Source: Candidatus Saccharimonadota bacterium (GTDB taxonomy: Bacteria; Patescibacteriota; Microgenomatia; UBA1406; GWC2-37-13). From it: a DNA stretch of 32,000 nucleotides. The notes under the pieces are model-generated. The model was not told the origin of the DNA. It did no database searches and was given only the letters and a program-made list of their open reading frames with translations. A program made the translations under genes and the position numbers. Of the stretch, positions 1 through 32,000 are shown one piece after another. Every line of letters begins with the position of its first letter. The stretch's first letter is position 1. The stretch spans positions 600,001 to 632,000 of the forward strand of contig CP065004.1 in the NCBI GenBank assembly GCA_016700135.1, read 5' to 3'.

Positions 1-434
1 AATAAATGAGATATCAGTGCCCTTTTTTAAGTGAGAGGTAGGTAATTCGGGCGATTTTGAGGATTTAGGCTCAATAGTAGGTGATAGAATACTTTTTGTA
101 AGAAAATATTTATAAAACTCATTCTGTTTTAGCAAACATCTCTCACAACTGCCATTATTGTTGATTGTTCTTTAAGATTCCGTAGGAGCCATTTAGTTGC
201 GATCTTAATTATTATAAAAACGGAAAAAGCTATTGCATACCGATGAAAAGAAAATCCATATATTTTTTAATGCCACTAAAAGCAGGAAGTAAGTAGAGGT
301 TATCATAAAAATAACCAATATAGTAGCTTGTTTAACAACGAATAGAGCTTGGAGGAGCCAATAAAAGTTCTAAAAAGCAAAGTAAAATATATAGGCTCAA
401 AAAAATAAGTATTACTATAACAATATACATATTT

Positions 435-456
435 ATAGGGCATTTATATGCCCTAT
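435..456 (-). terminator. weak hairpin downstream of fmt
   Basis: Perfect 9-bp inverted repeat ATAGGGCAT / ATGCCCTAT with a 4-nt loop, about 10 nt after the fmt stop codon. There is no clear U-tract, so terminator function is uncertain. Confidence 0.3.
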
Positions 457-466
457 CTAACTGATT

Positions 467-1426
467 CTAGAAACAGTTATAGGCTTTATTAAATACTGAA
501 AATTCTACAGCCCTTTTCCCTTCGAGTTGTACTTGGCGGAGTTGGGGAGTGTTATCTTCAAATGTCATATCTAGGAGTTTGAGCCGCTTTTCATTAGGAC
601 CGACCTTGATGGTCGTCCAGACACCCGGCCAGGGATGAAGGCCCTGATATAGATGGTAGAGCACAGGGCCGGCGTCATAGTTTTTTTTTGGAGGGATATT
701 ATTTTTTACGTGATACCGTTGCAGGATTTCAGGTAATTGCTCAAACGTGACATTTTTATTATTTAGCGCTTGAGAAATAAAAGTCTGAGTAATAAAGCCG
801 TCTTTTTTCTTTAAAAGTCTCGTATAAGTAGCAAGATGTTCTTCCTGCTGCTTACTTTGGAGGGAATTCGTTTTAAGCAATGACAGAGCGTAAAAGATCT
901 GTTGTTCCGCAAGTGCCACAAGCTTTTGCTCGATCTGCTCACGCTTATCTCTCGCTTTTATGGATACGGATGTTTGCATAAGTATGTCACCTTGGTCTAA
1001 TCCTTGATTCATTTGCATGAGCGTAGTTCCGGTTTCAGCTTCGCCAAGTATTAGTGGATATACAATCGGAGAAGGTCCGCGATATTTGGGTAATAAAGAA
1101 GGATGAACATTCCATATTCCGAAAGGGATGCTTTTCAACAGGCTTGTTGAAAGGATCTCACCATATGCGAACAAAATTCCCAAAGTAATTTTTTTTTCAC
1201 GGATAATAGAGAGTAATTCATCCTCGTATTTTTTTAGCGGTTTATCAAAGAATTCGATGTTGTGAACTACTGCATTGTTTTTTACTGCAGTAGCTGTTAT
1301 TTCCAACCTTTTTCCGGCTGGTTTGTCTGGCTGGGTTATAACGAGGCTTATCGGTAAGTTTTTTTCTAAAAGCCTATCTAAAAGTAATTCAGATAATTGC
1401 GGAGAACCAAAGTAAGCAATATTCAT
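467..1426 (-). CDS. fmt: methionyl-tRNA formyltransferase
   Basis: 319-aa ORF of typical Fmt length. N-terminal MNIAYFGSP start, formyltransferase core motif NVHPSLLPKYRGPSPI, and a C-terminal Fmt-type domain. Confidence 0.9.
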   Translation of the reverse strand: MNIAYFGSPQLSELLLDRLLEKNLPISLVITQPDKPAGKRLEITATAVKNNAVVHNIEFFDKPLKKYEDELLSIIREKKITLGILFAYGEILSTSLLKSIPFGIWNVHPSLLPKYRGPSPIVYPLILGEAETGTTLMQMNQGLDQGDILMQTSVSIKARDKREQIEQKLVALAEQQIFYALSLLKTNSLQSKQQEEHLATYTRLLKKKDGFITQTFISQALNNKNVTFEQLPEILQRYHVKNNIPPKKNYDAGPVLYHLYQGLHPWPGVWTTIKVGPNEKRLKLLDMTFEDNTPQLRQVQLEGKRAVEFSVFNKAYNCF

Positions 1427-1430
1427 ATTT

Positions 1431-1931
1431 CTATTCCGTAAATATAAAAGTCCTTTCGACTAGAGTTCGATAGGCAATTTCGAACGTTATAGACAGGGTA
1501 GTCTCTCTAGTCGGATGTTCAATCCGTATAGTATTGGTATCGTTGCTTAGATATTCTATACCATCAACGTCATCAAGAGTAACGGAACTCGTTGCTTCTG
1601 ATACGACAGGCATTTCTTCATTACAAGTAAAACTCATTACTGAATTGCTGGTTTCGTCAATAAACGCTCCCGAGTTACTGCTGATTTTTTTCGTGCTTAA
1701 GCTTTCAGGGTACAACATTGAGAATCCGCATGTGGTACTGTCAAATAGTCGGAAAGAGGGGATTGGTTTTTGAGTCACAGGCAAAATGGATGGTGAGGGA
1801 GCAATGGTAAGTAACAGTTGCAAAGCTTCATCAGCTGTTTGAACACGCTTGCCGAATTGCATGCCCAAAATGAAAAAGAGAATTGTTATAAGAACGCCCA
1901 GCAAAATCAATGGCCCTTTTTTCATACCCAT
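1431..1931 (-). CDS. hypothetical membrane-anchored protein
   Basis: ORF 1431..1958. The likely start is an internal Met (1931 or 1925, MGMKKGP) directly before the hydrophobic helix LILLGVLITILFFILGM. It lies 4 nt upstream of fmt on the same strand. No recognisable domain. Confidence 0.55.
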   Translation of the reverse strand: MGMKKGPLILLGVLITILFFILGMQFGKRVQTADEALQLLLTIAPSPSILPVTQKPIPSFRLFDSTTCGFSMLYPESLSTKKISSNSGAFIDETSNSVMSFTCNEEMPVVSEATSSVTLDDVDGIEYLSNDTNTIRIEHPTRETTLSITFEIAYRTLVERTFIFTE

Positions 1932-2303
1932 GAGTATAACAGATAAAAAGAGTCTCACGGAGATTTCCTATTGTTATAGCACTGTAAGAAGGTATTCTCG
2001 CTCTTGACAAATAATATAAGGATTGTGTATAGTAAGCTTAATCCTCCAAATGAAATATCAAATTGAAATCTTTTTTGAACAAGCAATTTTCTAGGGTAAA
2101 TCGGTGATGAGGATCGCCGACGAGAAAGTGACGTCTTGAATAACAAGGGTTAGCAAGCTCACCCACCCGTTAAACTAGAAAAAAAGATTCAGCACAGAAT
2201 TTCATACGGAGGATTATTTAATTAGAAGAAACTACTTAGTGTTTTGATCCTTTACTTCAAAATATGGCGGAACACTTTTGCAGCTAGAGAATTATTATGT
2301 ACC

Positions 2304-2319
2304 TGTACGTTCACGTACA
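2304..2319. promoter_or_regulatory. perfect palindrome TGTACGT-TC-ACGTACA just upstream of the putative rho -35 box
   Basis: 7+7 bp inverted repeat read directly from the sequence, ending 10 nt before TTGCAA at 2330. An operator role is inference. Confidence 0.35.
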
Positions 2320-2329
2320 ACAATATATT

Positions 2330-2357
2330 TTGCAATTTCTAATAATTACGCTATAAT
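2330..2357 (+). promoter_or_regulatory. sigma70-like promoter for rho
   Basis: TTGCAA (2330-2335), a 16-nt spacer, then TATAAT (2352-2357). This would give a leader of roughly 95 nt before ATG 2460. Confidence 0.45.
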
Positions 2358-2459
2358 ATCAACATCACATCTTTCACATGACCTCTTCAGTGTGTTTCCG
2401 TCCATAGACGGCCCGCAACAAGCTGAAATTCTTTACTAATTACAAATTTGAATAAATTT

Positions 2460-3757
2460 ATGCCATCTTCAAATAAATCAAACCCTCAAGACGAGCTGTC
2501 TGAATCGCTCGATGTATCTTCTATGTTAGAAAAATACGAGGAAAAACCTATTGAAAAAGTTGAATCTACAAAACCTGCATCTGCCTCGGAGTCCGAAATG
2601 GTTAGTAAAGATGAGATTAGCGATAAATTAAAAGAAGACCTCAAATCCAGCTATGAAGCTGATGGTATTTTAGATGTAACATACGGAGGATACGGTTTTT
2701 TGAGAAAAGATTATACAGTGAATCCAGATGAGGATATTTATGTTTCAACCTCCCAAATCAGAAGATTTTGGCTTAGGAAAGGAGATCATGTCAGAGGTCT
2801 TGCCAGACCTCCAAAAGACGGTGAACGCTTTCACAGTCTGCTATTAATTAAAGAAGTAAACGGACGTGAGATGACTGAAGAAGAAAGCAGAAAGCGTAAC
2901 AAGTTTGATGCATTGACTTCCTTCATCCTCAAAAGCAAATCCAGCTTGAAACAGAACAGGATATACTTTCTACAAGAATCATTGATCTTGTAGCGCCAAT
3001 CGGCTTCGGACAGAGAGCACTCATTGTTTCTCAGCCGAAAGCAGGAAAAACAACTTTTCTTCGCGACATCGCTAAAGCGATAACCGCTAATCATCCCAAA
3101 GTGCACCTTATAGCTATTTTGATTGGGGAACGTCCGGAAGAAGTAACAGAAATTAAAAGATCTATTAAAGGGGAAGTTGCAGCATCACATTTTGATGAAA
3201 CTCCACGTCAGCAAACAAAAGTAGCAAATTTGGCACTTGAACGAGCAAAAAGATTGGTAGAAATGGGAGAAGATGTTGTTATACTTCTGGATTCCATCAC
3301 AAGACTCGCCCGTGCTTTCAATCTTAGTATCAATAATTCCGGACGTACATTATCTGGAGGTTTTGATCCCCAGGCTTTATATCCTGCTAAAAAGTTCCTC
3401 GGTGCAGCTAGAAACTGTGAGGAAGGTGGAAGTTTAACCATTATTGGGACAGCACTTGTGGGTACCGAATCCAGAATGGACGACCTGATTTATGAAGAAC
3501 TGAAGGGAACAGGCAATCTTGAAATCCATCTGGACCGAAAATTTGCTGAAAAACGTATTTATCCGGCAGTCGATATTACAAAATCAGGAACACGTCATGA
3601 GGAATTGCTGCTTGATCCTGAAACGCTGAAAAGAATTACAACATTGAGAAGAATGATGTCTCTTCGAACTTCAGAAGAGGGATTGATGGCTCTAATCGAT
3701 AAATTACCTAAAACAAAGAGTAATAAAGAATTCTTAGAATCTCTTCATAAGGGGTAA
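2460..3757 (+). pseudogene. rho: transcription termination factor Rho, frame interrupted by one apparent 1-nt deletion near 2919-2921
   Basis: The ORF-track pieces 2448..2993 (frame 0) and 3101..3757 (frame 2) are two parts of one Rho. The N-terminal part carries GILDVTYGGYGFLR...DIYVSTSQIRRFWLRKGDHVRG (RNA-binding domain). Frame 2 is open from 2909 and reads LHPQKQIQLETEQDILSTRIIDLVAPIGFGQRALIVSQPKAGKTTFLRDIAKAI. This includes the Walker A motif PKAGKT (3035-3052), which lies between the two listed ORFs. The C-terminal part carries LIGERPEEVTE...LLDSITRLARA...GGSLT. Confidence 0.85.
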
Positions 3758-3927
3758 AACCAGAGATTAAATGATAATTCTACTCCCGTGATTTAATTAT
3801 CTTTAGGTTTATATAAAGCCCTAAGATTCTTTTATATCTCCGACGTGAATTATCTGTAATCATTTGTAATTCCACTGTTGTCGCTTAAAAACTGATACAA
3901 TTAGAGAGTTATCAGTTGCTTTTGATT

Positions 3928-4158
3928 ATGGAAGGACTTGACAGACGTGTCAGCAGAATTTTAGGACAGATGAAAGGGATTCAAAAAATGGTAAAGGAAG
4001 AAAGAGATTGTATTGAAGTACTTCAGCAAATATCAGCAGTCAAAAAGGCAATTGACGGCCTTACAGAGGAAATTGTCATTCAGTATTTCAACGGCATCAT
4101 TCCTCCTGATAAAAAAGAGGAAGTCAAAAAGCTAATTGACCGTACAATAAACCTTTAG
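3928..4158 (+). CDS. CsoR/RcnR/FrmR-family (DUF156) transcriptional repressor
   Basis: 76 aa from ATG 3928 (the track ORF starts at TTG 3916). The pattern RILGQMKGIQKMVKEERDCIEVLQQISAVKKAIDGL matches the family signature L.RI.GQ.rGi.rM.ee.r.C.d.L.Q..Av..Al. Only one Cys is present, and the usual His/Cys ligands of helix 2 are absent. Confidence 0.75.
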   Translation: MEGLDRRVSRILGQMKGIQKMVKEERDCIEVLQQISAVKKAIDGLTEEIVIQYFNGIIPPDKKEEVKKLIDRTINL

Positions 4159-4181
4159 AACCTTCAGACGGAATATTTTAC

Positions 4182-4210
4182 TTGCAATAAAAATAATGTG
4201 ATACTATCAT
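4182..4210 (+). promoter_or_regulatory. candidate sigma70-like promoter for trxB
   Basis: TTGCAA (4182-4187), a 17-nt spacer, then TATCAT (4205-4210). Confidence 0.35.
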
Positions 4211-4290
4211 ATTAAAAGACAATGAAAATGGTAGGATTGTGGTACAAGCTGTGATATAGTTAACTCTACTATTACTATTTGTCTTTTAAT
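4211..4290. promoter_or_regulatory. 12-bp perfect inverted repeat bracketing the trxB leader
   Basis: ATTAAAAGACAA (4211-4222) and TTGTCTTTTAAT (4279-4290) are exact reverse complements 56 nt apart. The right arm ends 1 nt before the trxB ATG. The repeat itself is certain; its function is unknown. Confidence 0.4.
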
Positions 4291-4291
4291 T

Positions 4292-5266
4292 ATGAATGAT
4301 CTACACAATGTGATAATTATCGGCGGAGGCCCGTCAGGATTAAGCGCGGCCATTTATATTGCTCGCGCCGGACTTCAACCTCTTGTTTTTGCCGGATCAC
4401 CACCTGGAGGGCAACTAATGCTTACCTCTGAAGTAGAAAACTTTCCCGGTTATCAGGAAATTATGGGCCCCGATCTTATTCAGACATTACGTAAACAGGC
4501 CGAACACTTCGGGACCATGATAAAAGATGAAAATATAACGTTTGTTGATTTTAAGCAAAATCCGCATACTGTTAAGACCACAAAAGCAGAATACCGCTCT
4601 AAATCGGTCATTATCGCTACTGGAGCACAAGCTCTCTGGCTTGGTTTAGAATCAGAACAAAAGCTTCGTGGAAAAGGGGTTTCAGCATGTGCCACATGTG
4701 ATGGCTTTTTTTTCCGTGATAAGGAAGTGGCTATTGTAGGGGGCGGAGATACAGCGATGGAAGAAGCGCAGACTCTGACGCGGTTTGCTAAAAAGGTATA
4801 TCTTATACATAGAAGAGAACTGTTCAGAGCCTCAAAAATTATGCAGGAGAGAGTTATGAATAATCCGAAAATTGAACTCGTTCTGAATAATGAAATAGTT
4901 ACTATTAACGGCGAATCGAAAGTTGAAGGTATTACACTGAAAAGTCCTCACAAGAATAATACTGTTTTACCGGTTAATGGAGTATTTGTAGCTATCGGAC
5001 ATAAGCCGGATACTACACTGTTCAAAGATTCAATTGAGCTTGATGAAAAAGGATATGTTATTACAACCGCTACCCATGCACTTTCTGTACTGGCTGGCGG
5101 GACAGCAAAAAGTATATATAATCCGAAATTTCAGACAATGACATCAGTTCAGGGAGTTTTCGCCGGCGGTGACTGTGTAGATCACGTGTATCGGCAGGCA
5201 AGTACTGCAGCAGGTATGGGAGTTGCGGCAGCACTTGATGCAGAGAGATGGATTGAGGAAAATTGA
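4292..5266 (+). CDS. trxB: thioredoxin-disulfide reductase
   Basis: 324 aa. FAD motif IIIGGGPSGLSAAIY, redox-active CATCDG, NADPH motif VGGGDTAMEEA, and C-terminal GVFAGGDC...YRQASTAAGMG. Confidence 0.9.
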   Translation: MNDLHNVIIIGGGPSGLSAAIYIARAGLQPLVFAGSPPGGQLMLTSEVENFPGYQEIMGPDLIQTLRKQAEHFGTMIKDENITFVDFKQNPHTVKTTKAEYRSKSVIIATGAQALWLGLESEQKLRGKGVSACATCDGFFFRDKEVAIVGGGDTAMEEAQTLTRFAKKVYLIHRRELFRASKIMQERVMNNPKIELVLNNEIVTINGESKVEGITLKSPHKNNTVLPVNGVFVAIGHKPDTTLFKDSIELDEKGYVITTATHALSVLAGGTAKSIYNPKFQTMTSVQGVFAGGDCVDHVYRQASTAAGMGVAAALDAERWIEEN

Positions 5267-5311
5267 GTTGGTTGAAAAGTCACGGACGGGTATTATTATT
5301 TAATTTCTAAT

Positions 5312-6580
5312 ATGTCAAGTTCCGGTAAAGTAATGCTTGAGTCTGCTCAACAACTTGTTAGCGTAGCTGCGAGAAGAGTCGGTTTCAACCAACAGTTTAT
5401 TGATAGAGTTACTATACCCGAAAGGATTCTTGAATTCGCCTTACCATTGGTGAAAGATGACGGGACTATCGAGATATATAAAGGGTATAGGTCACAGCAT
5501 AGCAGCCTCAGAGGGCCATATAAAGGAGGTATCAGATTTCATCCGAACGTGACTCATGAAGAAGTGGAAGCTCTTTCTTTGTTGATGACAATAAAAACAG
5601 CGGTCGCTAATATACCTATGGGGGGAGGTAAAGGAGGAATTGCAGTTGATCCAAAGTTATTATCCGAAAGTGAGCAAAAGCGTTTAAGTCAGCAATATGC
5701 TGCCAAACTTACCCCTTTTATGGGTGAAGATGTTGATATACCGGCGCCTGACGTCAATACCAACTCTAAAATCATGAAATGGATGCTGGATGAATATGAA
5801 GCTAGAAAAGGGAAAAAAGAGCCTGCAGCATTTACCGGAAAATCAGTAGTACACGGCGGAAGTCTTGGACGTGAAGAAGCTACTGGCTATGGTGGGGTTA
5901 TCGCTTTACAAGAGTTATTATCGCGCTTGCATCTCAATAAGCAGACACCGCTTACGATTGCTATCCAAGGATTTGGTAATGTCGGGTATTTCTTTTCTGA
6001 AGCCGCATCCAAACAAAACCATCATGTCGTTGCTGTTTCAGATTCCAAAGGTGGAATCTATGCTCAACAGGGGGAACCTCTTGACGTGCAGATGGTACTG
6101 GAATGCAAAAAAAAGCAGGGCAGTATTGCTGAATGTTACTGTTCAGAGGGAGTGTGTGATAGTCGCAAAGGGAAAAAGGTCACCAATGACGAGTTATTGA
6201 CGCTACCTGTTGATATCCTTGTCCCAGCAGCTCTTGAGGGTGTTATTAGCGCTAAAAATATGGAAAATATCCGTGCGAAAATTATTGTTGAAATGGCGAA
6301 CGGTCCTGTAACCGAAGAAGCAAGAGAATATCTTACACATAAAAAAATTGTGATCCTTCCAGACGTTCTAGCCAACGCTGGCGGTGTTATTGTATCTTAT
6401 CTGGAATGGGTACAAGGAAAGCAAGGATATTGGTGGACTAAAGAGGAAGTTTTGTCAAAGCTTGAAATTCTTATGCAGGCTGCTTTTTCCGATGTTTGGA
6501 CTCGGTCACAGGAAGAGCAAATCGATCTAAAGTCTTCAGCTTTTGAGGTTGCCTTACAGCGTCTTGCGGTATATCTCTAA
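5312..6580 (+). CDS. gdh: Glu/Leu/Phe/Val-family glutamate dehydrogenase
   Basis: 422 aa. RGPYKGGIRFHP, the catalytic-lysine motif PMGGGKGG, and the dinucleotide fold IQGFGNVG. Confidence 0.9.
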   Translation: MSSSGKVMLESAQQLVSVAARRVGFNQQFIDRVTIPERILEFALPLVKDDGTIEIYKGYRSQHSSLRGPYKGGIRFHPNVTHEEVEALSLLMTIKTAVANIPMGGGKGGIAVDPKLLSESEQKRLSQQYAAKLTPFMGEDVDIPAPDVNTNSKIMKWMLDEYEARKGKKEPAAFTGKSVVHGGSLGREEATGYGGVIALQELLSRLHLNKQTPLTIAIQGFGNVGYFFSEAASKQNHHVVAVSDSKGGIYAQQGEPLDVQMVLECKKKQGSIAECYCSEGVCDSRKGKKVTNDELLTLPVDILVPAALEGVISAKNMENIRAKIIVEMANGPVTEEAREYLTHKKIVILPDVLANAGGVIVSYLEWVQGKQGYWWTKEEVLSKLEILMQAAFSDVWTRSQEEQIDLKSSAFEVALQRLAVYL

Positions 6581-6607
6581 CAGCAAATCATTTACCTGTG
6601 TAGTAAA

Positions 6608-7690
6608 ATGAGGTTTATCTCTATGAAAGATATCAGAGAATTTATTCTGTTTCTCAAGCGGTATTTTACTTCAAGGGCACTCTATTACGGCAATCAAATT
6701 GAAAAATTCAAGGATGTCGTTGTTGCTCTGTTGGTTGTGAAACGAGGGAAATACTCTAGTTCATTTTTAAATACATCTTTTTTTCTCCTCATTATTACAG
6801 TTTTAGTAGCTGGCCCGGCTATTGCGGAAAATAACCCTTTTGAGGATGATATCCCGGGACAACAGACTTATTTCCAAAGTGCTTCGATTAGTTTTGATCC
6901 TTTTGATAATCCCGTTACTACTGTTGTTTCTGCAAAACCGAGGGACAAAGTTTATCAACATACAGTATCAGAAGGCGAAACCCTAGCTTCATTAGCAGCA
7001 CGCTATAATGTGTCAATTGATACCATAAAATGGGCGAACGATCTAAAATCTGATATTATCAAGCCAGGACAAGAATTAGATATACCGCCGGTAACTGGAA
7101 TCGTCCATAAGGTGGTTGCAGGAGACAATATTTATGCAGTCGCTAAAAAATATAATGTTGACGCACAGAATATTGTAAATTTCCCGTTCAACGATTTTGC
7201 TGACCCAGATACATTTCAGCTTACACCGGGACAAGCACTATATGTCCCAGATGGCACCATAGAGGATAAACCTACACCTCAACAGGCACAATTCCGATAT
7301 GTTGCCAAAGCACAGGCAGGTGTACAGGGAACATCCTCATTTATTTGGCCTACATCCGGATCAATTACCACATATCCTGTGTGGTATCACATGGCATTGG
7401 ATATCGCAAATTCAGCAGCTCCGGCAATTATTGCATCGGATACAGGAACAGTCACTTATACTGGCTGTTTGGCATACGGATATGGCTGTCATATCATAGT
7501 GGATCATGGGAACGGTTATCAGACGCTATATGCACATTTGTCTGCGATAGAAATATCAGCTGGACAAGTAGTTTCAAAAGGGCAGAGAATCGGAGTGATG
7601 GGATCGACAGGAAGATCTACCGGTACTCATTTGCATTTCGAAATACGGTCAGGAGGAGCGCAGGTAAATCCATTAGGGTTCCTACAATAA
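6608..7690 (+). CDS. LysM-LysM-M23 family metallopeptidase (cell-wall hydrolase)
   Basis: N-terminal TM helix FFLLIITVLVAGPAIA. Two LysM repeats (SEGETLASLAARYNVSIDTIKWAN and VAGDNIYAVAKKYNVDAQNI). M23 core HIIVDHGNGYQTLYAHLS...GSTGRSTGTHLHFEIR. Confidence 0.85.
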   Translation: MRFISMKDIREFILFLKRYFTSRALYYGNQIEKFKDVVVALLVVKRGKYSSSFLNTSFFLLIITVLVAGPAIAENNPFEDDIPGQQTYFQSASISFDPFDNPVTTVVSAKPRDKVYQHTVSEGETLASLAARYNVSIDTIKWANDLKSDIIKPGQELDIPPVTGIVHKVVAGDNIYAVAKKYNVDAQNIVNFPFNDFADPDTFQLTPGQALYVPDGTIEDKPTPQQAQFRYVAKAQAGVQGTSSFIWPTSGSITTYPVWYHMALDIANSAAPAIIASDTGTVTYTGCLAYGYGCHIIVDHGNGYQTLYAHLSAIEISAGQVVSKGQRIGVMGSTGRSTGTHLHFEIRSGGAQVNPLGFLQ

Positions 7691-7692
7691 TC

Positions 7693-8274
7693 ATGGAGCA
7701 TACATACGTATCGGTCCGTATAGTAAGTATTTTGGGGCTTATTATAGCTATTCTAAATATTTTTTACACGTTCATGTCTTTTTCAGAAAAAGATACGATC
7801 GTAATTTGTAATGAAAAATCCGGGACCACTGTGGTATTGAAAGCACTCGGTAAAAGGCCGGTTGTTGCTTCAGAAGGGAGTCCAAAAGACATACTCTCAT
7901 GTGTCGGTAAAAGTACTCCCTATTATTCCAGAAATATCGGTAACTTCATTTCTTCCCGAAGATCAAGCAGGGAAGTATTAGAGGACAGATATCGTATTCT
8001 TTACGAGAATGATTACAAAGAAAATATCAAAATATCTTTTTATGACAACATGTTTTTTATTGACTTAGAAGATCAATTAGTGATAGTTGGAGCGAAGCAA
8101 CACATTTCACCTTTTACGGTTGAAAGGTATGTATCTGGGAATAAGTTAATTACAGTATATATGCCTGAAAATTCACCTATAATTGACGAGTTAGGACGAA
8201 AATCAGTAGAAGCTAAGGGTGGGCAATTTCATACGTTGAATTTCGGCGAAAAAGTGGCAGTACAGCTACTTTGA
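7693..8274 (+). CDS. hypothetical membrane-anchored protein
   Basis: Track ORF 7345..8274 overlaps the M23 gene in another frame. The first sensible start is ATG 7693, 2 nt after the M23 stop, followed by the TM helix IVSILGLIIAILNIFYTF. No recognised domain. Confidence 0.5.
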   Translation: MEHTYVSVRIVSILGLIIAILNIFYTFMSFSEKDTIVICNEKSGTTVVLKALGKRPVVASEGSPKDILSCVGKSTPYYSRNIGNFISSRRSSREVLEDRYRILYENDYKENIKISFYDNMFFIDLEDQLVIVGAKQHISPFTVERYVSGNKLITVYMPENSPIIDELGRKSVEAKGGQFHTLNFGEKVAVQLL

Positions 8275-9018
8275 AGCAGTAAGAAGTATATCCCTGATTT
8301 CTCTAAATAGAGAAACAGCTTCATAACCGATCCAGTTGTCTCCGATTAGTTGTTTAGGCAGTCCCGGGTCTTCCTTGAGAATATCTACATACTCAGTCAC
8401 AACATGTTTCATTTTGGTAACCTTATCCTGGTCTTTAGAAAGTATTTGATGCCATTTCTTAAATAGGGATCTATACTGAGACTCAAGCTTCTTTTTACCC
8501 CATACCTTCTCTATAAGAAGCTCTCTATCTCCAAATACATGCGTTGACTCAAAAGCCTGTACGTACTGTTCTTCTTCTTTTTCTGAAACCAACTTTCGCA
8601 AAGAAGTAACTATGGGATGAGGAGTCAACCAAAACGAACGATGCCATGGACCTAAACCCCAGCTGGCAACTTCTCTCCTTAATTTATCCCGTAATTCTCT
8701 TTTCTTTTCCGGAATTTCATAAGACAAAATTCGAAATAATCCATCCCACTTTTCACGAGAAAATCTAAATACAGGAAAGTTTAAAGCGATGTCCTTATGA
8801 CCCTCTTCCGTCAGGGTAAACTTCAAAATTTCACCGTCACTTTGATCCGTAATCAGTCCGTCTTTAACAAGGTCTGTAAATGTAGCTCTCGTTTTTCGAT
8901 TAAGCGTTAAATCAAAAACGTCACATATATCAGAAGTAAAAGTCAAAGAGGTAAAAGTATCATTTGACATTAAAACCAATGCGAGCAAAATTTTCGTTCG
9001 TCGATCTTTGATTCCCAT
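8266..9018 (-). CDS. PaaX-family transcriptional regulator
   Basis: 250 aa. N-terminal winged-helix-like region, a middle WDGLFRILSYEIPEKKRELRDKLRREVASWGLGPWHRSFWLTP (PaaX/Cas2-like fold signature), and a C-terminal DPGLPKQLIGDNWIGYEAVSLF (PaaX_C-like). It converges on the 7693 gene with a 9-nt overlap. Confidence 0.7.
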   Translation of the reverse strand: MGIKDRRTKILLALVLMSNDTFTSLTFTSDICDVFDLTLNRKTRATFTDLVKDGLITDQSDGEILKFTLTEEGHKDIALNFPVFRFSREKWDGLFRILSYEIPEKKRELRDKLRREVASWGLGPWHRSFWLTPHPIVTSLRKLVSEKEEEQYVQAFESTHVFGDRELLIEKVWGKKKLESQYRSLFKKWHQILSKDQDKVTKMKHVVTEYVDILKEDPGLPKQLIGDNWIGYEAVSLFREIRDILLTASK

Positions 9019-9792
9019 GTTTAAAAATTAACAGAAAAACTTACGCCTGTCAATAGTATAAAATATCTAAGCTCTATAAAGCGCTATGACAAAGATTAAT
9101 TATCAGATTTTATATAAATCTGCTAAAGGTTGATACAAGTATTTTAGACTTTAATAAAAGGCTAGAAAAAATCAAATATTGAAAAGGTTGTCCTAACAGT
9201 ATCTCGAAAATGCCTACAATAGCAGTACAATTACGTTCTGACGTTAGGAATAATAGTGATTATTATCAAAAATTGAGACTATATCTTTATAATTGTTTAT
9301 ATAAGTACTATAGGGTCAAGTCTTATCTACTTCTTGGACAAAGGAAATCAGGAATAAGGTATTTTAACAAAGCCATATATAAATATAAGGGATATAAATT
9401 AACATTGATTATATATTAATATAAGTTATTAGATAACATGGGTCCAAACTAAATATTCAATGATAAAATCAAATATAGAATGAAAGAGCAATCTATATTA
9501 ATGATTTAAACTTATAGTAAATTAATAGTTGTGGGAGATATAGAACTCAGCTTAAATATGTAAATATAAGGCAACAATAATTGATATATGGGGCTTACAA
9601 AAGCCTAAAGACTTTATAATTCAATTGTGATTAATTTAAAATATGTTCGTACGTAATAATATTATATTGAGCCCTATAAATTAGAATAGTTACCGCTGGA
9701 ATTTTAAAATTTACGTTAGTACTTCTTTTAATTCTTATCGTCGTAACCATATATGATAATGTTAAGATTGTAAGGATTCTTTTATAACCTAC

Positions 9793-11409
9793 ATGTTATC
9801 ATTGTTAGTAGATATGGCTAAAAAAACGATTGATAATCTACAACACACAATCCATCGCAGACTTTTTTCAACGAGAGATATTAAAGAACTCATAGATCTG
9901 AAAAATGAATTGAAGGAATGGATTAATTGGCTTAAAGAGAGTGATAAGGTTACTAAATCAGAATATCAGTACCTTAGTAGTTTAGTTGAAGAGAAGGTGG
10001 AGGAAAGAAGTTCTCAATTTGAAAATCCGCTGAATCAAGTAAGTAATTTTAACACGAGTAGGAAAAAAGTATTTTCATTACTTCTGATTCTCTTTGCGTT
10101 ATTACTAGTAATTTTGAGTTTGTATTTAATATATAAGCCTGCAAACGTTGAAGTTGAGCGATCATCTGACGGAACCTTGCCCTTTAGAGGAACGCTGAAA
10201 AACGCGGAAGGAAATCCTATTGATACGAAAACTGATGTCATATTTCGTTTGTACGCTCAGCCTAATACAGGATCTCCATTATATGAAGGCAGATGCATTG
10301 GAACAGAAGGAATAGAACCGGATTATCGCGGTGAATTTACGGTTATATTAGGATCCGATTGTAGTATGGATCCTATTCCTGAAGCAGTCCTTACAAATGA
10401 AGTCATTTTTTTGGGAGTTGCTATTTCAACAGGAGAAGAGATTATGCCCCGCTATCGGATATTAAGCTCTACCTATTCACAAAATTCAGCTCAGGTATCC
10501 GGTAAATCGGTAGGAACAGGTACCAATGACATTCCATATCTTAATGAAAATGGATTAATACTCATTGAAGCCTCTGATCCAGCGCTAAAAGCAACGTCAG
10601 GAGAATTTACTATAGAAGGAGCTTCATTAAGCCTCAAAACAATTAGTGGGGGAGAGGGGAACATAACATTACAGCCCGATGCAGGAGGATATACACTCAT
10701 ACCTTCAGGGAATGTGGGGATAGGAATTTTTGAACCGACTTCAAAACTTGAAATAGCAGGCCTCGAACCATACAACCCAATAGCAAGCATTAAGAATATC
10801 AGTATTGAAGATTCTGAGAACACACAAGTTATGTCATTAGGACTTGCAACTCCAAGTACAAGTGACAATGCAAAATTTATTTCTTTTCGAGCTGATGTTA
10901 CAAAAGAAGAAGCCGGAGTTGAGGTGGGGTCAATAAGACTCAATAACAATGGGGTATCTTATGAAACAAAAGGAGCAGATTTTGCTGAGTATTTTGAAAT
11001 AAGTTCTCTGACAGAATATCCGTTAGGAACTATAATGGCAATTTCTGAGACAGGCATTTCTGCTGCAAAAAAAGAGGAGGTCCTTGTGGGAGCAATTTCA
11101 GGTACGGCCGGCTTTATCGGAAATGCAAAAGAGAATACCAATAACTCGCAGCTTATCGGTTTAGTAGGGCAAATTGATGTTCTAGTCACAAATGAGAATG
11201 GTCCGATCGAACGAGGAGCCAGTATTGGAATAGGCACTGTACCCGGATACGGGATATCTGTCCGAGCTACTCACATCGTAGGATATGCACTTGAAAACCC
11301 GAAAGCAATGCAATCTGAATTATGTCCTCAGGAGTTTCGTAGTGTAAAAGATACCTCTGGTAATCCAATAAAATGCGGCAAGGTTAAAATTCTTTTGCGC
11401 CCGAATTAG
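9793..11409 (+). CDS. membrane-anchored tail-fibre-like protein with Peptidase_G2/IMC-like C-terminal module
   Basis: 538 aa. Cytoplasmic coiled N-terminus and a TM helix at about 10069-10134. The fibre N-terminal motif LPFRGTLKNAEGNPIDTKTDVIFRLY...GEFTVILG and GNVGIGIFEPTSKLEIAG follow. GADFAEYFE (10975-10998) matches the ADYAEYFEW hallmark of the Peptidase_G2 IMC domain. An alternative start is ATG 9814 (MAKKT). Confidence 0.7.
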   Translation: MLSLLVDMAKKTIDNLQHTIHRRLFSTRDIKELIDLKNELKEWINWLKESDKVTKSEYQYLSSLVEEKVEERSSQFENPLNQVSNFNTSRKKVFSLLLILFALLLVILSLYLIYKPANVEVERSSDGTLPFRGTLKNAEGNPIDTKTDVIFRLYAQPNTGSPLYEGRCIGTEGIEPDYRGEFTVILGSDCSMDPIPEAVLTNEVIFLGVAISTGEEIMPRYRILSSTYSQNSAQVSGKSVGTGTNDIPYLNENGLILIEASDPALKATSGEFTIEGASLSLKTISGGEGNITLQPDAGGYTLIPSGNVGIGIFEPTSKLEIAGLEPYNPIASIKNISIEDSENTQVMSLGLATPSTSDNAKFISFRADVTKEEAGVEVGSIRLNNNGVSYETKGADFAEYFEISSLTEYPLGTIMAISETGISAAKKEEVLVGAISGTAGFIGNAKENTNNSQLIGLVGQIDVLVTNENGPIERGASIGIGTVPGYGISVRATHIVGYALENPKAMQSELCPQEFRSVKDTSGNPIKCGKVKILLRPN

Positions 11410-11430
11410 TTCCACTTTAATTATACATAT

Positions 11431-11447
11431 AAGAGGTAAGACCTCTT
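11431..11447 (+). terminator. weak hairpin after the 9793 gene
   Basis: AAGAGGT-aag-ACCTCTT, a 7-bp stem 22 nt after the stop. Only a short T-run follows. Confidence 0.3.
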
Positions 11448-11548
11448 TAGTCTTCAGAAAATTTTGTCAAAAAACGGTCAAATAGGGAGGAGATTGTGAC
11501 CAGAAAAGGATTGTCACAAAACTTTTTGTAAGCTTTTTGAGAAAGGCA

Positions 11549-11577
11549 TTGACATCCTAATAAAAACTCTCTACAAT
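11549..11577 (+). promoter_or_regulatory. near-consensus sigma70 promoter giving a leaderless or near-leaderless mRNA
   Basis: TTGACA (11549-11554), a 17-nt spacer, then TACAAT (11572-11577). The ATG at 11586 is only 8 nt beyond the -10 box. Confidence 0.5.
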
Positions 11578-11585
11578 CAGGTAAT

Positions 11586-13655
11586 ATGAGTACACAGTCC
11601 AAATCTATTAACAAGATCCTTCAATTTGTTATATACGGGATCGTATTCTTGTTCCCGCTCTTTTTTGTGCCTATAACACGGGACTTTTTGATATACAGCA
11701 AATTTTACTTTCTTGTTTTTGCTGTGTTTGGTCTTTTGTTTCTTTCATTCGGCAAATTTCTTGTCGGCAGAAAATTTACTTGGATTCATAATCCGGCAAC
11801 ACAATCGATGATTTTGATACTGCTCTCATATATCCTTTCTATCGTACTCATGTCACCGAATAAGTTACAGGCAATTTATAACCCTCAATATGGGCTGGTT
11901 ATGATCAGTGCGTTCATAATCTTTTATTTTTATGCATCGCATGTATTTTCTAAGGCAAGTATTTCTCCGATTTTACTCCTTGCGATTTCCGGTGCCTTGG
12001 TATCTGTCTTTTCCTTGATTATTATGGTTGACCCGTTCCAGAATGCAACGTTACCGGCATACTGGTCATTCCTGACAAATACAACATTCAATCCTATCGG
12101 ATCATCTATTCACTTTCTGGCATATTTGATATTTGTACTTGCCGGGCTCGGATTTTACATGTGGAGAATGTACAAATCACAAAGACATAATGATGATCAA
12201 AATAAAGTCATGATGATAATTTTAGGAGTGATTGCGCTTTTTACACTACTTGCAGGCATCTTCCATATTTTTGTGATAACACAGCAAATCATGAATGAAG
12301 GTGCTCAAATTGTGATTCCTCCCTTTGGTTTGTCTTGGTATGCTGCTGTTGAAGTCTTGAAGAACCCGATGACAGCATTATTCGGAGTAGGTGTCGACAA
12401 TTTTGCAACACTCTTTACTCAGGTTCGTTCTATAAATTACAACCTGACTGATCTGTGGCAGGTGAATTCATTCAATACCTCACGTTCGGTATTATTGCAC
12501 ATATTGACAGAAAATGGGATCTTAGGGTTAGTCGGGTTTACACTGCTTGTTTCACTTTTTTTCAAGAGAATAAAAGATGTAAAAATCGAGACCGCAGCTC
12601 TGTTTGTGATCTCGCTGATAATCATGCTGATCCTTCCTCCTTCGATCATTTCCTTCTTTATGTTCTTCCTCAGTTTGGCACTGATGGCCGCTGACCTGCA
12701 CAAGAAATCATCACAGGAAGAATATATTATTGACTTGACCGGGCTTATGCCAATATTTATCGGAATGATTGTTCTCTGTCTACTGGTACTCGGTAGTACA
12801 GTTTATTTCCTGGGACGACACTTTATGGCTGAATATTACTTCAAGAAATCTCTTGACGGAGTAGCCTCAAATAGTCTCCAGCAGCTCTATGAGAATCAGG
12901 TCAAAGCACTGCAATACAATAGTGCGAGTGAAGAATTCCATAGACAATTTGCTCAAACTAATCTGTTAGTAGCCAATAATATAGCTGCAAAAGAACAGGA
13001 CTCATTGACTGATCAGGATAGACAAACCATTGCTCAGGCAATACAGGCATCAATCGTTGAGGCAAAAACAGCAGTTTCACTGAATCCTTTGAAAGTGACG
13101 AACTGGCAAACACTTGCAGGTGTTTATCGACAGATTGTGAATGTCGCTGAAAACGCTCCTGTATGGGCAGTGTCTGCTTATCAGCAGGCAATTGTTCTGG
13201 ATCCCCGTAACCCTGTCTTGAGACTCGATCTGGGGGGAATATATTATCTTTTCCAGAACTATGATGAATCCCAGAAGATGTTTGAACAGGCTGTATCATT
13301 GAAACCGGATTGGGCGAACGCTCACTACAACCTTGCATGGACATATTATCAAAAAGGCCTTTACGGACCTGCAGTTGACCAAATGCAGATTGTAGTAGGG
13401 CTGATAGATCCTGCGACACAGCAGGAAGATTATAAAGCTGCTCAAAGCACTCTTGAAGATTTCAAGGCGAAATATCAGGAGGCTCTGGAACAGCAGGCAA
13501 CGCAGCAAGCTGGAGAAGAAGGAGAAGAAACTGTAGCTCCGAGTCCGACACCGTCACCTGCAGAATTAGTTTTACCCTCACCGCCGGCAACAAATCTTGA
13601 AGAAAAGATAGAGTTACCCGAAGAGGCTTCACCGGAAGCAAACGTTGAACCGTAA
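11586..13655 (+). CDS. O-antigen ligase / Wzy_C-like polytopic membrane protein with C-terminal TPR domain
   Basis: 689 aa with at least 10 hydrophobic helices. The Wzy_C hallmark SVLLHILTENGILGLVGF (H...E.GI.G) is present. C-terminal TPR repeats (AYQQAIVLDPRNP..., FEQAVSLKPDWANAHYNLAWTYYQKG) are followed by a Pro/Glu-rich tail. Confidence 0.8.
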   Translation: MSTQSKSINKILQFVIYGIVFLFPLFFVPITRDFLIYSKFYFLVFAVFGLLFLSFGKFLVGRKFTWIHNPATQSMILILLSYILSIVLMSPNKLQAIYNPQYGLVMISAFIIFYFYASHVFSKASISPILLLAISGALVSVFSLIIMVDPFQNATLPAYWSFLTNTTFNPIGSSIHFLAYLIFVLAGLGFYMWRMYKSQRHNDDQNKVMMIILGVIALFTLLAGIFHIFVITQQIMNEGAQIVIPPFGLSWYAAVEVLKNPMTALFGVGVDNFATLFTQVRSINYNLTDLWQVNSFNTSRSVLLHILTENGILGLVGFTLLVSLFFKRIKDVKIETAALFVISLIIMLILPPSIISFFMFFLSLALMAADLHKKSSQEEYIIDLTGLMPIFIGMIVLCLLVLGSTVYFLGRHFMAEYYFKKSLDGVASNSLQQLYENQVKALQYNSASEEFHRQFAQTNLLVANNIAAKEQDSLTDQDRQTIAQAIQASIVEAKTAVSLNPLKVTNWQTLAGVYRQIVNVAENAPVWAVSAYQQAIVLDPRNPVLRLDLGGIYYLFQNYDESQKMFEQAVSLKPDWANAHYNLAWTYYQKGLYGPAVDQMQIVVGLIDPATQQEDYKAAQSTLEDFKAKYQEALEQQATQQAGEEGEETVAPSPTPSPAELVLPSPPATNLEEKIELPEEASPEANVEP

Positions 13656-13668
13656 ACTTGAACCTAAG

Positions 13669-13707
13669 GGTACCCTGCTGTTGCACACAGTAGGGTACCT
13701 TTTTTTT
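13669..13707 (+). terminator. rho-independent terminator
   Basis: GGTACCCTGCTG-ttgcaca-CAGTAGGGTACC forms a 12-bp stem (one G-U pair), followed by TTTTTTTT. It starts 14 nt after the stop codon. Confidence 0.8.
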
Positions 13708-13753
13708 ATCATAATTTGACGGAGAATAGGCTTTCGTGATTTAATGAATGTAG

Positions 13754-14583
13754 ATGTCAATATCAAAATATACTTATTCCATTTTTTTATCCGCAAGTAT
13801 TCTCATCCTTGGTACAAGCATGCATCCTCGGCAAGTATATTCGTATGTACCTTTTACAGCGGCCACCAATATTGTCCTTACACAAAAGCCTCCTGTCGGA
13901 TCCATAGTCTCTTTTGAAGACAATAAATACCGCCTAAGTGATAAGCCATATGACTCTAAAATGGTAGGAGTTGTCGTAGAACAAGCGGACATTATTGTTG
14001 AAGAGGAAAATTCAGCGTTGGCCGACACCTTGATGATCAATAAAGGAGAAACAAAGATATTAGTTAACGGTGAAACCGGACCCATTGAGGTGGGAGACCT
14101 TTTGACTGCATCAAGTACCCCGGGTCAAGCCATGAAGGCGGATAAAGATGGAATCATTGTTGCAGTCGCTACAGAATCATTTAAACCATTGAATCCTCAG
14201 GAGAGCGCGCTGATCAGAGGATTGATAGATATTCGTTTTACTACATTAGGAGACACCTTTTCTGCAGATAGTATCGGTTTGTCAGATCAGGGCATGGTCA
14301 GTACTCTGAAACGGTCAGTCTCCGAAATTTTCGGGCTTGGTTCCGGAGGATTGGCAGGGACTTCACCCATTTTCAGGTATACACTTGCAACGGTCGTTGT
14401 TGCAATAGCATTTATCAGCGGGTTTCTCCTTTTCGGTCGAATAGCGCTTCGGGGTGTAGAAGCATTGGGAGAAATCCTCTTGCCAAAAAAACAATTTTGA
14501 TAGGCATTATTATGAACTCATTTTTCACCGTACTTCTTGTTGCATTGGCGGTGGTGCTTGCGTATATCATCGTTATTGTCTGA
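13754..14583 (+). CDS. secreted/membrane protein with G2-IMC-like beta module; probable 1-nt frame break near 14469
   Basis: The track ORF is 13754..14500. It has a signal peptide, and VGSIVSF...MVGVVVE...KILVNGETGPIEVGDLLTASSTPGQAMKA is paralogous to the C-terminus of the 9793 protein (VLVTNENGPIERGASIGIGTVPGYGI). A TM helix TLATVVVAIAFISGFLLFG follows. The adjacent frame is open from 14470 to 14583 and reads RNPLAKKTILIGIIMNSFFTVLLVALAVVLAYIIVIV*. Confidence 0.6.
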
Positions 14584-14600
14584 CAATCATTGAAGAAGAG

Positions 14601-14627
14601 ATGTGTATTTTTGCACAAATTACACAT
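14601..14627 (+). terminator. AT-rich hairpin after the 13754 gene
   Basis: ATGTGTA...TACACAT stem, extendable with one bulge. T-rich sequence follows. Function is uncertain. Confidence 0.25.
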
Positions 14628-14952
14628 TGTATATGTATAAATATTTGAGAAAATTAAGTATTTTTAAAGGAGTGAGAATAGGTTGATAGACAGTATTGAT
14701 AAATTCTTCTTTATAATTTATAGAGCCCTAAATTAATAGATTTTACTTCATAATTTTGCGTACGTATCATAGGAGTGAAGCAACGTATTAATAAGAGTGC
14801 GAAATATAATTTAGGGCATAAAGAAAGGATTTAATAACTTTCAAAATAGTTGAACAAAGTCTCGAAAATACTGAGATCTAATTAATAATATTAACAATCA
14901 GGCCTAAAAAAGCCTTATTCGCACTGGACATCATAGTTTGTTTTGTGTTTTA

Positions 14953-17900
14953 ATGAAAACATATACCAAACTTTTTATGTCGACTGAACAAAAGGATTAC
15001 AACCTGTCTCCAAAAGAATTTGCACACCTGGTAGGTGTATCTTCATCTACAGTTCGACGATGGGAAGAGGAAAAAGTTTTTACTTCAGTTCGTACTCCGT
15101 CAGGATATCGAAAATTTGCGTTGAGCGATGTTCCTAAAGCGAAAGAATACAAAAATCAAGTCAATGCAATAAAAAAACAAAAAAGTCAGGAGCATATTTA
15201 CAGCATTACATCAAAGCAAGCTATTCAGAAACATAATTACCCGGTAGTGGACTTTATTTTTAAACGTGCTGCTGTATTGTCACTGGCTGTTTTACTTATG
15301 ATAGTTACTGCTGCGGCTGTCGCTACTTATCCTGCTGTGAAATCTATTATGTCGGACAGGTATCAGGCCAAGTCAGAAAAGACGTTAGGTGAAAAAGAGG
15401 GCAACATTTCTGAAACGGATGACATGAATGTACTTGCAGCTGAATCAAGCCGTTTAGCCCGTTCCATCATTAGTAATATCGGGTGGGATTTTCGCTCTAC
15501 AGTAAAAATAGAAGATCTACAGGTGAACGGGCCCTCGGTATTTTTAGATGATATTGATGCACGAGGGCAGAATCTAGATTTGGGGACAGGTAGAATTACG
15601 GCATCAAATGTCCTGTATGGGGTCGAAGCAGGCAAGGGTATCAGTATTGCAGGCACGACACAAAGCCCTTTGATAACCAATATCGATCCAGGCTCGGCAC
15701 AGGAAATTTTTAAGAATATCAAGGTTGGTTCAAATACAATTACTGCATCAAGCAATACTGACACGTTAACATTCGAGCAGGGAAGCGGGATTACTCTGAC
15801 TGTAGACGGTAAAAAAGTAACCATTGCAAGTTCACAATCAGGATATTCATACTGGACGACAGAAGTAGACGGAGTAAGTTACGACAATATAGAAGATGGA
15901 TCGTCGGTTAATTTTGTAAGCGGAGATGACATTACCGTTACGCGGTCGGCTGCAAATGAATTAACATTTAATCTCCAGGATGTTATTGATACCGTAACGG
16001 GAATAGACTTAACCGCAGGCGGTTATCTTACTGGTACCAATGCAACAATAACTTTTGATAACTTCTCGGTAGACGCAAGCGGAAATATCCGTATTGCTGC
16101 CGGGTCCGATTTTTATATCGGCAATGTGCAGTTGGGAAGTATTGGATCTTCTTCAGGAGCATCTTTAATTGGCGTAGACGGCACTAATATTTCACAGTCA
16201 GCTTCAGGAGATCTACAGACAGTTCTTGAAAATATGTCTGCTGCAATGGGATCAGGCTCTTCCAAATGGACCATTGCTTCTGATGTGATTTATCCGAATA
16301 ACTATTCAACAGCAGATTTCTCATTGGGAGGTACAACTCCAGCAAGTTCTCCGTTCGGTATAGATATTGATCAGAATATTCTGTACTTGGGGGACGGAGC
16401 AAATGATGCCAATACGCCATCTCTCTATTTCAAGGCATCGGATGGCTCAAATTGGGGAACTTTATCTTACTCGGATTCTGATAGGTTTGTTTTTTCAGGT
16501 GGTGATGTTGTTGTCGACGGTGTGATTTATGCGGGTTCAGGAACACAGCAAATCACTTTAGCAAACGGTATGCTGAATCCGAATGCGCTGCCGCTTATTA
16601 CATCCGGAACTTCACCGACAACAAGTTCCGTCTCAGGTTTTGAGATCTTAAGTAATCAAATAGGTCTTATCCGAGGCTGTTCAAACGGTGAGGTTTTAAA
16701 ATGGAATTCGACAACTTCACGGTGGACCTGTAGCCCCGATTCCTCCGGTGTATCTGGCGTTGTGGACGTACAACAGGACGGCTCTATCCCTGCAGGTTCT
16801 GCTGACTCTCAGTTTGATACGATCAATTTCGTAAATAATTTTAACCTTTCTGAAAATAGCTCTGGGGTGATTGATGTAGACCTTGCAAGCAATATCGGTA
16901 TAGGTACAGCTCCCTCAGGTTCATATGCTCTCACTGTAAATGGTGCAACAAATACAAGTACTTTGTATCTCTCAGGTACCCAGGTAACTGCTTCTGCAAA
17001 TGAGATAAATCTACTGACTGGCCGTACCGGGACATTGCTTGACACCAATAATGTAGCTACACAGTTATCAGCCTGGGATCAGAATGCTTCAGATGATGTA
17101 ACGGCTTTTACAGGACTGAGCGATACTCCTTCAAGTTATTCGGGCCAGGCAGCGAGAGTCGTACGGGTGAATGCAGGAGGTACGGGACTTGAATTTGTTG
17201 ATCCTGCAACCCTTGGGACGAATTACTGGGGGAGGAATTCAGGGAGCGGGTATGTATATCCTTCGGTCGTGACAGATAGAGTCGGAATCGGGACTTCGAC
17301 ACCCACCCAGATGTTAGATGTTCAGGGAAACATAGCAGTATCAGGTACCGTAGACGGACGTGATGTTTCAGCTGACGGATCAAATCTTGACACTCTCTAC
17401 ACGACGATCGGACTTTCGGCTTTGACGAGTGGAGAGGTCGATCAACTCGAGAACATCGGAGCTACAACAATCAGCAGTACCCAGTGGGGATATCTTGGGT
17501 CTCTTAATCAGAGTGTAAGTACTACAGATGCCGTTACTTTCACAACGATCAATACGGGACAGGGAGCCTATGAGTTGTATGCGATGGACCAGAATGTGAG
17601 GACATCTGACACTGTGCAGTTTGCAGGACTTCAGATTGGGGGAGCAACGCCGAATATCACCAGTATCGTTTCAGGAACGGGAACAGATTGGTCAGGGGCC
17701 GTTGATACCGCACTTGCTACGCAGCTTTCTATCAAATCATACGTCGATGCACAAATCGGAGGGGCAGCATATACTTTTGAAAACGGAATTTCTGAATCAG
17801 GAAATACTGTCACTCTTGGCGGTGCTTTAAATCAAAGTACACGATTATACGATGGGTCATACGAATATCTGTATATGAATACAAGCACAGGGAATGTCGG

Positions 17901-20769
17901 AATCGGTACAACAACGACAAGTACTTACAAATTAAACGTTAGTGGATCTTTGAATGCATCAAGTCTTTACTTGACTGGCAGTCAAGTAACTTCAAATGCT
18001 TCAGAATTAAATTTGCTTGATGGAGTAAGTCTTACATTAACAGCAGGTGAATTTAATTTATTGGACGGCAGGTCCGGGACATTGCTTGACACCAATAATG
18101 TAGCTACACAACTATCAGCCTGGGATCAGGACAGTTCAAATGATCTGATAACAACGGATATAGGAGTAACCGTACAAGGTTATAACGCAAATACTTCATT
18201 CCTCGGTCAGACTATTGAAAGCAGTGAGATTACGGACGGAACAATTACCACTAGTGATTTTGCCAGTACTTTGACGTTTGCATCCGGAGCATTCCTGGAC
18301 TTGTCCTCTATTGACTATGGTTCAACTGCTCCTCAGGGATTGAGATTACCGAATGCGACTTCAGCCAATCTTGCTTCAAATAATCCATCAGTGGGTGAAG
18401 GGTATTTAGCATATGATACGGACGTTAATAAAGTAAAAATATTTAACGGTTCTTCCTGGACGGATATTAGCGGAGCCTCAACCACGCTTCAGGAAGCTTA
18501 TGAAGCAGGCAACTCAATTCTCATGAATGCCGGACAGGGGAATATCAGAATTTCTAACGACGGTTCTAATGAACTATTATTCCTTGATGAAGCAACAGGA
18601 TATGTAGGGATAGGGAACACAGCTCCGGGATACAAACTGGATGTGTCAGGAGATATTCGAATTGCAAGCGGGAGTGATTTGTATATCGGAACAACGGCTT
18701 TAAGTTCTATCTCGGGTGCGGGTCTTATCGGAGTTGACAGTTCAAGTATTTCAAGTAGCAGCGCTTCGGATTTGCAATCAGTTCTTGAAGATTTGGATAG
18801 TGCTATCGGCGGAGTAGGAAATTCATCAATTTCAGCAGTCGGTAATATTACATCAGGTGATGCATTCACAAGCGGAACCCCCGGTTCCGAATTGTACTTC
18901 ACTTCATCCGGTGTTCTCGGTCTCGGAAACACCGCCTCATCAGCTGCCCGAATAGAGTTTTTCAATGACACCATAGATAGAATTTCGTTGCTCAGCTCTT
19001 ATGTCGGAATCGGAACCACTGCTCCTGTCGCGGCTCTTGATGTCCAGGGAGCAATCAGGCTTGGTGCAAGTGGGGGAATATCTGATACATTGAATACGAT
19101 TTCAGCTGGAACGGCTCCGAGTGCAAGTCTTTATTGGGGGAGTTACAGAATATGTACGACCGGAGATTCTTGTGCAGGGGGAGCAGGCGGAGGGGTAGAC
19201 AGTACGGGAGGGACAGGCTACTTAGCAAAATTTACGGATCAATATAATGTTGAAAACTCTATTCTCTATGAATCCGGAGGGAATATTGGAATAGGAACTA
19301 CTGTAACCGGTACCTATAAAGTAAATGTAAGCGGATCTTTAAACACTACAACCCTTTATCTGGCAGGTACACAAGTTAATGCAACGGCTACAGAGATCAA
19401 TTTGCTGTCGGGAAGATCAGGGACATTACTGGATACAAGCAATGTAGCTACACAACTATCAGCATGGGATCAGGATAGTTCAAATGATCTGATAACAACC
19501 GATATCGGATCAACAGTGCAGGGTTACAATGCCAATACTTCATTCCTCGGTCAGACCATTGAGACGGGAGAGATCACAGATGGGTCAGTACTTCCTGCGG
19601 ATGTAGATGACAACGGTCAGACACCTGGGGACGGACAGGTACTGACATACAATAATTCGAACAGTAAGTTTAACTGGGTTGACGCGACAAGTTTGGGTAC
19701 GAATTATTGGGGGAGGAATTCAGGGAGCGGGTACGTATATCCTGCGGTCGTGACGGACAGGGTGGGTATTGGTAATACGGCTCCTACTGAGGAGTTGGAT
19801 GTAACCGGAGATATAGCGGTGAGCGGAACAGTAGACGGACGTGATATTTCAGCAGATGGGTCAAGCTTGGATACATTGTATACAACGATCGGACTTTCAG
19901 CATTGACATCAGGAGAGGTGGATCAGTTGGAGAATATTGGAGCTGCAACGATCAGTACGTCACAATGGGGATATCTGGGCGCGATGAACCAGAGTGTAGC
20001 AACGACTGATGCAGTAACATTTACGACGATCAACACGGGACAGGGAGCGAATGAGCTGTATGCAATGGATCAAAATGTACGAACATCTGATACGGTACAG
20101 TTTGCAGGACTGCAGATCGGAGGAACGACACCTTCAATCACAAGTATCGTATCTGGAACGGGGACAGACTGGTCAGGTGCAGCTGATACTGCACTTGCCA
20201 CACAACTTGCCATCAAATCATATGTTGATAATGAAATTGCCGGAGTAACAATAGATGTTTTTACCACCTTTACTGCAGACAGCGGGAGTACAACTGCTAA
20301 TACTGCAGGGGACACACTGACAATAAACGGTTCAGGAAGTATTACAACTTCGATATCTGGAGATACACTGACAATTACCGGAACGGATAACGATACAACC
20401 TATTCCGCAGGAAGCGGCCTCAGTCTCGCAAGTACTACTTTCAGTCTGGGAGGAGCAATATCACAGCCGACACGTCTCTATGACGGATCATATGAGTATC
20501 TTTATATCAACAACAGTACAGGGAATCTTGGTATAGGGACAACATCGACAGGCACATATAAGTTAAATGTCGGCGGGTCTTTGAATGCATCGTCTCTTTA
20601 TCTTGGCGATACTCAAGTGACATCAACAGCTTCTGAATTGAATTTGCTTGACGGAGTAAATCTCACACTTACTGCTTCAGAATTTAATTTACTGGACGGC
20701 AGATCAGGGACATTACTTGACACAAACAATGTCGCAACACAACTTTCAGCCTGCATCAAACAGCAGTAA
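14953..20769 (+). CDS. giant fibre protein, intact N-terminal 5.8 kb: MerR-type HTH + TM anchor + repeat fibre
   Basis: Track ORF 14938..20769 starts at TTG; the first ATGs are 14953 and 14977. LSPKEFAHLVGVSSSTVRRWEEEKVF...SGYRKF (14998-15117) is a MerR/HTH_17-type helix-turn-helix. The TM helix is AAVLSLAVLLMIVTAAAVATYPAV (15268-15339). The rest is Gly/Ser/Thr-rich, with recurring GIGTTxP..KL(N/D)V.G and ATELNLL.GRSGTLLDTNNVATQLSAWDQ modules. The TAA at 20767 arises from frame loss inside such a module, so it is not a natural end. Confidence 0.85.
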   Translation: MKTYTKLFMSTEQKDYNLSPKEFAHLVGVSSSTVRRWEEEKVFTSVRTPSGYRKFALSDVPKAKEYKNQVNAIKKQKSQEHIYSITSKQAIQKHNYPVVDFIFKRAAVLSLAVLLMIVTAAAVATYPAVKSIMSDRYQAKSEKTLGEKEGNISETDDMNVLAAESSRLARSIISNIGWDFRSTVKIEDLQVNGPSVFLDDIDARGQNLDLGTGRITASNVLYGVEAGKGISIAGTTQSPLITNIDPGSAQEIFKNIKVGSNTITASSNTDTLTFEQGSGITLTVDGKKVTIASSQSGYSYWTTEVDGVSYDNIEDGSSVNFVSGDDITVTRSAANELTFNLQDVIDTVTGIDLTAGGYLTGTNATITFDNFSVDASGNIRIAAGSDFYIGNVQLGSIGSSSGASLIGVDGTNISQSASGDLQTVLENMSAAMGSGSSKWTIASDVIYPNNYSTADFSLGGTTPASSPFGIDIDQNILYLGDGANDANTPSLYFKASDGSNWGTLSYSDSDRFVFSGGDVVVDGVIYAGSGTQQITLANGMLNPNALPLITSGTSPTTSSVSGFEILSNQIGLIRGCSNGEVLKWNSTTSRWTCSPDSSGVSGVVDVQQDGSIPAGSADSQFDTINFVNNFNLSENSSGVIDVDLASNIGIGTAPSGSYALTVNGATNTSTLYLSGTQVTASANEINLLTGRTGTLLDTNNVATQLSAWDQNASDDVTAFTGLSDTPSSYSGQAARVVRVNAGGTGLEFVDPATLGTNYWGRNSGSGYVYPSVVTDRVGIGTSTPTQMLDVQGNIAVSGTVDGRDVSADGSNLDTLYTTIGLSALTSGEVDQLENIGATTISSTQWGYLGSLNQSVSTTDAVTFTTINTGQGAYELYAMDQNVRTSDTVQFAGLQIGGATPNITSIVSGTGTDWSGAVDTALATQLSIKSYVDAQIGGAAYTFENGISESGNTVTLGGALNQSTRLYDGSYEYLYMNTSTGNVGIGTTTTSTYKLNVSGSLNASSLYLTGSQVTSNASELNLLDGVSLTLTAGEFNLLDGRSGTLLDTNNVATQLSAWDQDSSNDLITTDIGVTVQGYNANTSFLGQTIESSEITDGTITTSDFASTLTFASGAFLDLSSIDYGSTAPQGLRLPNATSANLASNNPSVGEGYLAYDTDVNKVKIFNGSSWTDISGASTTLQEAYEAGNSILMNAGQGNIRISNDGSNELLFLDEATGYVGIGNTAPGYKLDVSGDIRIASGSDLYIGTTALSSISGAGLIGVDSSSISSSSASDLQSVLEDLDSAIGGVGNSSISAVGNITSGDAFTSGTPGSELYFTSSGVLGLGNTASSAARIEFFNDTIDRISLLSSYVGIGTTAPVAALDVQGAIRLGASGGISDTLNTISAGTAPSASLYWGSYRICTTGDSCAGGAGGGVDSTGGTGYLAKFTDQYNVENSILYESGGNIGIGTTVTGTYKVNVSGSLNTTTLYLAGTQVNATATEINLLSGRSGTLLDTSNVATQLSAWDQDSSNDLITTDIGSTVQGYNANTSFLGQTIETGEITDGSVLPADVDDNGQTPGDGQVLTYNNSNSKFNWVDATSLGTNYWGRNSGSGYVYPAVVTDRVGIGNTAPTEELDVTGDIAVSGTVDGRDISADGSSLDTLYTTIGLSALTSGEVDQLENIGAATISTSQWGYLGAMNQSVATTDAVTFTTINTGQGANELYAMDQNVRTSDTVQFAGLQIGGTTPSITSIVSGTGTDWSGAADTALATQLAIKSYVDNEIAGVTIDVFTTFTADSGSTTANTAGDTLTINGSGSITTSISGDTLTITGTDNDTTYSAGSGLSLASTTFSLGGAISQPTRLYDGSYEYLYINNSTGNLGIGTTSTGTYKLNVGGSLNASSLYLGDTQVTSTASELNLLDGVNLTLTASEFNLLDGRSGTLLDTNNVATQLSACIKQQ
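17212..18120 (+). repeat. segmental duplication, copy A (coding)
   Basis: 17212-17748 is colinear with 19693-20229 at a constant offset of 2481 nt with no indels. 17815-18120 is colinear with 20446-20751 at an offset of 2631 nt. The encoded proteins are highly similar (LGTNYWGRNSGSGYVYP...SIKSYVD; LYDGSYEYLY...QLSA). Confidence 0.85.
19693..20751 (+). repeat. segmental duplication, copy B (coding, with an extra 150 nt)
   Basis: Partner of 17212-18120. It carries a 150-nt insertion around 20245-20395 (TIDVFTTFTADSGSTT...). The differences between the copies are mostly third-codon-position changes. Confidence 0.85.
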
Positions 20770-23700
20770 TGATGCAATTTATCACATCGCTTACGTCAGG
20801 ATATCTTCCGTACTATGACGGATCAAATCTGGCCAATAGTACCATATATTTGACAGAGGCAATCTTGGCATAGGGACAACAAATCCGTCACAAGCTTGAT
20901 ATCGCTAATTCAACTTTAACGAGAGGATTTAATGTTGTGATGGATACAGATACGGCTGCATACACCTATGGAGGGTATACTGAAATTACAAATGCTTCCG
21001 GTGACTCAGTCGGCCAGATGGTCGTTACTAATCCTCAGCTGGAAGATATTCCACTGGTTATCACGCCAATGTGGAGGCAGGTGCAATGCTTACGGCTTCT
21101 ATACTAATACAACTTCTTCCAACGGGATATTCTATCGGAGTATATCAAACGTTTATGGAGCCGGCGCATCCTCAAATGCGACATGGCGGAATGTTCATGG
21201 CAGAAACTCCGAACATGGAAGCTTACGGTATTTATGCTGCGCAAATCGATACCGGAGGTGGTAAGGCATGGGCAGGATATTTTGACGAAGGAGATGTATT
21301 TATTGCAAATAATGTCGGAATCGGAACCACTTCGACGAGCACATACGCTTTAAATATTAACGGATCGTTAAATACCACCTCATTGTATTTGGCGGGATCT
21401 CAAGTTAGTGCTACTGCCACTGAACTGAATCTGCTTTCAGGAAGATCAGGGACACTTCTGATACAAACAATGTATCGGCACAACTTTCAGCCTGGATCAA
21501 AACAGCAGTAATGATGCACTTATCACATCGCTTACGTCAGGATATCTTCCGTATTATGACGACTGAACCTGGCAAATAGTGCTTTCTACCAGCGGGCGGA
21601 AATATCGGAATCGGTACGACAAACCCCACAGCAAAGCTTCAACTCATTCAAGAGGCAGACTTCCGTACACGGAATTAGCCTACAGAAGGCAGCACTGAAA
21701 GAATGAATTATATGGGGACAGGATCAAATACGTATCTCGACCTTAATCAAAATACGGCAATATCAGAAATACCTCTGCAACAGGAAACATGTGCATATAA
21801 CACTTCCGCGAAGAATCAGCTTTCGTCAACAGATGGCACAGTAGGAGGATTTAGGTTTACTACAAATAATGGTGATAGTTTGGAGATTACAAAGGATGGG
21901 TATGTTAGTATCGGAACGACTACTCCTGCATACGCTCTCGATGTCAACGGTGATATCCGGATAGTAAGCGGTAGGAACTTTATAGTTACGGAAGCGCAAC
22001 GCTAGAATCATACATATTCTGAAGATAACTACATAACTGACGGACAGACATTCACGGCTAGTATTGATGCCCTAGATCAACAGGTAAAGATCTTGCTAAT
22101 AGGAAGCAGGAATGTGGCAGGATCAGACTACCTATATCAATCCAATTAACTTTACCAGTCTGGCCATTACCGATACGGGGGAGAATGGGATCGAACAACG
22201 AACCAAATAACCCGCTTTCTGTGGTCGGGAATGCAGACTTTACGGAAATGTCGGTATCGGAACAACTGAGGTAGGTACATACGCTCTGAATGCGTTGCAG
22301 GGAGCAAATTTTAACAGCATCTATAGGTGGTACGGCAATTGCAGCGACGGCAACTGAACTCAATATTTCTCAGGGCAACAGTCTCAACAGCAGAACCGGA
22401 ATTATCTTGATAACTCAATGGTCACGAACGGATGAATTGTGTTTGGCAACGGTGCCACTTTCACACAAGATGCCGCTACTTCTTTCTGGAATGATAGCAG
22501 CAATTATCTGGGTATCGGTACAACTGCACCGCGCTACTTGATCTATTTGGTACAACAGCAGCATTTCAGATGTCATATGACGCCAGTAATTACGGTAAAT
22601 TCACGATCGGAATGACGGCACACTTACCTGGCGGAGTCAAAGTGCCGGTGGCTCATCACTAATATTGCCCGTTTCTCGACAACAGGAGTAATATCGATGT
22701 CCTGACATCATTCAATGCGACGGGAGATCGTCAGTATCGCAAATGATCTTCAGTTTACCAATCAGTCGGCAGCTATATCAAGACTCTCGGACCTCTTACC
22801 ATCGAAGCCGGAGAAAGTTATGAAAGCAATAACCTGAAATTGAAAACATACAACAGCGGAAGAATAGTGTTTGATGCGCAGGGGAGTGGCACCCAATCAG
22901 GCTCAAAACTGGGATCTTGTCACTTCTACCACAGCCTTGAATTTTGAAAGTGGTCTTTTCAATATTGATACAACAAACAGTAGAATCGGAATTGGTACAA
23001 CAGCACCGGGGCACAAACTGGATGTTTCAGGAGATATTAATGTATCTTCCGTATACAGAATTGGAGGAACTACGGTACTATCTCACAGTTCATCAGGTGA
23101 AAACTGCATTATGGGATTGGATGCAGGTAGTACAGCACCACATCAGAGCTACACAATTAACATTGGTCATGGCAGCATTAATCTAAATAGTACTAACGCC
23201 GATCAAAATACTTGTAGGAGCATGGGCGGACAAAGTGTTACCAGTGGAAAATAATAATGTCCCGATAGAAATGATTCCGGCGCAACACTGACTACAGGAT
23301 ACAACAACTTTATCGGAGGATCTTGGGCTGGTATTGGTTCACGGCAGCATATAACGTAGCTCTGGGTTATTCTGCAGGAGGAAGTAATACAAACAGGAAA
23401 CAGCAATACGATGGTGGGTGCATGCTGATGTCACGTCAGGAGGTAATTACAATACAGTACTGGGCTGTTCAAAACGCAGCTTCAGCATATAGTTCGTCTA
23501 TCATGCTGGGTTACTCTGCCGTAGCTACTGCATCAAACCAATTTCTCGTGGGTGGAAATAATGCAAACGGATATATTAATGATACGTATTTCGGTCGGGG
23601 AGTAGTAGTGCTACGCCGAATGACATAACACTGAATGCCACCGGAGGATCAGTGCAGTGATATTACCGGAGCAAATATGATTCCCGCAGGCGGTAAAGCA

Positions 23701-24378
23701 ACGGGAATGCAGACGGCGGAGATATTATTTTTAAGACTTCCGATGTCGGGCTCGTCAGGGACCACGTTGCAGTCACTTACTGAAAAATGAGATTGACTGA
23801 TGAAGGAAGACTCGGAATCGCACTACAGCCTCGGATGCAACCTCGATGTCAACGGCAGCGGTAACTTTACAAGTCTGTGTGTCGGAGGAACCCAAATCTC
23901 AGCGACAGCAACAGAGCTGAATATTCTTTCAGGGCTACCATTTCAACAGCAGAACTGAATTATCTGGACAACTCAACAGTCATGAACGGAGGAATTGTGT
24001 TTGGGAACGGTGCAAATTTCACGCAGGATGCAGCAAATTTCTTCTGGAATGATACATCAAAATAGATTGGGTATCGGGACTACGGCACCGAATACGTCAT
24101 TGGAATTGTTCGGAAGTACGGCAGGATTACAATTTGTCATATGATGCAATTAATTACGGTACCCACGATCGGGAGTGATGGGACATTGACATTGGCAGGA
24201 GTAAGTGCAGGCGGATCACTTACGAATATTGCGCGATTCTCAACATCTGCTGTCAACATTGATGTTCCGACATCATTTAATGCAGCCGGTGATGTGTCTG
24301 TCGCATATGATTTGTACTTCACGAATCAGACAGCATCATACATAAAATCGGACGGGCCTTCAGTATCGTGTCCAGTGA
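20770..24378 (+). pseudogene. frame-broken continuation of the giant fibre gene
   Basis: Fibre motifs continue but hop between all three frames. Fragments in the ORF track are 21071..21511 (NVGIGTTSTSTYALNINGSLNTTSLYLAGSQVSATATELNLLSGRSGTLL), 21703..22005, 22290..22541, 22871..23254 (SRIGIGTTAPGHKLDVSGDINV), 23323..23628 (Hep_Hag-like LGYSAVATASNQFLVGG), 23877..24065 (TAELNYLDNSTVMNGGIVFGNGANFTQDAANFFWND) and 24141..24386 (GSDGTLTLAGVSAGGSLTNIARFSTS...). No antisense ORF is convincing. Confidence 0.7.
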
Positions 24379-25746
24379 AGCCTTGAGAACAATGATCTGA
24401 CCATCGAGACCTATGGGACAGGAAATATTGTTCTGAAAGCAAACAGCGGAAATATATGGGCAGACGGATCTGCAGTCGGTATCGGGACAACTGCTCCTGC
24501 ACGGACATTGCATGTAATCGTGGGTTCGACGGCACCGCCGGTCAGATTCCAAGATTCAGACGGGTACTGTGAGATCAATCCTACAACGACTACCTGGACG
24601 TGTACCTCTGATGCTACATTAAAGGAAGATGTTGAGACACTTTCAAGCATCTATAATCTTGAAAAACTCAATCAGCTGAGACCTGTTTCATTCAAGTGGA
24701 AAACTCAAAATGATGATGATAAGCGCTTCGGACTTATTGCCCAGGAAGTTGAAACATTGTTCCCCGAATTTGTACAGACGGATGAAAACGGATTGAAATC
24801 TGTATCCTACGGATCATTTACCCCGATTCTGATTTCTGCCGTGCAGGAGCAGCAACTTCAGATTGAAGGTCAGCAAAGCAGTCTCACAAAACTGACGGAG
24901 GAGCTTGCACTTGTAGTAAATGAAGATACGGGTGTAGTAACAAGCAGTCTTATTGATACTCTTACTGAGGAAACAGAGAATATCGCTGATCGGACGGCTG
25001 CGGTTGAAGGAGAGGTTGAAGCACTGGCGGAAAAAGACAGTCAGATTGAGACACGGCTTATTACCATTGAAGAAAGACTCAATGCGCTTGAACAGGCATC
25101 TGCATCAGCCTCGCTCGATAATTTGAATGATCGTGTAGGATTCCTTGAACAATTATTTACTGGTATTCAGGCATCCGGTTCTGCTGATTTGAGTACGTAT
25201 CTGGCCGAGCTCATCGATGGTCAAATTCTCGGTCTTCAGTCAGATGAAGCAACTCTCTCTGCATTGACAGTGAGCGGAGATACGAATGTAAACAATCTTG
25301 CCGTAACAGGGGAGATCAGCAGCGGACTTTTGATTATCAACGGATTTGATGACTCACTCGCGACACCAGCTGCTACTATCTCTACGCTGGGAGGATCTCT
25401 CAAGATTCAACATCTCGGACTTGGAGAAATCGAATTTATGGCAGGTAAGTCAAAAATTGATACGGACGGAGACTTTATCATGTTAGAAGGAGATTTGGTA
25501 ATAGAAACAGGGGTGATCAAAGGAAATGATCAATTCAGAGGAATTGACGTGCCGGCAGTATTTAGCTCAACTTACCTTGATATCGATTTTGAGAGCATGA
25601 AAGATACGGACGAGTATGCTGTAAACATTACTCCGACTTGGCTTACAAATGTAGCAGTCATAGAGAAACGGACGGATGGTTTCCGTCTCCAGTTCTCAGT
25701 ACCTGCACCTTTGAACGGAAAAATCGACTGGATGATTATTGAATAA
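24379..25746 (+). CDS. C-terminal part of the giant fibre gene: Peptidase_S74 intramolecular-chaperone domain + coiled coil + beta-rich terminal domain
   Basis: The frame is open from 24379 with no ATG. The track start 24508 is a TTG inside a GIGTTAPARTLHV motif, so this is a continuation and not a separate gene. TSDATLKEDVETL...LRPVSFKWK...RFGLIAQEVETLFPEFV...GLKSVSYGSFTPILISAVQEQQ is the S74 (endosialidase chaperone) signature, at about 24604-24870. Confidence 0.85.
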   Translation, partial: SLENNDLTIETYGTGNIVLKANSGNIWADGSAVGIGTTAPARTLHVIVGSTAPPVRFQDSDGYCEINPTTTTWTCTSDATLKEDVETLSSIYNLEKLNQLRPVSFKWKTQNDDDKRFGLIAQEVETLFPEFVQTDENGLKSVSYGSFTPILISAVQEQQLQIEGQQSSLTKLTEELALVVNEDTGVVTSSLIDTLTEETENIADRTAAVEGEVEALAEKDSQIETRLITIEERLNALEQASASASLDNLNDRVGFLEQLFTGIQASGSADLSTYLAELIDGQILGLQSDEATLSALTVSGDTNVNNLAVTGEISSGLLIINGFDDSLATPAATISTLGGSLKIQHLGLGEIEFMAGKSKIDTDGDFIMLEGDLVIETGVIKGNDQFRGIDVPAVFSSTYLDIDFESMKDTDEYAVNITPTWLTNVAVIEKRTDGFRLQFSVPAPLNGKIDWMIIE

Positions 25747-25760
25747 AATCTACCGTTATT

Positions 25761-28700
25761 ATGAAAGTAAGGATTAAGCAAATAAAGAAACTACTGATTG
25801 ATTTTCTCCGAAAACGGAAAAGAACTGTCATGTTGGCAGGTGGAGGTTTGATTCTTGCTTTCATAATTATTGGATTTATTGATAAACAAATAGGTTTATT
25901 TAAGGCAAGTTCTTTGGATCCTGTCGCATACTGGAAATTTGATGAGGGATACGGTACGGCCGTGAATGATTCGTCAGGAAACGGAATGACCGGAACTCTG
26001 GGGACAGGTTCGTCTGCTCCTACATGGCAGGCTAAAGAGTATTGTATAAGTGAAAAGTGTTTGAAATTTGATGGGTCAGAAGATTATGTACAGCGGGCAG
26101 ATAATGCAGCCCTTGATATTGAAAGCGAACTTAGTATTTCGTTGTGGATTAAACCTACTACCCTCAATGGCGGTACGTACTATACGTTGGTGTATAAAGG
26201 GAACTCAACGAATGAAGCTAACTATTATCTTCAAATCTATGGAGATGAACTTAATTTCGGAAACTACCAAGCCGGATGGAAGGGCACGGCTACGACTGAT
26301 GCAAATATTCCGACAAATCAATGGACTCATGTGGCTATGACTTATTCAGATGCCTTAGATGATATCGATTTTTATGTCAACGGTATATTGAAGACGGATA
26401 ACGGACAGGACCATGACATGGTATTATCAGCAAACAATCAACCGTTTTACCTGGGTTCATCTGCTGCAGAGCTGGAATTCTATGAAGGATTTCTGGACGA
26501 AGTAAGGATATATTCATATGTACGTACTCCCGATCAGATAAAAATGGACTTTCAGGGAGGAGGATCTCATGGCTCAAGTATTCGGATAGGAGATGCTGAT
26601 TACAGTTTTTTGAGTCAGGGGCTGATCACTTATTGGAAAATGGACGAGGCAGGAGTTGATGCTGAAGGAGAGACTCTTTCCAACTCCTCAGGTACTTCTC
26701 ATAATATTACACTCTATGGAGATAATTCGACAGGAGACAACGGGACAGGAATGGATTGTACTGCAGAAGGTGTTTACGGTACGGGATGTCAGTTTGACGG
26801 AGTGGATGATTATGTAAATCTGAATAGATTTAATTACTTTGACGGAACGTCGGAGATGACGGTAAGTGTATGGATCAAACCCGACTTTACAACAACGGAG
26901 GCGAGTAATAGATATATTTGGGCAGTGTCGAATTTCAGTTTGATGTTCAATACCAATCAAGATGACTTTACTTTATCTATGAATCCGACGGGAGGAAGTC
27001 TCAACCTGAATACTTCAGGACTCACCTGGACCCAAAATACATGGCATCATATAGCAGCGACTTATAACGGGTCCCAAGCCATTATCTATTGGGATGGGGT
27101 AGCAGTCGCGACAGGTAATGCATCGGGAGTTCTCAACCCCTCAGGAGCAACAGAATATTTGGGAGCATTCAATACGACCAGTTACCATTGGCTCGGCGCA
27201 ATGGATGAAATCAGAACGTATCAAAGGGCACTTACTGCGCAGGAGATACAGTCACTCTATAATTGGTCTCCCGGACCTGTCGGTTATTGGAAACTGGATG
27301 AAGGTTCAGGCACTACTGTTTATGACAGCAGCGGCAACGGGAATAACTCCAGTGCTTGGTCCGGGAATACCAAATGGGTCCAGGGGAAATACGGTTCTGC
27401 AACATCGCACGACGGAAGCGGAGATCGGATCACGATTCCGAGTTCGACAACACTCGATTATCAACCGAAATATACTTGGTCAGCTTGGCTCAATCCCACA
27501 GCGGGGAGTTATGAAATATTTGATAAAGCCGCTGACACAAACAACGGATGGAAAATCGGATCGAATGGTAATAAATATGCACTCACAATTTATTATACCG
27601 GTGATGATTTGATGTGCACTGTGCCAGCTGTAAACATGACAGTCGGAGAATGGCAGCATATCGCCTGGACGTGGGATGGTACAACGAGTTGTACCGGTGT
27701 GAAATTTTATAAAAACGGGAACTTAATTTCTTTTGAATCCACTACATCTCCTACCGGTACACGAGAAGTTGATACCGGTAAACAAATTCTCATCGGCGGA
27801 AACGGATATACCGATTATCCCGGTTTGATTGATGATTTTAAAATCTACAACTACGTCAGGACACAGGAACAAATTCTTGAGGATATGAATGCCGGTCATC
27901 CCACCATCGGCACACCTGTCGGCTCAACGGTTCTGCACTTGAGGATGGATGAAGGATACGGAACGATTGCCCATGACAGTAGTCCTCAGGGCAATGACTC
28001 AACAATCAGCGGTTCTACTTGGACAAATGACGGAAAATCCGGAAAAGGAATGTCTTTCAACGGTACATCAGGGTATGTAAATGCAGGTTCGAATGAATCT
28101 CTCGATGATTTGTCGACAGTGACTGTCAGCGCCTGGATCTATCCTACAGGTTATGGGGAAGGCGGGTTCGGCAGAATTGTAAATAAGAGCAATACCAGCA
28201 ATACCAATTGGGCACTTACCCTTGTGAATGATTCTTCACAGCAAAGCATACGATTCTTTAAAGAGCGTGATACGGCATCAAATGCAACTCAGGTTACTGC
28301 TGCAAACGGTTCTATACAGCTGAATCGTTGGTATCATGTCGTCGGAGTATATGATGAAAGTGCCACTCCGCGCATGAAACTATTCATAGACGGAGTTGAA
28401 GCCTCATATGCCGAACAGATAGAAGGAACGGGTACGCCTGACACAGATGCCAGTTACAGTCTGACGGTTGGGAATCGCCTGGGTGGAGACAGGACATTTC
28501 AGGGTATCATTGATGAAGTCAAGATCTACCCTTTTGCTCTTACGGCAGAGCAAATTAAAATGGATCTTCAGGGAGGCAAGTCACTGGTTCTTGGTGCACA
28601 GAGCACCGGAGTAGGGGGGACATCTCCATCAAATTCATCCGACCGTTCATATTGTATACCCGGCGATACCTCTACCTGCAGTGCTCCCGTACTTGAACTT

Positions 28701-30104
28701 GATTTTGAAGAAGCAACGGGACAGACGGCATATGATACAAGTACGAACGGGAACAACGGTCAATTAGGCTCAGCCAGCGGAGTTGACAGTTCGGATCCAA
28801 CATGGGGACTCGGACCTGACCATATGGCCGGAAGTGCCGTAGAGCTGGATGGCACTGATGATTATGTTCGTGTTGCCGACTCTGCATCACTTGATTTTCA
28901 GAACGGAAGTATCTCAGTTAGTATGTGGGTTTATTGGAACGGGAGCAGTAATTACGAAAGGATTTTGAGTAAAGCCAATACGGGATCACCTTACCACGGT
29001 GATTTTTATTTACAAATTAACGGAGCCGAAAGTCCTCAAAAAATAATTGGCCGATTTAAAACAGGGTCAGGTACGAGTGAAAATCCAATAGTTGAGACTA
29101 CTACTGATTTCCCTACAAATCAATGGGTTTTTGTTTCTGCAACTTTTAATACAAATACAAATACCAGCAGGCTGTATATTAACGGGGCACTTATTGACGA
29201 GGATACATCGAGCACGGAAGAAATTGTAGACAATTCCGGATTCTTGTGCGTCGGATGTAACTCATCTTTTACATCCTCAAATTTTAACGGGAAAATCGAC
29301 AATGTAAGGATTTACGACTACGCCAGAACTCCCGCTCAAATAGCCTGGGAATACAGTAAAGGGGCACCAATTGCACATTATCGTCTGGATGAATGTCAGG
29401 GGACAACAGCCAATAACTCTGCATTCACACCCACGGGTACAGCGGGGAACAACGGGACAATAACTGCCGGATCCTCCGGCAACACTAGTGTCGGGACGTG
29501 TACGTCCGGAAGCGGCACGGAAATGTGGGCAAACGGAGCATCAGGTCAATGGGAGGCAAGCCTTGATTTTGATGAGGTAGACGATAGGCTGGTCATTCCT
29601 GATATGGATCTCGGACAGGAGTTTACGGTTTCATTTTGGTTCAACTCAGTTGACAATACCGGCACGGGATATCAATATATGTACAGTCATGGGACGATTC
29701 AGACCGCAAATTCACTCAATATTTACTTTAATGAAGATAGTAATGCCATCAATACTCCCGGCACCATCCTTGTGAGCATTATGGATAGCAATGATGGTAT
29801 CCCGCTCCTTTCTCAGGATGTAGAGACACAAATCGGATTATCTGACAGCACGTGGCATCATCTTGTGGTGACTGTTACCTCTTCAGGAACAAAGGCATAT
29901 ATTGACGGAGTCCAGCAGATTTCGTATACAAACGGAAATAATGGAATCAATCCTTCAGGCAGTATCTATATCGGTGCAAGAAATGATCTTAATGTGACTT
30001 GTTTTTATGACGGTAAACTCGATGATGTTCGTATTTATAACTATCCCTTAACCACAACTCAGATAAAGGAACTATATAAAGGCGGAGCGGTTGTTTTCAA
30101 GTGA
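25761..30104 (+). CDS. membrane-anchored protein with six LamG (Laminin_G_3 / concanavalin-A-like) domains
   Basis: 1447 aa with an N-terminal TM helix VMLAGGGLILAFIIIGFI. There are six modules. Each opens with (Y)W(K/R).DEG.G....D.SGNG and closes with (L/I)D(E/D)V(R/K)IY.Y.(R/L)T..QI. The closing motifs lie at about 26490, 27200, 27830, 28510, 29300 and 30020. Confidence 0.85.
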   Translation: MKVRIKQIKKLLIDFLRKRKRTVMLAGGGLILAFIIIGFIDKQIGLFKASSLDPVAYWKFDEGYGTAVNDSSGNGMTGTLGTGSSAPTWQAKEYCISEKCLKFDGSEDYVQRADNAALDIESELSISLWIKPTTLNGGTYYTLVYKGNSTNEANYYLQIYGDELNFGNYQAGWKGTATTDANIPTNQWTHVAMTYSDALDDIDFYVNGILKTDNGQDHDMVLSANNQPFYLGSSAAELEFYEGFLDEVRIYSYVRTPDQIKMDFQGGGSHGSSIRIGDADYSFLSQGLITYWKMDEAGVDAEGETLSNSSGTSHNITLYGDNSTGDNGTGMDCTAEGVYGTGCQFDGVDDYVNLNRFNYFDGTSEMTVSVWIKPDFTTTEASNRYIWAVSNFSLMFNTNQDDFTLSMNPTGGSLNLNTSGLTWTQNTWHHIAATYNGSQAIIYWDGVAVATGNASGVLNPSGATEYLGAFNTTSYHWLGAMDEIRTYQRALTAQEIQSLYNWSPGPVGYWKLDEGSGTTVYDSSGNGNNSSAWSGNTKWVQGKYGSATSHDGSGDRITIPSSTTLDYQPKYTWSAWLNPTAGSYEIFDKAADTNNGWKIGSNGNKYALTIYYTGDDLMCTVPAVNMTVGEWQHIAWTWDGTTSCTGVKFYKNGNLISFESTTSPTGTREVDTGKQILIGGNGYTDYPGLIDDFKIYNYVRTQEQILEDMNAGHPTIGTPVGSTVLHLRMDEGYGTIAHDSSPQGNDSTISGSTWTNDGKSGKGMSFNGTSGYVNAGSNESLDDLSTVTVSAWIYPTGYGEGGFGRIVNKSNTSNTNWALTLVNDSSQQSIRFFKERDTASNATQVTAANGSIQLNRWYHVVGVYDESATPRMKLFIDGVEASYAEQIEGTGTPDTDASYSLTVGNRLGGDRTFQGIIDEVKIYPFALTAEQIKMDLQGGKSLVLGAQSTGVGGTSPSNSSDRSYCIPGDTSTCSAPVLELDFEEATGQTAYDTSTNGNNGQLGSASGVDSSDPTWGLGPDHMAGSAVELDGTDDYVRVADSASLDFQNGSISVSMWVYWNGSSNYERILSKANTGSPYHGDFYLQINGAESPQKIIGRFKTGSGTSENPIVETTTDFPTNQWVFVSATFNTNTNTSRLYINGALIDEDTSSTEEIVDNSGFLCVGCNSSFTSSNFNGKIDNVRIYDYARTPAQIAWEYSKGAPIAHYRLDECQGTTANNSAFTPTGTAGNNGTITAGSSGNTSVGTCTSGSGTEMWANGASGQWEASLDFDEVDDRLVIPDMDLGQEFTVSFWFNSVDNTGTGYQYMYSHGTIQTANSLNIYFNEDSNAINTPGTILVSIMDSNDGIPLLSQDVETQIGLSDSTWHHLVVTVTSSGTKAYIDGVQQISYTNGNNGINPSGSIYIGARNDLNVTCFYDGKLDDVRIYNYPLTTTQIKELYKGGAVVFK

Positions 30105-30147
30105 TATTTCTTCTTGTTCCTTCGATCAAAAACAGGTAGAATGAAGT

Positions 30148-32000
30148 ATGCTGGGACGACTTTCTGTACTAAAAGTAGTAAGGTTAAAACTTTCTAAATT
30201 CTTTCGTTCGTTCATTTTGTCGCTCAAACGTATCCCTCACCTGCACAATAAAAGCGAATATAAAAAATTGCTCCGTTTACGGACAGCACTCATCGGTATA
30301 CTCGGTTTAATAATCGGTATATCTCTGGTGTCGGTATTTCTCCTGAAAGGAAGAGGTGCTTCGGCAAACTGGTATAACGACAATTGGAAGTATCGGAAAT
30401 CGGTTGCGCTTCCGAATCATACCGCTGAGGAAAGTAATGTGTTTATAACGATACCTATTGATACCGCGACTCTTATCAGTGCCGGTAAACTGCAGTCAGA
30501 TTGTGGAGATTTTCGATTTACCGATAATACAGGGAAATTGCTCGAGTACTATATATCTTCAGGCTGCAACACTTCTGATACAAAAATTGACGTAAATATG
30601 ACGACATATGGTGCGGGAAGTTTGGTTTTGCATGCATATTACGGGAACCCATTGGTTGAAAATGGCTTTAGCTTGACAGGATTCAGCACCAGTGCATCGA
30701 ACAATGCTGCAACGATAAATTTGCAGGTTAACGCGAGTGGGAATGACGGAGATACTCAGATTGCCGGAGATCTTGATAACTCGCTGACAAGAGCATTTAT
30801 TCCCATGGGTGTTTACAATGGGAATACCCATATGGCTGTTGTGCGATTCTTAGGCGCTTCTATTCCCCAAGGTACAACAATAACATCTGCTACGTTTACC
30901 CTGACAGGATTAAATACGTGGGATTGCGGGGGTTGCAGTATGGATTACATACTATTTGGTGAAGATGCTGATACAGCAACTGCATTAACATTAGATAATA
31001 TGAATAATCTGACTCCTACTACAGCTAACGCTACTTGGTCTCTGCCAAGTGTGGTGGCAGAGTCCGAATATAGCAAAGACGTGACTAGTATAATTCAGGA
31101 AATAGTAAGTAGAGGAGGGTGGTCCACCGGGAATGCAATATCTATTATACTCGCCGATAACGGGAGTGATTACGGAGAATGGCAGGAGTTCTATTCCTAT
31201 GACGGCAGTACTTCAAAAGCAGCAAAACTTTCAATCACATATTCATCAGGTGGAACACCAGCATTCGGCTCAGAGGAAATTGCCCCGGGTCCGGCAGCAT
31301 ACTGGAGATTTGACGAGGGATATGGGACGGGCGTGAATGATACGTCGGGGAATTCACAGACAGGAACCTTGGGCACGGGATCGTCTGCCCCGACATGGAG
31401 ATCCGAAGAATATTGCCAGAATGGAAGTTGTCTGCAGTTTGACGGCACAGACGATTATATCCAATGGGCTGATAGCAGCACCCTTGATATTGAGAATGAG
31501 CTCACAATATCACTCTGGGTCAAGCCGATTTCACTCCAGAGCTCCACATATTACACGTTAGTTTATAAAGGAAACTCAACTAATGAGGTTAATTATTACT
31601 TTCAATTGTATGGGGATGAACTTAACTTCGGTACATACCAATCAGGATGGAGAGGAACAAATACAACGAATGCTGATATCCAGACGAACCAATGGTCTCA
31701 TGTAGTCGTGACTTATTCAGATGCCTCTGATGATATTGATTTTTATGTTAACGGGATTTTGAAATCAGATGATGGTTTCAGTCATAATCTAGTGCTTTCC
31801 GCTGATAATCAGCCGTTTTATCTCGGCTCTTCTGCCGCTGATTTGGAATTTTATGACGGGTTTATGGATGAGGTCAAGATATATCCATATGTCAGATCTG
31901 CAGATGAGATAAAACAGGACTATTTATTTTCCGGTGCAAAAGGAGCAGCTGCGGTACTGGGGACACAGGATCGATCTTTTTTATCTGAAGGGTTGGTGGG
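30148..32000 (+). CDS. DUF2341 + LamG domain surface protein (3-prime end outside the window)
   Basis: This gene is not in the ORF track because no stop codon lies in the window. Hand translation of the frame from ATG 30148 is open to 32000. It has the TM helix ALIGILGLIIGISLVSVFLL. NWKYRKSVALPN...NVFITIPID...CGDFRFTDNTGKLLEYYI is the DUF2341 signature. From 31291 there is a LamG domain paralogous to the first LamG of the preceding gene. Confidence 0.8.
   Translation, partial: MLGRLSVLKVVRLKLSKFFRSFILSLKRIPHLHNKSEYKKLLRLRTALIGILGLIIGISLVSVFLLKGRGASANWYNDNWKYRKSVALPNHTAEESNVFITIPIDTATLISAGKLQSDCGDFRFTDNTGKLLEYYISSGCNTSDTKIDVNMTTYGAGSLVLHAYYGNPLVENGFSLTGFSTSASNNAATINLQVNASGNDGDTQIAGDLDNSLTRAFIPMGVYNGNTHMAVVRFLGASIPQGTTITSATFTLTGLNTWDCGGCSMDYILFGEDADTATALTLDNMNNLTPTTANATWSLPSVVAESEYSKDVTSIIQEIVSRGGWSTGNAISIILADNGSDYGEWQEFYSYDGSTSKAAKLSITYSSGGTPAFGSEEIAPGPAAYWRFDEGYGTGVNDTSGNSQTGTLGTGSSAPTWRSEEYCQNGSCLQFDGTDDYIQWADSSTLDIENELTISLWVKPISLQSSTYYTLVYKGNSTNEVNYYFQLYGDELNFGTYQSGWRGTNTTNADIQTNQWSHVVVTYSDASDDIDFYVNGILKSDDGFSHNLVLSADNQPFYLGSSAADLEFYDGFMDEVKIYPYVRSADEIKQDYLFSGAKGAAAVLGTQDRSFLSEGLV

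Follow-up and report, generated by a model that had tools for sequence, protein, structure and literature searches.

We analysed a 32,000-nt stretch of DNA (the window) and conclude, with moderate confidence, that it carries a chromosomal locus for cell-surface proteins, inherited vertically in a Candidatus Roizmanbacteria (CPR/Patescibacteria) genome, rather than a prophage, a neighbourhood of three units being the best explanation of the whole. The host is a tiny bacterium of symbiotic type, and the fibre and lectin proteins of the locus are made of parts otherwise known from phage tail fibres. Six genes lie on the plus strand in the order P1, P2, P3, giant, P5 and P6 (Table 1), and P1 matches IPM65_03380, encoded on a 1.45-Mb contig of a Candidatus Roizmanbacteria MAG, with 100% identity. 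The domain content and motifs of the proteins, their folds and topology signals, and the synteny are directly established. The initial annotation had described six membrane-protein genes from 9793 to beyond 32000 that together form one apparatus. The genes are present, but the giant is not intact as sequenced, and instead of a single apparatus the locus is a composite of at least three units with unlike distributions: PaaX/P1/P2, P3 with the giant, and the LamG/DUF2341 array.

Table 1. Features of the locus; positions are counted from the first nucleotide of the window.
Feature	Position	Strand	Remarks
PaaX-family regulator, divergent from P1	8266..9018	-	PaaX_M E 1.7e-18, PaaX_C E 1.6e-10 (Pfam)
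AT-rich spacer	9019..9792		774 nt, 25% GC; conserved block beside PaaX start
P1, short membrane-anchored fibre	9793..11409	+	Likely true start 9814
P1 G2 autochaperone module	10978..11406	+	Begins at D396 of GA/DFAEYFE
P2, polytopic membrane protein with C-terminal TPR repeats	11586..13655	+	TPR Pfam matches; ~10-12 hydrophobic segments
Terminator-like hairpin 3' of P2	13666..13702	+	16-bp stem and T run
P3	13754..14583	+	276 aa after frameshift correction; uncorrected end 14500
Giant fibre gene	14977 (or 14938)..25746	+	10,770 nt, ~3,590 codons; Pfam, motifs, L001 orthologue
Frameshift-ridden zone of giant	20766..24383	+	At least 27 frame switches needed
Peptidase_S74 intramolecular-chaperone core	24607..24774	+	C-terminal part of giant; 59.5 bits vs cut-off 22, E 3.9e-16 (Pfam)
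P5, N-terminal TM anchor and six Laminin_G_3 (LamG) domains	25761..30104	+	Pfam above cut-off
P6, TM anchor, DUF2341, borderline DNRLRE-like region, LamG	30145..beyond 32000	+	Incomplete, runs off window

A cellular origin had been proposed at the outset, and gene order argues for it. About 12 related genomes share synteny with the left flank and the P1/P2 core, P1 identity ranging among them from 64% down to 27%. The order fmt-Rho-TrxB-(GDH)-M23-PaaX(-)-P1-P2 is seen again in the related loci L001, L002, L005, L006 and L012-L018, and P1-like, P2-like, M23 and Rho genes are again found together in the Parcubacteria-type loci L020, L023 and L024. Given that this order recurs, that housekeeping genes make up the right flanks visible in relatives (L018 has ComEC, L033 has NDK and sortase) and that no phage structural gene stands beside the locus in any flank open to inspection, whether in the window or in relatives, we regard the locus as cellular. 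The S74, G2 and fibre motifs are those typically found in phage receptor-binding proteins, and PHROG tail-fibre families match the S74 part, as would be the case for a remnant prophage or a tailocin tail-fibre module. However, PHROG matches in the window are confined to tail-fibre-type domains; the 32 kb contain no phage structural, lysis or integration ORF, as initially noted; and every protein has an N-terminal membrane anchor. A tblastn search with P1 gave no match in 50,697 phage genomes, which match the locus solely in the ~100-residue S74 module, and a search of IMG/VR found no relatives. With the housekeeping context conserved in about 12 genomes, a prophage origin is extremely improbable and already close to refuted.

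P1 starts with a helical N-domain on the cytoplasmic side (aa 1-94) and continues with a single TM segment (aa 95-113); its ectodomain is composed of a beta-sandwich (~aa 125-235), a fibre segment in which one capping-loop motif occurs (aa 306-321, nt 10708-10755) and, finally, a Peptidase_G2 autochaperone. The initial annotation had recognised the last of these by its ADFAEYFE sequence, and Pfam agrees (29 bits against a cut-off of 25). The P1 family profile aligned with the phi29 gp12 C-terminal fragment 3gqh from residue 1 of that structure (DFAEYFE; E 6e-13), and Foldseek gave 3suc and 3gqh as the best matches of the module. D396 and E399 are invariant in 23 P1 homologues, and self-cleavage is predicted to occur at A395/D396. 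In the loop region the profile also matches Bd2133 (8ond; E 3e-6). Distant P1-like proteins have two integrase SAM-like domains as their cytoplasmic part.

P2 is the most conserved protein of the locus (95%, 90% and 58% identity in L001, L002 and L005), and its family counts 924 representatives. It had been described as the sixth gene, encoding a polytopic Wzy_C/O-antigen-ligase-like protein; the polytopic gene exists, but it is the second of the six, and Wzy_C was not detected in P2 even at E<=10. Among its relatives, Wzy_C was found in one of 11 orthologues (E 0.009) and in nine of 55 family representatives (best E 2.4e-7), and the assignment for P2 is weak and indirect. The suggestion of glycosylation rested on this call, which could not be established. 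The left border is as first described. A PaaX gene adjoins the P1 homologue divergently, at 52-90% identity, in all fetched loci that reach that far. No ORF longer than 69 aa, Rfam family or tRNA was found in the spacer; a Phage_int_SAM_1 ORF of 162-169 aa occupies the corresponding interval of L006 and L008. On its other side, the P1-P2 unit is divided from P3 and the giant by the hairpin downstream of P2.

The giant starts with a MerR HTH (from nt 15004; 35.9 bits against a Pfam cut-off of 28.2) and one TM segment (15268-15324), followed by a Ser/Thr/Gly-rich repeat fibre with internal duplications, the S74 chaperone and a stretch of ~290 residues beyond the Pfam S74 core that consists of a long coiled coil and a small beta-sandwich. 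At least nine copies of the GIGTTxP motif and capping-loop motifs are present. MerR, S74 and the GIGTTxP repeats had all been named in the initial annotation; the Hep_Hag/YadA-head repeats that it also listed were unsupported by Pfam. The S74 catalytic motif SDATLK lies at nt 24607-24624, and self-cleavage there would free a 379-aa C-terminal fragment. The S74 part matched the MyRF ICA domain 7dc3 (Foldseek E 3.6e-5) and also 3gw6. The conserved catalytic motifs and fold matches provide good support for the auto-chaperoning of the fibres suggested at the outset; the AlphaFold models are of monomers only, with low confidence in the fibre parts. In L001 the giant orthologue is a single intact ORF of 3,141 aa with MerR and S74, and the L018 version is 1,330 aa and is followed by ComEC. 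Cytoplasmic DNA-binding-type domains recur on these fibres; this recurrence, the heavy frameshifting of the giant and the kinship of P3 to the ATP-synthase c subunit had all been missed.

The frame switches of the giant are concentrated in one zone (~7.5 per kb over 3.6 kb) and number zero in equal-length flanks of the same gene. NCBI annotates only the last 408 aa as protein, and the zone is the part most diverged from the L001 orthologue (47-69% identity vs 79-88% upstream), which would fit a giant, and hence part of the locus, that is a genuinely decaying pseudogene. However, the peptide stretches between frame switches are still conserved fibre sequence, and the two ends of the giant and the downstream genes are intact. 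Because the essential Rho and the highly conserved P3 carry one frameshift each, because comparison with intact paralogous copies resolved two giant-zone indels, both of them homopolymer (G-run) contractions, and because runs of at least five bases are depleted in the zone (0.8 per kb vs 4.3 in the intact N-terminal part of the giant and 2.2 in its C-terminus and P5), we consider genuine decay quite improbable. Consensus (long-read) assembly errors concentrated in a strain-variable stretch are the most likely source of the frameshifts in the giant, P3 and Rho.

P3, cut short by a 1-base deletion near 14466 that fits an AA-to-A contraction, has a signal-peptide-like N-terminus, a G2-chaperone-like beta domain and a C-terminal two-helix hairpin (FGR..GVEALGRNPLA..GII.N). 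The beta domain, rightly described at first as a paralogous module, is related to the P1 G2 module (hhalign probability 98.2%, E 2.9e-14) and is non-catalytic. When the hairpin profile was compared with the PDB, the best eight matches were all F-ATPase c subunits (best E 0.0012), and there is a weak ATP_synt_c match. The hairpin shares with the F-type c subunit its two helices and the G-x-E-A-x-G-R-N/Q-P loop, but it lacks the ion-binding carboxylate: helix 2 has no acidic residue in 50 of 50 P3 hairpins, which have an invariant Asn nearby. Also unlike a c subunit, P3 has a ~190-aa secreted G2-chaperone-homologous domain before the hairpin. To judge by its sequence, P3 joins a non-catalytic G2-chaperone domain with an ATP-synthase c-subunit-like hairpin, a combination newly seen here.

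P3 heads an F1-type ATPase operon in 52 of 56 metagenome loci; the operon continues with b-delta-alpha-gamma-beta-epsilon or alpha-gamma-beta-epsilon and has no a or c gene. A MerR/giant-like gene lies divergently upstream of P3 in 24 of 46 loci. The L005 F1 subunits all score under the NCBIfam equivalog cut-offs, and the alpha subunit scores nearly as well on the Mycoplasma gliding-motor ATPase model MMOB1660 (389 bits) as on the best F0F1 alpha model (399 bits). The F1-like X0 ATPases of Mycoplasma, among them the M. mobile gliding machinery (NCBIfam MMOB1660/1670, MSC_0618/0619), likewise combine a divergent F1 alpha/beta set and an operon without canonical Fo a/c genes with nearby genes for giant membrane-anchored surface proteins. 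It is conceivable, then, that P3 and the giant are parts of a machine associated with an ATPase and not of a passive adhesin set. P3 would provide a divergent F1-type ATPase with a c-ring-like rotor or membrane base and would display G2-like domains outside, where a c-subunit N-terminal extension would face; this base would assemble, hold or move the giant fibre next to it. We judge this unlikely. P3 is apart from ATPase genes in the window and in the closest relatives L001, L002, L010 and L016; the a and c genes may sit elsewhere in the genomes, split atp operons being common; CPR proteins generally fall under equivalog cut-offs, and here all scores are under those of either family; and the c-subunit similarity is modest and covers a short hydrophobic segment. 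Unlike the Mycoplasma systems, the CPR loci retain gamma, delta, epsilon and b-like genes, and neither motility nor a physical link to the fibre is in evidence.

The lectin-type genes agree with what had been described: Pfam finds Laminin_G_3 six times in P5 and once in P6, in line with the claim of at least seven LamG domains, and DUF2341 in P6 (25.2 bits against 23.4). P1, the giant, P5 and P6 each have the single N-terminal hydrophobic segment previously assigned to them. Over 1,448 aa, P5 is 32% identical to an L033 DUF2341-LamG protein that is encoded after an S74 fibre gene.

The three units are not constantly together. An ATP synthase operon lies between P2 and P3 in L005 and L012-15, P3 is absent from L018 and the giant from L006 and L008, and LamG/DUF2341 arrays are found on their own in L029 and within a cell-division cluster in L030. 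These differences in distribution, the terminator-like hairpin between P2 and P3, and the general abundance of concanavalin/LamG-type lectins in Patescibacteria, which has already been noted (PMC12911398), are consistent with unrelated surface or envelope proteins that stand side by side in a variable region without a common apparatus, the fibres, lectins and P2 serving separately in, for example, glycan capture, envelope structure or as phage decoys. We think this rather unlikely, as the P1-P2 pair persists across CPR classes down to 25-33% identity, P3 and the giant stay adjacent, in tandem or divergently, in many lineages, and the giant-to-LamG order is found again in L033 and L074, the gaps in the window being 14 nt (giant stop to P5) and 40 nt (P5 to P6).

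The chaperones of the locus have counterparts of known structure. Like the phi29 gp12 pre-neck appendage (tailspike; Peptidase_G2, 3gqh, 3suc), P1 has DFAEYFE exactly at the N-terminus of the cleavage product, the conserved Asp and Glu three residues apart and the same fold; unlike gp12, it is a cell membrane protein without a virion attachment domain or a teichoic-acid-degrading beta-helix, and tblastn gave no match for it in phage genomes. The gp12 chaperone is reported to require ATP for its release, and ATP is lacking outside a cell. The giant shares Pfam S74, the SDxxxK motif and the fold with the S74 domains of endosialidase, T5 pb1 and MyRF (3gw6, 7dc3), from which it differs in the coiled coil and beta-sandwich that follow its S74 core. 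MyRF also resembles the giant in having a DNA-binding-type domain and one TM helix. However, MyRF has its DNA-binding domain and its chaperone on one and the same side of the membrane, so that cleavage frees a transcription factor, whereas in the giant the single predicted TM helix separates MerR on one side from the chaperone on the other.

The closest known analogue of the locus is the MAT (mosaic adhesive trimer) fibre family of Bdellovibrio bacteriovorus, which has S74 and non-S74 subfamilies (Caulton et al. 2024, PMC10769870). The initial view that no described system has this composition overlooked both this superfamily and the Patescibacteria lectins mentioned above. In both cases, chromosomal non-phage genes of a bacterium living on bacteria encode long beta-helical surface fibres, trimeric in MAT and probably so here, that are mosaic with swappable tips and carry an S74 chaperone/protease with the SDxxxK motif (described in PMC10769870). 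The MAT capping loop V-G-G/N-x-x-x-P-x-x-x-L corresponds to GNVGIGTTxPxxKL in this locus, and the P1 profile match to Bd2133 falls within the same family. Unlike MAT fibres, the anchor here is an uncleaved N-terminal TM helix after a cytoplasmic MerR HTH (or, in distant P1-like proteins, the two integrase SAM-like domains), the P1 chaperone is G2 rather than S74, the host is a monoderm-type CPR cell, and P2, P3 and the LamG arrays are without MAT counterparts.

Taking these results together, we infer that the fibres of the locus trimerise and are cleaved, and that its products are displayed on the surface for adhesion. In the first unit, which has a PaaX-like regulator transcribed divergently from P1-P2, P1 would be inserted N-in through its single signal-anchor helix, and its ectodomain would be folded and, as in phi29 gp12, trimerised by the C-terminal Peptidase_G2 autochaperone, which would then cut itself off at A395/D396 and leave a membrane-tethered ectodomain fibre of ~280 residues. 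P2, strongly conserved, would be its obligate-looking partner, possibly a distant Wzy_C-type glycan transferase. In the second unit, the giant would extend from its cytoplasmic MerR HTH through one TM helix into an extracellular, beta-helical fibre of more than 3,000 residues that has capping loops of the MAT/S74 type. Its S74 chaperone has an intact SDxxxK dyad and is expected to bring about both the trimerisation of the fibre and its own cleavage. P3, in which a c-subunit-like hairpin would tether a non-catalytic copy of the G2 domain to the membrane, may act in docking or as a trans-chaperone; given that it is the first gene of an ATPase operon in most relatives, its role may have nothing to do with fibres. 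The third unit would supply TM-anchored LamG/DUF2341 lectin-type proteins. By analogy, an adhesion function of the locus is plausible, and the locus may serve to contact and recognise other cells or glycans, as do the fibres of the predator Bdellovibrio.

The gene order of the locus recurs in related genomes, and the combined evidence shows that the locus is cellular, not phage. P1 is 100% identical to IPM65_03380, encoded on a 1,448,136-bp contig, and the window belongs to a Candidatus Roizmanbacteria (CPR/Patescibacteria) chromosome. Among the related loci from genomes and metagenomes (L001 to L113), the order fmt-Rho-TrxB-(GDH)-M23-PaaX(-)-P1-P2 was present in L001 (a close relative with an intact orthologue of the giant fibre gene), L002/L011, L005, L006 and L012-L018. 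Over the loci with this fmt-to-P2 order, identity ranged from 64% down to 37% for P1 and from 95% down to 45% for P2. In the Parcubacteria-type loci L020, L023 and L024, a P1-like and a P2-like gene still lie beside M23 and Rho, at 25-33% identity. Where relatives reveal the right flank, it is made up of housekeeping genes, with ComEC/ComEA following the fibre gene in L018 and NDK, an Rce1-like protease and a sortase beyond the LamG gene in L033; the right flank of the locus itself was deduced from L018, L033 and L074. No capsid, portal, terminase, tube/sheath, baseplate, lysis or integrase gene was found within the 32 kb, as the initial annotation had stated, and this lack of phage genes, taken together with the housekeeping flanks of the relatives, rules against membership of a prophage or tail module. 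P1 gave no tblastn match among 50,697 phage genomes, and the last 412 aa of the giant matched phage tail fibres over only about 100 residues of the Peptidase_S74 intramolecular chaperone (S74; 34-45% identity). IMG/VR pattern scans for P1, the N- and C-termini of the giant and P5, which detect fairly close relatives only, returned no relatives. A scan of GTDB species genomes gave no match for P6, and a homologue search found no P6 orthologue on the L001 or L002 contigs. Several GTDB representative MAGs with this locus, which is clearly of CPR type, bear the title 'uncultured Gammaproteobacteria' or 'Weeksellaceae' (L010, L012, L014, L015, L018, L019, L022 and L024); these record titles look unreliable.

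Genes of the window and their positions
Feature	Position	Strand	Description
Housekeeping genes	1-9018		fmt (formyltransferase), Rho, CsoR-like repressor, TrxB (thioredoxin reductase), GDH (glutamate dehydrogenase), LysM-M23 peptidase, PaaX-family regulator (-); from profile matches and L001/L002 orthologues
P1	9793-11409	+	538 aa; true start probably 9814
P2	11586-13655	+	689 aa
P3	13754-14500 as open frame	+	248 aa
Giant	ORF opening 14938; orthologue start 14977; end 25746	+	~3,590 codons
P5	25761-30104	+	1,447 aa
P6	30145 to beyond 32000	+	incomplete

Pfam searches placed both Peptidase_G2 (the G2 autochaperone domain) in P1 and Peptidase_S74 near the C-terminus of the giant above their cut-offs, in agreement with the initial annotation. 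The LamG domains that it listed were recovered as six Laminin_G_3 stretches in P5 (E 2e-154) and one in P6 (E 4e-30), its DUF2341 was found in P6 (25.2 bits, cut-off 23.4), and the minus-strand regulator matched PaaX_M and PaaX_C, as expected of the PaaX family. A MerR profile matched the N-terminus of the giant (35.9 bits, cut-off 28.2). The polytopic protein that had been described as the sixth gene is in fact the second, P2, and the proposed Hep_Hag/YadA-head-like repeats received no Pfam support: no YadA head or Hep_Hag match was obtained in the intact part of the giant or in a hand-joined translation of 22.9-24.2 kb, and the L018 orthologue reached only E 0.048, below the cut-off. An Mtd_N match was also below threshold. 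A hydropathy scan revealed one hydrophobic segment near the N-terminus in each of P1, the giant, P5 and P6, preceded in each case by basic residues, and about 10-12 hydrophobic segments in P2. No Rfam family or tRNA was detected in the window or in the AT-rich spacer. Adjoining the PaaX start, the block AAATTAxCAxAAAAA..TACGCCTGTCAATAG (9019-9060) is conserved in the aligned L001, L002 and L005, the rest of the spacer being poorly conserved; the block may be an operator or promoter.

The locus is a composite of three units. The unit comprising PaaX, P1 and P2 has the widest distribution of the three, and in the window P2 is followed by a terminator-like hairpin with a 16-bp stem. The second unit, P3 and the giant, lies directly after P2 in the window, L001, L002, L010 and L016. 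P2 and P3 are separated by an ATP synthase operon in L005 and L012-L015, where P3 and a giant-like gene are divergent; the same P3/giant arrangement follows the P1-like gene in L022, where no P2 homologue was detected. L018 encodes a 1,330-aa MerR-TM-S74 protein and lacks P3, and L006 and L008 lack both P3 and the giant. The third unit, the LamG/DUF2341 genes, lies 3′ of the giant with gaps of 14 and 40 nt. The fibre-then-LamG order is also found in L033 and L074, and similar LamG/DUF2341 arrays stand alone in another Roizmanbacteria MAG (L029). In another CPR genome (L030), a trio of LamG (2,077 aa), DUF2341 (550 aa) and LamG (1,765 aa) genes at 3765-16907 is inserted in a cell-division/cell-wall cluster (MurA-MraY-...-FtsW-MurG-FtsQ-FtsA), between MraY and FtsW-MurG-FtsQ-FtsA. 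A match of P5 to TafC of the haloarchaeal Tat-fimbriae was below the cut-off and reflects LamG similarity only. Concanavalin-type lectins are abundant in Patescibacteria and are presumed to have a role in attachment (PMC12911398); we found nothing specific in the literature on DUF2341/LamG, nor on S74 in Patescibacteria.

The window sequence contains frameshifts, which are absent from the initial annotation. The reading frame of the giant breaks after 20769 and recognisable fibre peptides go on in all three frames, so that a stop-free reading of 20766-24383 (hereafter the zone) needs at least 27 frame switches, compared with none in the equal-length stretches on both sides. This pattern might represent genuine decay of the giant gene or errors in the assembled sequence. 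In L001, the orthologue is a single intact 3,141-aa ORF with MerR and S74. The zone is poor in homopolymers of five or more bases, and the two zone indels that could be resolved against intact paralogous copies are both G-run contractions. Divergence of the giant from the L001 orthologue is likewise greatest in the zone (47-69% identity versus 79-88% upstream). Single bases are missing elsewhere, near 14466 in P3, where the other frame reads on into sequence that all orthologues conserve, ending at 14583, and near 2920 in Rho (2448-3757), which against L001 reads GACTTC-CTTCATCC. The split of Rho indicates that assembly indel errors occur outside the island too. We read the frameshifts as probable consensus errors of a long-read assembly, clustered where polishing was hindered by strain variation; the IP-prefixed locus tags presumably derive from a Nanopore-based activated-sludge MAG study. 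A diversity-generating retroelement was also considered as the cause of the variable zone and was rejected, no reverse transcriptase ORF being present in the window. Because of the frameshifts, the NCBI annotation covers only 24508-25746, a 408-aa 'tail fiber domain-containing protein', and misses about 3,180 codons of the giant. This is a practical caution that indel errors in this MAG break real genes, here reducing a protein of about 3,600 aa to 408 aa in automated annotation.

The P1 family is small, with 32 proteins in a collection of 5.8 billion sequences. P1 matched PF11962 (Peptidase_G2) at 29 bits (cut-off 25, E 9e-7); the motif G-A/S-D-F-A-E-Y is invariant in the alignment of 23 P1 members, and D396 and E399 are invariant among 23 homologues. 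Against the PDB, the family profile matched the crystallised C-terminal fragment of phi29 gp12 (3gqh, E 6e-13), aligned from fragment residue 1 at DFAEYFE. Since the alignment starts at the first residue of the gp12 self-cleavage product, the cut in P1 is predicted at GA/DFAEYFE: P1 should cleave itself at the A395/D396 bond, D396 and E399 being the putative catalytic pair of the G2 domain. The AlphaFold model of P1 (mean pLDDT 73) comprises three cytoplasmic helices, a TM helix, a confident beta-sandwich (aa 125-235) and a confident G2 domain, with the fibre stretch poorly modelled, as expected of a monomer model of a trimer. The best Foldseek matches of P1 in the PDB were 3suc (E 8e-5) and 3gqh (E 1.9e-4, TM(target) 0.54), and the best viral fold matches were 'preneck appendage' models (E 7e-8).

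P2 belongs to a family of 924 representatives (E<=1e-3), mostly of 600-750 aa and with the same membrane-plus-TPR layout. The initial annotation had taken the polytopic protein for a Wzy_C/O-antigen-ligase-like protein. No Pfam match to Wzy_C (PF04932) was obtained in the window P2 at E<=10, and what stands of that assignment is weak matches in the family, in one of 11 close orthologues (E 0.009) and nine of 55 family representatives (best E 2.4e-7). Comparison of P2 with E. coli WaaL by hhalign was not significant (probability 0.5%), the aligned piece being the expected ..H..E.G..G.. region, and a PDB profile search returned TPR proteins only. We thus retain 'O-antigen-ligase-like' for P2 as a lead only.

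The giant is Ser/Thr/Gly-rich apart from its N-terminal MerR-type HTH, the single TM helix that follows and its C-terminal module. It contains a large internal duplication (aa ~684-1050 versus 1480-1925, 49-85% identity), and compared with the L001 orthologue it has an extra internal repeat of about 2.4 kb at 17074-19464; the length of the protein ranges from 1,330 aa in L018 and 3,141 aa in L001 to about 3,590 codons in the window. The S74 domain scored 59.5 bits (cut-off 22), and the SDxxxK motif that defines the S74 dyad (PMC10769870) reads SDATLK at nt 24607-24624. The model of the domain matched the MyRF ICA domain (7dc3, E 3.6e-5, TM(target) 0.64) and the endosialidase chaperone 3gw6 (probability 0.99-1.0). 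It is followed by a long coiled coil and a small beta-sandwich formed by the last ~70 aa (25540-25743, pLDDT ~90), whose only matches, both weak, were an H-type lectin and a pyocin fibre knob; cleavage by S74, if it occurs, would release this beta-sandwich along with the chaperone. The 412-aa terminal module is joined to beta-propeller repeats in other metagenomic proteins and therefore behaves as a portable cassette. A terminal domain shared between the giant and long P1-like proteins, suggested by their '..W(W/M)I(I/V)(N/E)' ends, was not significant by BLASTP. Both chaperone types occur in one protein in L023, where 1-5598 encodes more than 1,866 aa with Peptidase_S74 (aa 1181-1234) and Peptidase_G2 (aa 1376-1467) in tandem; a P2-like gene lies 3′ of it.

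Domains of a DNA-binding type recur on the cytoplasmic side of these fibres. The MerR-type HTH of the giant is conserved in L001, L002, L016 and L018 and is present in two copies in L022. Distant P1-like proteins of 1,445-1,593 aa (L020 6674-11452, L022 8879-13213, L024 5693-10066) are built of two Phage_int_SAM_1 domains (E down to 1e-22), then one hydrophobic segment (about aa 345-385), then a fibre region and Peptidase_G2; their SAM-like (core-binding) domains lie on the cytoplasmic side of the single TM helix and are not accompanied by a recombinase catalytic domain. In L006 (9464-9973) and L008 (9474-9962), a separate SAM-like ORF of 162-169 aa is located just upstream of the P1-like gene. 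Regarding the N-terminal helices of the window P1 as a degenerate integrase SAM-like domain was not supported (hhalign not significant), and the link of the window P1 to SAM is drawn from the distant homologues and neighbouring ORFs only. ToxR and CadC are membrane-tethered regulators, and the HTH of RodZ binds MreB. By analogy, the putative DNA-binding-type domains could function as ToxR- or CadC-like regulators tethered to the membrane, or could instead bind a cytoplasmic partner as RodZ does. The repeated fusion of fibre ectodomains to such domains points to a possible direct route by which contact at the surface reaches the cytoplasm or nucleoid.

The paralogous beta module noticed in the initial annotation proved to be P3: profile-profile comparison showed homology between residues 31-148 of P3 and the P1 G2 module (probability 98.2%, E 2.9e-14), and the predicted mature N-terminus of P3 lies approximately where the released G2 fragment begins. 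P3 has PF-x-x-A-T in place of the DFAEYFE of P1, and the catalytic residues are therefore absent. The C-terminus of P3, once corrected, is a two-helix hairpin with an invariant G-V/I-E-A-L-G-R-N-P-x-A. When a profile of 24 such hairpins was searched against the PDB, the top eight matches were F-ATPase c subunits (E 0.0012-0.17); the match to NCBIfam ATP_synt_c was weak (17.9 bits, cut-off 43.95). In 50 distinct hairpins, helix 2, the site of coupling-ion binding in c subunits, contains neither Asp nor Glu, and 49 of the 50 have an Asn at +15 from the loop Arg, one turn before the c-subunit ion site. P3 has a large family, of which at least 429 members were confirmed in metagenome contigs of the JGI. 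Among L034-L113, P3 is the first gene of an operon in 52 of the 56 loci with downstream room, the same-strand genes that follow being b-like, delta, alpha, gamma, beta and epsilon; a few P3 operons also lack b and delta, with alpha directly next (L074, L077, L085, L102). No a-like polytopic ORF or small c ORF was found in the P3-headed operons. A MerR/giant-like single-TM gene is divergent from P3 in 24 of 46 loci with upstream room. All F1 subunits of L005, in which P3 lies at 19008-19793(-), scored below the NCBIfam equivalog cut-offs, which may reflect only general CPR divergence. In the window, L001, L002, L010 and L016, P3 is not next to ATPase genes, yet in the window and its nearest relatives it is still beside the giant.

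On a conservative reading of these data, P3 is an accessory membrane anchor that derives from a c subunit and bears a chaperone-like domain. A bolder reading assigns P3 to a divergent F1-type ATPase, as its rotor or base in the membrane; the operon of this ATPase would encode neither an a subunit nor an ion-binding c subunit. P3 would then expose a crown of G2-chaperone-like domains outside the cell and form, together with the MerR-anchored giant, an ATP-powered machine that assembles, tensions or moves fibres. We consider this improbable. If true, such a machine would occur widely among Microgenomates-type CPR bacteria and could be likened, loosely, to the F1-like motor of Mycoplasma gliding. 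The rotor reading would also bear on why respiration-less Patescibacteria keep an F-type ATPase, which is an open question (PMC11665869); we found nothing specific in the literature on an ATP synthase lacking a and c in Patescibacteria.

Bacterial genomes, for example those of Blastocatellia, Chloroflexi and Bacteroidota, commonly encode non-phage S74 'tail fiber domain-containing proteins', and the mosaic adhesive trimer (MAT) fibres of Bdellovibrio are a characterised cellular, non-phage S74-fibre system (PMC10769870). The capping-loop motif of MAT fibres (V-G-G/N-x-x-x-P-x-x-x-L) occurs in at least nine strict matches in the giant and once in the fibre stretch of P1, and P1 gave a profile match to Bdellovibrio Bd2133 (8ond, E 3e-6), its match to MAT proteins being limited to aa 297-335. 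However, MAT proteins have a signal peptide and a conserved beta-rich N-terminal domain of ~130 aa, whereas P1 and the giant have a cytoplasmic N-domain and a single TM helix. By analogy, the proteins of the locus may work like MAT fibres minus one defining MAT feature, the N-terminal domain after the signal peptide. Their additions to the MAT plan are a TM anchor joined to a cytoplasmic HTH, the use of a G2-type chaperone by a cellular fibre, a chaperone-like domain that stands free on a c-subunit-like hairpin (P3) and a conserved polytopic TPR partner (P2). The potentially more unusual component may be P3 with its ATPase context.

All functional claims on the locus are inferred from its sequence, and a possible course of events is as follows. 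Hydropathy and charge suggest that the proteins would insert by signal anchors with the N-terminus inside. The C-terminal chaperones, recognised by motif and fold, would nucleate ectodomain trimers and then cleave themselves, as the precedents of phi29 gp12, endosialidase and MAT imply for the chemistry. The mature fibres would remain TM-tethered and project through the wall, the LamG proteins would contribute lectin-type binding, and the PaaX-like protein, given its conserved divergent adjacency, would regulate P1-P2. Bd2133 measures ~150 Å for ~370 residues (PMC10769870); by rough scaling, a fibre of at least 3,000 residues would therefore exceed 100 nm.

In summary, the locus touches two open questions on CPR bacteria, host attachment and the role of the ATPase, and offers predictions at the level of single residues. 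Cell recognition and attachment in CPR/Patescibacteria are largely unknown beyond the type IV pili of Saccharibacteria (PMC11665869), and the locus supplies concrete candidates for attachment to other cells. These candidates form a conserved family of membrane-tethered, self-chaperoned fibres with cut sites predicted to the residue, A395/D396 in P1 and the serine of SDATLK in the giant. P3, in which a c-like hairpin without the proton- or sodium-binding carboxylate is joined to a secreted phage-chaperone domain, heads an ATPase operon in most relatives and is a lead on the ATPase puzzle.

Follow-up and report, generated by a model that had tools for sequence, protein, structure and literature searches.

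A giant S74-terminated surface-fibre gene in a Roizmanbacteria genome, most likely interrupted by an unpolished long-read bridge

A single fibre gene behind three blocks of open reading frames

We analysed a window of 32,000 nucleotides from a genome of Candidatus Roizmanbacteria (CPR/Patescibacteria, genus UBA1450), in which three ORF blocks on the forward strand are best read as one membrane-anchored surface-fibre gene of about 3,600 codons, a reading supported by sequence comparison. We estimate a probability of roughly 85% that positions 14953 or 14977 to 25746 form a single gene of this size, and that the breaks in its frame come from an unpolished Nanopore bridge in the assembly and not from biology.

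The first block, ORF1, extends from TTG 14938 or ATG 14953 to 20769 and is the sole stop-free stretch in its own frame. Start candidates for the giant gene are ATG 14953 and ATG 14977; the equivalent of the latter ('MSTEQKDYNL') is used in the gene call of the orthologue L001 and by GenBank, where ORF1 read from 14977 is QQS44617.1. The intact 5' part (14953 to 20757) has an open frame and aligns with L001 over 5,805 bp with no indels. ORF1 ends in '...LLDTNNVATQLSACIKQQ*', inside a repeat module of which three earlier copies read '...QLSAWDQ(D/N)(S/A)S(N/D)D...'. Comparison of the DNA of four module copies locates the first break at 20740 to 20769, where 'QLSAW DQN' becomes 'QLSACIKQQ*'; relative to L001, a 2-nt deletion at 20758 is followed by a 1-nt insertion at 20776. 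From 20770 to 24378 each forward frame contains about 50 stop codons and the longest ORF on both strands has at most 146 codons, but fibre modules remain detectable by tblastn, in shifting frames. The frame is open again from 24379 to 25746, where it starts in the middle of a module that is unbroken in the homologues P0003, P0010 and P0080, and the first in-frame start is TTG 24508. The intact 3' part (24386 to 25746, stop codon at 25744-25746) encodes the fibre end, the S74 chaperone domain, a coiled-coil region and a C-terminal domain; it shows no indels relative to L001 and L003, and QQS44624.1 matches it at 100% from the annotated start of that entry. An earlier note on this DNA, based on sequence alone, had described the same three-block layout, with a first ORF that stops inside a conserved module, 3.6 kb of fibre modules in shifting frames and a last ORF that begins mid-motif, and all of these observations are borne out by the module, tblastn and homologue comparisons.

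Orthologues carry the frame across the breaks. In L001 (GCA_964504235.1; 91.4% nucleotide identity overall, about 93% over ORF1), a 3,066-aa ORF runs through DNA matching the window from 14977 to 22189, its colinearity with the window extending over 14181 to 22189, and a 1,956-aa S74 ORF is colinear with the window from 24070 onward. In L003 (UBA1450), a 2,289-aa ORF covers the last part of ORF1, the broken stretch in full and then the S74 block, with amino acids 2 to 2289 aligned to window positions 18563 to 25743. The frameshift-aware alignment that the earlier note had proposed could be made with the L003 ORF from end to end; it requires 31 frameshifts, all 31 of them inside 20752 to 24383. 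None of the three assemblies (window, L001, L003) contains the whole gene uninterrupted. Each is broken elsewhere and intact where the other two break, the interruption being an 11-nt deletion (~4540) in L003 and the junction of a deletion of about 300 nt (~9866) in L001. In P0124, an independent homologue of 1,755 aa, the MerR HTH and Peptidase_S74 lie in one unbroken chain. The proposal that HTH, transmembrane (TM) helix, a fibre longer than 3,000 aa and the S74 domain belong to one gene is therefore supported by ORFs of L001 and L003 that cross the breaks and by the single chain of P0124. L001 has about 4.3 kb of modules without a counterpart in the window, and the module count inside the presumed bridge may therefore be wrong.

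GenBank lists QQS44617.1, QQS44620.1, QQS44623.1 and QQS44624.1 apart, and many homologues of the S74 block have only 367-763 aa. Both facts would fit three or more separate genes, coding for a 1,930-aa 'MerR regulator', for small hypothetical proteins and for a 408-aa tail-fibre protein. Such an arrangement is very unlikely, because ORF1 ends in a module that is carried on in another frame, the S74 block opens mid-module without a start codon, the small ORFs are pieces of fibre modules left by the shifts in frame, and orthologous ORFs cross both boundaries. Among the orthologues, none with conserved stops at the block boundaries was seen. Separate genes at these boundaries in orthologous loci had been named beforehand as evidence against a single gene, as had a promoter and start of its own for the S74 part. 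The former were not seen in L001 and L003. Of the latter, neither was found: there is no start at the edge, promoter-like and terminator-like sites for the S74 block occur at or below shuffle expectation, and a dedicated promoter or terminator was accordingly rejected.

Domains and motifs of the encoded protein

A MerR-type HTH, predicted to be cytoplasmic, is encoded at 15010 to 15117 (Pfam PF00376, residues 20-55, E = 6.6e-9; 35.9 bits against a cut-off of 28.2) and is kept in L001, L003, P0078 and P0104, among others. The match covers only positions 2-49 of the 69 in the MerR_1 profile. After the HTH come a Lys-rich linker, the TM helix (residues 106-129) and a fibre longer than 3,000 aa, and not the dimerisation coiled-coil and C-terminal effector-binding domain of canonical MerR regulators (~120-300 aa). 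Hence the protein has a MerR-type HTH, yet it is no canonical MerR regulator. The single TM helix, 'AAVLSLAVLLMIVTAAAVATYPAV' (15268 to 15339), stands out in the Kyte-Doolittle profile, with a 19-residue mean of 2.6 that is the maximum of the protein; the next best value elsewhere is 1.4. By the positive-inside rule, the residues FKR just before the helix suggest an N-in, C-out topology.

The Peptidase_S74 (chaperone of endosialidase) domain, which starts with 'SDATLK', lies at 24607 to 24774 (Pfam PF13884, E = 4.5e-16). It comprises residues 77-132 of the last block, scores 59.3 bits against a cut-off of 22, covers profile positions 1-57 of 58, and is also present in L001 and L003. The HTH, TM helix and S74 domain named in the earlier note are thus recovered by Pfam and Kyte-Doolittle analysis. 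The domain start 'TCTS-DATLK-EDV' aligns with 'SAS-DERLK-REI' (the 'SASDERLK' region) of the tail fibre 8jov. The alignment places a Lys five residues downstream of the Ser at the predicted cleavage site, and we take these two residues to be the Ser/Lys dyad by reference to the site in endoNF. In orthologous ORFs the S74 domain stands at the C-terminal end of its own fibre chain (L003, 2,289 aa; P0080, 1,956 aa), and in the window the continuity from fibre to S74 is interrupted by the indel block only.

Two Cys-loop motifs are found at exactly the positions previously assigned to them. The internal motif CSNGEVLKWNSTTSRWTCSPD (16678 to 16740) is conserved in L001 and L003. The second, CEINPTTTTWTCTSD (24568 to 24612), ends by sequence comparison at the predicted S/D autocleavage site (S|D) and is kept in P0002, P0005, P0010, L001 and L003. 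Their WTC[ST][PS]D resemblance is real and conserved. However, the suggestion drawn from it, that the gene grew by end-to-end fusion of shorter fibre genes, is not supported: just a six-residue motif is shared, BLASTP finds nothing alike in the 130 aa around the two motifs (E = 37), and a Pfam search with a limit as loose as E <= 1 detects no remnant of S74 after the internal motif.

Taken together, these features would describe a type-II membrane protein, in which a cytoplasmic MerR-type HTH and one TM helix precede an extracellular modular fibre of more than 3,000 aa with diverged 'VGIGTT...'-type repeats. Its C-terminal end would consist of a Peptidase_S74 intramolecular chaperone with a Ser/Lys site (TS|DATLK), then a coiled-coil and a C-terminal domain. 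By analogy with the S74 domains of phage endosialidases and tail fibres, we infer that the C-terminal domain would nucleate folding of the fibre trimer and then cleave itself off.

An indel-ridden block with sharp edges

The fibre coding sequence between 20758 and 24385 (3,628 nt) contains about 60-70 small indels, mostly deletions of 1-2 nt, at a density of about 1 per 50 bp, and its edges at 20758 and 24385 are sharp. Comparison with L001 gives no indel event over the 5,805 bp of ORF1, as against 28 in the 1,432 bp that follow (Fisher p = 2.5e-20). These 28 events, located between 20758 and 22177, comprise 23 deletions and 5 insertions. A further 13 gap openings relative to L001 occur in 22207 to 22691, and alignment of 22888 to 24383 with the L003 protein contains 21 frameshifts. 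After 24385, no indels occur in 3,541 bp aligned with the orthologue; at the rate of the block, 26.6 would be expected in 24386 to 25743 (P = 3e-12). Deletions of 1-3 nt make up 82% of the indels. Between 24133 and 24385 the same four indels appear in comparison with both L001 and L003, and they are therefore specific to the window sequence.

Mismatches with L001 at the first, second and third codon positions amount to 5.6/2.9/26.2% in the block and 4.8/2.3/26.2% in the adjoining intact ORF1 (3.0/1.4/18.0% over the whole intact 5' part). Relative to L003 the values are 15.3/9.3/49.0% in the block and 13.7/5.7/49.9% in the intact 3' part, with a slight rise at position 2 in the block (9.3% vs 5.7%). 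Since block and flanks are nearly equal in this respect, the block holds an excess of only about 0.4-1.1 substitutions per indel.

These numbers bear on the possibility that the block is a genuinely pseudogenised part of the gene, in which the fibre was cut short by a frameshift at 20758 and the sequence beyond it is degenerating, while ORF1 and the S74 block are separately useful. Bacterial decay is deletion-biased and dominated by small indels, as seen here (23 deletions vs 5 insertions); indels also fall outside homopolymers, rho in the window is frameshifted too, and the L001 and L003 assemblies each have a frame break. On the other hand, in natural decay substitutions are several-fold more numerous than indels, according to mutation-accumulation data, and neutral erosion should add many of them at every codon position. 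The block instead retains the full third-position bias of its flanks, with at most about 1 extra substitution per indel. Decay should also reach the end of the gene, and the absence of indels from 24386 to 25746, where about 27 would be expected (P = 3e-12), shows that it does not run through the remainder. The right-hand edge has neither a start codon nor a promoter-like signal above chance, and we know of no role for an S74 chaperone without a fibre. Together with an assembly recipe that predicts just such a block (see below), these observations make decay unlikely.

It is extremely improbable that the DNA is correct as deposited and rescued by recoding, be it programmed frameshifting, insertional RNA editing or an alternative genetic code. 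All that speaks for it is that coding sequence can still be recognised in the block. Programmed ribosomal frameshifting involves one or two shifts at conserved slippery sites, whereas the block would need about 60-70 shifts of mixed sign and size, which have no common slippery motif, and in orthologues the same residues are encoded with no shift at all. Since every frame contains all three stop codons, no single codon reassignment would suffice. To our knowledge, no recoding system of this kind exists in bacteria. An RNA gene or intron in the block was likewise rejected; no tRNA and no Rfam family at gathering score was found anywhere in the window.

Probable origin of the breaks in the assembly

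The window derives from CP065004 (1,448,136 bp), the metagenome-assembled genome (MAG) Kalu_18-Q3-R12-55_MAXAC.194_uni, with coverages of 19.5 for Illumina (ilmcov) and 14.4 for Nanopore reads (npcov). MAGs with the suffix '_uni' were assembled with 'unicycler ... --no_correct --no_pilon --mode bold' (Singleton et al. 2021, PMC8012365), and extra polishing was reported for Flye contigs only (PMC8012365). Unicycler inserts raw long-read consensus where the short-read graph offers no path (Wick et al. 2017, PMC5481147). The recipe of CP065004 thus combines inserted long-read consensus with omission of short-read polishing, and the block is sharply bounded, indel-dominated, deletion-biased and specific to this assembly. 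Judging from the error pattern and the published methods, the indel block is most likely an assembly artefact, a long-read bridge. Nanopore consensus would have been placed by Unicycler between two Illumina contigs at 20758 to 24385 and never polished, because --no_pilon was used, and the 60-70 or so frame breaks would be absent from the organism itself.

About 6 of the 16 1-nt deletions lie in homopolymer runs, so this is not the classic homopolymer-only signature of a polished Nanopore consensus; the pattern looks more like that of a low-depth, simple-majority consensus. Homopolymer compression was uninformative as an error signature. Runs of at least 5 are less frequent in the block, but the matching stretch of the orthologue has few of them as well, and of the 8 runs of at least 4 in that stretch only 2 carry an indel. 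Exact internal repeats were rejected as the cause of a tangle in the short-read graph, since the repeats are just 63-84% identical. Strain microdiversity may have broken the graph here, which is a guess. In a metagenome scan for a near-identical contig, the best match was 83% identical and comprised just 681 bp upstream, which was of no use for recovering the true sequence. Elsewhere in the window, rho is also frameshifted (~2915-2925), which reflects either further assembly errors or a genome that tolerates real frameshifts.

Relatives and implications

With the first 640 aa of ORF1 as a query only two matches were obtained, because the list of candidates was crowded out by low-complexity fibre words. 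In its place, the N-terminal 248 aa were used for an exhaustive search, with 329 matches at E <= 1e-3, of which 46 reached E <= 1e-10. Among the stronger matches, many align at their own N-terminus, in some cases on proteins of 1,400-4,700 aa, and S74 forms the end of at least one. Judged from these sequences, the combination of HTH, TM helix and giant fibre is a recurrent, uncharacterised architecture; our literature search for the HTH-TM-fibre-S74 arrangement in CPR bacteria found nothing specific. We speculate, with little confidence, that the protein may be a single-polypeptide contact sensor, in which the state of the fibre is relayed to the tethered DNA-binding domain, or that the base of the fibre may be pinned to the chromosome. 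If it were a contact sensor, the host- or surface-binding fibre of an episymbiotic CPR cell would signal across the membrane.

The fibre gene has housekeeping genes (fmt, rho, trxB-like, gdh) as its neighbours, and a megablast search of 14900 to 25800 against 50,697 phage records gave no match; a phage origin was rejected. Other giant surface proteins are encoded next to the fibre gene, among them one with six LamG domains and one of the Peptidase_G2 type.

The assembly route of the public genome would explain a pattern that resembles a pseudogene or a series of hidden frames. The main value of this analysis lies in correcting the public annotation of a split gene. The CP065004 record divides the gene into several CDSs, of which the four entries cited above are confirmed and as many as eight are implied by the run of accessions from QQS44617 to QQS44624; the 1,930-aa fibre fragment QQS44617.1 is labelled 'MerR family transcriptional regulator'. 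The comparison of codon-position bias with indel density against an orthologue is a reusable test that tells sequencing indels from decay without reads. The finding is ordinary and contains no categorically new biology, but the gene clearly exemplifies, for a CPR bacterium, a giant surface fibre that ends in S74 and has a cytoplasmic HTH as its anchor. It is plausible that giant surface proteins serve these episymbionts as tools for host attachment.

Comparison with known systems

Long-read-consensus bridges made by Unicycler (PMC5481147) likewise form sharply bounded, indel-rich stretches between accurate short-read contigs, and the match with the block described here is based on the error pattern and published methods.

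Phage endosialidases and tail-fibre S74 proteins (K1F endoNF, 8jov) resemble the protein in that an S74 domain, which scores above the Pfam threshold, stands C-terminally, opens with an 'S-D-x-x-x-K' site, and has a long repetitive fibre upstream and a coiled-coil after it. In contrast to the phage fibres, the gene is chromosomal in a CPR bacterium and lies amid housekeeping genes, its product has about 3,600 aa with about 300 aa after the S74 core, and a cytoplasmic HTH and membrane anchor replace the virion-attachment domain. The 'tail fiber domain-containing' surface proteins of Patescibacteria and Bacteroidota (P0002-P0010) are 45-83% identical over the S74 and C-terminal region, and share the 'GIGTT' module vocabulary and the CxxNPxxxxWTCTSD loop. 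They differ in that most have 370-770 aa, several contain beta-propeller (YncE/LVIVD) modules, and they lack the HTH-TM N-terminus.

In membrane-tethered regulators of the ToxR/CadC type, a cytoplasmic DNA-binding domain at the N-terminus is followed by one TM helix and by a large portion outside the cytoplasm, an organization that the protein described here would resemble. However, its HTH is of the MerR/HTH_17 type and not an OmpR-type winged helix, and a giant fibre takes the place of the sensor domain.

Layout of the fibre gene

The gene opens with an intact 5' reading frame, ORF1, which is stop-free from 14938/14953 through 20769. Residues 20-55 of its product form a MerR-type HTH and residues 106-129 the one strongly hydrophobic helix; the rest, some 1,800 aa, is repetitive fibre with 'VGIGTT...' modules that ends in '...LLDTNNVATQLSACIKQQ' before the stop. 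The terminal module has three upstream copies, '...QLSAWDQ(D/N)(S/A)S(N/D)D...'. Between 20770 and 24378 some 50 stops interrupt each forward frame, and ORFs on both strands reach 146 aa at most; fibre modules are still legible there, hopping frame every few dozen codons. The frame reopens at 24379 within a module that is unbroken in homologues, and this intact 3' part, the S74 block, runs to 25746, with a Peptidase_S74 domain (59 bits, cut-off 22) and about 300 residues beyond it. An earlier note, which had read the three ORF blocks as one giant fibre gene, described the sequence accurately with respect to ORF layout, HTH, helix and S74 domain.

GenBank carries ORF1 as QQS44617.1 (14977-20769; 'MerR family DNA-binding transcriptional regulator', 1,930 aa). 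The hypothetical proteins QQS44620.1 (21703-22005) and QQS44623.1 (24141-24386) are frame fragments, and QQS44624.1, at the 3' end of the gene and assigned to a Candidatus Roizmanbacteria genome, is 100% identical to the S74 block. The run of accessions suggests that up to eight CDSs have been annotated for one gene.

Orthologous loci read across the breaks

Starting from a protein in the same cluster as the S74 protein, we found an orthologous locus, L001 (GCA_964504235.1), which shares 91.4% DNA identity with the window. The HTH and TM helix recur at the start of its 3,066-aa ORF, whose colinearity with 14181-22189 takes it past the end of ORF1 and 1.4 kb into the broken stretch; the S74 end is encoded by a 1,956-aa ORF. 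A second orthologue, L003 (Roizmanbacteria UBA1450, DCTC01000001.1), is 75-80% identical, and the sizes of the units are about equal (10.4 kb versus 10.8 kb in the window). We compared L003 using a purpose-written frameshift-aware protein-to-DNA alignment, the check proposed in the earlier note. Residues 2-2289 of a single 2,289-aa ORF map to 18563-25743, and all 31 frameshifts needed fall within 20752-24383, with none in the flanks, which supports a continuous gene. P0124 (1,755 aa), an unrelated protein of the same architecture, joins a MerR HTH to S74 in one unbroken chain. Because the L001 and L003 ORFs read across the breaks and P0124 is one chain, a single gene is supported as the functional state, and the one-gene reading is borne out. 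With the net missing bases restored, the gene would have about 3,610 codons.

The L001 and L003 assemblies have one break of their own apiece, each at a site that is unbroken in the other two sequences. In L003, an 11-nt deletion at ~4540 (within ~4480-4600 of DCTC01000001.1; the window has 'GGAT[ATGTAGGGATA]GGGAAC') costs the protein 'YVGI' and leaves the unit as two ORFs, of 1,202 and 2,289 aa; it is either real or a short-read assembly error. In L001, a frame-changing deletion junction at ~9866 (CAZDDM010000009.1) lacks about 300 nt of window 22700-23000, and the frame switches after 'IARFSTTGVN' to 'KLGIGTTAPGYKLDV'. The called genes of 3,066 and 1,956 aa share one base, at 10001; their split is the deletion junction, not a true gene boundary. 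L001 also has about 4.3 kb of extra modules, LVIVD repeats included, in the stretch corresponding to 22190-24070. This surplus is probably a real species difference, since the window is colinear with L003 in that region; even so, a module count should not be trusted in a block that is probably a long-read consensus bridge.

The contigs with the closest orthologues (L001, L002 and L004) are labelled 'uncultured Gammaproteobacteria bacterium' in their records (isolates SRP093185_co1_196 and co1_18). Given the 91% DNA identity of L001 to a Roizmanbacteria (Patescibacteria) genome over >12 kb, this label looks wrong.

Cause of the frame breaks

The indels form a sharp-edged block (20758-24385). 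Relative to L001, there are no events in 5,805 bp of ORF1 (14953-20757), 28 in the 1,432 bp of 20758-22189 (23 deletions of 1-3 nt and 5 insertions), four in the 316 bp of 24070-24385, and none in the 3,541 bp of 24386-27926 (ORF1 versus block, Fisher p = 2.5e-20). Four events in 24133-24385 are identical against L001 and against L003, and the indels are therefore specific to the CP065004 assembly. We consider it likely, at a probability of about 0.85, that the frame breaks are an assembly artefact, judging from the sequence pattern and the published methods.

Real decay of the gene is possible but improbable. Base substitutions are several-fold commoner than indels in natural mutation spectra, so that codon-position bias should be gone from a pseudogene carrying one indel per 50 bp; low-depth Nanopore consensus yields indel-rich, substitution-poor changes. 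With mismatches scored in the orthologue's frame, the block retains the bias: at codon positions 1, 2 and 3 the values against L001 are 5.6, 2.9 and 26.2% in 20758-22189 versus 4.8, 2.3 and 26.2% in intact ORF1 (18901-20757), and against L003 they are 15.3, 9.3 and 49.0% in 23021-24385 versus 13.7, 5.7 and 49.9% in intact 24386-25743. Position 2 shows a slight excess in the block against L003, and the overall excess is only ~0.4-1.1 substitutions per indel; the block substitutions still look selected. Moreover, the S74 part (24386-25743) has no indels where about 27 are expected at the block rate (chance of none, 3e-12), which speaks against plain decay 3' of an inactivating lesion.

An assembly artefact is also what the published methods predict. 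CP065004 is the circular, 1,448,136-bp MAG Kalu_18-Q3-R12-55_MAXAC.194_uni (PMC8012365, Supplementary Data 3), assigned to Patescibacteria; Microgenomatia; genus UBA1450, with 19.5x Illumina and 14.4x Nanopore coverage (PMC8012365). It was made with Unicycler in bold mode with --no_pilon, and extra polishing is described for Flye contigs only (PMC8012365); Unicycler fills places that lack a short-read graph path with long-read consensus bridges, and small errors are normally reduced by the Pilon step (PMC5481147). Of the 1-nt deletions, only about a third sit in homopolymers, and the errors look more like a simple majority consensus of noisy reads than like polished Nanopore sequence. Internal repeats, considered as a cause of short-read graph failure, are only 63-84% identical.

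Two further sites show apparent indels. The gene for the transcription terminator Rho (2448-3757, plus strand) is split by a single frameshift near 2915-2925, apparently through one nucleotide missing from a CCC run (ACTTCCTTCATCCT), into pieces at 2448-2990 (plus; Rho profile positions 17-150) and 2909-3754 (plus, other frame; positions 139-413 of 413); either the assembly has another error here or a normally important gene has a real lesion. Relative to L001, 14471-14718 has four 1-nt deletions, which lie in the final 30 nt of ORF 13754-14500 and in the intergenic region 5' of the fibre gene. Such differences are no surprise at 91% identity between the genomes; the first gives the 248-aa upstream protein a C-terminus different from that in L001.

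Gene neighbourhood

The other genes in the window are cellular, not viral (fmt, rho, TrxB-like reductase, glutamate dehydrogenase, M23/LysM peptidase), and a search of 50,697 phage records with 14900-25800 gave no match. Only 14 nt past the fibre gene stop begins a 1,447-aa protein (25761-30104, plus strand) that has six Laminin_G_3 (LamG) domains; in L001 the LamG protein is followed by a 1,812-aa LamG/DUF2341 protein. The arrangement, with 30105-32000 included, looks like a giant surface-protein cluster, possibly one operon. Upstream, a Peptidase_G2 'IMC autoproteolytic cleavage' domain (29 bits, cut-off 25) lies in a 538-aa ORF (9793-11409, plus strand), which would encode a second protein in the neighbourhood with a phage-tailspike-type self-cleaving chaperone module; a 689-aa TPR protein (11586-13655) adjoins it. 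Between this ORF and a PaaX-like gene (8266-9018, minus strand), 9001-10000 is AT-rich (GC 0.27 versus ~0.40 elsewhere). The plus-strand ORFs 6608-7690, a complete LysM + M23 peptidase, and 7345-8274 (309 aa, no Pfam or NCBIfam match) overlap by 345 bp; the true start of the latter probably lies past 7690, the alternative being a frameshift.

Cysteine motifs and relation to known fibres

The earlier note also hinted at growth by fusion, from the resemblance of an internal Cys motif (16678-16740) to that preceding the S74 region (24568-24612). Both motifs are present at these positions and kept in L001 and L003, and cysteines are very rare elsewhere in the protein. The resemblance holds, but it is no evidence for end-to-end fusion of complete fibre genes: the flanking 130 residues show no similarity (E = 37), and no S74-like sequence follows the internal motif with the Pfam cut-off relaxed to E <= 1. 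The loops are of unequal length (C-x16-C versus C-x10-C), and what the two have in common may be a small disulphide loop.

The fibre protein probably has an N-in, C-out topology, in which the HTH and Lys-rich linker would be cytoplasmic, with 'FKR' before the TM helix, and the fibre would lie outside. We rejected a canonical MerR regulator, as the HTH alone matches and the dimerisation/effector domain is absent downstream. An exhaustive phmmer search with the N-terminus (14977-15720; MerR/HTH_17-type HTH, TM helix, stalk) gave 329 matches at E <= 1e-3, of which 46 reach E <= 1e-10; among the stronger ones, many align at their own N-terminus. Some of these are very long (P0104, with a LamG domain, 3,145 aa; P0157, 4,725 aa; P0185, 2,830 aa), and P0124 terminates in Peptidase_S74. 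The HTH-TM anchor is unusual yet recurrent (P0083-P0232), and the gene belongs to the known bacterial S74-terminated fibres. At the start of the S74 domain stands 'TCTS|DATLK', aligned to the corresponding region of tail fibre 8jov. By analogy, we propose that the C-terminal domain would drive folding of the fibre trimer and then cleave itself off; phage intramolecular chaperone domains have the same Ser...Lys arrangement.

Follow-up and report, generated by a model that had tools for sequence, protein, structure and literature searches.

An indel-dense stretch in the giant surface-fibre gene of a circular Patescibacteria genome is very probably uncorrected Nanopore consensus

Introduction

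The natural decay of a bacterial gene is dominated by substitutions. A gene that has acquired about 50 indels in this way should also have acquired several hundred substitutions, along with signs of relaxed selection and nonsense codons. On the other hand, breaks in a reading frame can be introduced during assembly. Unicycler fills in raw long-read consensus wherever a path is missing from the short-read graph (Wick et al. 2017, PMC5481147).

The sequence CP065004 corresponds to the MAG Kalu_18-Q3-R12-55_MAXAC.194_uni, assigned to Candidatus Roizmanbacteria (genus UBA1450), and is circular with a length of 1,448,136 bp (Supplementary Data 3, PMC8012365). The coverage of this MAG is 19.5 for Illumina and 14.4 for Nanopore reads (PMC8012365). 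It was reassembled with Unicycler v0.4.6, with Nanopore R9.4.1 data and the options --no_correct, --no_pilon and --mode bold, and post-assembly polishing is described in the study for the Flye assemblies only (PMC8012365). Here we have analysed a window of 32,000 nucleotides of this genome, in which a giant fibre-like gene is broken in its middle by a dense series of small indels, and discuss the most probable origin of these breaks.

Results

Structure of the giant gene

The giant gene lies on the + strand and can be divided into three parts. The intact N-terminal two-thirds (14938..20751) consist of sequence of short-read grade, and encode a MerR-type helix-turn-helix (Pfam match with E = 6.7e-9), a hydrophobic stretch that was taken by eye as a putative membrane anchor, and fibre-like repeat modules. 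The corresponding ORF (14938-20769) encodes 1,943 aa, and only short fragments are found downstream of it. The error-laden middle part (20752..24382), hereafter designated the patch, harbours ~50 net one- to two-base indels. The frame reopens at 24379 and remains open to 25746, so that the C-terminal part (24383..25746) is again intact and shares its frame with the N-terminal part. It carries a Peptidase_S74 intramolecular-chaperone domain, identified at residues 34-89 of the 24508 ORF with a score of 59.5 bits (E = 3.9e-16). The Pfam gathering cut-off is 22, and a C-terminal domain scoring above this threshold places the gene product among the Peptidase_S74 fibre proteins. A Pfam scan of the frame-corrected middle region of 1,208 residues revealed no domain. 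The neighbours of the gene are housekeeping genes, as would be found in a cellular Patescibacteria genome. A megablast search of 20000-25000 against phage records gave no match, and the locus is regarded as cellular. Neither the Rfam nor the tRNA scan of the window gave any hit.

Number of frame breaks

Frame breaks were counted with and without a guide sequence. The guide-free count relied on dynamic programming with codon usage learned from the intact parts of the giant gene. This programme introduced 30-38 frame switches in 20752-24378; with a penalty of 6 or higher, both the upstream and the downstream control remained free of switches. At least 30 switches were necessary for the + strand to stay open over 20752-24382. 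On the best path, the patch scored 0.33 per codon for coding, compared with 0.29-0.43 in the intact flanks and 0.05 in shuffled sequence. The switch count itself was only modestly lower than that of shuffled sequences (30 vs 42±4.6) and is a weak statistic alone; the distinction between a broken gene and non-coding DNA is made, in favour of the former, by the coding score and by the homology described below.

The guided count was carried out by frameshift-aware alignment with P0001 and the L002 ORF as guides. As a result, 50 net frameshifts were identified in 20752-24378, on average one every 74 nt, and the in-frame TGA at 22433 was the sole stop codon in the 3.6-kb patch. No frameshift was present in the C-terminal control. 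A single one was counted in the upstream control and would derive from P0001 itself, a guide whose own N-terminus is frameshifted. The initial annotation of this DNA had recognized more than 24 frame breaks by eye inside an otherwise clean gene. The breaks are real, but were undercounted, with the guided alignment raising their number to ~50. The absence of breaks in the 5.8 kb upstream and the 7.6 kb downstream of the patch, described at the same time, was borne out by the frame-switch controls. Net deletions exceeded net insertions, with 35 and 15, respectively, over the whole patch, and 24 and 6 at the DNA level against L002.

Boundaries of the patch

DNA alignment to L002 revealed 30 indel events in 20753-22189, and the last two indels of the patch at 24359 and 24382. 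Uncompensated indels were absent from 18680-20751 and from 24383-27926, corresponding to indel-free flanks of 2.1 kb before and 3.5 kb after the patch. Both boundaries are thus sharp, and the first and last uncompensated indels (20753 and 24382) agree well with the limits proposed in the initial annotation (20752 and 24378). Sharp boundaries with essentially error-free flanks are a property of an unpolished long-read consensus patch. The indel rate is ~1.4% over the patch (50 net frameshifts in 3.6 kb), and ~2% in the 1.4 kb of the DNA-level comparison.

Relatives of the giant gene

Two relatives each have a single continuous gene whose middle is colinear with the frame-corrected patch. Amino acid identity of the corrected patch protein amounts to 89.9% with the L002 orthologue and to 75-79% with P0001, and the protein is colinear with both guides, in agreement with the earlier claim that amino-acid motifs are preserved after frame correction. 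Outside the patch, the identity to P0001 at the amino acid level is 90.6% in the N-terminal part and 83%, without frameshifts, in the C-terminal part. The closest relative found was UBA1450. A large protein search identified nothing closer than P0001, and the relatives recovered from metagenomes with the frame-corrected protein as query shared 48% identity or less, with no short-read contig from the same species among the matches. The real gene underlying the patch is predicted to be a single open frame of ~3,600 codons extending from 14938 to 25746.

Substitutions and selection in the patch

We then consider the substitutions that accompany the indels. Among the 161 codon differences from L002 in 20752-22189, 122 (76%) are at third positions, and the corresponding share in the left intact flank is 82%. 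Changed codons are synonymous in 76% of the cases in this region and in 85-87% in the intact flanks. No stop codon generated by substitution was found in the 1.4 kb of 20752-22189 compared at the codon level. Unselected substitutions over these 1.44 kb were estimated at ~21 relative to L002, to be compared with the 30 indel events. The initial statement that indels outnumber substitutions, the opposite of pseudogene decay, is supported by these values. Small indels that dominate over few substitutions, together with an underlying functional gene recognizable from its colinear orthologues and its retained selection signature, are what an unpolished long-read consensus patch displays. With indels exceeding unselected substitutions in sequence under coding-like selection, the profile is that of long-read consensus error and not of mutation.

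One alternative is a genuine and recent pseudogenisation, in which the ~50 small indels would be real and would have followed, for example, a loss of selection or the appearance of an indel-prone mutator. The frame breaks do stand in the deposited sequence, and the orthologues in UBA1450 and L002 have one frame break each in this gene, indicating that breaks are not unheard of in the family. In addition, natural mutation in bacteria is also deletion-biased, so that the deletion bias of the patch alone does not discriminate between the two readings. However, decay should have brought many substitutions and relaxed selection. The differences in the patch instead remain synonymous and at third positions as in the flanks, the estimated unselected substitutions are fewer than the indels, and one stop codon is present in 3.6 kb. 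Decay would also not be expected to halt abruptly at both ends, and the N-terminal 1,940 and C-terminal 455 codons are perfect. Moreover, the assembly method predicts just such a patch. Recent inactivation, which had been raised in the initial annotation, is thus not supported, and we consider it very unlikely. If the indels were nevertheless real, an indel-specific process would have struck the central third of the gene with almost no substitutions and left both ends intact. To our knowledge, no mutational mechanism introduces ~50 indels with almost no substitutions into the central third of a single gene, and this possibility seems less probable still.

Sequence context of the indels

Many of the breaks had been described in the initial annotation as shortened homopolymers. 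Its examples are present in the sequence: CCTGGGATCA is found at 17072 and 18119, GCCTGGATCAAA at 21490, and the one-base deletion at 21459 also appears in comparison with L002. Some of the breaks are indeed of this type, as 8 of the 18 single-base deletions are in runs of two or more bases, but this does not represent an enrichment over the 43% background. With 44% observed, an enrichment of errors in homopolymers was therefore dropped. The absence of such enrichment is unlike polished Nanopore assemblies, and would be expected of a raw consensus of few reads.

Frame breaks elsewhere in the window

The window contains a frame break outside the patch as well. The rho gene (2448..3757, + strand) is split by one single-base frameshift near 2921-2925, where the sequence reads TCC and TCCC would restore the frame. 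The Rho_RNA_bind and ATPase domains are found on separate ORFs, and the break can be seen in the three-frame translation and in the DNA. The fused rho product aligns in one stretch to the Rho structure 3l0o (E = 6.8e-118). The rho frameshift is another small error, isolated and separate from the patch. A further broken stretch was considered at 30.1-32.0 kb, where no ORFs had been listed, but was rejected, as a single long frame is open across the region and continues past the end of the window.

Discussion

Our results indicate that the patch is very probably an assembly artefact, a raw Nanopore consensus within a giant surface-fibre gene that was never corrected by accurate reads. An unpolished long-read patch had been the preferred reading in the initial annotation, and is supported by the indel excess, the retained selection, the sharp boundaries, the deletion bias and the Unicycler settings. 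The pipeline applied to this MAG is one that inserts long-read consensus without short-read polishing. In terms of mechanism, the short-read graph would have had no path over ~3.6 kb in the middle of the gene, and Unicycler would have bridged the gap with the consensus of a few spanning Nanopore reads. With no later correction, ~1.4% small indels and roughly 1% substitutions would have been left in the sequence.

We could not find long exact repeats inside the giant gene, and its modules are only 63-81% identical to each other. At 19x Illumina coverage the short-read gap is thus not explained by repeats, and long exact internal repeats were dropped as its cause. The gap may have arisen from strain-level variation in the number of modules, or from a loss of short reads on extraction by mapping to an earlier bin.

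Strain variation could also have acted on the consensus itself. If haplotypes were mixed in the long-read consensus, the patch would still be an artefact, with real population variation beneath it. Module content does vary among the relatives, with ~4.3 kb of extra modules in L002 and ~0.4 kb in UBA1450, and heterogeneity of this kind would account for a break in the short-read graph despite the absence of exact internal repeats. However, the polymorphic rate recorded for the MAG is low (0.0024; PMC8012365), and the mixing of haplotypes should lead to substitutions and codon-length indels, not mainly to one- to two-base indels. We therefore regard a blurred consensus of several strains as highly unlikely.

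A bank of silent fibre cassettes used for recombinational variation, also put forward in the initial annotation, or programmed frameshifting or recoding is extremely improbable: although the gene is modular, likely encodes a surface-exposed fibre, a kind of protein prone to antigenic variation, and gave a weak Pfam match to Mtd_N below the threshold, the patch matches the middle of one continuous gene module for module in two relatives, the identities among modules leave no near-identical donor/acceptor pairs, near-identical partial copies apart from the expressed locus were not found, neither a reverse transcriptase nor a recombinase was present among the 15 larger ORFs scanned, and ~50 shifts that go either way, in varied contexts and with no common motif, are far beyond known recoding, in which shifts are few, fixed in direction and placed at a conserved slippery site.

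As uncorrected consensus, the patch is mainly a quality flag and brings no new biology. It would mean that raw Nanopore consensus is present, in one stretch or more, in a genome deposited as complete, circular and of high quality. Because of the patch, a gene of ~3,600 residues is read as two products, of 1,930 and 412 residues, with many small ORFs besides, and gene counts, estimates of pseudogene numbers and surveys of giant Patescibacteria surface proteins would be misled. The same unpolished Unicycler procedure was applied to five other MAGs in the study (PMC8012365), which may hold similar patches.

When compared with known systems, the giant gene resembles the tail-fibre-like giant surface proteins with Peptidase_S74 in its C-terminal Peptidase_S74 domain and its long fibre-like repeats, and the annotation of its relatives reads "tail fiber domain-containing protein". 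It differs from phage tail fibres in starting with a MerR-type helix-turn-helix and a putative membrane anchor, which phage fibres do not have, and from the tail-fibre-like proteins in its position beside housekeeping genes of a cellular Patescibacteria genome. With a bacterial pseudogene in neutral decay, the patch shares multiple frameshifts and an excess of deletions, but it displays neither an excess of substitutions nor relaxed selection, and has a single stop codon and sharp boundaries. The fragmentation of genes by indel errors in Nanopore R9.4.1 assemblies (discussed in PMC9262707) is similar in that deletion-biased one- to two-base indels split a long ORF into numerous short ORFs. The residual errors of polished R9.4.1 assemblies are concentrated in homopolymers and are genome-wide, whereas those of the patch are neither, being confined to 3.6 kb. 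Errors without homopolymer enrichment and restricted in this manner fit a raw low-depth consensus better than a residue left after polishing. The closest likeness is thus to the unpolished consensus bridge of Unicycler, a discrete stretch rich in small errors between flanks of short-read grade (PMC5481147); bold mode and the omission of Pilon are common to the assembly of this MAG, and the patch itself would be such a bridge.

Organization of the giant fibre gene and its surroundings

The giant fibre gene (14938-25746, forward strand) is represented in the ORF listing by an N-terminal ORF of 1,943 aa (14938-20769), only short fragments between 20769 and 24379, and a frame that reopens at 24379, the same as that of the N-terminal ORF, and continues to 25746. 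A MerR-type helix-turn-helix domain is found at the start of the first ORF (14938-15400), followed by a hydrophobic stretch that, read by eye, is a putative membrane anchor, and a Peptidase_S74 intramolecular-chaperone domain is present in the final portion. The product is a fibre-like surface protein with a predicted membrane anchor and a C-terminal Peptidase_S74 domain, and a single gene of ~3,600 codons, extending through the broken stretch, is expected. The combination of a DNA-binding domain with such a large extracellular fibre is unusual; the MerR domain also occurs in four relatives from the protein hit list (P0003, P0004, P0016 and P0024).

The gene is clustered with others for large, putative surface proteins; the cluster is syntenic in UBA1450 and includes a Peptidase_G2 autoproteolytic-domain protein (9793-11409), a 1,447-aa protein with six Laminin_G_3 repeats (25761-30104) and a long ORF leaving the window from 30.1 kb; giant LamG-domain proteins are encoded downstream of the fibre gene. 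Housekeeping genes (fmt, rho, thioredoxin reductase, glutamate dehydrogenase) are neighbours, and megablast of 20000-25000 against phage records gave no match, indicating that the locus is cellular and not phage. G+C content falls to 0.27 in the 1-kb bin 9001-10000, which spans the gap between a PaaX-like gene (end 9018) and the Peptidase_G2 gene (start 9793); Rfam and tRNA scans of the window detected no RNA family or tRNA in this gap.

Frame breaks at 20752-24378

The initial annotation had described a run of frame breaks at 20752-24378, and we recovered it both with and without a homology guide. A codon-usage dynamic programme trained on the intact parts of the fibre gene required 30-38 frame switches across the stretch, and zero, at penalties of at least 6, across the upstream 5.8 kb, the C-terminal portion of the gene and the gene that follows. 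As shuffled versions of the stretch needed ~42 switches, the switch count alone is weak evidence. Much stronger is the coding score per codon along the best path, which was 0.33 in the stretch, as against 0.29-0.43 where the sequence is intact and 0.05 for the shuffles. Being near the intact level, this score identifies the stretch as coding sequence with a repeatedly slipping frame.

A search with a roughly reconstructed protein identified an intact 2,286-aa orthologue, P0001, at the syntenic locus L001 of Candidatus Roizmanbacteria UBA1450, and a scan of species-representative genomes gave a closer relative, contig L002 (88-91% DNA identity), which has SPAdes-style naming and a fibre gene open except for one break. 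Frameshift-aware alignment guided by both proteins revealed 50 net frameshifts in 20752-24378 (deletions to insertions, 35:15) and none in the C-terminal control. One frameshift of unlocated position in the upstream control, with P0001 as guide, was attributed to the frameshifted N-terminus of P0001 itself. The frame-corrected protein displayed 89.9% amino-acid identity to L002 and 75-79% to P0001. The sole in-frame stop of the stretch, TGA at 22433, replaces a glycine codon of both orthologues in the motif (T/S)GGIVFGNG; a wrongly called base in the consensus is the simplest explanation.

The orthologues in L001 (about 9990-10060) and L002 (about 5370-5498) carry one frame break each, both at or adjoining GIGTT.PGYKLDV, a conserved motif that marks module starts. 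Misassembly at repeat junctions could account for them, or the breaks may be real. Relative to window 22189-24070, L002 contains ~4.3 kb of surplus fibre modules (3535-4876 and 6708-9689), and UBA1450 has ~0.4 kb extra near L001 13737-14123, so module number varies between close relatives. L002 (CAZDDM010000009.1) is colinear with the Roizmanbacteria locus across the fibre gene and the next gene, and a second contig, L004 (CAYMVU010000015.1), carries a copy of the C-terminal part (82% identical). Both are labelled 'uncultured Gammaproteobacteria bacterium' and are probably mis-binned or mislabelled.

Boundaries and spectrum of the differences

The boundaries were set by DNA alignment to L002. 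Uncompensated indels were absent from 18680-20751; 20753-22189 contained 30 indel events, of which 24 were deletions and 6 insertions, almost all 1-2 nt long; the final indels were at 24359 and 24382, with none thereafter up to 27926. With the intact L002 gene setting the reading frame, 76% of changed codons in 20752-22189 were synonymous (third-position differences, 122/161) and 87% at the broken right end, 24070-24382 (42/56), against 87% in the intact left flank (167/203, 82%) and 85% in the intact right flank (62/77). No stop had been created by substitution in 20752-22189. By estimate from these comparisons, ~21 unselected substitutions would accompany the 30 indels in these 1.44 kb.

Natural mutation in bacteria consists mostly of substitutions, and real decay with ~50 indels should therefore have erased the signature of selection. 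Pseudogenisation, one of two biological alternatives raised in the initial annotation, is thus contradicted by the substitution spectrum, as well as by the sharp boundaries at both ends. The other, a bank of silent cassettes, conflicts with the stretch being colinear, module for module, with a single open gene in both relatives. Recoding is excluded by ~50 shifts in both directions. The specific sequence examples noted earlier are present in the window, but the proposed tendency towards shortened homopolymers did not hold, as 8/18 single-base deletions lay in runs of at least 2, equal to the 43% background.

Origin of the broken stretch

CP065004, the MAG Kalu_18-Q3-R12-55_MAXAC.194_uni, is one circular contig of 1,448,136 bp from genus UBA1450 (Singleton et al. 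2021, PMC8012365, Supplementary Data 3), with coverages of 19.5 (Illumina) and 14.4 (Nanopore). MAGs marked '_uni' were reassembled from reads mapped to the earlier bin, using Unicycler v0.4.6 with --no_correct --no_pilon --mode bold, and later polishing is described for Flye assemblies only (PMC8012365). When two contigs have no connecting graph path, Unicycler uses the long-read consensus itself as the bridge (PMC5481147). Unpolished bridging of this kind would be expected to leave a well-delimited run of errors with sequence of short-read quality on either side, as observed.

Together with the substitution spectrum and the sharp boundaries, this assembly history supports the unpolished long-read patch favoured initially, and we consider 20752-24378 very probably an assembly artefact. 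The short-read graph would have had no path here, and a long-read consensus would have been inserted as a bridge and left unpolished. Exact repeats were ruled out as the cause of the gap, the internal modules being only 63-81% identical to each other. Strain variation is possible, because module content differs between relatives; another possibility is the loss of short reads during extraction by mapping to a fragmented bin. A metagenome scan with the frame-corrected protein and a large protein search found no same-species short-read contig.

In the same assembly, rho (2448-3757) is split by a lone single-base frameshift near 2921-2925, reading ACTTCCTTCAT; the frame is restored if TCCC replaces TCC, and the protein with one base restored can be aligned without interruption to Rho structures (3l0o, E = 6.8e-118). 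The break is probably an isolated assembly error, given that the assembly was made with neither read correction nor polishing. The main value of the present result is as a warning on the six Unicycler-built MAGs of the Singleton et al. 2021 study.
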